DNA from: a virus
Length of the DNA stretch: 64,000 nt
Reading direction: 5' to 3' (one strand)
Virus record (IMG/VR): IMGVR_UViG_3300014838_000014
Location: 32,001 to 96,000 of that record
This document shows, piece after piece, positions 1 through 64,000 of this stretch (its first letter is position 1; each line of letters starts with the position of its first letter). The position numbers were made by a program, and so were the translations under genes. Under the pieces are notes generated by a model. The model saw only the letters and a program-made list of their open reading frames with translations. It was not told the origin of the DNA and made no database searches.

Positions 1-2
1 CC

Positions 3-206
3 GTTCGTGAGAATGAGCAACTCTGGTCAACACCGATGAATCGTTGGATTCCAATCGGTGTTCATCCCATGATGCTCATTTCAATCACCGACGAGTTCTA
101 TTCTTGGTTGACCCCGGAGTGGTTGTTCCACGCGCGCGTGGATGACATGGCGACCAACAATCGTCGGGAGCGAGAGCTGCGGGTTGTTCCACGCGCGCGT
201 GGATGA
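3..206 (+). CDS. Partial (5'-truncated) MKPGDLIEW-family small protein, copy 1; C-terminus encoded by CRISPR repeat-spacer-repeat
   Basis: Manual translation: VRENEQLWSTPMNRWIPIGVHPMMLISITDEFYSWLTPEWLFHARVDDMATNNRRERELRVVPRARG*; stop TGA (204-206) lies inside repeat 2. Confidence 0.85.
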   Translation, partial: VRENEQLWSTPMNRWIPIGVHPMMLISITDEFYSWLTPEWLFHARVDDMATNNRRERELRVVPRARG

Positions 207-335
207 CATGATGATCGGCTCGCGCATAGCTCACGGGAATGAGGTTGTTCCACACGCGCGTGGATGACGTGGATTGCCTGTCGTCATTTCGCCGGACAAC
301 AACAAATTGTTCCGCGCGAGTGCGTGGATGACGTT
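121..335 (+). CRISPR. Type I-E-like CRISPR mini-array: 4 repeats, 3 spacers
   Basis: Repeats 121-149 and 182-210 identical (GGTTGTTCCACGCGCGCGTGGATGACATG); 243-271 has 2 mismatches; ~305-335 degenerate. Spacers 150-181, 211-242, 272-~304 (32-33 nt) are unrelated; 61-nt period; hairpin TCCACG-CGCG-CGTGGA. Confidence 0.9.
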
Positions 336-350
336 ACAGTAATTACGTTT

Positions 351-379
351 GTGTAACTTGCGTCTGATTTGTGTAGTAT
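351..379 (+). promoter_or_regulatory. Sigma70-like promoter (GTGTAA-N17-TAGTAT)
   Basis: Same -35/-10 pattern recurs upstream of many operon heads. Confidence 0.55.
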
Positions 380-394
380 TTGAAATGAAAGAGG

Positions 395-1384
395 ATGTGT
401 GTAATGCGAACCGTGTTTTTGCTTCGTGGTCTTCCTGCTAGTTCTAAATCGACGTTTGCGGCAGATCTTTGTAAAAAGGAACCATGTCGATTTGCTCGCA
501 TCAACAGAGATGATTTAAGGAGCATGGTCGTTGGTTACGGCAACGACCCTCATTCGTTGGGTCGATCTGGTGAGGATCTCATCAGGAACTTCAAGGACGA
601 ACTCATTCGTCAGTCGTTCCGTGAGGGTTACGATGTCATCCTTGATGATACGCATCTCGTGCCACAAACGGTGAAGAAGCTTCATAAGTTGTTTGCATCG
701 ATCGGTGACGTCAAGGTCATTGAAAAGGTGTTTAACGTTGACGTTGAGGAGTGCATCGTTCGTGATTCGAAACGCACTGGATTCGCTCACATCGGTGAGA
801 AGATCATTCGTGATATGGCTCGTGGTGCAGGTCTCGATAAAAAGGGTAGGAAACTAGTTGATCGTGAAGTTTACTACGCTCCACGTTGGTCTCCAGGCGG
901 TGCAGGTGCAGATCCTGAGAGCATGTTGCAGGACGTTAGTCTACCAAAAGCAATCATCTGCGATCTTGATGGCACGTTGTCGTTGTTGAACGGCAGATCG
1001 CCTTACGATGCTTCGACGTGTGATAATGATCTACCCAACGTACCCGTGATTGAGTGCGTTAAAGCGATGGCCCTTCAGGGTTATAAGACGCTGTTTACGA
1101 GTGGCCGTGAGAATAAGTTTCGTGAACCAACGATCAAATTCATTGAACAACACTGTAACATCATCAATGATGCAACAAACGAGTTAAAAACTATAGATTA
1201 TGACCTGTTCATGCGTGCTACAGGCGATCAACGTAAGGATTCGATCGTGAAGAGCGAGTTGTTCGATGCAAACGTTGTTGGTAAATACAACGTGGTGTTT
1301 GTGTTGGATGACAGAAATCAAGTCGTCGATTTTTGGAGACGAATTGGGTTAACGGTGTTTCAAGTCGCTGAAGGGAATTTTTAA
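395..1384 (+). CDS. pseT: Polynucleotide 5'-kinase/3'-phosphatase (T4 PseT-like)
   Basis: N-terminal P-loop GLPASSKST with RINRDDLR; C-terminal HAD DLDGT...DDRNQVV. Confidence 0.9.
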   Translation: MCVMRTVFLLRGLPASSKSTFAADLCKKEPCRFARINRDDLRSMVVGYGNDPHSLGRSGEDLIRNFKDELIRQSFREGYDVILDDTHLVPQTVKKLHKLFASIGDVKVIEKVFNVDVEECIVRDSKRTGFAHIGEKIIRDMARGAGLDKKGRKLVDREVYYAPRWSPGGAGADPESMLQDVSLPKAIICDLDGTLSLLNGRSPYDASTCDNDLPNVPVIECVKAMALQGYKTLFTSGRENKFREPTIKFIEQHCNIINDATNELKTIDYDLFMRATGDQRKDSIVKSELFDANVVGKYNVVFVLDDRNQVVDFWRRIGLTVFQVAEGNF

Positions 1385-1387
1385 TTC

Positions 1388-1573
1388 ATGTGCGTTCGTG
1401 TCAATTGTTCTAAGTGTACCAAGCCTACGTTTAAAGGTTGTGGTAAGCACGTTGATGAAGTGTTGCGAGACGTACCCGTTACAGAACGGTGCGAGTGCAA
1501 CGTACGCTCGAACGGTGATAATTCTATAATCGATGTTTCGTTTGATTTTCCTGAGCAATTAAATGAATCTTGA
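1388..1573 (+). CDS. Small Cys-rich putative zinc-binding protein
   Basis: CxxC, GCGKHV and CxC motifs; tightly packed in operon. Confidence 0.6.
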   Translation: MCVRVNCSKCTKPTFKGCGKHVDEVLRDVPVTERCECNVRSNGDNSIIDVSFDFPEQLNES

Positions 1574-2369
1574 TACCAAGAAGTTTCCTCGTACTCAACA
1601 CATTGAAGGATCACGTTTGCAACACGGTGACGGTGATATGAAGGTTATACCTTGGAGTGATCTGAAACGTAGGCCTCTCGTTGTTTCAGAGAAGCTCGAC
1701 GGCGCGAACGTTGGAATCAGCTTCAGCGATCAAGGTGACCTTCTTTTACAGTCTCGTGGCCATTACTTACGCGGTGGACCACGCGAGAAGCAGTTTGATA
1801 TATTCAAACAATTGGCGAACGATAACGTTGATGTGTTGTTCGATGCATTGTGTTCACGGTACATTTTATATGGTGAATGGATGTATGCTTGTCACTCCAT
1901 TTATTATGATGATCTACCGTGTTACTTTCATGCGTTTGATGTGTATGATAAGGAACGTGATGCATTTTTAAGCACGGCACGCAGAGATGGGTTGCTTTAC
2001 GATGTGTATAAAACGTTCATCACGTTTGCACCGGTTTTAGCGTACCAAAGAACGTTCAATGACATCAACGATTTGCTTGCGTTGCTTGGAAACTGTGGGT
2101 ATTTTACCAATGAACGCACGTCGAACTACCTCATAACCGCCCATGATTCAGGATTTCTTCGTAAAGATGGTGAAAACAATGAGATTCAAGAAGCGCTGTC
2201 GTGCCGTGATTGGAGCCCATTGATGGAGGGTCTGTACGTCAAGTTGGAGGATGATGAACGAGTGTTGGGCCGTTGTAAGTACGTCAGATCATCATTTACG
2301 AACACGATCGCTGGAAATGAAATACACTGGTTCGATAGACAGATCGTACAGAACAAACTAAGGAACTAA
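1563..2369 (+). CDS. RNA ligase family protein
   Basis: KFPRTQH, nucleotidyltransferase motif I EKLDGAN, YGEW, FDVYD, EGLYVK. Confidence 0.85.
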   Translation: MNLDTKKFPRTQHIEGSRLQHGDGDMKVIPWSDLKRRPLVVSEKLDGANVGISFSDQGDLLLQSRGHYLRGGPREKQFDIFKQLANDNVDVLFDALCSRYILYGEWMYACHSIYYDDLPCYFHAFDVYDKERDAFLSTARRDGLLYDVYKTFITFAPVLAYQRTFNDINDLLALLGNCGYFTNERTSNYLITAHDSGFLRKDGENNEIQEALSCRDWSPLMEGLYVKLEDDERVLGRCKYVRSSFTNTIAGNEIHWFDRQIVQNKLRN

Positions 2370-2378
2370 GGGTACAAA

Positions 2379-2975
2379 ATGTCTGACAATGCTATGTGTT
2401 CAATGTGCTTCGAGTCTGGTCACTCCAACGTTGATTGCAAGGAGAACTTCGAACGCCTTGCGATGGTTGGTTCGATCGCTGCGATGATCGCTTCAAGGCT
2501 AAACTTCGTTCTGCCTGAGTGTAACAGCGCTAAACGAGGAGGTAAACCCACATCAACGATCAAGGTTGAACAGTACAAAGAGAAGTTTAAGTTTGTTGTT
2601 GTCTACTGCGAACTAGCAAATGCACACCTCGTTGATAACGCATGGATCGATCATCATGGCCCATCTTGCGTTGCTCCTCCATCAGATTTCGTGCGCAAGT
2701 GCCTTCACAACGATGCGTTTCACTACCGCAGGTGTTACCTTGACATGGTCAAACTCGTTCCTGATATGAAGCGAAGGATCGTTCATCGCGCAGACTTTAC
2801 TGAATTGTTATTTGACACCGTTGAACAACTAGACGCGTACCTTGCTTGTTTCAATGATTTAGGAAAGGCAGCTCTAATTCGTTCGTACAATGGAATAGAA
2901 ACGTTCAATGAACTATCGAACTTCTTACACGTAGTTTATTCGACTAACGAATTTCATGGTGCACGTCTGGTGTAA
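2379..2975 (+). CDS. Hypothetical protein
   Basis: 198-aa ORF in operon; N-terminal CxxCxxxGHxxxxC zinc-knuckle-like motif. Confidence 0.6.
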   Translation: MSDNAMCSMCFESGHSNVDCKENFERLAMVGSIAAMIASRLNFVLPECNSAKRGGKPTSTIKVEQYKEKFKFVVVYCELANAHLVDNAWIDHHGPSCVAPPSDFVRKCLHNDAFHYRRCYLDMVKLVPDMKRRIVHRADFTELLFDTVEQLDAYLACFNDLGKAALIRSYNGIETFNELSNFLHVVYSTNEFHGARLV

Positions 2976-2998
2976 AGCAACGTTTTATGGTGTAATAT
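2970..2998 (+). promoter_or_regulatory. Sigma70-like promoter (GTGTAA-N17-TAATAT), probably leaderless transcript
   Basis: ATG at 3005 is only 6 nt after the -10 hexamer. Confidence 0.6.
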
Positions 2999-3004
2999 CG
3001 TTTC

Positions 3005-3817
3005 ATGTCAACGTACGCATGGTTTACAGATTCGCACCTCGATCACCTTAAGGACGACGCTTCAAGGTTGATTGCGTTTGGTCAATCGCTTGTGAAGGAT
3101 AACCCGACGGGAATCTTTTGTAGCGGTGATTTAACCGTTTCGAGGAAGCTAATTTATCATCTATCGGCGCTGGAACGCATAACGCAGAGACCGTTTTACT
3201 TCGTGCTTGGAAACCATGATTACTATGGTGGTCAGATCGAATCTGTTCGGCAGGGAATGCGCTATCTTTCCACGTCAAGCCAACACCTGCGGTACATGCC
3301 AACGACGCCATACGTCTCGTTGAGTTCGAACACAGCATTGATCGGTCACGATTGTTGGTACGATGCGATGTACGGCGATTGGAAGACGAGCAATTGTTAC
3401 ATGAACGACTGGACTGAAATCGTTGACTTTCAGCTCGTCAACGGTGCGAAATCGACGATCGTTGCAAGGGCTCGCGAGCTCGCTCACGCAGGCGTCGAGC
3501 ACATTCAGAATGGTATCAAGGGCGCCGTGAAGTATCACAAATCGATCATCGTATTGACGCATTACGTGCCGTTTGAAGCGGCGCACACCTTCGAGGGAAA
3601 ATTAGCCGATAAATCATACGCTCCGTTCTATACGTGCAAGATGTTGGGTGATATGTTGATCGATGCAGCGAAGGCATATCCAAACGTTAACTTCAACGTT
3701 CTCTGTGGCCACACACATTCATCGTGGAACGGTAAAATCACCGCGAACCTAGAGTGTCACGTAGGAGGCACGCAATACAACGATCCGATCGTAAACGGAC
3801 TCATTGAGGTCGCTTGA
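3005..3817 (+). CDS. Calcineurin-like metallophosphoesterase
   Basis: DSH, GDL, GNHD, TH, GHTH motifs. Confidence 0.9.
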   Translation: MSTYAWFTDSHLDHLKDDASRLIAFGQSLVKDNPTGIFCSGDLTVSRKLIYHLSALERITQRPFYFVLGNHDYYGGQIESVRQGMRYLSTSSQHLRYMPTTPYVSLSSNTALIGHDCWYDAMYGDWKTSNCYMNDWTEIVDFQLVNGAKSTIVARARELAHAGVEHIQNGIKGAVKYHKSIIVLTHYVPFEAAHTFEGKLADKSYAPFYTCKMLGDMLIDAAKAYPNVNFNVLCGHTHSSWNGKITANLECHVGGTQYNDPIVNGLIEVA

Positions 3818-4087
3818 TTGTTTCCAGGTGATTTGATCGAATGGGTGTATGAAGATGATTTTCAACCTATTCGTGATGATGATTACCTTTTTTCAACGCC
3901 GATGAATCGATTCATCGGCGTTGGAAGTGATTATGGTCCTTATATTCTAATTTCAGTCACGCGTGAATTTTATTCATGGCTGACACCATGTGGATTGTTT
4001 CTTGCGCGTTTGGACGATGCAGTTCTGTACACAGAACAATGGACTGAAAAAAAAGTCCTGCCACGTGCCATCGAGAAATTTCAATGA
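3818..4087 (+). CDS. MKPGDLIEW-family protein, copy 2 (diverged; repeats eroded)
   Basis: MFPGDLIEWVY...GLFLARLDDA-11aa-VLPRA; relic repeats at 3993 and 4054 keep the 61-nt period. Confidence 0.8.
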   Translation: MFPGDLIEWVYEDDFQPIRDDDYLFSTPMNRFIGVGSDYGPYILISVTREFYSWLTPCGLFLARLDDAVLYTEQWTEKKVLPRAIEKFQ

Positions 4088-4347
4088 AACCCGGTGACCT
4101 CATCGAGTGGGTGTATAAATCTGATCCTCAACCCGTCGATGAGGATGTCGAACTCTGGTCAACGCCGATGCAACGTTGGATTCCCATCGGTATTCACCCC
4201 GCCGTCCTCATCTCGATCACCGATGAGTTCTACACGTGGTTGACGCTTGAGGGGTTGTTCCACGCGCGCGTGGATGACACGAGGATCTGGCCACGCAGGA
4301 CTCTGTCTCCCTTGGTTGTTCCACGCGTCGTTGGAGAACATCTATGA
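4084..4347 (+). CDS. MKPGDLIEW-family protein, copy 3
   Basis: Paralog; ATGA overlap with neighbours. Confidence 0.85.
   Translation: MKPGDLIEWVYKSDPQPVDEDVELWSTPMQRWIPIGIHPAVLISITDEFYTWLTLEGLFHARVDDTRIWPRRTLSPLVVPRVVGEHL
4253..4342 (+). CRISPR. Repeat-spacer-degenerate repeat unit inside copy 3
   Basis: Consensus repeat 4253-4281, 32-nt spacer AGGATCTGGCCACGCAGGACTCTGTCTCCCTT (4282-4313), degenerate repeat 4314-4342. Confidence 0.8.
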
Positions 4348-4613
4348 AACCCGGTGATCTCATCGAACGGGTGTATGAAGTTAATCCTCAACCCGTTAAA
4401 GAGAATGAGAAGCTTTGGTCGACACCGATGAGTTGCTGGGTTCCAATTGGTATTCAACCGGCCGTCCTCATCTCGATCACCGATGAGTTCTATGTGTGGC
4501 TGAACACAAAGGGTCTATTCAACGCACGCATAAAAGACACTGCTTTCAGATCGTTGGATAGGATGCCATGGGGAGGTTGTTCAATGCGTGCGTTAATGAT
4601 GAGTTTAACATAG
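4344..4613 (+). CDS. MKPGDLIEW-family protein, copy 4
   Basis: Paralog; degenerate repeats at 4513 and 4575; 33-nt spacer shifts the tail frame (GCSM...). Confidence 0.8.
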   Translation: MKPGDLIERVYEVNPQPVKENEKLWSTPMSCWVPIGIQPAVLISITDEFYVWLNTKGLFNARIKDTAFRSLDRMPWGGCSMRALMMSLT

Positions 4614-4629
4614 GTGTTGATCCGGTTCA

Positions 4630-4980
4630 ATGAAGTGTAAAGCGTTTCAATTCCATTGTATGATCAATGTCATGAAGAGAAGAGCACGTAAGTTCACGAA
4701 GACGCAGCTTGTCAATCCGGTACCCGTCAGTGACATCACTGACATCGATGAATTGCAACGTCGTTTCACGACTGCTTCGTTGCTCAAGCGAAACGCGACG
4801 ACGAGAAAAGGGTTCCTCGAGGACGCGATGCACCGTCACTGTGCTCAGGCATGGGATGCAAAGAAGAAGCAACGAATGGTTCGACGTTATGTTGCGTCTG
4901 ATAACGTGATCATGCAGAATTCCACGCTCATCGATGAACTGCAACACCGCCTACAGGAGATCAAGGGTTCATTAAAGTGA
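4630..4980 (+). CDS. Hypothetical basic protein
   Basis: ORF overlapping the methyltransferase start (GTGA). Confidence 0.5.
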   Translation: MKCKAFQFHCMINVMKRRARKFTKTQLVNPVPVSDITDIDELQRRFTTASLLKRNATTRKGFLEDAMHRHCAQAWDAKKKQRMVRRYVASDNVIMQNSTLIDELQHRLQEIKGSLK

Positions 4981-5774
4981 ATGTTGTTTGGCATTCACCG
5001 GCGATGGACGTGTTGTCATCCTTCGACGATGAAGTGATCGATCTTGTGTACATAGATCCTCCGTTTGGCACGGGATCGTGCCAGCGTATGAATCGCCGGA
5101 AGAACGGCGAGATCATTTCGGAGATGTCGTATAGTGATACCGTAACTGGGTACATCGACGTCCTGAGGGCCCACGTAGGTGAACTAATGAGGATTCTCAA
5201 GCCGACGGGTATGTTGTACCTGCACCTCGATCGACACAACGTTCACCGTGCAAAGGTGATGTGCGATGACCTAATCGGCGAACAGAACTTCATCAACGAG
5301 ATCATCTGGAGCTACAACTTCGGCGGTCGAGGCAAGGATCGCTTCGCGCCGAAGCACGACAATATCTTAGCATACGCAAAGGATGCAAATCAACACATCT
5401 TCAACCTCGACGAGGTCGATAGGATTCCTTACGTTGCGCCTGAGATGCAGTACGTTGGAAGAGAACGCGACGAGGCAGAGAAGCGGATTGCGCTCGGTCA
5501 GGTTCCGACTGACGTGTGGGACATTCCGATCATTGGGACGGCATCAAAGGAGCGCACAGGATATCCAACGCAAAAACCGCTGAAGCTTGCTTCGAGGATC
5601 ATCACCGCTTCATCACCGAAAGGAGGGATCGTTCTTGATTGCTTTGCAGGGTCAGGAACGACCGGTGCAGCAGCACATAAGAACGATAGGCAATTCGTTC
5701 TTGTCGACGATAACAAGCAGTCGATCGACGTGATGAAGAAGAGGTTCGAAGGAATCGAGGTGGAATGGCTATGA
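4977..5774 (+). CDS. DNA amino-methyltransferase (N6-A/N4-C, beta class)
   Basis: DPPF catalytic motif, YPTQKP, DCFAGSGTT SAM-binding motif. Confidence 0.92.
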   Translation: MNVVWHSPAMDVLSSFDDEVIDLVYIDPPFGTGSCQRMNRRKNGEIISEMSYSDTVTGYIDVLRAHVGELMRILKPTGMLYLHLDRHNVHRAKVMCDDLIGEQNFINEIIWSYNFGGRGKDRFAPKHDNILAYAKDANQHIFNLDEVDRIPYVAPEMQYVGRERDEAEKRIALGQVPTDVWDIPIIGTASKERTGYPTQKPLKLASRIITASSPKGGIVLDCFAGSGTTGAAAHKNDRQFVLVDDNKQSIDVMKKRFEGIEVEWL

Positions 5775-6262
5775 TCGGAAACATCGCCGTCTTTCCAGGA
5801 TCGTTTGATCCAGTGACGTACGGTCACATTGACGTAGTTTCTCGTGCCATGTCAATGTTCGATTACGTTTTTGTCATGGTCGGTAGGAACACAAACAAAA
5901 GCTACCTCTTCAACGATGCAGAACGCGGCGGAATGTTATTGAGTTGTTTGGCATATGCTTCAAACGTTCGTATCAGCGTGTTCGATGGATTGGTTGTCGA
6001 TTTTTGTCGTAGCGTCGGTGCTAAAACGATAGTTCGTGGTGTTAGGAATTCGAACGACGTTGAGTTTGAGATGCGAGCGTCGTACGTAAACAACGACGTT
6101 GCGTCCATAGACACGGTGTTCTTTCCAACTCGATCAACGTTGGCGTACGTTTCATCGTCGATGGTAAAGGAGCTAGCCTGGCACGGGGTCGACGTTAGCG
6201 GTTACGTACCACCGGTTGTGAACGAAGCGATCAAACTGGCCTATAAGAAAAAGCATGATTGA
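5771..6262 (+). CDS. coaD: Phosphopantetheine adenylyltransferase
   Basis: AVFPGSFDPVTYGH, IVRGVR, VSSSMVKELA. Confidence 0.9.
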   Translation: MIGNIAVFPGSFDPVTYGHIDVVSRAMSMFDYVFVMVGRNTNKSYLFNDAERGGMLLSCLAYASNVRISVFDGLVVDFCRSVGAKTIVRGVRNSNDVEFEMRASYVNNDVASIDTVFFPTRSTLAYVSSSMVKELAWHGVDVSGYVPPVVNEAIKLAYKKKHD

Positions 6263-6722
6263 CAAAGCGGCCGAGGTCGGTGGCATCTTTTCGTTGCTTG
6301 TCTTCGTTCACTTCATCGCTGATTGGGTTTTTCAATCGCACGACTCAGCAATCAGAAAATCAAAGGATACATGCGTTCGAGCGGTACATTGTTGTGTTTA
6401 CGTGGCGTTCTTCATCGTTCCAATTGGTTACTATTACTACGTTCGATCAACGTTACCATTGTATTACTCAAGAACGTTGTTGTTGTCATTGGTGACGCTG
6501 TTATGGGTGAGTCACTTCATCATCGACTCGTATGTTATAACGTTGCTTTGGGCTAAGCACATCAGGAAGTCCATTGCGTTCAATGCTGGCATCACAGATG
6601 AACAAGCGTTTGCTTATATGTTTAGCACGCCTGTTGGTGCAATACTCAACATCACGATCGATCAGTTACAACACGTTGCCGTTCTAATCGTTGTCGCGGT
6701 TGCGTTGGTGTTCTTTCAATGA
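6255..6722 (+). CDS. DUF3307-like membrane protein
   Basis: HFIADWVFQ, H, HFIID, DQLQH motifs on hydrophobic helices. Confidence 0.75.
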   Translation: MIDKAAEVGGIFSLLVFVHFIADWVFQSHDSAIRKSKDTCVRAVHCCVYVAFFIVPIGYYYYVRSTLPLYYSRTLLLSLVTLLWVSHFIIDSYVITLLWAKHIRKSIAFNAGITDEQAFAYMFSTPVGAILNITIDQLQHVAVLIVVAVALVFFQ

Positions 6723-6982
6723 AACCCGGTGACCTCATTGAATGGGTGTATAAATCTGATTCTCAATCAGTTAATAAGCATGAGGAACTTTGGTCGACAC
6801 CGCTGCGTCGCTGGGTTCCAATTGGTATTCAACCTGCGATCCTCGTTTCGATCACCGATGAGTTTTATTCTTGGTTGACAACAAGAGGGTTATTCCATGC
6901 ACATGTTCTCGACGTCGATGCAAGTCCACGCTTCGGTCGCGGGCCAGCTGTCGTTCCACGCGTTATCGGAGAACATCGATGA
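6719..6982 (+). CDS. MKPGDLIEW-family protein, copy 5
   Basis: Paralog; repeats 6888-6916 (degenerate) and 6949-6977; 32-nt spacer 6917-6948. Confidence 0.85.
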   Translation: MKPGDLIEWVYKSDSQSVNKHEELWSTPLRRWVPIGIQPAILVSITDEFYSWLTTRGLFHAHVLDVDASPRFGRGPAVVPRVIGEHR

Positions 6983-7233
6983 AACCAGGTGATTTGATCG
7001 AGTGGGTGTATCAATATAATTCTCAACCCGTTGATGAGAATGCCCAACTTTGGTCAACGTCGATGCAACGTTATATTCCAATTGGTGTTCAACCCGCCGT
7101 TCTCATTTCAATCACCGACGAGTTCTACATGTGGTTGACCCAGAAGGGGTTGCTCCACGTGCATGTGGATGACGCGAAGGCTCCAATGAGATATCGAATT
7201 ACCTCGTTGGTTGTTCCACGCGTTGTAGGATAA
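6979..7233 (+). CDS. MKPGDLIEW-family protein, copy 6
   Basis: Paralog; start refined to ATG 6979. Confidence 0.85.
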   Translation: MKPGDLIEWVYQYNSQPVDENAQLWSTSMQRYIPIGVQPAVLISITDEFYMWLTQKGLLHVHVDDAKAPMRYRITSLVVPRVVG

Positions 7234-7237
7234 CATT
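7148..7237 (+). CRISPR. Repeat-spacer-degenerate repeat unit inside copy 6
   Basis: Repeat GGTTGCTCCACGTGCATGTGGATGACGCG (stem TCCAC/GTGGA retained), 32-nt spacer 7177-7208, repeat 7209-7237. Confidence 0.7.
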
Positions 7238-7238
7238 G

Positions 7239-7493
7239 ATGAAACCAGGTGATTTGATTGAATGGGTGTATTCTAATTCTCAACCCGTTCTCGAAGATGA
7301 GAAGCTTTGGTCGACGCCGATGAATCGCTGGGTTCAAATCGGTGTTCACCCAATGATGCTCATTTCGATGACAGACGAATTATACGTGTGGTTGACACCT
7401 GATGGGTTGTTCAACGCACGTGTGGCTGACACCGGTGGCGTCATAGCTGGCGAGTATGGTGTTTTTCCACGCGTCGTCGGAGAACATCGATGA
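7239..7493 (+). CDS. MKPGDLIEW-family protein, copy 7
   Basis: Paralog; repeats at 7405 and 7460; 26-nt spacer (6 nt shorter, frame kept). Confidence 0.85.
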   Translation: MKPGDLIEWVYSNSQPVLEDEKLWSTPMNRWVQIGVHPMMLISMTDELYVWLTPDGLFNARVADTGGVIAGEYGVFPRVVGEHR

Positions 7494-7756
7494 AACCCGG
7501 TGACCTCATTGAATGTGTATATAAATCTGATTCTCAACCCGTTAATGAAGATGAGAAACTCTGGTCAACGCCGATGCAACGTTGGATTCCAATCGGTGTT
7601 CACCCTATGATGTTTATTTCGATGACAGACGAATTCTACACGTGGCTGACACCTGAGGGGTTGTTTCATGCGTGCGTGGATGATACAAGGAGTATGCGAA
7701 GGAAATACTGGGAGCACGTGGTTGTTAAACGAATGCATTGTTTTGTGCATCATTGA
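7490..7756 (+). CDS. MKPGDLIEW-family protein, copy 8
   Basis: Paralog; repeat 7659-7687, 32-nt spacer 7688-7719, eroded repeat from 7720. Confidence 0.85.
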   Translation: MKPGDLIECVYKSDSQPVNEDEKLWSTPMQRWIPIGVHPMMFISMTDEFYTWLTPEGLFHACVDDTRSMRRKYWEHVVVKRMHCFVHH

Positions 7757-7874
7757 TGCGAGTGCGTTTTGGTTGTTTTACAATTCAATGGTAGATGTTG
7801 GTCGATGATCTGTGTAAACCGTTGACGATTTCGCGATGTTGTAGATCCGCAAGTGCATGTCACCTATTTAACAC

Positions 7875-8828
7875 GTGACGTATGTATCACCAAAGGCACT
7901 AAAACGTGGAGACAACGTAGCGATCATTGCACCCGCTTCTCCGTTCAAATCAGATGAACTGGTCGCGGGGTTGGACATCGTCAGGGAGTGTGGATTGGAA
8001 CCTGTCTTGGGTCCCAACGTTCGTCGTCTAAGGACGATCGATATTCACGCCGCTCCGCTGATGGAACGCGTTGAGGAGCTGATGTGGGCGTACACCGACC
8101 CATCGATCTCAGGCGTCATTACGGTCACGGGTGGAATGGGTTGCGGTGAAACGTTGCCGTACCTTGACTTCGGTGCGATAAGAAGGTCGCGTCGAGTGTT
8201 GCTGGGAATAAGCGACATAACGGCGTTGAACAATGGAATTCTTTCGGGAGCTGAGTTGATCACTATCAACGGTCAATATCCATCGATTCGCGTCGATAAG
8301 GGCGATTCAGTGCGAGAGGCCGACAGCGAATCGCTTAGGACGGTGCTCGATCTCATGATGAGCGGCAAGACATGGCACGACGAGCCGTTCCGTATGAACC
8401 AACAGCTACCACGAACGGTGTCACCAGGTCGGGCCAGTGGGCACGTGATCGGTGGCAACCTCGACACGTTTTGCACGTTGATCGGAACGCCGTTCCTTCC
8501 AAGGCTGGACGGTGCAGTTCTATTTATCGAAGACGTATATAAACAAGGTGAAGCGATCGCGAGGTTATTAATACATTGTAAGCTTGCTGGAGTGTTTGAT
8601 AGAATAGCCGGCATCGTCGTTGGAGAGTTCATTGATGTACCAAAGAAGGAAGAAGCTAGAGAACCTTCGATTGACGACGTAATTCAACAATACCTTTCCA
8701 ATGGTCCGCCTTGTTCGTTTGGGTATAGCTTCAGTCATGGTGACATCACGATTCCAATTCCGATCGGTTCTCAGTGTGAGATGGACGCAGACACAGGAGA
8801 AGTTTCGTTCGATTTTTCAATGTTGTAA
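7875..8828 (+). CDS. ldcA: LD-carboxypeptidase (peptidase S66)
   Basis: PKALKRGDNVAIIAPAS, GISDIT (Ser), GGNL, LFIED (Glu), FSHG (His). Confidence 0.9.
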   Translation: MTYVSPKALKRGDNVAIIAPASPFKSDELVAGLDIVRECGLEPVLGPNVRRLRTIDIHAAPLMERVEELMWAYTDPSISGVITVTGGMGCGETLPYLDFGAIRRSRRVLLGISDITALNNGILSGAELITINGQYPSIRVDKGDSVREADSESLRTVLDLMMSGKTWHDEPFRMNQQLPRTVSPGRASGHVIGGNLDTFCTLIGTPFLPRLDGAVLFIEDVYKQGEAIARLLIHCKLAGVFDRIAGIVVGEFIDVPKKEEAREPSIDDVIQQYLSNGPPCSFGYSFSHGDITIPIPIGSQCEMDADTGEVSFDFSML

Positions 8829-8858
8829 ACTTTGATTTTGTGATGTATTAATTTTAGC

Positions 8859-9836
8859 ATGAAGTGTAAATGTTGTACAAATGATTTTGTACCATGGACA
8901 CGAAAACGTTGTTGTAAGTTAATAAAAACGTTTTGTCTTGAATGTTGTCGCGATGGATTATATAGAATAATATTTGATTGTGTTTGTTGTAATAAACACG
9001 TTGATAAATGGCAAAAGAGTTTTCCTTCGCCGGTAAAGAGAAAATTTTGTTCACCAAGCTGTAAAAATGCACGGGAGCATGCTAACGGTATTAGACGTAA
9101 TTACATTGACAATTCATTTAAAAACGGCAAGACATACGAAGAATTATATGGAATAGAAAAGGCAAAAGAACTTCGCGAATTGAAGTCTAAACAGACGAAG
9201 GGTAAAACATACGAAGAGATTCACGGAATAGAACTTGCATCCGAACTTCGAAAAATTCGTTCTGAACGTTTTACGGGTGAAAAGCATCCAATGTTCGGAA
9301 AGCACCACACGAAAGAAACGTTGGCTAAACTTTCATTAGCACATTTAGGCGAAAATAATGCAATGTACGGCAAGGTTGTGCCAATAATGAGCTTTCGTGG
9401 CAAGTGCGGCATGTTTTGTAATATACCATTTCGTTCAACGTTTGAACTTGCGTTGTTAATACAATCGTCCAATGAACGTTGGATTGAATTCGTAACAGCT
9501 GAACCATTTCATATCAAATATGAATTGATCGTTAATGGAAGCGTAATAAAACACACGTATACTCCAGATTTTTATAGAAGTGACACAAAAGAACTCATTG
9601 AAGTCAAACCTTGTTGGAAGCTTGAACGTAACTTTCAAAGTTGTAATGAAAAACACGAAGCTGCAAAATTATTTTGTGATCAAAACGGTCTTAAATTCAA
9701 GATTATGACAGAAAATGATATTGCTGATGCAACGAAAATTTCGCGGATGACGCACGAACAACTCTGTAAGATTCCAGGCGTTGTTATGAGAGTGAAACCA
9801 CGCAGTGTAAGAACGGAACGATCAGGTGTAGAATGA
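8859..9836 (+). mobile_element. Putative free-standing homing endonuclease (NUMOD3 plus TnsA-like PD-(D/E)XK domain)
   Basis: GKTYEE..G.E.A repeats, HPMFGKHHTKET NUMOD3-like motif, YTPDFY...LIEVKP; AT-rich versus flanks. Confidence 0.75.
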
Positions 9837-9843
9837 TTGTACC

Positions 9844-10401
9844 TTGAAGCGAGCGCTTCTTCTGAATGCCGATTGGAGCACATTGAACTTCATCGCCGAT
9901 TGGCGCGCCGTTCTGCTTCACCTGAAGGATCGTGCTGAGATTGTCATCGATTTTAACACGGGTGAACGTAGCGTGTGGCACGATGAAAGCTTCACCAGTC
10001 CAGGTGAAACGATCGGTGCTCCCTTGAAATCGATGAACGTTCCTGCAACGATGAGGTTGAGGAGGTACATTCCAAAAAAATGGCGTACGCCTCATTTTGA
10101 AAAGCGTGTTTTGTTTAATCGTGATTGTTGGTGTTGCCAATACTGCGGAAAGAAGCTTGGATGGAGCACGATTGAGGTCGAGCACGTGTTGCCGCGTTCT
10201 CGAGGTGGAACAACGTCGTGGATGAACTGTGTGTCTGCGTGTCACGCTTGCAACAAGAAAAAGGACAACATGACGCCGAACGAAGCCGGCATGAGGTTGT
10301 TGAAGAAACCCACAGAACCCTTACCGATGCACTTTTGGGACGTTGAAAGGTCGAACTGTTGGCATCCAACGTGGGACACATTTATCGTCCGTGACAAATA
10401 G
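9844..10401 (+). CDS. HNH endonuclease
   Basis: RDCWCCQYCG...EHVLPRSRGG...NCVSACHACN. Confidence 0.9.
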   Translation: MKRALLLNADWSTLNFIADWRAVLLHLKDRAEIVIDFNTGERSVWHDESFTSPGETIGAPLKSMNVPATMRLRRYIPKKWRTPHFEKRVLFNRDCWCCQYCGKKLGWSTIEVEHVLPRSRGGTTSWMNCVSACHACNKKKDNMTPNEAGMRLLKKPTEPLPMHFWDVERSNCWHPTWDTFIVRDK

Positions 10402-10410
10402 TTACGGAGC

Positions 10411-10791
10411 ATGAGATCAACCATCAAAGAACTCAAACAGGTGATAACAGGAATGTTACGAGAATTTGGATCCCCATCGGGATCGCTTAGGACGGGTGGC
10501 AAGGGAAAGCAACAGTACAAGATCGGTAAGGTTGAACCCGAAAACCAGGAACTGTCGACGGTTCAGGCCGAGAGGATGTTTCCAGAATCGACTGAAGCGT
10601 GGGCGGAGATCGTTCCAGAAACGTATCCTGAGTTTCCATTCGATGATCCTCAGGTCATCAAAGCACGTTCTGCATGGTTCTTGATCGGTGGAAAGTTACG
10701 CGTTGCATTCGCTGACATGCCGCAGATCGAACTGATGCAGTGGAACCCTGAAACGAAGGATTGGTACGAGTTAGATACAAATGAGAATTAG
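10411..10791 (+). CDS. Hypothetical protein with N-terminal leader motif
   Basis: MRSTIKELKQVITGMLRE; ATAGTTA at 10398-10404. Confidence 0.7.
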   Translation: MRSTIKELKQVITGMLREFGSPSGSLRTGGKGKQQYKIGKVEPENQELSTVQAERMFPESTEAWAEIVPETYPEFPFDDPQVIKARSAWFLIGGKLRVAFADMPQIELMQWNPETKDWYELDTNEN

Positions 10792-11002
10792 GATCGGTGC
10801 ACTGAGGTACATCATCCGTGAGGTAGCGAACGATTGTTGGGGAGGTTCACGACCTGAGGAAACATACGATGAGGAGCTCGTCGATGATGATGCCTACAAG
10901 AAGCGAAGCGTCATCGTTCCTGATGACATCAAGAAATCTATCGATAAATGGTCATTGGCGATGGGTTTATCAAGTAAATCTAAACGTGCGCGATCACGTT
11001 GA
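10781..11002 (+). CDS. Hypothetical protein with N-terminal leader motif
   Basis: MRIRIGALRYIIRE. Confidence 0.65.
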   Translation: MRIRIGALRYIIREVANDCWGGSRPEETYDEELVDDDAYKKRSVIVPDDIKKSIDKWSLAMGLSSKSKRARSR

Positions 11003-11034
11003 AACGCCATACTTAGACACCAGCAGAGGCATGC

Positions 11035-12204
11035 ATGCGATTGAACCTCAACGGATTGCAGAACATCGTTAAAAAGTCGCTCGGTGAGCATAAGGCCATT
11101 GAAGCGTTGAGGAATGAAATAACGCGTGTTTTTGGTCCTTCTGTCGTTGCCGAAGGAAAGATAGAAACTGTCGTCGCCGAGGCGAACGATTGGCTTGATG
11201 TTCTACAGAGAACAGGCAGGGACAATCGATTGGATTTTATGTCGAACGTGACGACAGCATTTATGGATCACACAAATCCTGAACTACGACGTTTTGCAGC
11301 TCGAGTGGTGCCGGAGAAGTTTCTTGGCAAGCTTACCAACGATCGTGACAGCGCGGTTAGAGCAGCCGTTGCACAGCGCATTCCTTTACCCGCCGTCGTT
11401 GAGATGATGAAGAAGTTCAGGAACGATGATACGTTGAGGACGATCTACAGGGAACGCAGCAAGAAAACGTCTGTAAATTTGCTTGAATCGGGCGTTAAGG
11501 CTCCTGAGAACGATGGTTTTACGCACCTAAATATTCACGGCGATGAAGCGATTGGCGACGACGCCTCAACGCCAGATGACATTGAATTGAGCGATGCGTG
11601 GTACGATGAACAGGCGAACAATTTCCTGCGAGATTATGGACAGAACATAGAATACGCATGGGAGGAGCTTGCGGTGAGCAGGTTCTGTAGCAGCACCAAA
11701 GCAACGTCTGGGGTCGTTGTTGATGCTGATAAGCTGTTGAAGAGCGTCAAGAAACTGATCAAAGACAAGGAAGATTTAGCGATGGAACGAAACGCACTCA
11801 AGGAAACGTTGGATTGGTTGAAGGATCAGGAAGTTCTACAGGAGACGGGTTTGCCCGAACTCGATGAAGCGATGGATCCAGTTCGACAGCTTGTTGAAGC
11901 AAATCTGACGCCTGATCAGTACATTGAACGTGCGACAGAGCTGTTTCAGGTTCAAGAATCCGTTCTTCCTGCAGCGATTCGCAAGTACAGGTTGGGTGAG
12001 AGCAATCGTCGTGGCACTCACGTACCGATGATTGCATGGTTGCCACACGACGGTGCAATTCGATCGATCGATGAACGTGCTCTCGATGCATTTTGTGAAT
12101 CATGGAACTCTCACCAACGACTTGCGGGTGAACCGATCAAGATTGAATGGTCGACCCACGCGCTTGACATGCGTAAGGTTGGATTCTCTGTCAAGTTGAG
12201 TTGA
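11035..12204 (+). CDS. Hypothetical protein (leader motif; short helical repeats)
   Basis: 389-aa ORF; DxxxxLR/VR repeats; ATACTTA at 11009-11015. Confidence 0.7.
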   Translation: MRLNLNGLQNIVKKSLGEHKAIEALRNEITRVFGPSVVAEGKIETVVAEANDWLDVLQRTGRDNRLDFMSNVTTAFMDHTNPELRRFAARVVPEKFLGKLTNDRDSAVRAAVAQRIPLPAVVEMMKKFRNDDTLRTIYRERSKKTSVNLLESGVKAPENDGFTHLNIHGDEAIGDDASTPDDIELSDAWYDEQANNFLRDYGQNIEYAWEELAVSRFCSSTKATSGVVVDADKLLKSVKKLIKDKEDLAMERNALKETLDWLKDQEVLQETGLPELDEAMDPVRQLVEANLTPDQYIERATELFQVQESVLPAAIRKYRLGESNRRGTHVPMIAWLPHDGAIRSIDERALDAFCESWNSHQRLAGEPIKIEWSTHALDMRKVGFSVKLS

Positions 12205-12207
12205 TAA

Positions 12208-12783
12208 ATGACGCAGGGGTTCGTTGAATGGATAGGTGATGAAGGCTCGAGTGCCCTACCACGCGTTCCTCACGATTCGCTTCAGAACGATAACGCTCTC
12301 GCTGAATGGTTTGGCGTGGATTACGCAGAGCTATCAGTCATCCTCGTTCACCTGCGGTTCCTGTACGTGCTTCACCAGACGCACCATTGGTCAGCAATGG
12401 GAGATCCATTTTACGGTGATCACCAGCTTTTTCAACGGTTATATGAATCAACGGCTGAACAGATCGATGACGTTGCTGAAAAGGCTGTTGGTATGGGTAG
12501 CGAACGAAACGTTGACCTGTGTACGCAGTTGCAGCAGTTGTTTAAGCTATCAGCAGGAACGGCAACGAACGGGTCGGTGCCACAATCAAGCGAACTCGTG
12601 AGGAGATCGTTGTATGCTGAGAAGAGGTTCGTTGAGCTCATCGGTAACATGTTAGATCGTTTACGAGAGCAAGGTAAATCAACGAACGGCGTAGAAAATT
12701 TGTTGCAAGGCCTCGCAGATGCGCATGAACGTGCTATTTACCTGTTGAAACGTCGGACATTGACACCGGCGATAGGAATGTGA
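12208..12783 (+). CDS. Dps/ferritin-like protein
   Basis: HQTHHW..G..FYGDHQLFQRLYE...DDVAEK. Confidence 0.8.
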   Translation: MTQGFVEWIGDEGSSALPRVPHDSLQNDNALAEWFGVDYAELSVILVHLRFLYVLHQTHHWSAMGDPFYGDHQLFQRLYESTAEQIDDVAEKAVGMGSERNVDLCTQLQQLFKLSAGTATNGSVPQSSELVRRSLYAEKRFVELIGNMLDRLREQGKSTNGVENLLQGLADAHERAIYLLKRRTLTPAIGM

Positions 12784-13250
12784 AGATGACCATGAAAATC
12801 AACGTACACGACCTGAGGAAGTTGGTCAGCGAACAGCTCGGCGAAGAAGAGCTGGCGTTGGAACCCAAGGATGCTGGAAGCGGGAATTGGCGTGATGATC
12901 GGATCGTCGAGCTTGAGGCACTGCTTCAGGCCGCCCACGGTGAGATTTCTGAGCTTGAGGGTAAGATCAAGCAGATGCAGCATGCTGCGGTGTCTAGGGC
13001 ACCAGCAGGGGCTGCTACGGGGGTTCCCGGCGCTCCTAGGGCTCAGCGACCGATGAAGCAACAGTACAGGATCTATGGACGTAAGGGCGCGAACGTCGCG
13101 CACACTCGTATTCATGGTCAGGCGTATGGTGCTCCGCCCAACACGCGGTTCAAGTCCGGCGAAGAAGCCTCCCTTGAGAAGGGCGTCGATGGCAAGATTC
13201 ACGTTCGATCAGGCGATCGAGACCAGGTTTGGGATCCGATCGACGGATAA
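12780..13250 (+). CDS. Hypothetical protein: leader motif, coiled coil, C-terminal HTR.xGQAY domain
   Basis: C-terminal ~60 aa paralogous to 37662-37844 and 24698-24913. Confidence 0.75.
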   Translation: MKMTMKINVHDLRKLVSEQLGEEELALEPKDAGSGNWRDDRIVELEALLQAAHGEISELEGKIKQMQHAAVSRAPAGAATGVPGAPRAQRPMKQQYRIYGRKGANVAHTRIHGQAYGAPPNTRFKSGEEASLEKGVDGKIHVRSGDRDQVWDPIDG

Positions 13251-13276
13251 CACAACGAAGAAGCTTAGCATTGATT

Positions 13277-13309
13277 TGCGGCGTTCGCTTGAATGAGTTG
13301 AACGCCGCA
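13277..13309. terminator. Hairpin between convergent genes (putative bidirectional terminator)
   Basis: TGCGGCGTTC...GAACGCCGCA 10-bp inverted repeat. Confidence 0.6.
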
Positions 13310-13324
13310 TTCACATGAGCGTTT

Positions 13325-13837
13325 TTAAATTTCGCCCTTGTTCTTCATCGACCATGCAACGGCGTATGGGTTGATTTTCTTGGAACCCTTCTTTGCGTTC
13401 TGTCGTTTCAACGCCTTGACGACTTTCCTTCCACCCGGTGGTGCAATTTGATCCATGCTATCGCTTTCGTCAACGTTCTTATCAGGTTGACAATCTGGAC
13501 AAGTACACGATGACGCGTGACCTGGGTGTCTTCCGCCACGTTCGCTTTCGTCGATGTCAACGCCGATCTCTTGCGTTTCGCCGCAGCTAGAACACGTGAC
13601 CTCGTCCATTTCAAGCGTGTCACCGCACCTGCTGCACGTGTTCGTTGATTCGTCGATGCTTTGACACCAACCACGGTTGTTCGAAGCTTCGCCTTTCTTC
13701 GGTTTTCCATTGCGTTCGTCCGCAACGCCCTCGCCAACATCGACCGCATCACCTATGGGTTCGCCGAACCTTTCCAGCAGGTGCTGCATCACAGTTCGCA
13801 ACGTTTCTTCGTCGAGACCGTTCGTTCGTCGTGCCAT
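13325..13837 (-). CDS. Hypothetical protein with Cys clusters and C-terminal NPYAVAWSMKNKG
   Basis: Start refined to 13837 (ATACCTA 6 nt upstream); the longer ORF would overlap 13890-14216. Confidence 0.6.
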   Translation of the reverse strand: MARRTNGLDEETLRTVMQHLLERFGEPIGDAVDVGEGVADERNGKPKKGEASNNRGWCQSIDESTNTCSRCGDTLEMDEVTCSSCGETQEIGVDIDESERGGRHPGHASSCTCPDCQPDKNVDESDSMDQIAPPGGRKVVKALKRQNAKKGSKKINPYAVAWSMKNKGEI

Positions 13838-13889
13838 GTAGAGTAGGTATCCGTGTACGACGGGACGTTTAAGTGTTACCATTCTTGAT

Positions 13890-14216
13890 ATGTCCCGTCG
13901 CAAGCACCTCGTGGTGAAGGATTTTGCTCGCATCATGTACAAGCACGATCCAATGCGCTTGAAGAGCCCCGATGAAACAGAATATGATTTTTTCGCCGTA
14001 AGCGTGTTGGCTAGGTTTCTTGAGAGCGGCGAAATCGTTTCTGATGAATCGTTTAATAAAGCACAAACGATCGTTTGTGACGTAGCAAATCTACTCTTCA
14101 GCGAAGAATTGAATATGTCTGACGATGATTTGTCTGCGTTCATTGGTGAATTGTTGACTACGTATAATGATTCATATGACAAGAAAAAGAAACGTGGAAA
14201 AGGAACCGTAAAATGA
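13890..14216 (+). CDS. Hypothetical protein
   Basis: Follows GTGTAC-N18-TACCAT promoter-like motif; ATGA-coupled to next gene. Confidence 0.6.
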   Translation: MSRRKHLVVKDFARIMYKHDPMRLKSPDETEYDFFAVSVLARFLESGEIVSDESFNKAQTIVCDVANLLFSEELNMSDDDLSAFIGELLTTYNDSYDKKKKRGKGTVK

Positions 14217-15154
14217 GAGTGCTGGTGACGGGCGCGGCCGGTTTCTTGGGATCACACATATGTAACAGGTACCTTGACGATGGAAACGATGTCATTGGTA
14301 TCGATGATTTTTGCTCATCAAGCGAAAAGAGCGATCACTTAAAATCGTTGAAGCAGCGTTCTCGGCACTTCACCTTTTTTGAATGCGATGTGAGCACCGT
14401 TGAAGTTAACGCTCACGTCGATCTCATAATCAATATGGCATGTCCAGCATCGCCGCCGGCATATCAATCGATGCCAGTTCACACCATGATGACGTGTGTA
14501 AATGGCGTGCAGCACATGCTTGAATTAGCTTGTACACACGGTGCAGTGTTTGTTCAAGCGTCGACGAGCGAAGTTTATGGCGATCCAATAAATTCTCCAC
14601 AACGGGAATGTGATTGGGGAAACGTTAACTCATACGGACCACGATCGTGCTACGACGAGGGTAAACGGGCGGCTGAGTCTCTGTGCTATGATTACTTTCA
14701 TTCTCACGGCGTTGATGCAAGGTTAGTTCGAATATTTAATACGTACGGTCCTTGCATGGATCCATGGGATGGTCGAGTGGTGAGCAACTTCATTAGACAA
14801 GCCTTGCAAAACGATCCAATCACGTTGTATGGCACCGGAAAGCAAACCAGGAGTTTTTGTTACGTTAGCGATACTGTTGATGCGATCGTTAGAATGGCGG
14901 CATTGAAGAACAATCCGTTAACGCCGATCAACGTTGGAAATCCGAATGAATTCACGATAATTGAATTGTACGATTTGTTGCGTAAGAAGTTGGGTGACCT
15001 TCGGCTTGAAATGAAGGAATTGCCTGTCAATGATCCAACGGTGCGGCGTCCTGACATCACGTTGGCACGCAACGTTCTTGGATGGGAACCAAGGATTGAA
15101 CTGAGCGAAGGCCTTGATATGACGATAGAACACTTCAGGAGGGTTCTGAAGTGA
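14213..15154 (+). CDS. UDP-glucuronate decarboxylase (UDP-xylose synthase)-like SDR
   Basis: TGAAGFLG, ACPASP, ASTSEVYGDP, GPRSCYDEGKR, RIFNTYGP, DGRVVSNFI. Confidence 0.88.
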   Translation: MRVLVTGAAGFLGSHICNRYLDDGNDVIGIDDFCSSSEKSDHLKSLKQRSRHFTFFECDVSTVEVNAHVDLIINMACPASPPAYQSMPVHTMMTCVNGVQHMLELACTHGAVFVQASTSEVYGDPINSPQRECDWGNVNSYGPRSCYDEGKRAAESLCYDYFHSHGVDARLVRIFNTYGPCMDPWDGRVVSNFIRQALQNDPITLYGTGKQTRSFCYVSDTVDAIVRMAALKNNPLTPINVGNPNEFTIIELYDLLRKKLGDLRLEMKELPVNDPTVRRPDITLARNVLGWEPRIELSEGLDMTIEHFRRVLK

Positions 15155-16059
15155 CAATTTACATGTACGTGCATCCTGCGTATGCAGATTGCATTTTTTA
15201 CTCACAAACGACGGCGTTGTTCACGTCGTTAAAGCAGGCAGGCGTTGTGATTGCCACTGGAGACGACGAATTTTCTAAGTGTTTGCCGTTGCCGAGTGAT
15301 AAGCTTATCACGTATGGTGTTTTTGACAACGTTTCTGCGCTGGTTGAACGATGGTTCCTACCCGAGAACAGGTGGATGTTCGTCGTTGATGAGCAGGGTG
15401 GAGGAGACAACGGACCTTATTCAAGAGCGTTGAGTTACATGCAGAAACGTGACGCGAAGAACATCCTCGTGACGTATCAAAACGCAAAGGACCTTATGTT
15501 TTTGACGAATTCAGGAGTCAGGTTCTCAATCATGCCTCATTGTGTCCTCAACGTGAGACAGTTGACGAACAAGACAAGGGATGTGATCGTGTCGGGACAG
15601 TTCGATCAAAACTACTACCCAGTTCGAACTCGCGTCGCCGGTTTGATTCAGGGATACCTCAAGAACAACGTTGAGGTTCTTCCACATCCTGGGTTCGAAA
15701 TTTCAACGGCTCATCACAACTTGTACGGTGAGAGGTACTTCGAGCACGTTGAAACGTTTCGAATGGGCGTTGTGTGTAAAGCCGGTTGGCACGATCGAAT
15801 GGTGGGTAAATACATTGAGTTCGGTGCGTGTCACGTGCTTCCCATCGGTGATTGTCCGTCGTACATGCCTAAGGCAATGAAAGAATCGATGCTCGATGTT
15901 TCAGAGATGAAGGACGCCGACTTAATTTCTGAGGTCGCACGATTGTTGGCGACGCCGGATGAGTTGAACCAACGAATCGAAACGTATTCTGAATGCGTTG
16001 CAGCATATTACACTGCTTTGCCTAATGCCCGCCGCGTCGTTGAGGAGATCAGCTCTTGA
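15151..16059 (+). CDS. Putative glycosyltransferase (GT-B, CgeB-like)
   Basis: YYPVR, LPHPG, KYIEFGAC..PIGD; coupled to the nucleotide-sugar enzyme. Confidence 0.55.
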   Translation: MTIYMYVHPAYADCIFYSQTTALFTSLKQAGVVIATGDDEFSKCLPLPSDKLITYGVFDNVSALVERWFLPENRWMFVVDEQGGGDNGPYSRALSYMQKRDAKNILVTYQNAKDLMFLTNSGVRFSIMPHCVLNVRQLTNKTRDVIVSGQFDQNYYPVRTRVAGLIQGYLKNNVEVLPHPGFEISTAHHNLYGERYFEHVETFRMGVVCKAGWHDRMVGKYIEFGACHVLPIGDCPSYMPKAMKESMLDVSEMKDADLISEVARLLATPDELNQRIETYSECVAAYYTALPNARRVVEEISS

Positions 16060-16096
16060 TGTTGTATACTTAGAACCAGAAGAAGGAGATCGAACA

Positions 16097-16447
16097 ATGC
16101 TAAATCCACTGAAGACCTGCTTGTGTGCGTTAACCATCGCGTGTGTCACTGCGTGTACTGCTGCCGAACTCACCACCGCGAAGGCAATAACTGCCGTTGT
16201 AGGACAGGTGTGCGAGGTTGTGTTCGTTTCTGCAGATCCAGCGTTGGCTCCACTGTGCACGACCGCCGTTGAACTCGAGAATGCGATTCAGCAGGCGATA
16301 AATGAATTTCAGACGACCGTCGTCGATGGTGGCGTTGCCAGCTCCGCTCCTGCCGCGAAGCAGCACGTTCCAGCAAACAACGAAGTCTATGCTACGTTGC
16401 TGAAGCGAGGGAACAGCAAGGTTCTTGCGTACACGGTGAAGAAATGA
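16097..16447 (+). CDS. Putative lipoprotein/exported protein
   Basis: Hydrophobic N-terminus with VTAC lipobox-like site; AAGGAG RBS. Confidence 0.55.
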   Translation: MLNPLKTCLCALTIACVTACTAAELTTAKAITAVVGQVCEVVFVSADPALAPLCTTAVELENAIQQAINEFQTTVVDGGVASSAPAAKQHVPANNEVYATLLKRGNSKVLAYTVKK

Positions 16448-16731
16448 TCGTCACTCAGCTCAATGCGGTCGACATCGCTAGCTACCTCGCTGCAGGCCTT
16501 CTTGCCTCTTCGAAGCTGTTAGACGCTGCTAAACCTGTGTGGGATAGGTTTCCAAAATGGTTGGCAGTTGCAATTCCTGTCTTTGTGCTTGATATTCCTC
16601 AGGTGACGCAGGCGCTCATGACGGTTAATTCGGGTGTAGGATTGACGGCTGCATTGTTAACGTCAGTTGCGCTTTTGCTTCCTGGCATTGAAAAGGCAGA
16701 AGCTGGAACGGTGACCGTTTCAAAGCAATAA
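16444..16731 (+). CDS. Small membrane protein (holin-like candidate)
   Basis: 95 aa, about 3 hydrophobic segments. Confidence 0.45.
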   Translation: MIVTQLNAVDIASYLAAGLLASSKLLDAAKPVWDRFPKWLAVAIPVFVLDIPQVTQALMTVNSGVGLTAALLTSVALLLPGIEKAEAGTVTVSKQ

Positions 16732-16749
16732 AGCGATCAAAGCTTGCTT

Positions 16750-16778
16750 ATGGGCCCTGTTTTGGGCCCATTGTTTTT
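16750..16778 (+). terminator. Rho-independent terminator
   Basis: ATGGGCCC-TGTTTT-GGGCCCAT followed by TGTTTTT. Confidence 0.75.
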
Positions 16779-16840
16779 AAGCGTTGTGTAAACGTGTGGT
16801 CCGTTGTGGTACTGTTCAACCATGGACTCGATAACAATAA

Positions 16841-19090
16841 ATGAACAGTAGATTACCTCAAAAATTCGTTGGAATACACTCTCACACGGGATTCAGTCCA
16901 TTTGATGGGCTCGGGTACCCTGACGAACATTTTACATGGTGTATGGAAAATGGATTAGATGCACATGCAATAACAGACCACGGAAATTGTAACGCCTATG
17001 CTCACGCACAGCTGTGGATCGAGAAGTGGAATGCAGAGCACAAGGATAAACCTTTCAAGTACATTCCTGGCGTTGAGAGCTACTTTCACCCAGATTTGAC
17101 GGCGTGGGAACAAGATAAATCGATCGCCGATCAGGCTCGTATCGATAAGAAGGTTGCAAAGAAGGTTGCTTCCTCACAGGAGGAGTACCAAACGAAGCTC
17201 ATCGTCAACACAGATCAGAACGACGAGACAGAAAGCATCGAGATGACGAACGCTCTCGTCGTTGAGGACGAGGATGAGAGCAAGTCGACGAAGCACTTCA
17301 ATCCCGTCAACCGTCGTCATCACCTTGTCCTGTTACCGAAGAACACCGCAGGTCTGTTGAAGATCTTTGGTCTCGTGTCGTGGTCGTACCTCCATGGGTT
17401 CTACAGGTTTCCAAGGATAGATGCCAAGCTACTTCGTGAGGCTGCAAAGGATCGCAACATCATCGCATCGTCTGCGTGCATTGCGGGACAACCTGCGTTC
17501 AATGTGTTTCAAGAAATACAGAAGCTATCGTTCGACGAGCTTGATCAGAAGCTTCTCGACGATCCTTCGCTTCTCGAGCGGTGCGTTACGTCTATTGGCA
17601 ACACGTATGACCTGATGACAGACGTTCTTGGAGACGGTAACTACTACCTTGAGCTTCAGTTCAACAAGCTCGCCGCTCAGAACCTCGTGAACAGAGCGAT
17701 CCTCGAGTTCGCAAAGCGTAACGGCGTCGAACAACAGCTCGTGGTGACGTGCGATTCACACTATCCTCGGCCTGAACTGTGGAAGGAACGTGAGCTCTAC
17801 AAGAAGCTCGGATGGATGAACTACAAGGAGATCGATTCTGCTTCGCTACCGAACTCCGTCGATGAACTCAAGTGTCAATTGTACCCGAAGAACGCGAAGC
17901 AGCTTTGGGATGAATACCTTCTATCCAAGGAGGGAACCAGTTTCTACGATGACGACGTGATCTGCGATGCCATCGAACGTACACACGACATCGCTCACCA
18001 CGTGATCGGTGAGGTGCCGCCTGATCGTTCGCCGAAGTTCGCCGATAAGTTGCTTGTTCCAGAGGACATCACGGCGTTCAATCACCTCGTGAAGCTGTGC
18101 ATGGATGGAATGGTCAAACGCGGTCTACGTGACGATCAATCGTACGTTGACAGGTTGAAGGAGGAACTCGGCGTCATCAAGACGATGAAGAACGCCGTGT
18201 ACTTCATATCGTACCAAAAAATAATGGAACTCGCTAGGAGCGTTTGTTTATGCGGTCCTGGTAGAGGTTCAGGAGGTGGATCTCTCGTTGCTTACGTCCT
18301 GTACATCACAGACCTCGATCCATTAAGGTGGGATTTGCCGTTCTCGCGGTTCCTGAGCGTGTACAGGAAGGGTGCACCTGACATAGACACCGACCTATCA
18401 AATCGCGACAAGGTTCTCGATCAATTAAGGGCATTCTTCGGGTTTGAGAACGTGGTTCCCATCTCGAACTACAACACGTTTAAGTTAAAGACCCTTGTCA
18501 AGGACATCGGAAAGTTCTACGGCGTGCCTTTCGAGGAGACGAATGCGGCAACGAGGACGGTTGAGGAGGAGGTGCGCAAGGCGACGATGAAGGACTCGGA
18601 TGATAAAAATCTTTTTGTCTTGCAGTTTGATGATGCGATGAAATATTCTCCATCGTTTAAATCTTTTATTGAAAGGTATCCAAACGTTGCAGAATCAATT
18701 AAGATATTGTTCAAACAGAACAGATCGCTTGGTCGCCACGCCGGGGGTGTATTGATTGCTGACGACTTGCCGAACAAAATGCCGCTTGTGGCAAGTCACG
18801 GCGAACCACAATCTCCATTTGTTGAAGGCGTAAACTTCAAACATTTGGAATACATTGGCAACTTTATTAAATACGATTTGTTGGGCCTTGAAACGCTTCG
18901 TTTGATTGAAAGAACGATTGAATTAATAATCGAAAAAAATGGAGGAATTATTGAATTAGAAATTGATGGTGTCAAACATAGGTTGCTGGCTTCAGCGTAC
19001 GTTAAGTTGGTTGATGGTTCATTTGTGAAAGCTGGTCTCTTAAAGGTTGATGATGATGTTATCATTCCAATGGAGACGAGAAATGACTAA
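16841..19090 (+). CDS. dnaE: DNA polymerase III alpha subunit, N-terminal fragment (PHP plus palm)
   Basis: HSHTGFSPFDG, AITDHG, GPGRGSGGGSLVAY, PDIDTD, GRHAGG, KYDLLGL. Confidence 0.93.
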   Translation: MNSRLPQKFVGIHSHTGFSPFDGLGYPDEHFTWCMENGLDAHAITDHGNCNAYAHAQLWIEKWNAEHKDKPFKYIPGVESYFHPDLTAWEQDKSIADQARIDKKVAKKVASSQEEYQTKLIVNTDQNDETESIEMTNALVVEDEDESKSTKHFNPVNRRHHLVLLPKNTAGLLKIFGLVSWSYLHGFYRFPRIDAKLLREAAKDRNIIASSACIAGQPAFNVFQEIQKLSFDELDQKLLDDPSLLERCVTSIGNTYDLMTDVLGDGNYYLELQFNKLAAQNLVNRAILEFAKRNGVEQQLVVTCDSHYPRPELWKERELYKKLGWMNYKEIDSASLPNSVDELKCQLYPKNAKQLWDEYLLSKEGTSFYDDDVICDAIERTHDIAHHVIGEVPPDRSPKFADKLLVPEDITAFNHLVKLCMDGMVKRGLRDDQSYVDRLKEELGVIKTMKNAVYFISYQKIMELARSVCLCGPGRGSGGGSLVAYVLYITDLDPLRWDLPFSRFLSVYRKGAPDIDTDLSNRDKVLDQLRAFFGFENVVPISNYNTFKLKTLVKDIGKFYGVPFEETNAATRTVEEEVRKATMKDSDDKNLFVLQFDDAMKYSPSFKSFIERYPNVAESIKILFKQNRSLGRHAGGVLIADDLPNKMPLVASHGEPQSPFVEGVNFKHLEYIGNFIKYDLLGLETLRLIERTIELIIEKNGGIIELEIDGVKHRLLASAYVKLVDGSFVKAGLLKVDDDVIIPMETRND

Positions 19091-20234
19091 GTTTTACGTT
19101 TACGTTGATTCAACAACTGAAGAAACACCAAGACCTTTTTACGTTGGAAAGGGCACCAAAGACAGGATTGATAATGAACAGCGAAACAAACGTCATGTAT
19201 TTGTTTCAAATAAACACGGCTTTTCAAGAAGCGTTGTTTTCACGACTGAAAATGAAATTGAGGCGCTTTCACACGAAGTGAAGTTGATTGCAGAACTTCA
19301 CACCTACGTCAAGGATCCATTATCATCGTCGATTTCAGCAAATTTTACGTATGGTGGCGAAGGCGTTATTGGTATAAATGAACGTTGGGTTGAACAGTAC
19401 AAAGACGGCGTTTTAGTCAAAAAATTTGCTAACTTTCATGAAGTTGCCGAACACTTTGGATTTACTAAGTCTGGCGTTGTTAGCAATGCATTCTCTGGTA
19501 GGTGCGTTTTTCCAGTCGTGATGCGAGAATTTACGTGGAACGTTGAACCATCGAGAAAACGTAAGTTGTCATCGACACATGGAAATTCAATGATTATTCT
19601 CGAATTAAATCCGCAAACAAATGAAGTAATAAAAGAATATGCGTCAATCACAGAAGTTGTAAAATCAAAGAAAATAATGTACTCATACTTGATGAACGCA
19701 ATTCGTTCGACCAATCCAAAAGCAATGGAGAAGTTGATCGCTAAAACGGGTAGCAAGTGGGCATTCAAGGATGAAAAACACAACGTAGGAAAAATTCATA
19801 ATTCGAACGTTCAATCACCATCAGGTCCTAAACCCGTGGTCGTTGTTTATTCAACTGGTATAAAACGTATATATCCTTCAACTGTCAGGGCAGCACAAGC
19901 GTTGGGCATTAATCCAAATGAGTTGCTAGCGATTCTTCACGGTGATAACATTCAACGATCTGATTTTACGTGTTCATTTCTGCACGAAAGCGATCATCGT
20001 AAGGACGTTGTTAGGTCGAAGGAATGGATCAATGCGCTTGCTGGCATAAATGGAATTCAAATCGTGAAATTGGATAAGTCTGGAAACGTCATAGAAAAAT
20101 TCAACTCAATTTCAGAGGCTGAACGTCGCGAAGGGTTTATGCATCATGAAATTTATAAACAATTGAGAATTGATAGCGTTTTGCATGCCAATGGGTTCAC
20201 CTACAAACGTGTTGAGGAGCAATCGAATGTCTAA
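19083..20234 (+). mobile_element. Free-standing GIY-YIG homing endonuclease with NUMOD1-like repeats, inserted in dnaE
   Basis: FYVY...PFYVGKG...R...E...N; repeated IKEYASI/IEKFNSISEA modules; AT-rich. Confidence 0.85.
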
Positions 20235-21852
20235 AATAACCTCAATCAATTCCGTCGCCACGTCGTTTGACGACATCAAATCGTGGTACGAAACGCACCT
20301 TGCACCAAACGTCATTGACTTTGATGATCAGAAACCCTACGAAGTCTACTCTGAGGGACGGTTTTGCGGTATATTCCAGTGCACAGGCCAAGGTGCCCAA
20401 CGATTGTTTAAAAAAGCAAAACCCAAGAGCATCGTTGACATTGCAGCGTTGACGTCGATATATCGACCGGGTCCTCTTGCGGCGCACGTCGACAAGCTTT
20501 GGCTTGAACACGAACAATCGCCGTACGATTGGGGTCATCCATTGATAAATGAAACGTTGAAAAATACTCGAGGATTATTGGTGTTTCAAGAATCTGTGAT
20601 GCACCTCGTCAACAAGGTTTCAGGGTTTCCGATGGCTGAGACCGATGAGGTTCGACGTGCCATCATGAAGCGTAGCATTTCTGGTGGTGAAGCTGCCAAA
20701 AAGAAAATGCAGGAACTTGAGGACAAGATTGTTGCCGGCGCAGTCAAGAACGGCGTTCCTGAGCCAACGGCACGTAAGATGTACGAAACGATATGCTTTA
20801 TGTCAGGTTATGGTTTCAATTGTGCGCACGCCGTTGCCTATAGCATCGATTCGTTTTGGTGTGCGTGGCTTTTAACGTATTATCCTGATGAGTGGGTCTG
20901 TTCATATCTCGAGTCCATGTCTACGACGCCCGATAAACGAGCAAAGGCATTCGGTGAGGTGAAGTCGTTGGGTTATCAGATCGTATCGATCGATGTCAAT
21001 TACGCAAAGAAGGGTTGGACAGTTCTTCCCGGCAAGAAGTTGATGCCATCAATGTCATCGTGCAAGGGCGTCGGTGAATCGGCCGTAGATGAGATCATCT
21101 CCATGCGTCCGATTGAATCGATCGAGCGGTTGCTGTGGAACGATGACGGATCATGGCGTCCAAGCAAATTCAATTCCAGAGCGCTCGGTACGTTGATCAA
21201 GGTCGGTGCGTTCGATAGCCTCGGTTGCGTGGGTCCTGATAGAGTGTTCAAGAACTACAAACACATGCATGAAACGCTTCTTGGTTCGTATGAGGAAACC
21301 ATCACACGCAGGCGAAAGGGCATCGAAGAGACGGTCGTCGTCTCTCGTGACCATTCTACTCTGCTCAAGCGATCGACAAAGAAGGATCCACATGAGGGTC
21401 GACGTAACTTCTTTGAGCTTGCCCGTGGTCTCGCTGAAACGTGTACGGAGGAATGGACGAACCGCGAAAAGGCAGAGCTATATGCAGAGGCGTTTGGAAC
21501 GGTTGACGTCATGATGATGTTCGATCAGACGTTGTTCGATAGGCTTGCTGAGAAGAACGTTCGATCTATCGAGGAGCTTGAGGTCGGTGAGAAGGACATC
21601 GTCTGGTTTGTCACCGTTGTTTGTGCGGCGAAGAAAGGCAAGGGCGTACCTTCAGCAGGAACCATGAAGAAGACCAAGAACGGTAAGTCGTACGCTCAAC
21701 CGTTCGTCACCGGTCCGTCAGGAAAACCGCTACGCCTCAACGTATGGAGCGCGAAGGAGCTATTGCCGACGTATAAGCTGTGTTTTGCTGAGGTTGACAG
21801 GAATGACTACGGTTTCTCAACGACACAGTGGCGAATCAAGGAGATCGCATAA
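20227..21852 (+). CDS. dnaE: DNA polymerase III alpha subunit, C-terminal fragment
   Basis: GIFQ, SIYRPGP, TRGLLVFQE, GYGFNCAHAVAY, KGVG, GAFDS; own GAGGAG RBS. Confidence 0.92.
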   Translation: MSKITSINSVATSFDDIKSWYETHLAPNVIDFDDQKPYEVYSEGRFCGIFQCTGQGAQRLFKKAKPKSIVDIAALTSIYRPGPLAAHVDKLWLEHEQSPYDWGHPLINETLKNTRGLLVFQESVMHLVNKVSGFPMAETDEVRRAIMKRSISGGEAAKKKMQELEDKIVAGAVKNGVPEPTARKMYETICFMSGYGFNCAHAVAYSIDSFWCAWLLTYYPDEWVCSYLESMSTTPDKRAKAFGEVKSLGYQIVSIDVNYAKKGWTVLPGKKLMPSMSSCKGVGESAVDEIISMRPIESIERLLWNDDGSWRPSKFNSRALGTLIKVGAFDSLGCVGPDRVFKNYKHMHETLLGSYEETITRRRKGIEETVVVSRDHSTLLKRSTKKDPHEGRRNFFELARGLAETCTEEWTNREKAELYAEAFGTVDVMMMFDQTLFDRLAEKNVRSIEELEVGEKDIVWFVTVVCAAKKGKGVPSAGTMKKTKNGKSYAQPFVTGPSGKPLRLNVWSAKELLPTYKLCFAEVDRNDYGFSTTQWRIKEIA

Positions 21853-21918
21853 CGCAGTGTAAACGTGTTGTGAGTCGTGGTACATTTTTGATTGTTGAGG
21901 AGGTACGTTGAAGTGTTT

Positions 21919-22230
21919 ATGACAAGTGAAACATTGTTTGACATTGAACCCGCAAACGATAGTGAGTGTACGAGGTTCGTTGTTTCTGCGTGTCCTACGT
22001 CAGTCACTTTCATGATTGATGATGGAAACTTCAGCGTTCGACGTATAAACGGTGAAACAAGCGTTTTGCTTTCAAAGAGCCTAACGTTGGAACAGGCACG
22101 TGAGCTCGGCAAAGAACTCACAGATTTCGTTCGTCGTTGTGAAAGTTGTCGAACGAACGTTGCACTGATAATGTCTTCGATTGGCACGAACTTTGAGAAA
22201 GATGATTGCGTTGTAAAGGGCGACCAATGA
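21919..22230 (+). CDS. Hypothetical protein
   Basis: ORF after GTGTAA-N18-TACATT promoter-like motif. Confidence 0.5.
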   Translation: MTSETLFDIEPANDSECTRFVVSACPTSVTFMIDDGNFSVRRINGETSVLLSKSLTLEQARELGKELTDFVRRCESCRTNVALIMSSIGTNFEKDDCVVKGDQ

Positions 22231-22429
22231 ACGTTCTCATGTTGAATTTTAATACTATCTTTATCGTGGAAGTTATTTGGTTTATTTCAACAGGAATAGA
22301 ACGTGAAATGTGTTATTGATGTATATTATCGTATTCTTGCGATCCTTGTCGTCAAGGTGGCTTTGCTTGTTGGTACGTACTTTATTTTCTATTGGTTGAT
22401 ACACGAACTTACATTTTAAAGGAGCGACG

Positions 22430-22627
22430 ATGCCAACGTATGAGTACGAGTGCAAACGATGCAATTGCACGTTCGAAGAGACACAGAGGATCACAGATCA
22501 GCCCATAAAACGCTGTCCAAGGTGCTCTGGTGTGGTATCAGGTGGCACAGGCGTGGTGTTCAAGGGCGGTGGGTGGGCAGCTGACCTCTACGCAAAGCCC
22601 GTGCAATCGAACGATGATTCTAAATGA
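22430..22627 (+). CDS. FmdB-family zinc-ribbon protein
   Basis: MPTYEYECKRC...FE...CPRC...FKGGGW. Confidence 0.85.
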   Translation: MPTYEYECKRCNCTFEETQRITDQPIKRCPRCSGVVSGGTGVVFKGGGWAADLYAKPVQSNDDSK

Positions 22628-23193
22628 ACAATCAACGCATTGTTATGTTGGTCGGACCTGACATGTGTGGTAAGACGAACATCGCCGCTCGTTTATCGTT
22701 GGCAACAGGAATCAGAACGTTCAAGGCATCGTCTGAACACAAGGCGTTCCTTGGAGATCAGAGGCAGTTCATCAACGATCTGCGTTACGCTGACCCACGC
22801 ATTCTCGACTTCATCAAGCAAACAGGAACGAGCGTGATCTTCGACCGCGCATACCCGTGTGAATGGGTGTATTCGAAGTTCTTCGGACGCGAGACTGATG
22901 AAGCAGTGCTACGCTACATCGACGATGGCTATGCTAGCATTGGTGTAAAAATCATCGTGTGTACGCGGCGATCGTTCGTTGGGATCAATGATGATTTAAA
23001 CTCGAACATCGATGAAAAGGCCCTCAACGAACTGTCTAGGTTGTACAAAGAATTTTTATGCACATGGACGCATTGCGCCGGAACAACGTTGTTTGTAGAT
23101 GAGCTCAACAACGACGTCCACCGTGAGGTTGATGAAATTATGCGCGTGATGGGTTACAATCGCGACGAACGTTGGGTGGTGTCTCATCTATGA
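22624..23193 (+). CDS. dNMP/thymidylate kinase-like P-loop protein
   Basis: GPDMCGKT, IFDRAYPCEWVY. Confidence 0.75.
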   Translation: MNNQRIVMLVGPDMCGKTNIAARLSLATGIRTFKASSEHKAFLGDQRQFINDLRYADPRILDFIKQTGTSVIFDRAYPCEWVYSKFFGRETDEAVLRYIDDGYASIGVKIIVCTRRSFVGINDDLNSNIDEKALNELSRLYKEFLCTWTHCAGTTLFVDELNNDVHREVDEIMRVMGYNRDERWVVSHL

Positions 23194-23477
23194 AGTGCAA
23201 AATACATACAACGTACGTCGGTAAACAAGAACCGACGAAGACGATTGCTCACCCAGACGGTTGTCCAACGTGTTGGGAAATATTTGATTCTCAATCGTTA
23301 TCGAATGCTTTATCGACGGTGAACATTGAATTGACGCTTGAGGAGGCTAGGTTGTTCACGGTGACGTTGTACAGCATCATCAACATGGGCTTCGATTCGT
23401 CACGACACCAACCAGCATTGAAGAAGTTGTTTGAGTTGTTACACAAAGCAGAACAAGGAAATGCATCAAATGGGTAA
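23190..23477 (+). CDS. Hypothetical protein
   Basis: ATGA-coupled ORF; CxxH...CxxC. Confidence 0.55.
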   Translation: MKCKIHTTYVGKQEPTKTIAHPDGCPTCWEIFDSQSLSNALSTVNIELTLEEARLFTVTLYSIINMGFDSSRHQPALKKLFELLHKAEQGNASNG

Positions 23478-24018
23478 TCCGCATAGCCTGGTCTGGTTGG
23501 ACATTGAAACGACCGGCCTCAATCCAAGCAAAGACTCGATTCTTGAGGTTGCAGCTGCCATAGCGCCGTTTGATGATCCATTCAACGTCACGTTCATTGT
23601 AGACAACGTCATTTGGTTTCATCCTGATCTGGTCAATCATCAGGATAAGTTCATCATTGACATGCATACGAAGAATGGGCTGTGGCGTGAGTGCGGTCAC
23701 AACCTTAACGCAAAGGACGTCGGTGAGGTAGAAAACGAACTTTTGAAGTTCATCACTATTCCACAAGATCATAATGAATTCACGCTCGCTGGATCATCGG
23801 TGCACTTTGATCATTCGTTCATCACCGCGTGGATGCCGAGGTTGACGAAGAGGTTGTCGCACCGTCACTATGATGTCAGCTCCATTGAACTGTTTGCACG
23901 GAGCCATGGTATGCTGCCCCCAGAGAAGGCAGGAGCACACCGTGCGATGCCTGATATCTTGGAATCAATCAAACGCGCAAAGGCGTGTCGTGATTGGTTG
24001 ATGGCGACTCTGCAATGA
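23470..24018 (+). CDS. orn: Oligoribonuclease (DEDDh)
   Basis: LVWLDIETTGL, MHTKNGL, LAGSSVHFD, YDVSS, HRAMPDI. Confidence 0.88.
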   Translation: MGNPHSLVWLDIETTGLNPSKDSILEVAAAIAPFDDPFNVTFIVDNVIWFHPDLVNHQDKFIIDMHTKNGLWRECGHNLNAKDVGEVENELLKFITIPQDHNEFTLAGSSVHFDHSFITAWMPRLTKRLSHRHYDVSSIELFARSHGMLPPEKAGAHRAMPDILESIKRAKACRDWLMATLQ

Positions 24019-24046
24019 AGTCACACGTTTGATTACGTTACTTACG

Positions 24047-25741
24047 TTACTTCTTCCTCTTCGTTCCCATCGCTAAGTTCTTCGGATCGTTGGGATCCCA
24101 CTCGTATTTTCCACCTATTGCACCGGCGCCTCCACCAAAACTAGTGAAGCCGTCTCCACCAAAAAACTCGTTGTTACCAAATCCTGACCCGCCGCCGCCC
24201 ATACCTGCAAACCTGTTCGTGCCGTGCGACGGCGACGACATGCCACGGACGGTTTTGATCGGTTGACGAGCGTTGTACTTGAAACCAATCTCGTTCTCAA
24301 GAGCGTTTCTGACCTTGTCGATGTCATGACGACCTGGGACAGTGATTCGAGGATCGTTCAACCTTTTGATGGTGATGTTTCTTGCTAAGGCTTGCAACTC
24401 AAGAAAAGAGTACTCGTACTCGTCGTTCGATAGCTTGAACTCAACGAATGCGTCGATGTTCTTGAACTCTGGTTCAGCCTGCATTTCGCCGATCGTTTCC
24501 TCTGCATCTGATTCAACGGTGTCCTTGTACGATGGCTTGACTTCCCACTTCTTCAATTTTGGACCCTTGTCAAGGTTACGCTCCGCAACGTCATCTGGAT
24601 CGGGCGTGTATACATACTTGACGCCAAGCTTTCTGTAACCAGGTCCACCTTCGTTTACGATCTCACTTAGCACAAGATCATTGATGTACTGCCTCACTTC
24701 TTCAACGGGATCCCACGTTTGAGTGTGTTCGCCTCCTGTCTTTTTGACGTTTGCCTTGCCGTTGTCGATCGAAACCTCGGCCTGTTCACCCGCCGCAAAC
24801 TTCGTATCATAATCTCCAGCATATGCTTGACCCTTCACTCGTGTGTGTACAGGCCATGAACCGATCGAGTTTGATCCTGGTTTCTTTCCTCTGATTCGAG
24901 GATATATTTTGTACGTTGTTTTCTTCCCGCTCTTGTTTGTTTGTGCTTTACTCGTAGCGCTCGATGTTGGAGCGTTTTTGTCGCTGCCGGAGCAAAGCGT
25001 CGCTCCATTTCGAATTGTCGTGTGTTCTATATACTTTCCATCTATAACAAGTATGTTTCGACCACACTTGTCGCAGTACATCATCGTTGTTTGATTTTGT
25101 CGTTTGCTTTTATCTCTTGGCGGAGAATTAAAAGTTTCAGCCCAACCACAGTGTAATTTATCGTAAATCAATCCATACGCATAACGTCTTGCCATTCTTT
25201 GCGTTTCAAATGATTTTTTTTCTTCCCTTATCAAATCTTTGTTGATAAAAGATCCTCCACGAATAAATACGTTTGCATCTTCAATGCGAATTTCAAAAAA
25301 TAAATCTTTTGCTCTATGGATGAAACTTCTTGGCCAGTTTCCGCCTCGTTCAGAATATTCAGAAACGTATTTTGCTCGTTCGTCCCAATAGTTATTCTTT
25401 GGCGGCGTTTGTGATGGTTGAGGTGCAGACGACGCGGGTCGTACGGGGTTTTCCTTTGGCACCTGTTTAACGTTCTGATCGTCGTAACCCTTGAACTCCG
25501 GTCCGTAGCGAAACTTGCTCGTCTTATCCAACAGACGATCCTTCGCAAGGTTTATGTCGACCATTTTGCCGTGCGCAGATGGATCGTCAACGTTACGATC
25601 GGGATGGTACTGTGTCGCCAACCTTCGCCATGCCTTCTTGATTTCTTCATCAGAGGCGTTAGGTGACACACCAAGAACGTCGTACGCATTCTTTATGGCT
25701 TCCTGTATCAAACGAGCGATGACGCGAGAACCGATCTTCAT
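24047..25741 (-). CDS. Mosaic J-domain protein (leader, J-domain, WGR-like, HTR.xGQAY domain, Gly-rich tail)
   Basis: NAYDVLGV...[17 protein letters not shown]; start refined to 25741 with CTATTTA 5 nt upstream. Confidence 0.8.
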
Positions 25742-25790
25742 TTCCCTAAATAGGTTGTAAATGAAACAGATCAAGTGTAAGATTGTGTGC

Positions 25791-27089
25791 ATGAAGCAAC
25801 GCCTGCTCGTTCAAACGCAGCTGTCGAACATCGTCAACGGAAAATTTGACTTAGGTGCAGACTCTGGATGGCAGATGATAATCAATCGTTGCCGTGAAAT
25901 GTTAAAGTTGAATGCTGACCTTTACATTGACGTTCTCGTGCCATATAATGATTATTATGACAGAGGTTTAGTGCAGTTGGTTACAAGCGTGTTCGATGTC
26001 AATCCTGATTTGTGGAAAAAGTATGGTGGCGAACGCAGATTGAACTACATCGAGCATAAAATTGTTCCGAATGCGTTAGCAACGCGTTATGATTTTTGTT
26101 GGGAAGAAGAAATATATGCTCTCGGGTTAGACGATAAGAACAACGAACGATATGACGCTGTTTACATCAATGATCCAATGCTTCTGAGACACTACAAGGC
26201 AATGTTTCACGTTGCTGGTGGTTATCAACCAAAGTTTTACGTACACTCGCACTTCGTTGACGTACCTGAGTGTCCGAAGTTCCCGCAGGAGGCTTCGTTG
26301 TGGTTGGGTCAGTGCGAGGCAGCGCTTCGAGCCGATTACAATTTCTGGCAGTGCGAATCTGCAATGAATCAATTCTTCGATTCGATGGGAAAGTGGTTCA
26401 CTCAGGACGTCGTTGACGATGTTCGTTCGAAGTCAATGCCGTCGGATGATGGCTATTCGATGGAAGAAATCACTCAACCCATCGATAAAAGTAAGCTGCG
26501 TTTCTCCGTTGATGATTGGAGGCTCAAGACGTGGGGAAAGATCGTTTTGTTCTTTCCAAATAGAATTTCGCATAGCTCTGGAGATTATACGAACGGCGTG
26601 AACTTCATGTTCAACATCCTTCCTGAGCTACGAAAACGTCGCGACGATTTTGTTGTCGTATGTGGTAATCCTAACCTGAAGTTCTCGAACGATCAGTTGC
26701 TCGAACAGTGTGGAAGGAACGGATACGTCAAGTTACACGATTTCACGTTGAACCGCGATGAGTACAAGTTTGTTGCTCAACACTCGAACATTTCGTTGGG
26801 CCTTTATAACAAGGATCCATACGGTGGAACGGCTAGCAGAGAGTGCATTGAGTCTGGATGTTATCCAATATGGTTGAATAACTTTGAATATGCTAGCATT
26901 GCCAACGAAGCAGGCGTTGGTGAATACGTTCTTGCAAAACCTGATTTAAGCGATATCGTTGACGTTCTCGACGAAAGGATCAATTCATACAACTTTGAAG
27001 TTGTCAAACGATTGCAGAAAGTCGTTCGTAAACGTTGTTCGTACGAGCAAACAGTACCTTCAATGATGAAAAGGATGGGCCTACTATGA
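25791..27089 (+). CDS. Putative (DNA) glycosyltransferase, GT-B type
   Basis: FFPNRIS...[13 protein letters not shown]; heads an operon with the epimerase and dCMP hydroxymethylase. Confidence 0.55.
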
Positions 27090-28054
27090 AAGTTGTGATA
27101 ACGGGTTGTGCAGGTTTCATCGGTAGCAACCTCGCCGTTCATTGTTTAAACTTGGGGTGGGATGTCGTTGGAATCGACGACATGAGCAACGGTCACCGTG
27201 AGTTCGTTGATGATCGCGTTGATCTGATTGAGAGGCAATTCGATAGTGGATTTAACGACGTTCTTAAATGGTCTGAACGACCAGACGTCGTTGTTCACCT
27301 GGCCGCTCTACCCAGAGTGAGTTATTCAGTGGAGAATCCTGCGAAGACGTTCGAGGTCAACGTTCTTAGGTCGATGTCGTTGATCAAGTCGTGCTGTGAT
27401 AATGGCATTCCGATCGTCTTTGCGAGCTCATCCAGCGTTTATGGTGGTGCTGATACGTTGCCAACCGTAGAATCCGATCAGAAGAAACCAAAGTCACCTT
27501 ATGCGCTTCACAAGTCAACCATTGAGGATTACTTGGAATTATATGGTAAATTGTACGGATTGAAATCAATATCTCTGCGATTTTTTAACGTGTTCGGTAA
27601 GAACCAATTGGGAAGTTCACCGTATTCGTGTGCCGTGTCTGCGTGGTTGACAGCGATTCATAGTGGTCAACCGATGCGTTCTGATGGCGACGGAAAACAG
27701 AGCCGTGACCTGTGTCACGTTGACAACGTTACCGATGCATGCGTTAGATCGATCAAGTGCTTGTCTCGCGATCCATCTCATACCCTTCTGGGGGCAAGAT
27801 ATAACGTTGCTTGTGGAAAATCAGTGACAAACAATGAGATCATAGATTACATGATGAAGAGGTATCCCGGTGCAACGAAGATAGATTCTCATTGGCGCGC
27901 CGGTGATGTAATGCATACGTTGGCCAGCATCGAAAGCGCGCGTTCTGGATTGGGTTATGTGCCCATGGTTGAGGTATGGACAGGAATTGAACGGACGTGT
28001 GATTGGTACGATGCTAATTGGGACGCGATCAAGAACATGAAGAAGGGACTATAA
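27086..28054 (+). CDS. NAD-dependent nucleotide-sugar epimerase/dehydratase
   Basis: TGCAGFIG, ASSSSVYG, SPYALHK, LRFFNVFG. Confidence 0.9.
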   Translation: MKVVITGCAGFIGSNLAVHCLNLGWDVVGIDDMSNGHREFVDDRVDLIERQFDSGFNDVLKWSERPDVVVHLAALPRVSYSVENPAKTFEVNVLRSMSLIKSCCDNGIPIVFASSSSVYGGADTLPTVESDQKKPKSPYALHKSTIEDYLELYGKLYGLKSISLRFFNVFGKNQLGSSPYSCAVSAWLTAIHSGQPMRSDGDGKQSRDLCHVDNVTDACVRSIKCLSRDPSHTLLGARYNVACGKSVTNNEIIDYMMKRYPGATKIDSHWRAGDVMHTLASIESARSGLGYVPMVEVWTGIERTCDWYDANWDAIKNMKKGL

Positions 28055-28815
28055 TGTACTATAAAAACGGCGTGTCAGACATCAGACGGGAGTTTTCGTA
28101 CCTTCTTAAGAATGGACATTTCACGAGCTTCGATCGCGAGGCTTCGATGACGAGCATCGTTGGTTCTAAGACGATCGAAATCATCGGCGCAGCGTTCATC
28201 GTTGATGACAGCGTGATCTTTGGAAAGGTCAACGATGACTATGTCGCTCGAGAACATGCATGGTACGTGTCAAAGTCATTGAGCGTTAATGATTTTCCTG
28301 GCGGCGCACCTGAGGTGTGGAAGGCGATTGCATCAAAAACGGATGCAATGGTGAACTCGAACTACGGTTACCTCGTGTACGGTGTGGAAAACAATTCTCA
28401 GCTTGAACATGCCATCGCTGAGTTGAAGAAGAACGAAGAGAGTCGTAGGGCGATTGTGATTTATACGCGTCCAACGATGTGGAATGATTACAACGTTGAT
28501 GGAAGAAGCGATTTTGTTTGTACGAATGCAGTGCAATACGTCATTCGCGATGGTTACGTTGATGCAATCGTGCAGATGAGATCAAACGATTCTCACATAG
28601 GTTATAAGAACGATTGCGCGTGGCAAAAAACGTGTCTACGCGAGGTTGCGAGCGCAGTCAATTATCCAGCTGGCAAAATTTACTGGCAGGTTGGTTCTTT
28701 GCACGTTTATGAAAGGGATTTCTACCTCGTTGATCATTATTCAAAGACGGGCGAAACGAGCATCACGAAGAAGCAATACAATGAATTGTACCCGAGCTCG
28801 TGTTACAATCGGTGA
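28054..28815 (+). CDS. dCMP hydroxymethylase-like (T4 gp42 family, thymidylate synthase fold)
   Basis: NSNYG, SRRAIVIYTRP, SDFVCTN.VQY.IRD, MRSND..GYKND.AWQ closely follow T4 gp42 as I recall it; the dCMP-specifying Asp is retained. Confidence 0.85.
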   Translation: MYYKNGVSDIRREFSYLLKNGHFTSFDREASMTSIVGSKTIEIIGAAFIVDDSVIFGKVNDDYVAREHAWYVSKSLSVNDFPGGAPEVWKAIASKTDAMVNSNYGYLVYGVENNSQLEHAIAELKKNEESRRAIVIYTRPTMWNDYNVDGRSDFVCTNAVQYVIRDGYVDAIVQMRSNDSHIGYKNDCAWQKTCLREVASAVNYPAGKIYWQVGSLHVYERDFYLVDHYSKTGETSITKKQYNELYPSSCYNR

Positions 28816-28831
28816 AGGAGAATCGGAACAC

Positions 28832-29395
28832 ATGACATGCATATGCGGTATCGTCAAGGGTGGAACGGTGTGGCTCGGTGGCGACAGCGCCGCAACTAAT
28901 GGAGGAAACCTAGATCGAACGATCATCAATGACCACAAGGTGTTCGTCAGGGAAAACGTTGCCTTCGGCGTTTGTGGATCGCCGAAGGTCATGGATGCAA
29001 TCGCTCACGTTCTTGAACTTCCCGTTCACCAACCCAACGTTAGCAACCGTGCGTACCTCGTCGGTGAATTAGCACCTGCGATGACGAACGTCTTGAAAAA
29101 GCTTGATTGCGTTGTTGTTGATCCATCGTACGGAACTTGTTTTAACGGTGCTATGTTGATCGGATACAATGGAGCTCTGTATCAGATGGAGGGTAATTTC
29201 CAACTCATTCAAGCCGCTCGAGGTTACGATTCCGTCGGTTCTGGATCACCTGCTGCCCTAGGATCGCTTCGATCAACGCGTGGTTGGAGCAATCCACGCA
29301 AGCGAATCCTCGAGGCACTGAAGGTCTCCTCTGAGGAGAACGCTGGCGTTGCGCCTCCGTTCAATGTTGTCCACGTGAAGAGCATCACGTCGTGA
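28832..29395 (+). CDS. HslV/proteasome-beta-like Ntn peptidase, paralog A
   Basis: MTCI..GGDS, KVF, GSGS..ALGSL. Confidence 0.75.
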   Translation: MTCICGIVKGGTVWLGGDSAATNGGNLDRTIINDHKVFVRENVAFGVCGSPKVMDAIAHVLELPVHQPNVSNRAYLVGELAPAMTNVLKKLDCVVVDPSYGTCFNGAMLIGYNGALYQMEGNFQLIQAARGYDSVGSGSPAALGSLRSTRGWSNPRKRILEALKVSSEENAGVAPPFNVVHVKSITS

Positions 29396-29979
29396 CATGC
29401 ATCGTTGGAGTCGTTGATGGTGACCATGTATTGATCGGTGGCGATTCGTTAGAAAGCGATGCATATGCCAGCGCAGAAGGCGATTCGTACGTGCTTCAAC
29501 GCAACGATGAAAAGGTGTTCGTGCTCGGTGAGTTCGTCGTTGGGTTTTGTGGTAGCTATCGCGTTGGTCAATTGATTCGTTATTCGTTCAAACCAAATTC
29601 ACCGAAGGCGAACGATGATAACATAATGTCATACATGGTGAATGAATTCATCAATGTGTTACGAACAACGATGGAACAACACGGAACGTTGAAAACTGTT
29701 GAAGGAGAGGAATCGTTCGATGCTCAACTTCTCGTTGGATGGCAAAATAGGTTGTTTGTGATCGGTGATGATTTTAACGTTGGAATCATGAAGGATGAAT
29801 GGTGTGCAATCGGTTCTGGATCCCAATTCGCATTGGGATCGTTGCACACGACGAGCGAATTAGAAGATCAGATTTCGACCGATGAAAGGATCAAACACGC
29901 CCTTAGAGCAGCATCGATGTACAGTCCATGGTGTAAGGGACCATACACGTTGGTGAGGACGCCAATCAACAATGAGTAA
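29392..29979 (+). CDS. HslV/proteasome-beta-like Ntn peptidase, paralog B
   Basis: MTCIVG..GGDS, KVF, AIGSGSQFALGSL. Confidence 0.75.
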   Translation: MTCIVGVVDGDHVLIGGDSLESDAYASAEGDSYVLQRNDEKVFVLGEFVVGFCGSYRVGQLIRYSFKPNSPKANDDNIMSYMVNEFINVLRTTMEQHGTLKTVEGEESFDAQLLVGWQNRLFVIGDDFNVGIMKDEWCAIGSGSQFALGSLHTTSELEDQISTDERIKHALRAASMYSPWCKGPYTLVRTPINNE

Positions 29980-30547
29980 ATCACCCACGCTTACGGTTTA
30001 TACGGGACCAATGTTCTCTGCAAAGACGTCTAGGTTGTTGCTCGATCTCGAAAGGTTCAAGCACCAACACAGGAACGTCATGGCGTTCAAACCGGTGATC
30101 GACGATCGTTACAGCGACGTGGACATCGTTTCACATATGGGTTGGCGTTACCCGGCGATCGGCATAACGGAGGGTGCTGACGTCCTGAAGCTGCTTGCAG
30201 AACGAAATCATCCATCTGACGTTGTTGCCGTTGACGAAGCATTCATGGTCGTTGGCATCTCCGAGGTGCTCATCTGGTTGTATCGCACGGGCATCGACGT
30301 TGTCGTCTCGACGCTTGACTTATCCTCGACTGGGAAACCATTCAAGGAAGTTGAGAAGCTCCTACCGTGGGCCACGAGGGTCGAGAAGTGCGTTGCTGTG
30401 TGTGCAGAATGTGGTCGCGACGCGGCATACACGCATAAAAAACTGGTTTCCGGGAACGAGATTGAGATCGGTGGCGCTGAGTTGTACGAACCCAGGTGTT
30501 TGTTTCACCATGCGTTGATCTACAAGAGACCGAAGCTTGGCGAGTGA
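29972..30547 (+). CDS. tdk: Thymidine kinase
   Basis: GPMFSAKT, VDEA, CAECG, IGGAELYEPRC. Confidence 0.93.
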   Translation: MSKSPTLTVYTGPMFSAKTSRLLLDLERFKHQHRNVMAFKPVIDDRYSDVDIVSHMGWRYPAIGITEGADVLKLLAERNHPSDVVAVDEAFMVVGISEVLIWLYRTGIDVVVSTLDLSSTGKPFKEVEKLLPWATRVEKCVAVCAECGRDAAYTHKKLVSGNEIEIGGAELYEPRCLFHHALIYKRPKLGE

Positions 30548-30551
30548 TTCG

Positions 30552-30887
30552 ATGAAACCTGGCGACCTCATCGAATGGGTGTTCAAACGTAATTCTCAAC
30601 CTGTCGATGAGGATGCCGAACTCTGGTCAACGACGATGAAGCGTTGGGCTCCAATCGGCGCTCATCCCATGATGCTCATTTCGATGACAGACGAATTCTA
30701 CATGTGGTTGACCCCGAAGGGGTTGTTCCACGCGCACCCGGATGACACGCCGGTTCCGATCCCGTTAATCACATCGACTCGGGTTGTTCCGCGCGCGTGG
30801 ATGACACAGACAACTACGTGCGAACCTGGTGGCGCGAAGACAGTTATTCCACGCGACTTATCGGAGAACATCGATGAAACCAGGTGA
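30552..30887 (+). CDS. MKPGDLIEW-family protein, copy 9 (reads through two spacers)
   Basis: ...LFHAHPDDT-PVPIPLITSTR-VVPRAWMT-QTTTCEPGGAKT-VIPR... Confidence 0.8.
   Translation: MKPGDLIEWVFKRNSQPVDEDAELWSTTMKRWAPIGAHPMMLISMTDEFYMWLTPKGLFHAHPDDTPVPIPLITSTRVVPRAWMTQTTTCEPGGAKTVIPRDLSENIDETR
30721..30872 (+). CRISPR. Mini-array: 3 repeats, 2 spacers
   Basis: Repeats 30721-30749, 30782-30808 (2-nt deletion), 30842-30872 (degenerate); spacers of 32 and 33 nt. Confidence 0.8.
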
Positions 30888-31140
30888 CCTCATCGAATGG
30901 GTGTACAAATGTAATTCTAAACCTGTTCACGAGAGTGAACAAATCTGGTCAACGCCGATGCAATACTGGATTCCAGTCGGCATTCATCCTACGATCCTCA
31001 CTTCGATCACCGACGAGTTTTATGTGTGGCTGAACCCGAATGGTTTGTTCCACGCGCGCATGGACGACACGTATGCAAGGGTGGGATGGAAGACGGGCAA
31101 GGAACGGGTCGTTCCACGCGTTGTCGGAGAACATCGATGA
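30874..31140 (+). CDS. MKPGDLIEW-family protein, copy 10
   Basis: Repeats 31043-31071 and 31107-31135; 35-nt spacer. Confidence 0.85.
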   Translation: MKPGDLIEWVYKCNSKPVHESEQIWSTPMQYWIPVGIHPTILTSITDEFYVWLNPNGLFHARMDDTYARVGWKTGKERVVPRVVGEHR

Positions 31141-31397
31141 AACCAGGTGATCTAATTGAGTGGGCGTACAATCGTAATTTTCTACCCGTTCGTAAGAATG
31201 AGGAACTCTGGTCAACGCCGATGAAACGCTGGATTCCAATCGGCGTTCATCCCATGATGCTCATTTCAATCACTGACGAGTTTTGTTATTGGTTGACGCC
31301 CGATGGGTTGTTTCACGCACGCAGGGATGACACCTCTGCAATCGCCGATCCCATGACGATGCGCGCCGGTTGTTCTATATGCGTGTGGATGACATGA
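31137..31397 (+). CDS. MKPGDLIEW-family protein, copy 11
   Basis: Repeats 31306-31334 and 31368-31396; 33-nt spacer. Confidence 0.85.
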   Translation: MKPGDLIEWAYNRNFLPVRKNEELWSTPMKRWIPIGVHPMMLISITDEFCYWLTPDGLFHARRDDTSAIADPMTMRAGCSICVWMT

Positions 31398-31413
31398 GTG
31401 TCGGAGAACATCG

Positions 31414-31671
31414 ATGAAACCAGGTGACCTCATCGAATGGGTGTACAAACGTAATTCTAAACCTGTTCACGAGAGTGAACAAATCTGGTCAATGTCGATG
31501 AAGAATTGGATTCCAATCAGTGTTCGTCCCGCAGTCCTCATCTCGATCACCGACGAGTTCTACGTGTGGCTGAACCCAAATGGGTTGTTCCACGCGTGTA
31601 GGGATGACACAGGAGTCCACCACCGTGGGCTGTACAGCCGGACTCCGGTTGTTCCGCGCACGCAGGGATGA
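31414..31671 (+). CDS. MKPGDLIEW-family protein, copy 12
   Basis: Stop TGA inside repeat 2 (VVPRTQG*). Confidence 0.85.
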   Translation: MKPGDLIEWVYKRNSKPVHESEQIWSMSMKNWIPISVRPAVLISITDEFYVWLNPNGLFHACRDDTGVHHRGLYSRTPVVPRTQG

Positions 31672-31717
31672 CACGATGTTCGTGTGGCCTGTAAACGAGC
31701 GAGGAACGGTTGTTCCC
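31583..31717 (+). CRISPR. Mini-array: 2 full repeats plus 1 partial repeat, 2 spacers
   Basis: Repeats 31583-31611 and 31647-31675, partial GGTTGTTCCC at 31708; spacers of 35 nt and 32 nt. Confidence 0.8.
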
Positions 31718-31785
31718 AGTGTTGTCTGACCGATCAATTTTCACCACGAACCTGTAGTTTGAATGAATGAAGAGTAGATTAACAT

Positions 31786-32265
31786 ATGGTTTTTATTCAA
31801 GATTCTGGAGAAGAAACAATGGTTGATTGTACAAACATAGAGCGTCCTTCGTGGCCTGAAGTGTGGATGGCGCTTGCTGAGAAGATTTCTGAACGTTCAT
31901 ACGATCCACGTTTACGCGTCGGTGCGATCATCGTCAGCGTTGACAACACGTCGGTGTTGAGCGTTGGGTACAACGGAAACGCGCGAGGGTTACCAAACGT
32001 GCCTGAATCTTCTGAACCAGGAAAAAGTGGGTTTTTGCACTCTGAGCTGAATGCGTGCATAAAAGCCGACTATCATTTCTTGGGTGAGAAGGTCATGTAC
32101 TGCACGCATTCAACGTGTAGGGATTGTGCTCGAATACTCATCAACTTTGGAATTTCGAGGTTTGTGTACAAAACGAAGTACCGCGATGCGTCAGGCCTCG
32201 ACCTGTTGACTCAAGGTGGTATTGAAGTTATGAGCCTTGATGATGCAGTACTTAAAGCACGATGA
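31786..32265 (+). CDS. dCMP deaminase family protein
   Basis: VGAIIV, GYNG, HSELNA, TCRDC. Confidence 0.88.
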   Translation: MVFIQDSGEETMVDCTNIERPSWPEVWMALAEKISERSYDPRLRVGAIIVSVDNTSVLSVGYNGNARGLPNVPESSEPGKSGFLHSELNACIKADYHFLGEKVMYCTHSTCRDCARILINFGISRFVYKTKYRDASGLDLLTQGGIEVMSLDDAVLKAR

Positions 32266-32546
32266 AGAAATTGCAGGAAATCGACGTGATTCGTGTGATG
32301 CGTGAGGAATGGAAGCTACGTGTTGATGCAGTTCGTGAAGCCGTTGACGTTGTCGCAAACGCTTGCGTTGGTGATGCAGGTGAACTTCCCGTTTTAACGC
32401 CTGGTCTCAAGGTACGACACAAGGATTCGCAGATACGTTACACGATTCACTCGATCGGTCCACGCGATGTCATTCTGAAGACGCCTGAAGGCGAGAAGTT
32501 CCTCGTTGATTCAGGAACGTTGGAAAACGAATATCAACTTGATTGA
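32262..32546 (+). CDS. Hypothetical protein (leader-like N-terminus, SH3-like C-terminus)
   Basis: GTACTTA 7 nt upstream; PGLKVRHKDS. Confidence 0.65.
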   Translation: MKKLQEIDVIRVMREEWKLRVDAVREAVDVVANACVGDAGELPVLTPGLKVRHKDSQIRYTIHSIGPRDVILKTPEGEKFLVDSGTLENEYQLD

Positions 32547-32548
32547 TG

Positions 32549-32806
32549 CTACTCGAGATCGCCGATCTCTGGATCCCACACTTCGGTGTCGTCTACAACG
32601 ATCGCTAGGTCACCATCGCGTGTGTTTAAGTCAGCTCTGACATTGTCACCCGTAGGATACCTCGTGTCACGTTTCTTGAACGTTACGAGCTTACGAATCA
32701 CGGGTTTGCCATCATCATCGTCTCGACGTATGATGCTCTGATCGAGCGCGCCACCCATTGCTTCGATGTATTCTAAAATGCATTGCTTGAGCAATTTGGT
32801 CGACAT
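32549..32806 (-). CDS. Hypothetical protein with leader motif
   Basis: MSTKLLKQCILEYIE; ATATGTA 7 nt upstream; DTRYPTG...EVWDP. Confidence 0.6.
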   Translation of the reverse strand: MSTKLLKQCILEYIEAMGGALDQSIIRRDDDDGKPVIRKLVTFKKRDTRYPTGDNVRADLNTRDGDLAIVVDDTEVWDPEIGDLE

Positions 32807-32848
32807 GTACTAGTACATATACGTCATCGAACGGGATATGTACTGAAC

Positions 32849-33550
32849 ATGAACAGTTCGTTGCTCGGAGTTAATATCATGGATATCATAAAGAAGTCAG
32901 TTGACAGGGACATCGGTGAACTTGGCGTGTTCGACGAGGCCTACGTTGCGACACCAAAACCATACTCGCAGGTGTCGGAGTTCGTGTCGCAGAAAACAAA
33001 GGACGCTCACACAGCATTATATAAGGGGTACGTTGACACGTTGAACAGGGTTTCAGCGGAGCTAGACACCGCTCAAAGGTCTGACGCAGACAGCAAGCAC
33101 AGCGAGTTCAGGAGCCTGAAGCTCGATGAAGCGTACAACTTAAACAGCGTTTGGTTGCACGAACTGTACTTTTCCAACGTTTTTGATTGTCATTCTGAAG
33201 TATACATGAATTCACAAGCATACATTAAACTTGAGAAGGATTTCGGTACGTTCGAGGACTGGCAGAAGGATTTCATCGGTTGTGCACTCGGTTGTGGTCA
33301 GGGATGGGCCGTGTGCGGTTACCACATGTTTTTGAAGCGATACGTCAACGCGATGGTTAGCAATCACAGCCAGGACGTGATGATTGGTCTGTACCCGCTG
33401 ATAGTTCTTGATCTTCACGAACACGCGTACTTTAAAGATTATCAAACCGATAAGAAATCGTACGTGATCGCAATGATGAAGGAACTCAATTGGAACATCA
33501 TTGAGGATCGATTCAAAAAAGCGGGTGAATTGAACGAGGTTGTGAAGTAA
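32849..33550 (+). CDS. Fe/Mn superoxide dismutase
   Basis: Metal ligands H(TALYKGYV), H(ELYF), D.HEHAY; GQGW. Confidence 0.88.
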   Translation: MNSSLLGVNIMDIIKKSVDRDIGELGVFDEAYVATPKPYSQVSEFVSQKTKDAHTALYKGYVDTLNRVSAELDTAQRSDADSKHSEFRSLKLDEAYNLNSVWLHELYFSNVFDCHSEVYMNSQAYIKLEKDFGTFEDWQKDFIGCALGCGQGWAVCGYHMFLKRYVNAMVSNHSQDVMIGLYPLIVLDLHEHAYFKDYQTDKKSYVIAMMKELNWNIIEDRFKKAGELNEVVK

Positions 33551-33559
33551 AATTGTTAC

Positions 33560-34378
33560 ATGATCCTTGCAACGTTGGATGTACCATTTAAACGTGGTAA
33601 GTGTTTCAAGTTACAATTAGTTTTACGATGCGATCATTGTAATAAAGTCTTTTTATGTAAGAAACTCATAAAAGGTAAATTACGAAATAAATTTCATTTT
33701 TGTTCTAGAAATTGTCTTCTAACATCGATGTCAAGGGGTGGTTTGTTTCGTAAGCAAATTGGCGATTCTTCTGAGGAAAAATACGGTAGCAGAACGCCAT
33801 TTCAATCATCAAAAATACTCAATCAAATAAAACAAACGCTCGAACGAAAATACGGTGTTTCTAACGCATATCAAATTAAAGAAATTAAACAAAAAGCAAT
33901 TAATTCGCTTTTAAACAATTGGGGCGCACCGACATTCATGCAATCAGCGAGATTTAAACAACTCATTAAAACTCATGCAATTCAAATAAAACGTCATGAA
34001 ACGATGAAAAGAAACGCTTCGTATGGAAAGTCTAGGTTAGAGGATCAATTTTATGAGTTGTTGTGTTGTTCGTTCGGTGAATGTAACGTTGTTAGACAGG
34101 TCGCCGTGAATCATCGTGCAATTGATTTTTACGTAAAAAGCAATGATTGTTACATCCAGTTTGATGGAAAATACTGGCACGGGTTAAGCGAATGTTATCG
34201 TGCAGATAAAGATGAACCAAAAACCCATCGCGAACAATATATGAAGTACATTTATGAGATTGATCGTTGTCAGGATGAATGGTTTAAAGCAAACAATATG
34301 TGCCTAATTAGAGTTACAGATGTGGAGTTCAAAACGATGGGTACAAACGTATTGACAAAGATTGGACTGCAAAAATGA
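33560..34378 (+). mobile_element. Putative homing endonuclease (Zn motifs, KYG repeats, Vsr/DUF559-like nuclease)
   Basis: CDHC, FCSRNC, EKYG/RKYGV, S.LE...IDFY...IQFDGKYWHG; AT-rich. Confidence 0.7.
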
Positions 34379-35028
34379 AGCTTCGCATCGCTGAGGTTCG
34401 CACGATCCTGCGCGAGGCTCGTCTAGGAAAGATTCATACGTTCAGTCGTCTGCTAAACGAGGATGGCGAGGGTGACTCGCAGTCGCACGTTGAGGGGGCA
34501 TCAGGTGAATCGCTAGACGCTCAGGTGGACAAGTACCTTGTGGAATACGAAAGCGATGCAAAGAAGAGCAGCGATGAAACCGGTGGGCCCCTGAGCACCG
34601 ATCAGATGGAGAGCATCGATTGGCGTGACCTCATCAGAGGCGTGATCACAGAGGCGGGCGAACCTGATAAGGATGATGCAACCGATCCCGATGATGCTGC
34701 TCCGGGCGCAGCTGAACTTACGAACGATGACTCAGGTTCGTTTGGTCTCGATCACATTGACGTTGAGAAGTTTGCCAACGACGTTGTCAGGTTGGTCGAT
34801 AACTACGATAGCTTGCTTGAGGTTCGTAACACGATCGTTCGTCGAGCAAAGGCATTCATCAAAAAGAACTATGACAAAGAGGTTCAGACATCGTTCGATG
34901 ATGTGCTTCGAGATGACCATGGGATAGAACCAGGTTACGATAAGGGTCAACTAGATGCCGAAAAGTACCCTGCACCCGTTGCTGACCGAGCAAACGGTAA
35001 CGCTGAATCAAGCGGCGGGGGCATGTGA
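34375..35028 (+). CDS. Acidic hypothetical protein with leader motif
   Basis: MKLRIAEVRTILRE. Confidence 0.7.
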   Translation: MKLRIAEVRTILREARLGKIHTFSRLLNEDGEGDSQSHVEGASGESLDAQVDKYLVEYESDAKKSSDETGGPLSTDQMESIDWRDLIRGVITEAGEPDKDDATDPDDAAPGAAELTNDDSGSFGLDHIDVEKFANDVVRLVDNYDSLLEVRNTIVRRAKAFIKKNYDKEVQTSFDDVLRDDHGIEPGYDKGQLDAEKYPAPVADRANGNAESSGGGM

Positions 35029-35041
35029 CAGGTGGTGATGC

Positions 35042-35389
35042 ATGCTCAATCCAGGTGCTAGAACAAAGTGCATCCACGTTAAACTCGATAGGATAACGCA
35101 CAAAGAATATAAAAAGCAGCTTCTTGAGCTTGATTCAACGATGCAGGAAGCGTTTGAAATCTTTGCTAGGTCCCTGGCCAACGGATCGTTGTCGGCGATC
35201 AACATCGTCAGAAAGGGACAGCGCGACATGCTTTTGAGCATTCTCAACGACGTTGGATTGTCGCCGCAATACATCGGTCGTGATGAGGTGAAACCACGTA
35301 GACCGTTTCTTGATAAAATTGACAGCGATAGGATGTACGATCTCATTGGAGAGTACGATAGCAAGGATGGTGATGGTGATGCACCCTGA
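35042..35389 (+). CDS. Hypothetical protein (ribbon-helix-helix-like N-terminus)
   Basis: KCIHVKLDRITHKEYK. Confidence 0.5.
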   Translation: MLNPGARTKCIHVKLDRITHKEYKKQLLELDSTMQEAFEIFARSLANGSLSAINIVRKGQRDMLLSILNDVGLSPQYIGRDEVKPRRPFLDKIDSDRMYDLIGEYDSKDGDGDAP

Positions 35390-35702
35390 TAACATCGTTA
35401 ACGTGTTGATCGACAAGTTCATTGAAACATCGAAACCCATAAAGGAATTAGCAAAGTCTATAGTAACGTGCGTTGATGAAACAAAGAAGTTGATGTCAAC
35501 GATTGTTATGCTTGTCAATACGCAACAAGTGCACAATCAAATGATCGCTATGTTGTTCAACAACCAAAAAGAAATCGTTAAAAAGCTATCTGAGGGCGCA
35601 ATTGATATGTCAATGCCTCTGCCAAAGTTAAACGACGATGATCACGTGAACGAGGATGATGCTAGCAAGGCAAGAAAGCTGGCGGAATCGAAACCTAACT
35701 AA
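35370..35702 (+). CDS. Hypothetical coiled-coil protein
   Basis: ORF in operon; start approximate. Confidence 0.5.
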   Translation: MMVMHPDNIVNVLIDKFIETSKPIKELAKSIVTCVDETKKLMSTIVMLVNTQQVHNQMIAMLFNNQKEIVKKLSEGAIDMSMPLPKLNDDDHVNEDDASKARKLAESKPN

Positions 35703-36121
35703 TGAGCTCGGGATCATATACTAACGTTGCATTTGCCGTTGTCGATGCGTTTTTCAAAAAGAACTGGAGATCTGCGCTTCTCACGGTCGTCGTTGCCGTT
35801 GCAGGTGCGTGGTTCAATCACACGCAGGCATTGAATGCTGAAACGATCGTTGACATGAATAAATCTCACCAAGCAGAGATCGATCAAATCAATAAGGCTC
35901 GCGGTGACGAGGAAGCCCAATACGAAAACGAATTGAAGAATTATCAACAACGATTGGTCTCAATACAACAAGAGTACGATGTTGCTGTGCAACAATTGCA
36001 GAAGCAAGAAACGACTGAACGAACTGACATCGTGAAGAAGTATGGTAAGGATGCAGACGGTCTCACAACGTTGCTTGCAAACAAGCTGGGGTTTGTTATA
36101 GTCACTCAGGTAAACAAGTGA
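35702..36121 (+). CDS. N-terminally anchored coiled-coil membrane protein (i-spanin-like candidate)
   Basis: TM segment followed by Q/E-rich heptads. Confidence 0.5.
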   Translation: MSSGSYTNVAFAVVDAFFKKNWRSALLTVVVAVAGAWFNHTQALNAETIVDMNKSHQAEIDQINKARGDEEAQYENELKNYQQRLVSIQQEYDVAVQQLQKQETTERTDIVKKYGKDADGLTTLLANKLGFVIVTQVNK

Positions 36122-36612
36122 TGCGATTTAAGATAACTTCCGCGTTTGTTGCAACGATGTTGATTTGTTCTGCAACTGTTTTAGCATTTGCAGATGACAA
36201 CGAAGAGTTTGCATCATCAAAACCGAACGTTCAGGTACAAACGATTCCAACGATTGCGCCCCTTAATAAGGATCAGCCAGCGCCGTTCTTGGGCGTCTTG
36301 TTATCACCTGAAGCGGTCGCAAAGATCGTTGCCGACAAGGACGTGCAGGCAAACGCAACGCAGCTCACTCTACAACATCAAGTTGATTTAGACAAAGCTA
36401 ACGTTGATTTTCAATTATCACAGCTTAAAACGACGTGTTCAACGGATAAAAGCATCATTCAAGCGCAGTTGACTGATTCTCAGAAGCAAAACGCAATCCT
36501 GATGAAGCAATTGGAGAACGTTACCGGTGGTATCAGCGCGCCGGTGTGGATTGGAATCGGAATTGTTGGTGGAATCGTTTCAACGTTGGTGATCGGCGCC
36601 ATCGTCAAGTAA
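36118..36612 (+). CDS. Exported protein with C-terminal TM anchor
   Basis: Signal peptide (AFA), PAPFLGVLL, C-terminal GxxxG TM segment. Confidence 0.55.
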   Translation: MMRFKITSAFVATMLICSATVLAFADDNEEFASSKPNVQVQTIPTIAPLNKDQPAPFLGVLLSPEAVAKIVADKDVQANATQLTLQHQVDLDKANVDFQLSQLKTTCSTDKSIIQAQLTDSQKQNAILMKQLENVTGGISAPVWIGIGIVGGIVSTLVIGAIVK

Positions 36613-36656
36613 GCTACGATGCAACCACCTAATTAACAGGTGCAGCGAGCGTATAA

Positions 36657-37844
36657 ATGACAGTGATCATCACCAATGAAAGTGCCGTTCGAGACATCGT
36701 TCGTGAGGCTTTAAACGGCACTGGTTGGAGCAATGAGACCGCGGGTGACGCTAAAATCAATCCCGTCGTTGATCCTTCGTGTGCAGCGACAGATCCCATA
36801 AACCCGAACTTTACGCCTCAATCAAAGACTGAGTTCGGCGTTGCGATGGGTCAAATGGTAAAGAACCTGCCCGACAGCGACATGCCGGCGATCTATTCGT
36901 TGGTCAAGAAAGCGTTGGATCGTCGAACTGAAAAAGAAGAGATCGATGATGCACAGAAGCAAGCAATGCTCGCCGGTAACCAAGAAGCGATAGATGATGC
37001 CGAAAAGAACGGCAAAAAGAACAACGAGGGAAAGATGTCGACGAGAAGGAACATTGAAGAAGCAATTCGTGTGCAGATTCGCAGCGAGCTAGCGAAGATG
37101 GGTTTGATCGTCGAAGCGCTGGTTGATCCCGCCGATGCAATTGCTGACGAGGATCCTGAGGAACAACCCAGATCCGTTGGTGCTCATAAATCCACGGCAA
37201 TTGGCAATATGTCAGACGTTGGTGGAGCATCATTCGAACAGATTGCCCACGAGCTCGGATTCAGCGTTGCAGGAGCAAAGCAGGCCGTTGACAAGGCGCT
37301 GCTCAAGGCGCAGTACCTCAATTCAATGGACGAAGACGATGCTGAAAACATGGTCCTCGGCGCGATGAACGATTACATCAAGATGCTATCACAAGGAATT
37401 GGCGTTGAGGATGATGAGGAACCGTTGACCGCTGCTGACGTTCAGCTCATGAAGGATCACCCCGACATAGTGATCGAGCTCGACGGTTTTCGTGAATTCC
37501 TTCACAACTACGTAAAACGTGAGATGAAGATCGATAACGCTGAACTTGGTGATGAAGCTCCTCCTCAAGTCAAGGTTCCAGTAGCAAGCGTTCCTAAGCC
37601 CGCGGCACCTGCTGGCGCCGTTCCGAGTACATTGCCTCAGCAACGTGGTCAGAAAGGTTCGTACAAAATCTACGGTCGTAAGAGCGGTCGACCTGCTCAC
37701 ACTCGTCTAAAGGGTCAGGCGTATGGTGCTCCTGATAACACGCGGTTCAAGCCAGGTGAAACCGCAGCAATATCGCCTGATAACGGAAAGCTACGAGTCA
37801 CCGCTGACGATCGCGATCAGCTGTGGGAACCGGTCGACGGTTAA
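36657..37844 (+). CDS. Hypothetical protein: leader, sigma-region-4-like HTH, C-terminal HTR.xGQAY domain
   Basis: SFEQIAHELGFSVAGAKQAVDKAL; CTAATTA at 36629-36635. Confidence 0.7.
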   Translation: MTVIITNESAVRDIVREALNGTGWSNETAGDAKINPVVDPSCAATDPINPNFTPQSKTEFGVAMGQMVKNLPDSDMPAIYSLVKKALDRRTEKEEIDDAQKQAMLAGNQEAIDDAEKNGKKNNEGKMSTRRNIEEAIRVQIRSELAKMGLIVEALVDPADAIADEDPEEQPRSVGAHKSTAIGNMSDVGGASFEQIAHELGFSVAGAKQAVDKALLKAQYLNSMDEDDAENMVLGAMNDYIKMLSQGIGVEDDEEPLTAADVQLMKDHPDIVIELDGFREFLHNYVKREMKIDNAELGDEAPPQVKVPVASVPKPAAPAGAVPSTLPQQRGQKGSYKIYGRKSGRPAHTRLKGQAYGAPDNTRFKPGETAAISPDNGKLRVTADDRDQLWEPVDG

Positions 37845-37871
37845 CGTTCGTGTTAGCGTGAACGATACTTA

Positions 37872-38426
37872 ATGAGCACAACAATGAAAACAGTTCCACT
37901 GACAAGCAAGCTGCTTCGTAAGATGATCATACAGGAAATTCGTAAGGCAGGCGTTGCAACCGAAGCCTACGAGCCTGGCGATGAAATTTCATCGTACAGA
38001 GCATGGCGAAACGACAAACCCAAGAAAACAGCGACAACGTCTTCGTCGTCAACCGGCGAAGACAAGCGAACGAAGGCAAAGGGTATCGTCTCCGGAAATG
38101 ATATTCAGATCGTTGGTCTTGATGAGGACGATCTGGTGGTTGATGAATCCGACGATCAGGACGACATGGATGAGGCTTCGAAGCGTACAGGTGGTTTGCT
38201 CAACGAAGGCGTCGCGGTCGTCATGCAGGACACTCGTGGGCCGTATGTGATCGCTGACGGCGTCGAGGCGAGACCGTTGAATCCGAATAGAACGCAATAC
38301 ACCGTTGGACGTAAAGTTCGAGTCAACAACTACGGTCGCAAGGGCGAATTCATCGTCGAAATGCCGAACGGGGAGAGATGGAGCAACGCCGTCAAATCGA
38401 CAAAGCGTTCCACGAAGAAACGGTGA
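37872..38426 (+). CDS. Hypothetical protein with leader motif
   Basis: LTSKLLRKMIIQE; ATACTTA at 37865-37871. Confidence 0.65.
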   Translation: MSTTMKTVPLTSKLLRKMIIQEIRKAGVATEAYEPGDEISSYRAWRNDKPKKTATTSSSSTGEDKRTKAKGIVSGNDIQIVGLDEDDLVVDESDDQDDMDEASKRTGGLLNEGVAVVMQDTRGPYVIADGVEARPLNPNRTQYTVGRKVRVNNYGRKGEFIVEMPNGERWSNAVKSTKRSTKKR

Positions 38427-38430
38427 ACAG

Positions 38431-39207
38431 ATGATCGCTAACGCAACGTTTGTGCCGAACACGCAGGTCGTTGCGGCCGTTCAATTCAATCCTAAGTTGT
38501 TGCAACCTCGTGAAAACATTGAGGTTGCAAAGCAACTAACGTACGAAGCCGCGGCTAAAGGTGCGAAATTGATCGTGCTACCAGAGGTGTGCATCGGTGG
38601 TTACGTTCTTAGATCGCTTCACGAAGCGTTCTTGGTGTGTCAACAGAAGGATGGTTGGCAATCGCAGGAGTTCGTTCCCATTGCTCGAGAGTTCAATGCG
38701 CACATCGTGTTTGGATACACTGAAATAAGCGAAGGAAAGTTCTACAATTCTGCCGCGATGATCGGTCCAAATGGGCTTGTCAACAACTGGCAAAAACACA
38801 ACCTTTTTGGAAGCGATAACGTCATCTATCAACCAAGCGAACAGGTTCCGCCCATTGCAATAACGTCCGCTGGTCGAGTTGGAGTGTTGATCTGTAGAGA
38901 CATTGGAAATCGTTTTCGTGAAAGCTACGTATTTCACAATCCACAACAAAGATTCTATAAAAAGGGACAATGCGACGTAATATGCTGTCCCACTGCCTGG
39001 GGTAGCGCTTTTGGTTTTCCTGACAGCTCGTGGGTGGAGCTTGTTGAGGAAACGCGTTCTAACGTGATCGTTTCAAACCGAGTCGGTAAAGAAAGAGACA
39101 TGAAATATAAGGGTGGATCGGCCATCATTGATCGTGATCGCCGCATTTGGACCAATGGTTCTAGCTTCACTGAAGCATGCGTTGTTGGTGGAATAGTGGT
39201 GATTTGA
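38431..39207 (+). CDS. Carbon-nitrogen hydrolase (nitrilase family)
   Basis: LPE, FYNSA, QKHNL, LICRD (E-K-C triad), SNRVG. Confidence 0.9.
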   Translation: MIANATFVPNTQVVAAVQFNPKLLQPRENIEVAKQLTYEAAAKGAKLIVLPEVCIGGYVLRSLHEAFLVCQQKDGWQSQEFVPIAREFNAHIVFGYTEISEGKFYNSAAMIGPNGLVNNWQKHNLFGSDNVIYQPSEQVPPIAITSAGRVGVLICRDIGNRFRESYVFHNPQQRFYKKGQCDVICCPTAWGSAFGFPDSSWVELVEETRSNVIVSNRVGKERDMKYKGGSAIIDRDRRIWTNGSSFTEACVVGGIVVI

Positions 39208-39620
39208 TGGCGAACGGAAGATTGTACAAGCTTCACGAGGATTTCATTGAACGTTCGCAGAGGAATATGGAGTTCGGAAAGCTACCCATAGATTCATTGT
39301 CTCCCGAACTTCCCATCGTTCCAATGGAGCGATGGCGCGAGCACGAAGGCGCTTTACACAAGGTTTACATGTTTCGTGAGCAAGAACACCGTAACCTATT
39401 CGTCAATTCTCTGCTTGAATATGAACTTCGCACGCATCACGTTGCAACGTTGATTGTGAAATATAATGAAGTCAATGTTTCTACGCAAACGCAGAACATC
39501 GAACGTGTCACTGATATCGATAAAGAATACGCTGCGTACTGTGACGTTCTTTACAAGGACATCGTTCGTCGTCCACGCATCGTTGGTTCATCATCTGATG
39601 AAACATCGTTCAACTCGTGA
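39207..39620 (+). CDS. Pterin-4-alpha-carbinolamine dehydratase-like protein
   Basis: W...L.K.Y.F...FVN...E...HH..L...Y..V...T....VT..D...A. Confidence 0.65.
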   Translation: MANGRLYKLHEDFIERSQRNMEFGKLPIDSLSPELPIVPMERWREHEGALHKVYMFREQEHRNLFVNSLLEYELRTHHVATLIVKYNEVNVSTQTQNIERVTDIDKEYAAYCDVLYKDIVRRPRIVGSSSDETSFNS

Positions 39621-39623
39621 CGT

Positions 39624-40052
39624 ATGATTCAACGTATGATCGTCAAACCAAAGAACACAGTTCCGAACGTTCTCATCAGTTCATCGTTGAAGGATCAATT
39701 GAGCGACGAAATTACCAACGAGGCGTTCGATCAATCTAACGTGTATAATAATTCAATCACCGTTGTTTTGAATTTAAGTTTTGGTTCAACACCAAACGTT
39801 ATGGTTGGAATGTTGAGGTCTGTTTTATTCGATTTTGAACCTGAAATAGACGTACGAATGCAAGCTGCTGATGCGTTTGGAATCGTTTCTGCAAACAACG
39901 TTAGCGTTCTTGGAATTGAAATTCACCGTGGGGAAAACGTCGTTACATTGGGACAGGGACCGTTTGTGATTAAGTGTGCACGCATAGATGAAATTTCGAT
40001 CGCCGACGGTCTATGCACCTTGTCACTTGGGTTAAAGCGACACCCGAGGTAA
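39624..40052 (+). CDS. Hypothetical protein
   Basis: ORF in operon. Confidence 0.55.
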   Translation: MIQRMIVKPKNTVPNVLISSSLKDQLSDEITNEAFDQSNVYNNSITVVLNLSFGSTPNVMVGMLRSVLFDFEPEIDVRMQAADAFGIVSANNVSVLGIEIHRGENVVTLGQGPFVIKCARIDEISIADGLCTLSLGLKRHPR

Positions 40053-40075
40053 CGTGTTACATAGTTACTAGCATC

Positions 40076-40714
40076 ATGCGCAAACACGTTAAAGAAGCAG
40101 TGTCTCCGAGGATCGATGATGAATCGCCAAAAGAGATGATGGAAGAGATGAGCTTTAGCTGTGATACCTGTCACGGTACAGGCATTGAGGAGGTGTGGGA
40201 CGATGTCGGTGATGAGTACATCGATCGCAACTGCTCAGTGTGTGCTGGCAGCGGGCAAGTCGTGGGAAACGATGAAGAAACGTGCGATGGTTGTGGTTCA
40301 AGGTTGAATGAGCCTCACTATTCAGGGTGCGATTTTGCCGGTGTCACCGAAGCAGTTGAAGTGATCGACGTCATGGTTCCAGTAGCAGACAACGTTGATG
40401 ATGTTGTTGCTTGTGCCGATGGACTGCCTGAGGATGAAACAACGTACGACGATGTTTGTCCGTGCTGCGGCGAATGGTGGAACGGCGTGCGTTGCGATGC
40501 ATGCGATAAAGCTGAATTTGAATCATGCGCTGATCTTGAAGCACCCATTCACGTTGAGTGCAATGATTTTGATAAATTCATGGACAGAACGCTGATTGAT
40601 GAAGGCAGAAAGGTTATGGTCTCTTGCGAGGAGAACAATCCTCAACGTCGACTCGCAGCGCGGTATCAGGATCGACCGTTGAACAAGATTCGCATTGGAA
40701 AGAGGGTGCTGTGA
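40076..40714 (+). CDS. Acidic Cys-rich protein with CxxCxGxG zinc-finger motifs
   Basis: CDTCHGTG, CSVCAGSG; ATAGTTA 8 nt upstream. Confidence 0.65.
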   Translation: MRKHVKEAVSPRIDDESPKEMMEEMSFSCDTCHGTGIEEVWDDVGDEYIDRNCSVCAGSGQVVGNDEETCDGCGSRLNEPHYSGCDFAGVTEAVEVIDVMVPVADNVDDVVACADGLPEDETTYDDVCPCCGEWWNGVRCDACDKAEFESCADLEAPIHVECNDFDKFMDRTLIDEGRKVMVSCEENNPQRRLAARYQDRPLNKIRIGKRVL

Positions 40715-41400
40715 TGGTCGACGACGTTGCAAAGATTGGCGACGGTAGAACGTTGCGAGCATTCATTGATCACGTTGTCATAGAAGGTCACAAGAGTGCG
40801 TTGGCTCGCAAAGCGTTGACAGAAAAAGAGAAACAAACGAAGACAGCGAACGCTGTCAACGGAAGTTCTTCTGGCGACGATGACGGCGACGATGGCGTAG
40901 ATGATCTGTTCGGTTCGTCGAATGATGATTCTGGGGATGATGAAAGCAACAAAGATGATGAAAATAAATCATCGAAGACGATGGACGATGAGCAGGAGAA
41001 GCTCAAAAACGGCAACGTTGAACCTAAAGACATCATTGAAAAGTTGAATTCAATAAGAAGCGGTAAATCGTTCAAAGATAGCGCAATTTCGAAGTCCATG
41101 GATGATTGGGTTGGCAGCCTTTCGAGGTCAGAAAAGGTCGCGCTTCTTGCGTTTCTCAAGGGAATAGCATCGATCGTCACGGGTGAGGTGCCAGGCGATA
41201 AGGCCGATGAACCAAGCAAACACCCGTCAGACATTAAAATGGACAAGACGAACGTGCCACACACGGCCCACAAGAAGCCCAACGTGATCACCGGTCCGGA
41301 GACAAGGAATCATTCAGGTCCTCACAAGAAGTCACACCACGGCGACGAGGAGGACACGAGCGGTCCGATTCAAGCACCCATCACGGCGAAGAAACGCTGA
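40714..41400 (+). CDS. Hypothetical protein
   Basis: Acidic linker; IIEKLNSIRSGKSFKD. Confidence 0.65.
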   Translation: MVDDVAKIGDGRTLRAFIDHVVIEGHKSALARKALTEKEKQTKTANAVNGSSSGDDDGDDGVDDLFGSSNDDSGDDESNKDDENKSSKTMDDEQEKLKNGNVEPKDIIEKLNSIRSGKSFKDSAISKSMDDWVGSLSRSEKVALLAFLKGIASIVTGEVPGDKADEPSKHPSDIKMDKTNVPHTAHKKPNVITGPETRNHSGPHKKSHHGDEEDTSGPIQAPITAKKR

Positions 41401-41442
41401 TCACCGATTGTACACGTTCTATGAACGGTTTACGTTTACACC

Positions 41443-41733
41443 ATGAGCAGCGATCAGTTCGTTGAGACACGCTTCATTCCTCTTCCACAGGGTGGTGATC
41501 TTGAGGTGCAGATGTCGCAGCAGTTCATCGATCGTGTTAAGCAACACTACGGATTAAAAGCTGATCAAACGCTTGATGATGATCACGTTCGGATGTACGT
41601 ATGGGGAGCGGCGACGAACGCTGTTGACAAGGCTGAACGCAATGCAGGAGAACAAAGAAACGTTGTTGCTGGTGAAGGAACTGATGCAGCTCCTGGTGAA
41701 AGAGGAACTCAACGAAGCAAAAAGGGTTCGTGA
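41443..41733 (+). CDS. Hypothetical protein
   Basis: Starts 6 nt after a TTGTAC-N17-TACGTT promoter-like motif. Confidence 0.55.
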   Translation: MSSDQFVETRFIPLPQGGDLEVQMSQQFIDRVKQHYGLKADQTLDDDHVRMYVWGAATNAVDKAERNAGEQRNVVAGEGTDAAPGERGTQRSKKGS

Positions 41734-41938
41734 GGCTGACATCAGCGACGGCTCGCGCGTTCCACGTGGATCTAGCAAACACGTTCGTGACCTTGAATCG
41801 AGGATCGAATCCTTGGTGATGTGGCGTGATAGGTGCAAGCGAGGATCAGAGCAACGAGCGAATTATAGTAGGCTCGTTTCGCGGTTGAAGGCTGAATTAG
41901 CATCAGCTAAACACGTTGCTGAAAAGAAACGTTCGTAA
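41642..41938 (+). CDS. Hypothetical protein with leader-like motif
   Basis: LVKELMQLLVKEELNE. Confidence 0.55.
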   Translation: MQENKETLLLVKELMQLLVKEELNEAKRVREADISDGSRVPRGSSKHVRDLESRIESLVMWRDRCKRGSEQRANYSRLVSRLKAELASAKHVAEKKRS

Positions 41939-41963
41939 ACAATTAAACGATTGGAGAATTACG

Positions 41964-43217
41964 ATGTCCGGTGCGGCTGGTCACATAAAGCACCTGCACG
42001 AGGACCTGACGCTTACGTTTGGTGATATTAAGAAAATTCTCACCGATTTAGCGAATGGTCAAAACGACAGCGTTGTTGAGAAGGTCGATGGTATTAACCT
42101 CGTCTTTACGTACGATCGAACGGGTTTGCACGTTGCTCGTTCGAGTGGCAATATTGAAAGGGGTGGAATGAACGCGTTGCAGTTGGCCGAGAAGTTCTAC
42201 GGGCGGCACGGGCTTGAGGACGTTTTCAACGAAGCGTTCAACGTGTTGAACGCCGCGATCGAATCGCTTTCAAACGTTGATCGATCAATAATCTTCGAGG
42301 ATGGTGAATTGTGGTACTCAATCGAAATCATCACCACGTTTAATCCAAACGTTATTAACTACGATCAGAACGCGATCGTGTTTCATGAATCGCCCGTGTT
42401 CGACATGCCAGCCGCTGGTTGCGCCGCTCAACACGTTAGCCACCGCGTTGGTTTCAACGCTGTGCAACAGGTTGGTTATCGCATTGGTTTCAACGAATTG
42501 ATCAAAAACGTTGCCGTAATGCAACGTGGTGTAGACCGTGGAACGATCAACGATCATCATTGGAAACTGTTCGGTCCAACAAGGTTCAGAACGAACGTTG
42601 ATAAATCAGTTCTCAAACTCACGGTTCGGTGGATTGATGAGTTGCGGGTCGACGCGGAGTGTGAAGATCACAGCACGTTGTTTGATTACCTTCGATCGAT
42701 GTTCACTGCTTGCATTGCTCATCACGCGATCAGTCAGTGTCGGCCATATGTTCTCAATGCGATCATTGACAGGTGTTGTAAGGTTCCGAACGCTCCAACA
42801 GTCAATGAAATCAAGCGAATGATCAAAAGCAGCAAAGTCAAGATAGACGTACAATCGTTCGTTAGAGACAGCGAAATGTTGCGCATAAAGTACATGGAGC
42901 CATTTGTTGCAGCGTTTCAGAGCTTTGGCGCATCGTTGTTGAATAATACTCGATCGCGGTTCGTTGCAGATCACGTTGCCGCGATCAATCTCATACGTTC
43001 GAACGTTAAAAGAACGCTTAAAGAGATCGATGTCCATCCCGACGGCGATGTTGCTAGCGTTGCAACGGTTCAAATGCGTAGGTTGAAAAACGTTGACAAC
43101 ATTAAAACTGACGTTGAAGGCATCGTGTTTACGTACAACAACGATAGAACGTATAAACTAACGGGAACGTTCGCACCCGTCAACAGAATCCTAGGACTGT
43201 TGAGGTACGGAAGGTGA
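41964..43217 (+). CDS. Large-phage protein with ligase-like KxDG motif
   Basis: GAAGHIKHL.ED, EKVDG.NL, EGIVF...YKLTG.FAP.NRILG. Confidence 0.65.
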   Translation: MSGAAGHIKHLHEDLTLTFGDIKKILTDLANGQNDSVVEKVDGINLVFTYDRTGLHVARSSGNIERGGMNALQLAEKFYGRHGLEDVFNEAFNVLNAAIESLSNVDRSIIFEDGELWYSIEIITTFNPNVINYDQNAIVFHESPVFDMPAAGCAAQHVSHRVGFNAVQQVGYRIGFNELIKNVAVMQRGVDRGTINDHHWKLFGPTRFRTNVDKSVLKLTVRWIDELRVDAECEDHSTLFDYLRSMFTACIAHHAISQCRPYVLNAIIDRCCKVPNAPTVNEIKRMIKSSKVKIDVQSFVRDSEMLRIKYMEPFVAAFQSFGASLLNNTRSRFVADHVAAINLIRSNVKRTLKEIDVHPDGDVASVATVQMRRLKNVDNIKTDVEGIVFTYNNDRTYKLTGTFAPVNRILGLLRYGR

Positions 43218-44236
43218 AAAGCATTGATTTTCGCGTGGAACGCATCGTTGGTATGGCTTTAGATGATCGATTGTTTGACATTGAACTAAAACGCATCAAA
43301 GCATACGATACGCTTGTTGAAAACCAAACAAAACTATGTGCGTGTCTCGAAAAGTCGAAGCGCAAGAACGTATTGACAGAAACAAAGATCATCACCGTGC
43401 TCAGGAAAAGGATTGAACGGTGCATCGATAGGTTGGGCGGTCCCGTTGATCAATCGAAAAGATTCGGCCACAAGAAAAAATCGATCGTGGAATACCCACC
43501 TGGTGAAAAGCTGGAGTTTGTTTGTCACGTGTGGCAACCATTGACAATCAGCAACGTTGAACTTCACAGAGGCATAGGTCCAGGTGAACTTGATTGGTGC
43601 ATGAGCGTCGGTGGGTTGAAGGCGAAGGGCGGTTTGTTTGACGTAGCGTTACCGGGCGGTGAAAGCGTTGAGGTGAAGTTCATCGCTTCCTCGATTCGAG
43701 GTGGTCAATCAGCTCGTTATCAAGCAACGTTGCTAAGACGTGCAATCGAGAGATTGATAGGTGATGCATATGAACTGCACAGGGTTACGAAGGATGTTCT
43801 ACAAGGCGATGATCTCGAATCGTTGAACAACGCAGTGACTCGTTTGAATGACGTTGATATGGGATTGTTTTATGAGAACCTAAGCGATTATGGCATCAAC
43901 GAGGTGTATTCTGCGCTTGAGTTGCTGTGGTACATCGATTGGGACGTTCTTCCTAATCAACCGATCGACGTACCATTCCTCAGGAAAGATCCACACGAAT
44001 GGCTTAAGTGGGTTGTTGACGTGATGGATGGGTCGAAGTGTTTTAAGACTGATTACATCGTTTTGATAAGGTGCAACAACGACGGGAATGAATCCCTCAT
44101 AGTTCCACGACGTGACTACTCGAGGTGCTTATCATTCGTTTCCGTGTCAAAGGGTGACGCACGTTTCAAATATAACTACGAACAGTCACTTAATGCTGCT
44201 TCTGAGGATGTTCCAAACGATCTCGCCACCGATTGA
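43214..44236 (+). CDS. Hypothetical protein (possible PD-(D/E)XK nuclease)
   Basis: GIGPGE...FDV.....VEVK. Confidence 0.45.
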   Translation: MKSIDFRVERIVGMALDDRLFDIELKRIKAYDTLVENQTKLCACLEKSKRKNVLTETKIITVLRKRIERCIDRLGGPVDQSKRFGHKKKSIVEYPPGEKLEFVCHVWQPLTISNVELHRGIGPGELDWCMSVGGLKAKGGLFDVALPGGESVEVKFIASSIRGGQSARYQATLLRRAIERLIGDAYELHRVTKDVLQGDDLESLNNAVTRLNDVDMGLFYENLSDYGINEVYSALELLWYIDWDVLPNQPIDVPFLRKDPHEWLKWVVDVMDGSKCFKTDYIVLIRCNNDGNESLIVPRRDYSRCLSFVSVSKGDARFKYNYEQSLNAASEDVPNDLATD

Positions 44237-44710
44237 TTCGGGTATTCGTTCAACGAACGATGCCTTGTCACCGTTCGTTAGGTACTTCCTCATTTCAGAC
44301 CCAGATACGTCAATTGTTTCAGACCTATCGATCGCCTTTAGGTAAAGCTGACCGTTGCTAACGAGCCCTACGGCGTACTTTCCAATGGACGCAAAGTTAT
44401 TCTTTAGATCGATGGGATCTGAATAAATTGTGAACGTGTCCGTTGACATTCGTTCGTTCGCTTCTCCCAATTCTTTGATTACGTTGCCGACAGGCGATCC
44501 ACCGTACGTCACGGTGACGTTACCGGGGAGCGTTGGTTCTATCAACGTCTTCCACACGATGTACATTGCTTTTCCGCTAACGTTACCACGATCGTTCGTG
44601 GAAGCGTATACGTGAACGGTATCATTTTCATCAGCGGCAATTCTGATGAGTGAATCGTGACCAATGTGGTATGGCTTGAAGGCTCCCGGGACAAGGGCTA
44701 CTGCATTCAT
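44186..44710 (-). CDS. Cytidylyltransferase-like (HIGH) nucleotidyltransferase
   Basis: PGAFKPYHIGH, VSGSEMR. Confidence 0.8.
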   Translation of the reverse strand: MNAVALVPGAFKPYHIGHDSLIRIAADENDTVHVYASTNDRGNVSGKAMYIVWKTLIEPTLPGNVTVTYGGSPVGNVIKELGEANERMSTDTFTIYSDPIDLKNNFASIGKYAVGLVSNGQLYLKAIDRSETIDVSGSEMRKYLTNGDKASFVERIPESIGGEIVWNILRSSIK

Positions 44711-44753
44711 GTTGCTGGTGTCAAACCTCGTCTGTCTGGTGTACAATGTAACT

Positions 44754-45218
44754 ATGATAGACAGTAATCACGCGGAACGCAAAAAGACACTCTCCTGTGG
44801 TGGACTTCCATGGCGTTTGGCAGACGATGGCATCGAGGTGCTTCTAATAAAGCAGTTCGCCAACAGGGATTCGTGGGGCATTCCAAAGGGTCACATACAC
44901 TCAAGCGAATCAGCTGAGGAATGTGCCGTACGTGAAATAAAGGAAGAGACGGGCATCGATGTTCAACTAGGACAGTGTCTTCCAGACGTATACTTTTCAT
45001 GGCCAAGCGAAGACAAAACGGTCAAATCATGGTTGGCAACGCCCGTAGGAAGCCATGAAACAACGATGAACACGCCTGGAAACGAGGTTGCTGACGCTCG
45101 GTGGTTCAATATAAAAGAACTGCCGACGATTCATCTTTACCAGAGAACGTTGATCACAAAAGGAATCGAACTCATCATTTCTAACTGCGAACGATCGTCG
45201 TTTAACTACGAGGAATGA
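44754..45218 (+). CDS. NUDIX hydrolase
   Basis: WGIPKG...E....CAVREIKEETG. Confidence 0.9.
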   Translation: MIDSNHAERKKTLSCGGLPWRLADDGIEVLLIKQFANRDSWGIPKGHIHSSESAEECAVREIKEETGIDVQLGQCLPDVYFSWPSEDKTVKSWLATPVGSHETTMNTPGNEVADARWFNIKELPTIHLYQRTLITKGIELIISNCERSSFNYEE

Positions 45219-45254
45219 CGTGAAGTGAGTGGACGTCGCCGCCTATTTACAACG

Positions 45255-46400
45255 ATGTCTGCTAAAGGTTTGTTATGCGAGTACGTGCGTGAAATCCTCC
45301 TCATTGAGGATGATGGTGGAGGTTTCGGTGGCGGCGACACGGGTGGTGTTTGGGGTGATTTAGCGATGTATGACGCCACGATGTCACCGTGGGGCGTTTC
45401 GTTCGGCGATGACGCGATCAGCGATGCATTCATCAAACCATTCACAGACGTGTTTGGTGTCGCGGCAGGAAAAACGAAGAAGCTATCAGCGAAGACACAA
45501 ACGCTTGCGAAGGTTGCGTATGAAACGATCGCAACAACGATTATTCCAACGTTGAAGGATTCATATGAGGAGATTTTCTCCGCTGAGGATGAAAAGATCA
45601 AGAAAATTCAGGAGGAATACCATGATGTGTTCCAACGTACGTGGACAGCATTTCTTGATCACGACGCTCTTTTAGCGGCGTTTCTTTATTCACCCGTAAC
45701 GTTCTTGACAGCAACGATGACGAAGAAGTCGCCGAACGTCGTGATGAACATGCTCAGCGTTCTCACCGGCGGATCGTTGGACGAGTGGCTGGAAAAGATC
45801 AAGGAAAGATACGACATCACCGGTGAGGATCAACCGACCGAGAAACCTCGATATTCGAAAACGCAGAAAGGTTCTCCCGGCATGGGAATGTACGGGATGG
45901 GTGGTTACGGTGCCTACGGTGGAATGGGCGACAACGGAATGGGTTACTCTGAGGGCGTCATTCGCGAACGTGGCGAGAAGAAAAAGCCGCAAAACAAGAA
46001 ACCTCTCGAACAGGTTCTCCTCAACAAGGACGTGCTTGCGAAGGTCGCGAACAGCGATGTCACCAAGAAGCTCGAGCGCGAGGGCCGTGAGTTGGTTCGC
46101 GGGACGTTAGAAACCATCTACAAACACGCTCAAACCGTACTCAAGGCCAATAACCTTCAGGCACTGCAACAAGCGATCGGTGGGTCATTGAAGGGCACAG
46201 ATAAGCTATCGCAGGTTCCAAAGGAAGAACGTGCGGCCGCTGAACAAACCTTGATGTCAGCAATGAAGAAGAGCATGCACGCGTTCTATGTCAAGTCACT
46301 CGAGGTTCACGTGAAGAAGGCGGTTGCTGACGGCGTTCCTGAGGATTCGGCGTACGTGCACGACTTTCAACACGTGATCTCTAAGATCAAATCGTTGTGA
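45255..46400 (+). CDS. Hypothetical protein with leader motif (virion-associated candidate)
   Basis: LLCEYVREILLIE; CTATTTA 5 nt upstream. Confidence 0.7.
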   Translation: MSAKGLLCEYVREILLIEDDGGGFGGGDTGGVWGDLAMYDATMSPWGVSFGDDAISDAFIKPFTDVFGVAAGKTKKLSAKTQTLAKVAYETIATTIIPTLKDSYEEIFSAEDEKIKKIQEEYHDVFQRTWTAFLDHDALLAAFLYSPVTFLTATMTKKSPNVVMNMLSVLTGGSLDEWLEKIKERYDITGEDQPTEKPRYSKTQKGSPGMGMYGMGGYGAYGGMGDNGMGYSEGVIRERGEKKKPQNKKPLEQVLLNKDVLAKVANSDVTKKLEREGRELVRGTLETIYKHAQTVLKANNLQALQQAIGGSLKGTDKLSQVPKEERAAAEQTLMSAMKKSMHAFYVKSLEVHVKKAVADGVPEDSAYVHDFQHVISKIKSL

Positions 46401-46436
46401 TTGAACACGGCCATCGAACGTTGTAAGGTTTCAATC

Positions 46437-46718
46437 ATGGCAAAGAAGAATTCACCCGAAGTTTCCGTGGCTGACATGCAACCAGACGAGGTCAATGCGC
46501 TTCGAACGATCGTCAAGGAGTTCATCGGAAAGATCGAGAACATCGACAACGAGATTGAAACCCTCAAGGACGATCGAAAGAACGTGATCGAGGAGTACTC
46601 TGATCGCATCGATGTGAAAACGTTGAACCTTGCGCTCAAGGTGATCAAGATCCAGGCTAGCGTTCAGCACCGCGATAGTTACGATCTGTTCGTTGAAACT
46701 CTGACAAATCCATACTGA
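46437..46718 (+). CDS. GapR/DUF2312-like (T4 DsbA-like) DNA-binding protein
   Basis: FIGKIENIDNEIETLKDDRKNVIEEY...DVKTL. Confidence 0.6.
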   Translation: MAKKNSPEVSVADMQPDEVNALRTIVKEFIGKIENIDNEIETLKDDRKNVIEEYSDRIDVKTLNLALKVIKIQASVQHRDSYDLFVETLTNPY

Positions 46719-46735
46719 GTGATGTAAAATACGAC

Positions 46736-47281
46736 GTGATGACAAGCAATAACCAGTACAAAATAGGCCAGGTTGTGTACATCGTCCTTCGTAAAGAAGC
46801 ACGAGTTTATCCAATGCAGTGCGTTGAGATCATAACAAAGTCGACCATCGACGGCGAAGTCATCACGTACATGGTCAAGGGCGGTACGGGGATGGAAAAG
46901 GCCGTTTCGATCGATGAAATAGACGGCGAGGTGTACGAAACGGCCGATGACGTGAAGAAGACATTGATCAAGCGAGCAACGGAAGGAATCTCTCAACGCG
47001 TTGATAACGCCGTTGCAAAGGCCAAGGAATGGTATCCAAAGGGTCGCGAACGCTCGAACGATGATGGCGATGAAGCATCGTTGATCAAGAAGCGACATGA
47101 TCAGCAACCGCCTTCTTCAAAGAAACAGAAGACAGTGAAGCAACACAGGATCGTGAGTCCAGAGGTTGCTCAGCTGGCAAACGAGTTACAGCTCGATAAC
47201 GATAAGTTAGAAGTTCAATTGGCTGACGGTAAAACCGCGATTGTGCGAAGCATAAGTCTTCCGGAAGCGTTACAAGGTTAG
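46736..47281 (+). CDS. Hypothetical protein
   Basis: YKIGQVVY SH3-like N-terminus. Confidence 0.6.
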   Translation: MMTSNNQYKIGQVVYIVLRKEARVYPMQCVEIITKSTIDGEVITYMVKGGTGMEKAVSIDEIDGEVYETADDVKKTLIKRATEGISQRVDNAVAKAKEWYPKGRERSNDDGDEASLIKKRHDQQPPSSKKQKTVKQHRIVSPEVAQLANELQLDNDKLEVQLADGKTAIVRSISLPEALQG

Positions 47282-47299
47282 CGAATACGTACAGCTACG

Positions 47300-47557
47300 A
47301 TGAAGATCACCCTTGGTAGGCTACGCAACATCTTCGCTGAAGCGAGGGTTACTGCTTCAATTGAGTACATGCGCAAGGAACGCATACGCGAACACGTGCA
47401 ATCATTGATCATTGAGACGGTGAAATCGGGTGAAATCAATGATCAGAACGGCATAGATGATTTTTGTAAATCAGCAAAGATGGCCTTGAGCGCGCTCGAA
47501 ATGGTACCATTTGAAGTATGGTTGAAGTTATCAGACAAGAAAATGCCCAAGAAATAG
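47300..47557 (+). CDS. Hypothetical protein with leader motif
   Basis: MKITLGRLRNIFAE; ATACGTA 8 nt upstream. Confidence 0.7.
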   Translation: MKITLGRLRNIFAEARVTASIEYMRKERIREHVQSLIIETVKSGEINDQNGIDDFCKSAKMALSALEMVPFEVWLKLSDKKMPKK

Positions 47558-47960
47558 CAAAGTGTAAGCTAACATCGCTACGTTATAGAGTGGCGATATG
47601 GAAGAATCCAACACGTTCACCGCCACTTGACCCGTTGCAGACGTAGCGACATTGCTTTTGTTATCTCTTCCGACGTTGTTGATAACTTCAATCATTTTTC
47701 AATGTTTTCATCAGATAAGGTGACGTACTGCTACGCTGACGTTGATCATAACAACAATAACAATGCTGTTGTGTATAAGCTTTATGGTCATCGTGATTGG
47801 AAATCAAACATCGTTATATCGCTTAATCAACGTTGTCAGACGCGCTTGCTACGGCACATGTGTATGGCTACGAATTGAAGTAAGGAAAACGTTTGAGAAT
47901 TTGCGTCAAAAGAGATGAACAAACGCTTTAAACATCGAATACAACGAGGGACATAGAACA

Positions 47961-49097
47961 ATGAGTTACGTTGCAAAGGGAACGATCCTCGATGAGGTTG
48001 CCTACGTTTCACGTAAACAGATGGAAACGACCGACCTACAGGGATCAAGCATCACCGTGTTGCCCACGTTCGCGTACAATCCAGAGTCGAAGACGTCCCC
48101 AGCGTCTGCGCTTCGCTGGGCATCGTTTCCAGGTGATCCAGAACCGAAGCCGATCATCACAACGAACAATCCATTCAACGTTCGCATCACGGGTCTCGAA
48201 CAACGATCAGAAGGTGGTCGAGCATACAAGGTGGTTGATGATTCAAATCGCCTGTTTGATCTTCGGGAGGATCAGGTCATCGAGGCGATTACGTTGTGTG
48301 GCATCGAACCAAATGGAATAATTCACAAACAATTCGTCTGGGGTATGATCGGTAGCCAAATGAAGCTTGTCCTCGTCGGCGGAAGGTTTCACGACGAGCT
48401 ATCTGCGATGAAGAGCAAGAAAAAGCAACGTGCTTTTCTAACGAAGTCGAGCGAGTTAAGCGTTGGACGTGTTTATAGGACGACGAACGATGAGTTGCTT
48501 GCATACGTTGGTCGAGTGGATAGGCTTAATCCCGTTCACGGTAAACGTTCGACCGAACGCATCAAATCGTATGCATTCGTTGCAATGAAACAGAAATCTG
48601 ATTATAAGTTTGTAACCACGTTTGATGACACGTTGTTACAACGTTATGACGATAAAGAAAAACGCAGGTGTCAACTCTTTACAGATGCGTACAATTCTTG
48701 GGACGTATGGTCGTGGGAGCAAAGGTGGAACTTCATCACGAACGATCTTCGTAGTGAACCATCTCATCACGTGTTCGACAGCGACGACTGGCACAATGTT
48801 CCTACCATTGTTTTTTACAATGACGTTCCAAGGTTGCTTCACGAGGAATCACCTGAATTGGGTGGGTTACCTGACAAGGTCATCGCCGAGATTCGATCGA
48901 ACGTTGATCACAAGCACCGTTATGATACCGCTAAAGCAACGAATTATAGCCTTGAATATTTGTGCTTCTATGGTACGAATTACGTACCTGAATATGTTAG
49001 TAGGTACAACGTGTTGCCAAAAATCGTTGAACAAAAGAACAAAATTCACCATGAGGTGATGAGTTACTTTATTGGTTCGCTCTTGTGGCACTCGTGA
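47961..49097 (+). CDS. Hypothetical protein
   Basis: 378-aa ORF with GAGG RBS. Confidence 0.65.
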   Translation: MSYVAKGTILDEVAYVSRKQMETTDLQGSSITVLPTFAYNPESKTSPASALRWASFPGDPEPKPIITTNNPFNVRITGLEQRSEGGRAYKVVDDSNRLFDLREDQVIEAITLCGIEPNGIIHKQFVWGMIGSQMKLVLVGGRFHDELSAMKSKKKQRAFLTKSSELSVGRVYRTTNDELLAYVGRVDRLNPVHGKRSTERIKSYAFVAMKQKSDYKFVTTFDDTLLQRYDDKEKRRCQLFTDAYNSWDVWSWEQRWNFITNDLRSEPSHHVFDSDDWHNVPTIVFYNDVPRLLHEESPELGGLPDKVIAEIRSNVDHKHRYDTAKATNYSLEYLCFYGTNYVPEYVSRYNVLPKIVEQKNKIHHEVMSYFIGSLLWHS

Positions 49098-49139
49098 CGG
49101 TGAAGTGCAATCCATGCGCGTCTATGGTACATTGGTTTC

Positions 49140-49622
49140 ATGATGTCGAACAGCGATAGCACCGATGAAGCGTTGAAGAAGTTAGCTGATGGGATTGCTC
49201 CTCTCGATCCTGTCAACGTTCAAGAGAACGCAGAGGTTGAGGAAACGAAGAAGATCAACGGCGAGATGTTGCTCTCCATCGAGCAGCGTCGAGCGAAGTG
49301 GCTGTCGAAACGACCTGACATTTCGCACCTGAAGAACGGCATCGTGCAAACGCCTGAAGGTCCTCTGCCTCTGTTCAACGTAAACGATCGCATCGTCGTC
49401 GATCGTCGCACCTCTTTACTAGAGGACAAGATGTGGTTGGAAACGATCGTGGGTACGGTGAAGAGCATCGACGACGATAAGGGCATCGTCATGATGACTG
49501 ACGAGGAAGCTGATCAAAGGCAGAGGGTTCGTCGGTTCGTCAGTTTCAAGGACGGAATGCACGACATTAGAATCGCACCGAAGGGTCGTGGCAATCCATT
49601 CGTCTGCAAGGGAACGAAGTGA
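49140..49622 (+). CDS. Hypothetical protein
   Basis: Starts 6 nt after GTGCAA-N17-TACATT. Confidence 0.6.
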   Translation: MMSNSDSTDEALKKLADGIAPLDPVNVQENAEVEETKKINGEMLLSIEQRRAKWLSKRPDISHLKNGIVQTPEGPLPLFNVNDRIVVDRRTSLLEDKMWLETIVGTVKSIDDDKGIVMMTDEEADQRQRVRRFVSFKDGMHDIRIAPKGRGNPFVCKGTK

Positions 49623-49745
49623 TGCATCATCAGCAGATGTCCATGAAGGAATGGGTGCTCGTTGCTACAACGTTGGTTGCAGGCATTGCGTTCCTGCTTT
49701 ACACGAACGGTTGATGTGACTTTACACAAACGAGGAACGACTGAG

Positions 49746-50081
49746 ATGTGGCCATTCGCGAAGAAATCACCAAAGACACCAAAGTCACCGAAACAAATCA
49801 ACGTTGATCGAGTCATTGCTACGATCACGTTGAAGAACGAAAAAGTGTATACACTTCAATTCACAGGCTATCAACATGATGATGGTTACTTCGATCCTAG
49901 AATCACGGCAAAATCATTATCAGAATCATGGATGTCTAAGTCTCAAAACAGAGGATTGTTATTCGTAGGTCACGACGGCGACAAAAAGATGTTCGTTCCG
50001 TTCACGAATGTCGAAAACGTTTCAATCGTGGAATCAAAATACCTCATTGATGAAGATGATTTTACGAAAATAAAAGATTAA
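49746..50081 (+). CDS. Hypothetical protein
   Basis: MWPFAKK start with GAGG upstream. Confidence 0.5.
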   Translation: MWPFAKKSPKTPKSPKQINVDRVIATITLKNEKVYTLQFTGYQHDDGYFDPRITAKSLSESWMSKSQNRGLLFVGHDGDKKMFVPFTNVENVSIVESKYLIDEDDFTKIKD

Positions 50082-50114
50082 GCTCTTTAACCATCTCGTG
50101 GAAATCACAGACAA

Positions 50115-50957
50115 ATGAACCATACATTGATCATTGACGGTGCAAACTTTTTACACCGCGCTCGAAGCGGTTTTGCGTTAGGCGATTACGCCATCGTGTA
50201 CAATACGTTACGAAGCCTACGTCCGATCTGCGATTGGACGAAGCCCACTCGAGTTGTGTTCACGCTGGAAGGCAGACCAAAGAGGCAACTCGCTCTTCTT
50301 CCTGAATACAAGGCGAACAGGTTTGTTGACCCGAACGACCTTGAGAAGGTCAAATCCAACGCTGATTTTCATCGACAGAGCGACGTCGTCGTTGACCTGC
50401 TGAAGAAGCACTTTCCCGTTTCTGTTGTTCAGCATTCAGATTTTGAAGCGGATGATTTGATTTACAACGTCATCCTCAGTTCGAGCACCGTGGCAAGGTT
50501 CACGGTCGTGTCGACCGACACTGACTTCACTCAGCTTCTTCAGGAGTTCAACAACGTTGAATTGTACAACCCAGTGAAGAAGAAGTACGTAGAGGCGCCA
50601 CCGTACGACTACGTAAGGTGGAAGGCCCTTCGAGGAGACGCATCAGACAACATTCCGCACCTGCCAGGAATCAACAACGATGCAATTGCCGTCGAATTCT
50701 TTAGTCACGGTGAACGCTTTGAAGAGGCGTTGGTCAACACGGAGCGTTTTGAAGAATTTAAACGTAACGTTGAGCTCATCCAGTTTAAGCGTTGGACCGA
50801 TGAAGAACGGCTCTTGATGCGGTCATCGACGCCCACTCGTGACTGGGAGAAGGTGCGCGAGTTGTTCAAAACATGGAACTTCAACAGCCTTCTCAAGGAA
50901 GGCACGTGGGATAAGTTCGTCAACACGTTCGAACCGTTATGGGGAAACGTGGGTTAG
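50115..50957 (+). CDS. 5'-3' exonuclease / flap endonuclease (T4 RNase H-like)
   Basis: LIIDGAN, YKANR, FEADD, STDTDF.QL, GDASDNIPHLPGI. Confidence 0.9.
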   Translation: MNHTLIIDGANFLHRARSGFALGDYAIVYNTLRSLRPICDWTKPTRVVFTLEGRPKRQLALLPEYKANRFVDPNDLEKVKSNADFHRQSDVVVDLLKKHFPVSVVQHSDFEADDLIYNVILSSSTVARFTVVSTDTDFTQLLQEFNNVELYNPVKKKYVEAPPYDYVRWKALRGDASDNIPHLPGINNDAIAVEFFSHGERFEEALVNTERFEEFKRNVELIQFKRWTDEERLLMRSSTPTRDWEKVRELFKTWNFNSLLKEGTWDKFVNTFEPLWGNVG

Positions 50958-51026
50958 ATGCAGTGAATTCGTTTTAATTGGTCGAATACGTTCACCGTTC
51001 AGTTACATACGTGTAGGAGGTGATAC

Positions 51027-51506
51027 GTGCAAGCTATAAAACGCGCCGTGGGATGGCTATGGGCATCTCCACTCACTGTGTTTGGGTTGCTGTACACCTG
51101 CGCTGGAACGCTGTTCGGATGGTTCAAGTGGGCAGGAATACACGGCGACGTGTTGCTTTGGCGCATCAACGTTGCAAAGTGTCCCACGTGGGTTCACCAT
51201 CGTTGGCACCCGTGCGGTCACACGTTTGGCAACGTTGCGATCACCGTTGAATCAGACATAAATTCATCGCATGGAAGGCTCATGCTGAACCACGTGGCTG
51301 AACACGTCAGGCAGGCGATGCAGCTTGGACCGTTCTTTCCAGTGATATACTTGTTGATTTGGTCATTCACGAAGCTAGTGTGCAAGCACGCCAACGCTCA
51401 CTTCTCGCACCCGTTCGAGGTTGAGTGCCGCAGGTGTGCAGGACAAATAATAGACATCGAAGGCACTGTTTCGTTGTTGCAATCTCGAAGGAAACATTCG
51501 ACGTGA
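51027..51506 (+). CDS. Hypothetical membrane-associated protein (degenerate zincin-like motif)
   Basis: LWASPLTVFGL; T.G.V; H...H..Q...LGPFF...Y; PFEVE. Confidence 0.55.
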   Translation: MQAIKRAVGWLWASPLTVFGLLYTCAGTLFGWFKWAGIHGDVLLWRINVAKCPTWVHHRWHPCGHTFGNVAITVESDINSSHGRLMLNHVAEHVRQAMQLGPFFPVIYLLIWSFTKLVCKHANAHFSHPFEVECRRCAGQIIDIEGTVSLLQSRRKHST

Positions 51507-51524
51507 GTCGTCATACTTATCTTA

Positions 51525-52043
51525 ATGAAGACGTCTCAGGCGGGTCTAGATCTGATCACCTCGTTCGAAGGTGAAATTCTACACGTTTATAACGACGTTG
51601 CAAATAAACCCACGATTGGCGTGGGACACCTTTTGAAACCAGGTGAATCGTTTGCAAACGGAATCACGTATGAACAAGCGATGAGTTTGCTGGCTAATGA
51701 TGTCATTGAGGCTGAAAACGCAGTCAACTCACACGTCACGGTTCTATTGACGCAGAACGAATTTGATGCATGTGTGGACTTCACGTACAACGTTGGAAGC
51801 GGCGCATTTGCATCGTCATCGTTGTTAAAACAGTTGAATGCTGGAAACGTTCAGAGCGCAGCTGATGGTTTCCTGCTCTGGGACAAGGCTGTCGTCGATG
51901 GTAAGCTCGTGCAAGTGCCGGGTCTATTGAGAAGGCGAATAGCTGAAAGAGCGATGTTTCTTTCGTCGACGTTTACGAACGTCGCGACTGATGATCAAGT
52001 TCAAAATAACACCGATAACGCGAAAGGGACGACGAATGCTTAA
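51525..52043 (+). CDS. Lysozyme/endolysin (GH24)
   Basis: FEG....Y.D....PTIGVGH, FTYNVG, GLLRRR.AE. Confidence 0.92.
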   Translation: MKTSQAGLDLITSFEGEILHVYNDVANKPTIGVGHLLKPGESFANGITYEQAMSLLANDVIEAENAVNSHVTVLLTQNEFDACVDFTYNVGSGAFASSSLLKQLNAGNVQSAADGFLLWDKAVVDGKLVQVPGLLRRRIAERAMFLSSTFTNVATDDQVQNNTDNAKGTTNA

Positions 52044-52881
52044 CTTCAAGCCTAGGCTTACGTGGAGACCTGATAACACACAACCGCTACCAAACGGGCA
52101 AACGTCGTTCAACGATGCGCTTCTTCGAGACAGCATCAACAAATTGCAGTCAGTTGCTTCAACGGTCCAAACGCCCGTGCAGGAGGTCAACGGCGTTCTT
52201 GACCTGAGACAGTTCTGTCCTCCCGTCGATGATCAAGGTCAACTCAGCGATTGCGTTGCTGATGCAACGTGCAGTTCATTGGAGTTCGTTAAAATAAGAA
52301 ACGGCGTGTCGTACTCGAAGTTATCGAGGCTGTTCCTGTACTACAACGCGAGGTTGCAGGTTCAGGAGACAAACGTTGACCAAGGTACGTACATTCGATT
52401 GGCCTTTTCAACGTTGGCAACCATCGGCACGTGCAACGAATCAACGTGGACGTATGATCAAAACATGGTGTTCACTCGACCGTCGTGGAGCTCGTACCAG
52501 GAAGCGTATTTGAACAGGATCACGAGCTTCTTCACAGTACCTCAGGACATCGTGTACACTGGCGGTGGGTTGCTGGTCAATGCAATAAAACAATCGTTAC
52601 AGGCTCAACACCCGGTCGTGTTTGGCATGACCGTGGATGACGCGTATCAACAGGTCGGTCCTGATGGCGTCGTTGCGATGCCGTTGCTCGTCAGGCAGAA
52701 TCCAGGTGGTCACTGTCAGATGATATGCGGGTACGACAACAACAAACAAACGTGGATCGTGCAGAACAGTTGGGGAACAGGTTGGGGTGACAACGGTTTT
52801 TGTTACTGCCCGTGGACGTACCTCGATGCTAGCAACGCGAATGACATCTGGACTCCGTACATGCAAGGTAGCACGCCGTGA
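52036..52881 (+). CDS. Papain-like cysteine peptidase (C1)
   Basis: DQGQLSDC, LSRLFLYYNAR, GGHC, QNSWGTGWGDNG. Confidence 0.9.
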   Translation: MLNFKPRLTWRPDNTQPLPNGQTSFNDALLRDSINKLQSVASTVQTPVQEVNGVLDLRQFCPPVDDQGQLSDCVADATCSSLEFVKIRNGVSYSKLSRLFLYYNARLQVQETNVDQGTYIRLAFSTLATIGTCNESTWTYDQNMVFTRPSWSSYQEAYLNRITSFFTVPQDIVYTGGGLLVNAIKQSLQAQHPVVFGMTVDDAYQQVGPDGVVAMPLLVRQNPGGHCQMICGYDNNKQTWIVQNSWGTGWGDNGFCYCPWTYLDASNANDIWTPYMQGSTP

Positions 52882-53228
52882 TGATCGATGAACGCGTTGA
52901 AGTGCGCGTGATCGAGGCACTGCTAATCGAGCTCAAACGCGATGAACGCATGGTATCGTTGCTTAAAAAGAGTGGACTGAGGAATGCCGCCAACTCACCG
53001 ATGAATGCAGAGGCAAAACGAATCGTCGATGAATGGCTTGATCTAATTGAATTTGACTTGGGACACGGAGTTTCGCTGTCTATTCGAACGCAGGCGAACA
53101 GGTTTGCTGCGAGGAAGCTGCCGATTCTATTGAGAAGGTTTAGGGGCAACCACGAAGCAGTTGTTCAGACGATCTTTAATATGCTTGACGGCAAGTTCAA
53201 CACTCAACAAAGAATGGAAACGTGGTAG
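52878..53228 (+). CDS. Hypothetical protein
   Basis: Coupled ORF. Confidence 0.55.
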   Translation: MMIDERVEVRVIEALLIELKRDERMVSLLKKSGLRNAANSPMNAEAKRIVDEWLDLIEFDLGHGVSLSIRTQANRFAARKLPILLRRFRGNHEAVVQTIFNMLDGKFNTQQRMETW

Positions 53229-53232
53229 AAAG

Positions 53233-53682
53233 ATGAACATCAACCTATTAAGCGCATTTAAAGTGATAGCGACGACAAGCATGCTATCACTTGTGTGTTG
53301 TCCAATGCTGTCGTCGAACTCGCCAGCATCCAATCCACCCGTCTTACATGATCAGGCATCGTGTCCTGCAGCGTGTGCCAACCTACAGAAGTTGGGATGT
53401 GGAATGTCTCAACCTGATCTCATGGGAACCAGTTGCAAGGTCGACACAGATTGCCTTGGACCTGATGCAGGCCACGATGCGTTTCAGACGTGCTTCAACG
53501 GTCAGTGCATCATTACGTGCGTTAACATCTGCATTTCGACGGAGAACAACGGAGTGTCTTTGAACCCTGCATGCGTTGCAACTGCAACGTCGTGTGAATC
53601 TGCGAACGATTGTGGTGTTGCAACTACGTCGGGTGTGTCGTGCACCGGTCCCAACTGCAAGGTTTCGCCGACGAGCAAGTGA
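53233..53682 (+). CDS. Cys-rich exported/lipoprotein
   Basis: Hydrophobic N-terminus; CPAACANLQKLGC and many Cys. Confidence 0.6.
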   Translation: MNINLLSAFKVIATTSMLSLVCCPMLSSNSPASNPPVLHDQASCPAACANLQKLGCGMSQPDLMGTSCKVDTDCLGPDAGHDAFQTCFNGQCIITCVNICISTENNGVSLNPACVATATSCESANDCGVATTSGVSCTGPNCKVSPTSK

Positions 53683-53720
53683 ACAGTTCGAACGATCTGT
53701 GTTACGATCAACAGGATTCA

Positions 53721-54290
53721 ATGAACAGCATCGATAAAAAGTTGATCAAGACATACATCAATGAGGTTCTCGCGGGATTTGACAACAAATCCGCCGGAAA
53801 GGACGGCGTTCCTTCAAACCTTCACTTCGGTGGTAACACGGTGGGTGATGTGCCGGTCAGGTCGAACACCAACGTGCTTGACGATGAAAGCAACGAGCAA
53901 CAAACAAGTGAACAAGGTTCGAAGCAAGCGGCGTGTTGCCTCATCATGGGCCATGATGGAACGGTTCTTGCCGTGTCAAGACGCAACGATCCAAGCGCAA
54001 TGGGACTCGCGGGAGGAAAGGTCGATCCTGGAGAGACGGCAATGGAGGCTGCTGCACGCGAGCTGTACGAAGAAACTGGTCTCACGGCGACGAAGCTGAC
54101 GCAGGTGTTCTCAAGCAGGGACGGTCAGGGTTTCGTGACAACAACGTTCGCTTGTGAGGTCGAAGGTGAAATCAACACTGAAGAATCAGGCGTTGTGAAG
54201 TGGGTTCATCCAAGCGTTCTTATCAACTCAACGAGCTCACCGTTCGCTGATTACAACGTAAAGCTGTTTGCAAAGCTTGGCATGAAATGA
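53721..54290 (+). CDS. NUDIX hydrolase with N-terminal leader
   Basis: GGKVDPGETAMEAAARELYEETG; N-terminal LIKTYINE. Confidence 0.88.
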   Translation: MNSIDKKLIKTYINEVLAGFDNKSAGKDGVPSNLHFGGNTVGDVPVRSNTNVLDDESNEQQTSEQGSKQAACCLIMGHDGTVLAVSRRNDPSAMGLAGGKVDPGETAMEAAARELYEETGLTATKLTQVFSSRDGQGFVTTTFACEVEGEINTEESGVVKWVHPSVLINSTSSPFADYNVKLFAKLGMK

Positions 54291-54757
54291 ATATATTCGT
54301 GCTTGACGAGCACCCTGTCGTTGCCGCGCAGATGCAGTGTAACAAACACGTCGTAAAAATGATAGTTGAAAGCGCTCAATTGCTGTGTACTGCGTTTCCG
54401 AATGGAACGATGCCGTACATGCACACGCACTTCAATCATCCTTGTGCGGCGTGGGTGCGAAAATCGCGAGATAACTTTTCATGGTTGCAGCTACATGCCG
54501 AAGCTCTATGCATTGATTACACGAAACGTTATGGCCGCATTCACGCTTCGCAGTCCGTTATAGAACGTGTCGGCAACACGGCGATCGAGTTCGAGTCGTT
54601 AGATATGACACCGTTCGTACAGTGCATGCCTGATGCGTACAAGCGCGCCAATGCCATCGATGCATACAGAGCGTACTACATCGGTGAAAAATCGAGGTTC
54701 GCGAAGTGGTCTCCACGAGCAAAGGCTCCTGATTGGTGGCCTGATGGTTCTGCCTAA
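54287..54757 (+). CDS. Pyrimidine-dimer DNA glycosylase-like (DenV-related) protein
   Basis: MNIFVLD...KHVVKMIVESAQLL, H.NHPC..W, AYRAYY. Confidence 0.75.
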   Translation: MNIFVLDEHPVVAAQMQCNKHVVKMIVESAQLLCTAFPNGTMPYMHTHFNHPCAAWVRKSRDNFSWLQLHAEALCIDYTKRYGRIHASQSVIERVGNTAIEFESLDMTPFVQCMPDAYKRANAIDAYRAYYIGEKSRFAKWSPRAKAPDWWPDGSA

Positions 54758-54778
54758 GGCGTAGTGTATGATATCAAC

Positions 54779-54991
54779 ATGAGCATCAAGGAAGACATTG
54801 GACCGAAGCAACTGATCGATGAGGCCGACACGAACGGTATCGCCGTGACGAGCGTGTCAGATGGACACGTGTTCGTTTTCTCGCGTGATTTCATCAATGA
54901 AATGCTTCGCAAGATTAATAATACCGGAATAGACAGGTTCGTCCTCTTTGTGAAGAATCCAAAAGTTGAAGACAACAGTAGAAAGAACTGA
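54779..54991 (+). CDS. Hypothetical protein
   Basis: ATG 6 nt after TATGAT. Confidence 0.5.
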   Translation: MSIKEDIGPKQLIDEADTNGIAVTSVSDGHVFVFSRDFINEMLRKINNTGIDRFVLFVKNPKVEDNSRKN

Positions 54992-55026
54992 TGTCATAAA
55001 ACGAAGTGCGTATCGTGTAAAACAAC

Positions 55027-55494
55027 ATGGGTTACGTTTCCAGCGCAGAAATGCTAGCGATACGTTCGATTCCTCCCATGAGTCCATACGGTCTCATTCA
55101 GGAGACGCTGTGGCCAGATGGTTGGATGATCATCGTTGCTTGTTCGATGTTGAATTGTACGAGTCGAAAACAGGTCGAACGGGTCCTTCCTACGTTCGCT
55201 TCGCGCTGGCCAACGCCGAATTCATTGCTTCTTGCTCAAACAAACGACATTATTGATGTCATCAAAAGCTTAGGCTTCTGCAATAGACGTGCAAAATCTC
55301 TCGTTGCAATGTCTCGTGCATACGTTACGAACGAATGGAAGGATGTTCGTGAGTTACCTGGTGTAGGTGAGTACGCGGCGAGGTCGTACGAAATGTTCGT
55401 GTTGGGAAACCTCGGTCACGAACCGCCGAAAGACCACGCATTGACGAAGTACTTCGTTTGGGCAAAGCTAAACGCTTCTTGTACGCAACGGTGA
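55027..55494 (+). CDS. HhH DNA glycosylase, MBD4-like
   Basis: SPYGLIQE...W..IVAC.MLN.T...Q, LPGVGEYA, P.DHAL..Y. Confidence 0.8.
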   Translation: MGYVSSAEMLAIRSIPPMSPYGLIQETLWPDGWMIIVACSMLNCTSRKQVERVLPTFASRWPTPNSLLLAQTNDIIDVIKSLGFCNRRAKSLVAMSRAYVTNEWKDVRELPGVGEYAARSYEMFVLGNLGHEPPKDHALTKYFVWAKLNASCTQR

Positions 55495-55665
55495 TTGTGT
55501 TGTACGTTAGTTATAATGGGTGATCCTGACGATGTTGGAGCACAGTATTCATATTGTGATCGGGGGATGGCTACAACGTTTGATGAAGGAATTCACAACA
55601 CAGGTGAACGTGTGTTGCAGATCGCTTTGTGATAAATCAGACATAAGAGAATGGTAGAGTGAAAG

Positions 55666-56394
55666 ATGACGAAGCCGAATAAGACAGAGTTGGTGTTTGT
55701 GGTCGATCGTAGCGGATCGATGTCTTCGATCGCGGAAGCGATGTCGCAGGGGTTCAACGAATTCATTGAAAAGCAAAGAACGTTACCCGGTGAGTGTTTG
55801 GTGACCACAGTACAGTTCGATGATGAATATCAAACGTTGTACAACGCGAAACCATTGAATGAGGTTCCGAAATACCAGCTTCAACCGAGGGGCACGACCG
55901 CATTGCTTGATGCATTGGGTAGCACGATCGATTCCGTTGGACAACGCTTGAGTGCAACGCCGGAGCACGAACGACCCAGCCAAGTGCTGTTCATCGTGAT
56001 CACCGATGGAATGGAGAACTCGTCAAGTGCATATCCAGGCACTGATGGTCGACGCCGCATCATGTCGAAGATCGTTCACCAGCGAACCAAGTACGCATGG
56101 GAATTCGTGTACCTGGGTGCGAACCAGGACGCAATCGCTGTCGCGGCAGATTTAGGATTCAGTTCCACGAACAGCGTTACGTACAGTGCATCGAACGCAG
56201 GAACATCAGATCTCATGCGTGGTCTATCTACAAGCGTAGCATCGTACAGATCAAGTGGACAACAGCGGGCTGAAAATCTTTACAACCAAGCATCGTACGA
56301 TGATCTACGATTCGACGGTAATGTTGATTTAATCAACGTCAATAATCACATCAACATCATATCACCGAAGTACTTTCGTAAAACATCCTCTTAG
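55666..56394 (+). CDS. vWA domain protein
   Basis: DRSGSM MIDAS motif, G.TALLDA, ITDGMEN.S, YLGANQD. Confidence 0.9.
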   Translation: MTKPNKTELVFVVDRSGSMSSIAEAMSQGFNEFIEKQRTLPGECLVTTVQFDDEYQTLYNAKPLNEVPKYQLQPRGTTALLDALGSTIDSVGQRLSATPEHERPSQVLFIVITDGMENSSSAYPGTDGRRRIMSKIVHQRTKYAWEFVYLGANQDAIAVAADLGFSSTNSVTYSASNAGTSDLMRGLSTSVASYRSSGQQRAENLYNQASYDDLRFDGNVDLINVNNHINIISPKYFRKTSS

Positions 56395-56441
56395 ACTCTG
56401 CTGTGTAACCACTGAGCCCAAGGTTGTATGATGTGGTTGAC

Positions 56442-58058
56442 ATGACAAAAGAAGAACTGCGTAAACAAGCGTTGAGCTTCGTTGATATTGATGATGTTGA
56501 TGATTTTTTAAACGAAGGGAAAATATTCGTGAATGAATGTCGTGAACATGATGAATTGCTTGCGAATCATATTCAAGTATTTCTTGAAAAATTGATGACA
56601 ATCATTGATTATATCAAGGATGAATACGTTCAAACCAACGAGCATGACACGTACGAGGAATGAAGGATGCCAATTCCAAACGTTGACAACGTATTCACTC
56701 AGCTAGAAGCTGCGCTGTGTCTGCTCGCTCGAGCGAAGGGCGAAGTGCCTGCGAAGGCATACTTCCTCAAGCAATCGACGAACGTTAGCGGTCTCATTCT
56801 CGATGGTGGAATATTTCAGGTCGTGATCACGGTTCCCGATGAACAAACAAATAAGGAATAGCATTCATGGTCGAGAGGTACGATGCACTGTTTATTAAAC
56901 GTGATGTACTTGCCAAAATCGATGAACTATTCACGCCGTGGTCGATCGGTCGTCCTGAAACGTGGGTGCCGAGCCCAGACACGAAGAACCTCATTGCGCT
57001 TGGTTATTGGCTCGATGATGAATTGAAGAAGGTTTGCGTTGATGATGCAGATCGCAGGACACAATTGTTGAAGTTCAATCGTCTATCGAGAACGTACGAT
57101 ATTTGGGAAACTGCGGCGGAGTGCATCAACGATGTAATCGACGGCACCGTGGAAAAGAACCACAAATCCCACAGGAGATGGGGATGAACGACGCCAACAA
57201 CGATCTACGTATCAACCGCCTCATAAAGGCAGTTCCTGACGTCACGCACCTCATCGGAGACGACGTCAACAGGACGGCTTCGAAGGTGTTCGGGTACATT
57301 TCACAGGCACGCCAATTGCACGGTAATGATGCCGTCATAACGGTCACCGTTAGCGTTCACGTGCCCTCAAACAGGTTGCCTGAGCACGTAAAGGAAACCA
57401 CACCATGAACAAGAACGTCATTGACCAGGTCAATAGTGGGCAGCACGCGAAGTCATACGGAAGGAACTTTAAACCGTTGATTGCCGCTGGATCATGGACG
57501 ATATCGGGTTTTCACTACGGTAATTCTCGGTGTGGTTGTTGCATGAGACCCATTCACCACGTTCTTCACCTAAAGAACTCTTCTCATGCTCAGGCGTTGG
57601 AACGAGATCCTCTTTATTCGTTCGCAGAAACGATCGACATCGGCGTCGTGTGTGGACCGAAGGTTTTTATGGAATCATGCGTCGGCTTCTACACCGATCC
57701 AGAACGCGAGTGGGAACGACAGTTCGCTTCATGGAAGGATTACATCAACTACATCGTTCTGTGTGCAAAAGGAGATGAAATATGGAAGCTCGTTCCAAGC
57801 GATGTTCGCACTCGTGTGGATTCATTTCTTGAGGAAGGATATAAGACTCAAGCACACACGGGACCATGGCACCTTGTAAAGGACGCCAAGAAGAGGTACC
57901 TTAGGTTGAAGAGATCGGCAGAACACGAACCGTTCAAGGGTGCACTGAGCTCGCAGCTACGATCGTTGTTGTGGACTACTAAAAGACTGTTGATAGTACC
58001 AAATTCATGGAACGTTACGTACGATATGGTTCTCGAAAAGAACGAGGAAACAACATGA
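56442..58058 (+). other. Run of five small hypothetical CDSs (56442-56663, 56667-56861, 56867-57187, 57184-57408, 57405-58058)
   Basis: Closely packed ORFs after a GTGTAA-N18-TATGAT promoter-like motif. Confidence 0.55.
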
Positions 58059-59494
58059 ATTTTGAACGAAATCCTGATCTATCCAAGAAGTACGAAGCAG
58101 AGGAAAATCATTCGATGAAGACTGACTATGAGTGTCAATGCGAAACTTGCTGGAAATCACGTGTTATGCCGGCGTTCGTTGAACGTGATGGTGTCCCCGC
58201 GGAAGACGCAAAGCTCGCAAAGGAAACGAAGCTGACTCTCACCGGCGAACTTCGACAGTTTCTCAGTCAGTCACACGTGAAGCGAATGTTCAACCTTGGA
58301 AATGAGTTGTTTTCTGCCGCTTCGCCGTTCCTCGATGAACCCACGTGGTGGAATGCCGCGCGGTCGGTGATCGCGATGGGCAAAGTCATGGTGGACGACA
58401 CGGAGATGATCGATGACGAATACTTCGCCGGCGATGAATGGGCTGAACCTTACAGCACAGATTTCAACCAGACGTTGCTTCGAGTTCTTCAGAAGTTCCA
58501 GTACGAGAAGATCAAAACATCGAACGAAAACATGATCGTTAGGATCGTCACTCTGCCTTGCGGCGTCAAGGCAGGTTGGACGTGTAACATCAAGAACGAT
58601 ATGATCGATCACATCTACGTCGAAACGGAGGGCCTTGACGAGGCACGAGACGAAATCAAGAAATTGCTGTGGGAGCAATTCAAGGGAAAATCGTTGGTGA
58701 TGCGAAAGAACAACCGCGTCATCTTGACGGGCGATGAGGCTCGAGTCGTCTTTGAGGTCGATAATACGTTCGAAACAAAGCTTTCAAAGCGGGCCATCGA
58801 ATACGCTTCTTACCTCAAGAAGCCTCTCGACGCCAACGTGTCACGCTCGGTCATGTTTTATGGTCCTCCAGGAACGGGCAAGTCAACGCTTGCGAGGACG
58901 CTCGTAGAACTCATGAACCTTAGATCGTTCAGAATTCGTATCGGTGACCTTGGTGAACTGGATAACTCAACGTTGTTCGAAGCAATCAATATATTTGAAC
59001 CTGACGCCGTCATACTCGACGACTTCGATCGAACGAGCGGTCAGGCACAGTTGCTTGAAACGTTGGAGTTCTTTCAGCAGAAGGTCAAGCTAGTCATCGT
59101 CACGGTGAACAACAAGAATCGCCTCGATGATGCTTTGCTCAGGCCAGGTAGGATCGATGAACTAATCTTGATCGATAAGATGGACGAAGAGGTCGTCAAG
59201 CACGTGCTCGGTGAGTACGTAGATGGTTACGATCTCGTCAAAGATTGGCCAATTGCATTCATCAATGAGTACGTCGTTCGTAGGACGTACCTATCGGTGA
59301 AGGACGCAGCTGATTCTGTCACCGAACTAGCGAACCGTGTCGCTGAACTTGATGATTACAGAGAGAGCGACAAGGACGACATCGCTCGCATGATGGCAAC
59401 GTTCAAGAAGAAAATGAAGAAAGGTCGTAAGAATTCAGACGTTCATCCTCCCGTTGTTGTAGATGAGGATGATGATGAGGATTATGACAAGTGA
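58055..59494 (+). CDS. AAA+ ATPase
   Basis: YGPPGTGKST, ILDDFD, LDDALLRPGRID. Confidence 0.9.
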   Translation: MNFERNPDLSKKYEAEENHSMKTDYECQCETCWKSRVMPAFVERDGVPAEDAKLAKETKLTLTGELRQFLSQSHVKRMFNLGNELFSAASPFLDEPTWWNAARSVIAMGKVMVDDTEMIDDEYFAGDEWAEPYSTDFNQTLLRVLQKFQYEKIKTSNENMIVRIVTLPCGVKAGWTCNIKNDMIDHIYVETEGLDEARDEIKKLLWEQFKGKSLVMRKNNRVILTGDEARVVFEVDNTFETKLSKRAIEYASYLKKPLDANVSRSVMFYGPPGTGKSTLARTLVELMNLRSFRIRIGDLGELDNSTLFEAINIFEPDAVILDDFDRTSGQAQLLETLEFFQQKVKLVIVTVNNKNRLDDALLRPGRIDELILIDKMDEEVVKHVLGEYVDGYDLVKDWPIAFINEYVVRRTYLSVKDAADSVTELANRVAELDDYRESDKDDIARMMATFKKKMKKGRKNSDVHPPVVVDEDDDEDYDK

Positions 59495-59632
59495 GACAGA
59501 AGCACTGATTTATACGTCCAATGTCGCAATTACTATGAATGTTTCATCAATGTAGGAAATTGACACCATGAAAAAAGCCGTAAGTTGAACAGAAGCATCA
59601 AACGCGAAGTTGTCACTATGCTAGGAAACTGA

Positions 59633-59905
59633 ATGGCTAGTTATTGGTCGATGACGAATCGTAGCACAACGGGACTACCTAGTCGTTCCGACAGGTGCAC
59701 AGAATTCCAACTATACGTTGGTGATAGCATTGTAAACGTCGTCGATTTTACTGCGTGGAGGTTGCTTAGGTATGCCGCGATGACGAACGATCCTCAACAG
59801 AGGCTCGTTCTGCTAACGATGGTCAATGATTACAAGAGCGGCCACATTGCAGTTGCATGGAAAAATGGAGCACCCGTGTACGTCAATGTCACCAAAGATT
59901 CGTGA
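59633..59905 (+). CDS. Hypothetical protein
   Basis: ORF with AGGA RBS. Confidence 0.5.
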   Translation: MASYWSMTNRSTTGLPSRSDRCTEFQLYVGDSIVNVVDFTAWRLLRYAAMTNDPQQRLVLLTMVNDYKSGHIAVAWKNGAPVYVNVTKDS

Positions 59906-59925
59906 TACGTTGTACAATTGCTTCC

Positions 59926-61581
59926 ATGCAGGAAGAGCACGTAACAGGAATAGAATTTGCATCCGACGCACGTAAACGATTGTTCAAAGGAATCAAGATC
60001 GCGGCAGACTGTGTGTCGGCTACGCTTGGTCCAAAGGGTCACGCGGTTATTATACAACGACAAGGCAAATCTCCCCTCGTCACACGTGATGGCGTCACCG
60101 TCGCTCGATCTTTGAAGCTCAATGATCCCGTTGAACGGATGGGTGCAGAGCTGATCACCGAAGCGGCGGGACAGACGAACGACGTTGCAGGAGATGGCAC
60201 CACAACGTCCACCGTGCTCACGGCCTCACTCATTGAAGGAGGATTGAGGTTGGTCGAGGCAGGCTATTCTAGCCTCTCAGTGTGTCGTGGAATTGAAGCC
60301 GCGGCGACATTGATCGATGCCGAGGTAAAGAGGTTGGCGAAGCAGGTCATCTCATCCGATGAGGTTTCACAGATCGGCACCATAAGCGCGAACGGCGATA
60401 AACAAATCGGCGACCTGATCGCTCAAGCGATGGATAAGGTTGGTCGAGACGGCGTGATCACCGTTGAGGATGCCAAGGGAATGATGACCTCGTTGGACGT
60501 TGCAGAGGGAATGCAGGTCGATCGAGGGTACGTAAGTCCGTACTTCGTCACCGATCCAGAGCGCATGCGAGCAGTGTATGAAAATGCGCAAGTTCTCATA
60601 ACGGACAAAAAGATCGTGACGTTCAATGAACTCATCAAAATACTCGAGCAGTGCAAGCGCGCTCAGCGTCCGTTGCTCATTGTTGCAGATGATTTTGAAG
60701 GCGAAGCGCTTTCTGGTCTCGTTCTCAACCGCGTCAAATCGCAGCTTCCCGTCGTGGCAATCAAGGCACCAGGCTACGGACAACACAGGCACGAACTGCT
60801 CGCGGACATGTGCGTTCTCGTCGGAGCAACGCTCGTGTCGAGCGCGACTGGGTTAACGTTCGATAACGTAACGTTCGATAAGTTGGGCACGTGCAAGCGT
60901 TTCATAACAGATGCAAAATCAACGACGATCGTTGGATCGGGTTCGACGATGCAAGCCGTTCAGGATCACGTTGCAGAGCTCAGAAAGCAGCTAGAGGATG
61001 TCACGTTGGCTCAGGATGATGCGACGAAGCTTCGCATGCGTGCTGCTAGGTTGGCATCAGGCGTTGCCATCATCAAGGTCGGTGGTACGACAGAAATAGA
61101 GATGAACGAACGAAAGTTCCGCATCGAGGACGCATTGAATGCGACGAAGGCTGCCATTGAAGAAGGCATCGTGCCTGGCGGTGGCATGGCTTTGTTCAAT
61201 GCGGTCAGGTCCGTGAGAGCTCAACTGGAAAACGTGAAATCAAGCGCAGATCCCAACGAATTCATGGGTTGCAATGCGTTGCTTGATGCATGCACATCGC
61301 CGTTACGTCGCATCGTTTCCAATGCTGGTCAGACGCCTGGCGTCATCATCGCCGAACTAGAGCGAGCCAACTCGTTGGCGCCCATAGCGATTGATGGATA
61401 CGGATACAACGCTGCAACGGGGGAGTACTGTGATCTAGTCACGACGGGAGTGATAGACCCGGTCAAGGTAACGCGCACTGCATTGAAGAACGCAGTCTCC
61501 GTCGCGGTGACGTTTCTATCACTAGACGCTGTCGTCTACGATGAAACACCGAACAAAAGGAACGATGATGAAGAAGAATAA
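59926..61581 (+). CDS. groEL: Chaperonin GroEL
   Basis: TLGPKG, TRDGVTVA, AGDGTTT, EEGIVPGGG, IDPVKVTR. Confidence 0.95.
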   Translation: MQEEHVTGIEFASDARKRLFKGIKIAADCVSATLGPKGHAVIIQRQGKSPLVTRDGVTVARSLKLNDPVERMGAELITEAAGQTNDVAGDGTTTSTVLTASLIEGGLRLVEAGYSSLSVCRGIEAAATLIDAEVKRLAKQVISSDEVSQIGTISANGDKQIGDLIAQAMDKVGRDGVITVEDAKGMMTSLDVAEGMQVDRGYVSPYFVTDPERMRAVYENAQVLITDKKIVTFNELIKILEQCKRAQRPLLIVADDFEGEALSGLVLNRVKSQLPVVAIKAPGYGQHRHELLADMCVLVGATLVSSATGLTFDNVTFDKLGTCKRFITDAKSTTIVGSGSTMQAVQDHVAELRKQLEDVTLAQDDATKLRMRAARLASGVAIIKVGGTTEIEMNERKFRIEDALNATKAAIEEGIVPGGGMALFNAVRSVRAQLENVKSSADPNEFMGCNALLDACTSPLRRIVSNAGQTPGVIIAELERANSLAPIAIDGYGYNAATGEYCDLVTTGVIDPVKVTRTALKNAVSVAVTFLSLDAVVYDETPNKRNDDEEE

Positions 61582-61927
61582 ACACGATTCGGTCCTCGTT
61601 GACGTCGTTGAATCAAGCAACGTTGACTGGTCAAGCGTGACGAACGAAGAAGGACTGCGATTGGGCATTTTGTTCGGTGAACTACGTGAACTAGAAACTA
61701 AGGCGAAGGCCTCAAATAACGTACGTAACGAAGCAATGCTCAATTTTGTCGTCATCACGCTGATGTTGTTATTTAAAACATCGATTTTGTTTCCTTTGGT
61801 ATGGCTCGCCTTCGTGCTGTGTCGTGACGTCGTAAACTCTATGATGTTATCATCGATCGTCAAGATGCAAGTTGACACCGTGAGCGAGAACATCGATGAT
61901 GTTGCAAAGAAGCATCCATTGAAATAA
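61565..61927 (+). CDS. Membrane protein
   Basis: Two hydrophobic segments. Confidence 0.5.
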   Translation: MMKKNKHDSVLVDVVESSNVDWSSVTNEEGLRLGILFGELRELETKAKASNNVRNEAMLNFVVITLMLLFKTSILFPLVWLAFVLCRDVVNSMMLSSIVKMQVDTVSENIDDVAKKHPLK

Positions 61928-61956
61928 ACAATGCCCTTCACTGAATACGTAGATGA

Positions 61957-62256
61957 ATGAGGATAACGATCGGTGAACTCAAGAGATACGTGCTTCGAGA
62001 GTTCGGCGTGGATGACACGTTGAGGCACGAGGCTGGATTCTTCATGGCAGGCGGCGTAAGCGCCGGAGACCGTGATCGAGAGGCATCGTTGGTGGATCCA
62101 CCCCCTGGTTTGGGTGGTGGCGAGGATGATGAACTAGAAAAGAAAAGAGACAACGACGATTATGAAGAGCAAAGCAAGGGACAACCAGGAACAAGGGTTT
62201 CAGACAGGCGAGGAGGAGAGGCAGGATCGCCTGGAGCTAAATGGCGTCGTAGATGA
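61957..62256 (+). CDS. Hypothetical protein with leader motif
   Basis: MRITIGELKRYVLRE; ATACGTA 5 nt upstream. Confidence 0.65.
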   Translation: MRITIGELKRYVLREFGVDDTLRHEAGFFMAGGVSAGDRDREASLVDPPPGLGGGEDDELEKKRDNDDYEEQSKGQPGTRVSDRRGGEAGSPGAKWRRR

Positions 62257-62428
62257 AGCGCTTCCTGGAACGTTGTTTAAGGTAAAATGCACCGCTGAAC
62301 ACACCGTACTGTGTACGTTGGGTGGAAAGCTACGAAAAAACAGAATTCGTTTGCTAGTTGGTGACAGCGTACGTATTGAAGTGTCGCCCTATGACCTCTC
62401 TCGGGGTAGGGTCGTGTGGAGATCGTAG
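62162..62428 (+). CDS. infA: Translation initiation factor IF-1
   Basis: G.V.EALP...F.V......VL....GK.R.N.IR.L.GD.V..E.SPYDLSRGR. Confidence 0.92.
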   Translation: MKSKARDNQEQGFQTGEEERQDRLELNGVVDEALPGTLFKVKCTAEHTVLCTLGGKLRKNRIRLLVGDSVRIEVSPYDLSRGRVVWRS

Positions 62429-62643
62429 CAACGATTACGCGGTGAATCTTTTAGTTCAATGGGTGTATGATGATCTCATATGAATTTTATTGTTTACTTG
62501 TTGTTTGGAGCAGCGATAACGCTAATTGTTTTAAACACGTTGGGTGATGATGCATCCACGAGGATGACTGTCGTGTTATGGATGTTCGCTGCAACAATGG
62601 TGTTCATGCACAGAACGAACGACGAAAAGGATAAGTAATCGTC

Positions 62644-62985
62644 ATGAAAACAACGATTGGCGAACTACGTAGGCTCGTGAAGGAAGCTTCGCGCAACAGC
62701 GAAACATCTCACGGCGATGCAAACGTGGGCGAGTGGTACGTTACTCGAGATACGCGTGGCCACGAACAGGTTGAGAAACTCACGGGAATACGCGTGGATG
62801 ATTCCGGCACGTGGGTCAACATGAGACATCCCGAGGGTTTCTCACAAGAAATGCTATATGATAGATGGTTGGAAAACACCGTCGGCGTTGCAACGCCTGA
62901 ACAGGTCGCCATGGCGAAAGCGCGCGCGGAAAAGAAACGTGAATGGATGAGCAAGGAAATCAATACGTCGCGTGAAGGAACGTAA
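62644..62985 (+). CDS. Hypothetical protein with leader motif
   Basis: MKTTIGELRRLVKE; ATAAGTA 6 nt upstream. Confidence 0.7.
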   Translation: MKTTIGELRRLVKEASRNSETSHGDANVGEWYVTRDTRGHEQVEKLTGIRVDDSGTWVNMRHPEGFSQEMLYDRWLENTVGVATPEQVAMAKARAEKKREWMSKEINTSREGT

Positions 62986-63712
62986 AACAGCGAACGTTAG
63001 CTGAACGTTGAAACATCGTCCTCTCCGGCAGCACGAACGCGTGCAACTTCATACCGAAGACTGCACCGCCATCGATTCCTGCAAGGTGTTCCGTCACCAA
63101 CGGCCTGTCGAACACGCTGTGACCAAACACGACCAATTCAGGTCCGTTCCAAAAGTTAGTCCAAAACATCCAGCGATCGCGTTCGTTTGCAGGAACCTTG
63201 CTCGGCCACAACGTCGTCGTGTTCCAAGCGATGTTTCCATAATCGTCCGTGTTCCATGGACATATCGATTGAATGTGCAACAGGTGATGCGAGTTCTGCG
63301 CTTCGATGGGAACGTATGGAAAGACACCTGCGTGAACGATGATAGCATTGTGTTCTGGTAATCTGATGTAGAGAGGCATGCTCTCGAACCAAGCGTAGTG
63401 CTCAGGTCTAAGCTGTCCCCGCGTCACGACGTGTGTGTGAGGTAAAGGTCTGCTGAACGTGTTGGTGTTCCTGAACTCGTGCTCGTGCTCGATGTGTTTG
63501 CTTTCATGGTTGCCTAGAACGCACGAACGTATGCCTTGTTTTTTCTCGATCTCCATCACGAGGTCAACGCAGCCCGCGCTGTTGGGTCCCCTATCAACCA
63601 AGTCACCGACGAAGAAGATGCGGTCACCGGGCATCACCTTGCACTTATCAAGCAACGCCTTCGTTTCTTCTAAGCACCCGTGAAGATCACCTATGATGAT
63701 GTCTCTGCTCAC
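62960..63712 (-). CDS. Ser/Thr phosphatase / ApaH-like metallophosphoesterase
   Basis: GDLHG, GDLVDRGP, GNHE, VHAG, FGH, IDGG. Confidence 0.9.
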   Translation of the reverse strand: MSRDIIIGDLHGCLEETKALLDKCKVMPGDRIFFVGDLVDRGPNSAGCVDLVMEIEKKQGIRSCVLGNHESKHIEHEHEFRNTNTFSRPLPHTHVVTRGQLRPEHYAWFESMPLYIRLPEHNAIIVHAGVFPYVPIEAQNSHHLLHIQSICPWNTDDYGNIAWNTTTLWPSKVPANERDRWMFWTNFWNGPELVVFGHSVFDRPLVTEHLAGIDGGAVFGMKLHAFVLPERTMFQRSANVRCFTFLHATY

Positions 63713-64000
63713 TTAAACGTTCCCTTCGCTGCAACCTTCACTCCACGTGGTTTAGAAACGAGCAACGTAAAATCGCTTGATGGCGGAGGTTGTTGCCGCA
63801 AACCACGAATGCTTAAAGAAACGTCCTGATAAGAGCTACCTGTCACTGTCAATAACGTGCACATAAACGGTTGCATTGACACGGCGTGTGCATTCAGCAT
63901 CGCAACTGAACCAGTCGCCAACGGACCGGTGCTTGACCATTGCGTAACGGTGCCTGAAACGATGAATGGCGAGCTTGGTGACTGAGGCATGTGAGAATTG
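63709..64000 (-). CDS. Hypothetical protein, possibly truncated at the window edge
   Basis: Coupled to the phosphatase start; frame open to the window end. Confidence 0.45.
   Translation of the reverse strand, partial: NSHMPQSPSSPFIVSGTVTQWSSTGPLATGSVAMLNAHAVSMQPFMCTLLTVTGSSYQDVSLSIRGLRQQPPPSSDFTLLVSKPRGVKVAAKGTFK

Follow-up and report, generated by a model that had tools for sequence, protein, structure and literature searches.

The window, a stretch of 64,000 nucleotides, derives from a large cas-less phage from peat soil, and its gene content is of the phage type. It carries 12 paralogous ORFs (c0 to c11, with starts at 3, 3818, 4084, 4344, 6719, 6979, 7239, 7490, 30552, 30874, 31137 and 31414), every one of which passes through a CRISPR-like repeat and a spacer some 32-33 nt long before entering a second repeat:

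c0, 3-206, plus strand: ORF, 5' end lost at the window edge (full-length form, P0007); tail WLFHARVDD-MATNNRRERELR-VVPRARG-stop
c0, 121-334, plus strand: mini-array with repeats at 121-148, 182-209, 243-270 (one mismatch) and 305-334 (degenerate, 3-nt insertion)
c0, plus strand: spacers at 149-181 (translated), 210-242 and 271-304 (both older)
c1, 3818-4087, plus strand: ORF with fossil array; repeat relics 3993-4020 and 4054-4081 (spacing still 61 nt), spacer 4021-4053
c2, 4084-4347, plus strand: ORF; perfect repeat 1 4253-4280, spacer 4281-4313, terminal-type repeat 2 4314-4341
c3, 4344-4613, plus strand: ORF; repeat relic 4513-4540, 34-nt spacer 4541-4574, repeat 2 4575-4602
c4, 6719-6982, plus strand: ORF; decayed repeat 1 6888-6915, spacer 6916-6948, terminal-type repeat 2 6949-6976
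c5, 6979-7233, plus strand: ORF; repeat 1 7148-7175 (G-U pairs preserve the stem), spacer 7176-7208, repeat 2 7209-7236
c6, 7239-7493, plus strand: ORF; repeat 1 7405-7432, short spacer 7433-7459 (spacing 55 nt), repeat 2 7460-7487
c7, 7490-7756, plus strand: ORF; repeat 1 7659-7686, spacer 7687-7719, strongly decayed repeat 2 7720-7747, which reads VVVKRM...
c8, 30552-30887, plus strand: ORF; repeat 1 30721-30748, spacer 1 30749-30781, repeat 2 30782-30807
c8, distal part, plus strand: spacer 2 30808-30841 (older), terminal repeat 3 30842-30869
c9, 30874-31140, plus strand: ORF; repeat 1 31043-31070, 36-nt spacer 31071-31106 (spacing 64 nt), terminal repeat 2 31107-31134
c10, 31137-31397, plus strand: ORF; repeat 1 31306-31333, 34-nt spacer 31334-31367, repeat 2 31368-31395
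c11, 31414-31671, plus strand: ORF ending ...VVPRTQG-stop within repeat 2
c11, 31583-31735, plus strand: mini-array; repeat 1 31583-31610, spacer 1 31611-31646 (translated), repeat 2 31647-31674
c11, distal part, plus strand: older spacer 2 31675-31707, decayed repeat 3 31708-31735

The repeat-to-repeat spacing is 61 nt in most window copies, and likewise in 42 of the 67 units of a larger set assembled from the window and related jumbo-phage contigs (43 arrays with 67 spacers, plus some 20 further protein tails). Repeat 1 reads GLFHARVDD; repeat 2, shifted by one frame since 61 is 1 modulo 3, reads VVPRARG-stop. Repeats that are alike in DNA thus give distinct peptides as the frame changes, which makes the repeat a DNA or RNA feature. 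It had been proposed from the letters alone that 10 of the 12 copies retain the VVPR frame, and this is correct: the frame is lost only in the two copies whose spacing is off by +1 (repeats at about 4514/4576 and 31307/31369), the 62-nt spacing placing repeat 2 of c3 in the third frame (GGCSMRALMMSLT) and depriving c10 of its VVPR frame. The companion observation, of three off-size spacers that differ by multiples of 3, holds for three window copies (55 nt, repeats at about 7406/7461; 64 nt, at about 31044/31108 and 31584/31648); in the larger set, such multiples are no rule among off-size spacers (9 of 16 first and 3 of 9 older ones). In c8, a 2-nt deletion in repeat 2 removes the stop of the repeat, so that the ORF continues across both spacers.

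The units look like real cas-less mini-arrays of type I-E style. The repeat is a 28-nt hairpin with, in canonical copies, a stem of 5-6 bp and a folding energy of -10 kcal/mol (-10.1 kcal/mol for the canonical repeat of the c0 array), and the stem is compensated in one lineage. Arrays carry 2-5 repeats, identical within an array save for the distal one, which is decayed in all arrays, and spacers of 32-36 nt, typically 33 nt. Newer (proximal) repeats share private variants in two arrays (L043 and L051); together with the decayed distal repeats, this anatomy leads us to infer polar growth at the ORF side. Of the 38 fresh spacers of intact arrays, 27 begin with G, the following base being unbiased; spacer GC is 57-76% versus 37-59% in the phages that carry them; and two orthologous loci (L016 and L039) hold two and one spacers, respectively, that are entirely different. 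Type I-E arrays of the E. coli type have 28-29-nt repeats, in which a short GC hairpin is followed by a 7-8-nt handle, and spacers of 32-33 nt with a PAM-derived G as first base; they grow at the leader-proximal end and finish with a degenerate repeat. The phage units resemble them in their hairpin repeat with its handle, spacer length, first-base G, signs of polar growth and degenerate distal repeat, but have no adjacent cas genes, a protein-coding gene for leader and only 1-4 spacers.

Searches for cas genes were negative. Neither Cas1 nor Cas6e had a match in the related contigs G001-G003 (G002 being 86% complete) or in the G005 assembly, nor did Cas6e, the only one searched there, in G004, the sensitivity of the Cas6e result being limited, as the control matched just 1 of 14 control genomes. 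No Cas domain was detected in the 30 window ORFs scanned (at least 265 residues; 34 ORFs have at least 230). When 185,579 species genomes, IMG/VR and JGI metagenomes were scanned for the exact pattern, no cas-linked array with this repeat came up. The scans returned copies linked to ORFs, two short arrays of somewhat greater length and chance hits (L052, L058); of the hits examined, all but one chance match were linked to an ORF or belonged to a short array of this sort. These negatives, along with the lack of a match to any Rfam CRISPR-DR family and the loss of the hairpin in most window copies, would fit a non-CRISPR origin, in which a hypervariable gene family would have the repeats as a coding motif or a recombination motif, and the spacers would be cassettes recombined between paralogs. 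We consider this very unlikely, given palindromic repeats of 28 nt, up to five per array, that enclose unique 33-nt inserts, the polar decay, the tendency of the inserts to start with G and the bacterial genes among their sources. Moreover, no spacer is common to two paralogs and none matches the 346 kb of phage DNA formed by the window and the other related loci. Most window arrays are fossils, whose hairpins have decayed and whose 'spacers' have become coding sequence like any other.

The family protein has 85 residues and adopts an SH3-like beta-barrel in AlphaFold models. In two models (pLDDT 87), the repeat-1 and repeat-2 segments form beta-strands, the latter confidently in both, on either side of a low-confidence spacer loop. 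Foldseek searches with the predicted barrel returned nothing below E = 0.5, and the best VIA-align Z score was 4.5 (Tudor, FeoA, SH3 and KOW folds), rated by the tool as a common arrangement only. The dN/dS ratio is about 0.25 for the core and likewise for the nine repeat-1 codons. Substitutions in the first 13 repeat bases, sorted by index modulo 3, number 38/14/14 in repeat 1 (peak at 0) and 20/6/26 in repeat 2 (peak at 2), a difference with a hand-calculated chi-square of about 10.9 (P ~0.004). The two repeat copies thus evolve under separate reading frames, with changes falling mostly at their own third codon positions. Translation of the spacer and repeat 2 is what these statistics and the predicted folds point to.

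Could the frame be kept open for the sake of translation itself, whatever the peptide? Ribosomes would then have to reach repeat 2 or the ATGA overlap, be it for translational coupling to the next copy, to counter Rho-dependent polarity on the array and the genes downstream, or to modulate the access of Cas6 to the hairpins. The tandem clusters lend themselves to this explanation: the terminal-type repeat contains GGAG, and there is an overlap of the stop with the following ATG at 4344, 6979, 7490, 30874 and 31137, as in c2, whose repeat 2 reads VVPRVVGEHL and bears GGAG and the ATGA overlap with the following copy; in c10, a terminal-repeat stub bearing the SD follows repeat 2. Besides, the last strand is not indispensable in every copy, since it is missing from two loci with a solitary repeat and a stop 2-10 codons further on (L031 and L033) and from two members that stop within repeat 1 (P0028 and L051:751-942). 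Copies that stand alone, followed by no paralog (c0, L016, L039, L046, L054 and L056), are, however, equally open, and the x-x-P-R motif survives through synonymous changes despite a decayed DNA repeat, to which the confident strand predicted for repeat 2 may be added. In c1, the hairpin is gone and the peptide motifs GLFLARLDD ... VLPRAIEKFQ are retained. We therefore find a role of translation alone quite improbable.

The sequence-only reading held that all 16 window spacers lack a stop in the frame that follows GAT GAC NNN. Our count confirmed this for the 12 first and the four older spacers (210-242, 271-304, 30808-30841 and 31675-31707), and the peptides quoted for the latter were reproduced. 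The number of stop-free spacers is 16, 10 and 13 in the forward frames and 14, 14 and 12 in the reverse ones, with 0 stops in the ORF frame versus 8, 3, 2, 2 and 4 in the others. The probability of 16 open spacers out of 16 is 0.0005-0.001 in composition-preserving shuffles, 0.003 in a codon-position composition model (5.7 stops expected) and about 0.03 when compared with the rate actually observed in the other frames (~0.8 open). The significance of this observation is hence weaker than its heading in that reading implied. For 12 of the 16 spacers, being open is the mark of live ORFs. The older spacers are the only part of the claimed filter that goes beyond a live ORF having no stops, and the openness of the window's four (P = 0.14 when taken alone) is within chance expectation for GC-rich, gene-derived DNA.

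We also counted stops in six frames across the window and its relatives against a composition null. First spacers were open in 43 of 43 independent arrays, as compared to 28-38 of 43 for the other frames, with no frame-0 stop observed for 13.0 expected (P = 2e-6; 5-19 stops in the other frames); in shuffles, 43 open spacers had a probability of 6e-8 to 1e-6. Perfect-repeat arrays alone gave 17 of 17 (P = 0.006-0.024, or about 0.1 if L053 is scored as a stop: this contig has a possible first spacer with an in-frame TAG and ends ahead of any second repeat). In addition, none of the 47 family proteins catalogued from a collection of 5.8 billion proteins ends within spacer 1. The spacer that adjoins the ORF thus seems always to stay readable as a protein loop. 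Older spacers were open in 22 of 24 cases, versus ~81% in the other five frames (P 0.03-0.14, and 0.019-0.058 against composition models). Two of them, both in L051 and flanked by perfect repeats, contain frame-0 stops, which refutes a strict protein-level filter at each acquisition. A partial filter on older spacers is neither demonstrated nor excluded.

These counts also bear on a simpler explanation, namely that pieces of GC-rich coding DNA are poor in stops in all frames and that 16 open spacers out of 16 carry no biological message. In its favor, 10-14 of the 16 window spacers are open in each of the other five frames, the 22 of 24 open older spacers compare with ~81% in the other frames at a P of about 0.14, and frame 2 of the older spacers shows a deficit like theirs relative to the composition model (3 stops observed, 6.7 expected). 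As a general account, chance and composition are unlikely in view of the first spacers, the absence of protein ends within spacer 1 and the frame-specific substitution patterns; for this reason the explanation survives for the older spacers only, to which it probably applies. The earlier contention that spacers are filtered at the protein level therefore stands in part: it is borne out for the ORF-proximal spacer (no stop in 43 arrays, frame-specific substitutions, dN/dS of about 0.25) and not for the older ones (22 of 24, two stops).

The origin of two spacers of one array (L056) could be traced, both being fragments of bacterial genes: GTP cyclohydrolase II/ribBA in the case of spacer 1 and a sigma-54 activator in that of spacer 3. 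A search for the source genes of the window's own spacers found none. For 12 of the 67 spacers, or 1 in 6, the inferred frame of the source gene is the same as that of the ORF, and the frame-0 amino-acid composition is near that of the other frames, aromatic residues being somewhat commoner. Any filter would thus consist in the avoidance of stops and not in a choice of peptides.

Altogether, we favor, with a probability of about 0.68, the following interpretation: a cas-less phage carries a multicopy gene for an SH3-like protein whose 3' end is an I-E-style mini-array, and the proximal spacer is kept open by selection on the protein, with no strict filter at each acquisition. The ORF would read repeat 1 as the strand GLFHARVDD, the proximal spacer as a loop of 11-12 residues and repeat 2 as the last strand, VVPRARG, before terminating at the GGATGA of repeat 2 itself; in tandem copies, the terminal-type repeat would continue to the SD and the ATGA overlap with the next copy. 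Judging from their anatomy, the arrays would grow in a polar manner on the side of the ORF, as GC-rich DNA of foreign and mostly bacterial origin is inserted by a Cas1-Cas2-type integration, presumably with the enzymes of a host. Each integration would swap the loop-coding segment of a protein under purifying selection, and variants with a stop in the proximal spacer, hence devoid of the last strand, would be lost or overwritten, which would explain why all the proximal spacers seen are open.

We found no published description of a gene-fused, translated mini-CRISPR array in a phage. The Sulfolobales viruses SPV1 and SPV2 carry cas-less mini-CRISPR arrays of 1-4 spacers, presumed to use host adaptation and effector proteins; these arrays are non-coding, their repeats are identical to those of host arrays and their spacers target related viruses (Medvedeva et al. 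2019, PMC6858448; review PMC11656645). The present units are likewise short repeat-spacer arrays in a viral genome with no cas matches, but each of them forms an in-frame fusion with a conserved gene and has a translated first spacer, the exact-pattern scans showed no host array with the same repeat, and no spacer matches related phages, the two traced ones coming from bacterial chromosomal genes. RNA anti-CRISPRs (Racrs) are phage-borne, non-coding, solitary CRISPR repeat mimics that occur without cas genes (Camara-Wilpert et al. 2023, PMC10651486). Only L031 and L033 resemble them in carrying a single repeat, whereas most units are repeat-spacer-repeat, with spacers of canonical length, inside an ORF and translated. 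Finally, Cracr arrays are multiplexed I-E-style phage mini-arrays that use host Cascade, with pseudo-spacers (21-24 nt in the I-E example) that match the promoters of cas or toxin genes (Liu et al., bioRxiv 10.1101/2024.10.29.618823); the spacers described here are 32-36 nt long, lie within genes and bear an acquisition signature.

A bolder proposal, which we regard as doubtful, is that CRISPR spacer integration serves the phage as a generator of protein diversity. With every capture of foreign DNA at repeat 1, the loop of 11-12 residues displayed between the last two barrel strands would change, readable variants would be retained, and the approximately 18 copies in a genome, each with a loop of its own, would make up a repertoire, perhaps one of binders or decoys. 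Diversity-generating retroelements of phages rely on reverse transcriptase and a template repeat to rewrite a short stretch on the surface of a folded protein. If the proposal were true, the arrays would be their CRISPR-driven counterpart, sharing the phage-encoded rewriting of a short protein surface segment and differing in that the segment would be exchanged for captured foreign DNA through CRISPR integration. The same transcripts could then also give putative crRNAs against the host chromosome. Note that contigs from RNA libraries cover positions 30712-30862 of c8 uncut, and that the spacer of c4 is identical in a near-identical relative (L001).

The ORF family of the window is fused to a repeat-spacer array, and the repeat of this array is read in two frames. 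An ORF of about 85 codons is present in twelve paralogous copies (c0 to c11), in the following clusters:

3-334, first cluster of paralogs
3818-4613, second cluster
6719-7756, third cluster
30552-31735, fourth cluster

Each ORF consists of a conserved core of about 58 residues (MKPGDLIEWVY...ISITDEFYxWL), the segment GLFHARVDD, 11-13 unrelated residues, and VVPR followed by either ARG-stop or VVGEHR-stop. GLFHARVDD and VVPRARG are encoded by one 28-nt DNA element, G-GTTGTTCCACGCGCGCGTGGATGAC-AY, which occurs twice at a distance of 61 nt and is read in two frames; since the two segments are alike in DNA and not as peptides, we are dealing with a nucleic-acid repeat rather than a protein repeat. 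The GGATGA of the repeats (e.g. 182-209) provides the ORF stop in the +1 frame only. The number of repeats is four in c0, which has three spacers, and three in both c8 and c11.

A 2-nt CG deletion inside the CGCGCGCG core of the repeat recurs, at 30782-30807 of the window, in the related locus L051 (751-942) and in the family protein P0028. In repeat 1, it causes the ORF to terminate at that repeat's own GGATGA, which is why the two short proteins, P0028 and that of L051:751-942 (DNA), stop in repeat 1; in repeat 2 of window copy c8, it removes the GGATGA stop, so that the ORF continues through spacer 2. Two loci of another phage contig, L031 and L033 (IMGVR_UViG_3300028654_000384, near 195.9 and 211.0 kb), have one intact repeat and no second, with ORFs ending 10 or 2 codons past ..REDD; they resemble solitary repeat units joined to the gene.

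Canonical repeats form a hairpin (5-6 bp, 4-nt loop, -10 kcal/mol), which is lost in decayed copies and whose stem, in one lineage, is doubly changed yet perfect again (CCGCGCG/CGCGCGG). Repeats are identical inside one array and different among arrays, the distal repeat is degenerate, and private variants are common to the ORF-proximal repeats in the related loci L043 and L051; this pattern agrees with repeat 1 being copied whenever a spacer is integrated. In 27 of 38 intact units the spacer begins with G, and the base after it shows no bias, as known for type I-E acquisition. Spacer GC is 57-76%, independently of phage GC. L043 (Ga0315273_10003125), a 37%-GC phage, also carries the ORF-array module, its repeat variant ends in GGATGAAGC and its spacers reach 68% GC, which indicates that the module crosses very different phage backgrounds. 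The spacers are foreign in composition, and two spacers of the relative L056 were traced to bacterial genes, namely spacer 1 to GTP cyclohydrolase II/ribBA and spacer 3 to the region of the WPGNVRE motif in sigma-54 activators, with matches in many genomes.

The orthologous loci L016 and L039, which are 86% identical downstream and 78% identical in the ORF core, have two spacers and one spacer, respectively, all entirely different; the near-identical relative L001 retains the spacers of the window. Spacer turnover is thus real but slow. The source of the window's own spacers was not found when the arrays at 110-340 and 30700-31730 were compared with 124 genomes of the phylum of assembly G005, and the L051 arrays likewise gave noise-level matches only. 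No spacer matched 346 kb of phage DNA (the window and other loci), and no usable protospacer match was obtained for the L051 arrays among plasmids or for the L034 array in its own assembly, G005. Three segments in contigs of other samples were considered as new ORF-proximal spacers and rejected: at 85% likeness they are mapped paralogs and not evidence of acquisition. One of them is the tail of P0008, a protein that is not among the 12 window copies and that is listed on a single contig, of 128 kb and apparently that of the window itself. None of the three has a stop in the frame continuing GAT GAC out of the upstream repeat (frame 0), but being of uncertain rank they were left out of the spacer counts.

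The sequence-only reading had claimed that all 16 window spacers are free of stops in the ORF frame, hence that spacers are filtered at the protein level. The observation is confirmed: 16 of 16 spacers have no stop in frame 0, and the peptides derived from them were reproduced. The VVPR frame is kept in 10 of the 12 copies, as also claimed; spacings of 55, 64 and 64 nt preserve it and two 62-nt spacings (c3 and c10) lose it. The related proposal that off-size spacers deviate by multiples of three holds in the window, these two exceptions apart, but is not significant in the larger set described below. The five other frames are open in 10, 13, 14, 14 and 12 of the 16 window spacers; as they are mostly open, stops are scarce everywhere. 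The probability of 16 open spacers was 0.0005-0.001 in shuffles, 0.003 under a codon-position model (5.7 stops expected, none observed) and about 0.03 against the empirical other-frame rate. Twelve of the 16 spacers are part of ORFs, so that anything beyond the absence of stops from an ORF can be tested on the four older ones only, and these four alone give P = 0.14.

A larger set of 43 arrays and 67 spacers was curated. Since the arrays were detected by their DNA repeats and not by ORFs, the openness of the first spacers is not a selection artefact. All 43 first (ORF-proximal) spacers are open in frame 0, compared to 28-38 of 43 in the other frames; they contain no frame-0 stop, versus 19, 8, 7, 5 and 10 stops in the others. 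The codon-position model predicts 13.0 frame-0 stops (P = 2e-6), and it comes near the counts observed in frames 1 and 2 (19 vs 17.7 expected; 8 vs 13.7); shuffles gave P = 6e-8 to 1e-6. The protein catalogue adds about 20 independent tails, none of which ends inside spacer 1. Note that in L053 (Ga0315284_10048252, reverse complement, about 5827) a family ORF runs through a perfect repeat 1 into ..VDEIWAAL-TAG, 20 nt from the end of the contig; the TAG may interrupt a first spacer in frame, on a contig too short to reach any repeat 2.

The older, more distal spacers are open in frame 0 in 22 of 24 cases (18-21 in the other frames), with two frame-0 stops versus 8, 3, 4, 5 and 6. The P values were 0.019 with mononucleotide and 0.058 with dinucleotide shuffles, 0.031 under the position model (which gives 0.10 for frame 2 as well) and about 0.14 against the other frames. 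Both stops occur in L051, in spacers flanked by perfect repeats. The proposed filter is thus partly supported, in that a constraint at the level of translation or protein on the ORF-proximal spacer is real. As to equal stop frequencies in all six frames, the outcome that would have spoken against a filter, the first spacers clearly depart from them (43/43), and the older ones (22/24) are compatible with either outcome. The two L051 stops refute a strict filter operating at every acquisition, and a filter on older spacers is not demonstrated.

The tail encoded by the array is under purifying selection: among the window paralogs, dN/dS is about 0.25 in the core and likewise in the nine repeat-1 codons (dS about 0.8). 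Over the first 13 repeat bases, substitutions peak at index mod 3 = 0 in repeat 1 (38/14/14) and at index mod 3 = 2 in repeat 2 (20/6/26), i.e. at the third position of the codons in the frame in which each repeat is read (chi-square about 10.9, P about 0.004, computed by hand). The x-x-P-R motif is kept after a loop of about 12 residues in fossil copies devoid of the DNA repeat (c1; L022, IYPRK; L023, VTPRQ; L032, VRPRV). Two AlphaFold models built on 43-44 sequences (pLDDT 87, pTM 0.74) predict an all-beta domain with strands at the repeat-1 and repeat-2 segments and, encoded by the spacer, the sole low-confidence loop; fold searches returned only generic similarity to SH3/Tudor/FeoA-like small barrels (best Z = 4.5), and the small protein had no Pfam match. 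The inferred frame of the source gene coincides with frame 0 in 12 of 67 spacers (1 in 6), without enrichment, and the frame-0 loops resemble the other frames in amino-acid composition, apart from somewhat more aromatic residues, which argues that readability is selected and not a particular peptide. P0025 and P0027, two alleles from relatives of the 46-kb contig, have identical cores and loops of 13 and 15 residues that differ in sequence between identical ends, which looks like an indel-rich change with the frame preserved.

These data are consistent with a scheme in which a host Cas1-Cas2 of type I-E-like character would integrate spacers at the ORF side, each integration would replace the protein loop, and stop-bearing variants would be lost or overwritten. 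A putative Cas6e-type cut at the hairpin base, between ..CGUGG and AUGA, would fall one base before the ORF stop and remove it from the mRNA; crRNA processing would then create non-stop messages, and a given transcript could be either processed or translated in full, but not both. RNA-library contigs span ORF and array, with DNA carry-over possible, and contigs cannot reveal processing. Searches of related contigs gave neither Cas1 nor Cas6e, and no Cas domain was found in the 30 window ORFs scanned (at least 265 aa; 34 ORFs have at least 230 aa). Rfam gave no CRISPR-DR match in window positions 1-8000, and no long cas-linked array with this repeat was found in 185,579 species genomes, IMG/VR or metagenomes. 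With one exception, a chance match (L052), each repeat match examined either forms the 3' end of an ORF of the family or belongs to a short array of this kind; in the longer arrays of L043 and L051, a family ORF lies upstream of some units. A broader repeat pattern had a single, chance match in IMG/VR (L058), and a second protein-pattern scan of IMG/VR gained only a duplicate (L067).

CRISPR arrays are regarded as non-coding. Viral mini-arrays (PMC6858448, PMC11656645), RNA anti-CRISPRs (PMC10651486) and viral Cracr arrays (bioRxiv 10.1101/2024.10.29.618823) are all non-coding, whereas the arrays of the window are fused to a gene and predicted to be translated; we found no account of such an arrangement in the literature searched. 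In this phage, a type I-E-style repeat-spacer-repeat constitutes the predicted last beta-hairpin of a conserved phage protein, with its repeats read in two frames, and the ORF-proximal spacer is open in all cases seen, which links spacer acquisition to protein sequence. Protein diversification through CRISPR integration thereby becomes testable, as do the way in which one transcript could serve both translation and crRNA processing and the reason why cas-less jumbo phages gather pieces of bacterial genes. In practice, standard CRISPR finders miss short ORF-fused arrays, which are annotated as hypothetical proteins.

The family is rare (47 proteins in a 5.8-billion-protein collection) and recurs in jumbo-phage contigs of 37-59% GC: IMG/VR contigs of 46, 216 and 324 kb, an 89-kb contig binned with a Bdellovibrionota assembly, and 20 JGI metagenome stretches retrieved with the repeat as a DNA pattern. 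The phage of the window, whose 128-kb contig is the longest catalogued, is present in peat and permafrost metagenomes from at least 17 studies and had no blastn match among GenBank phages. The window has a GC content of 47.6% and the gene content of a large phage, with products including a polynucleotide kinase-phosphatase, an RNA ligase, a DNA methylase, homing-endonuclease-like ORFs, a split DnaE-type polymerase, thymidylate synthase, superoxide dismutase, a DnaJ-domain protein and a GroEL-like chaperonin. The DnaE-type polymerase (16841-21849) is split into PHP and NTPase domains (16841-19087) and finger and HhH domains (20170-21849), between which an ORF (19047-20231) shows weak, sub-threshold matches of the NUMOD endonuclease type. 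Lastly, a 66-nt direct repeat (82% identity) is found in two distant genes, at 13098-13163 and 37695-37760, and is probably a domain common to two paralogous ORFs.
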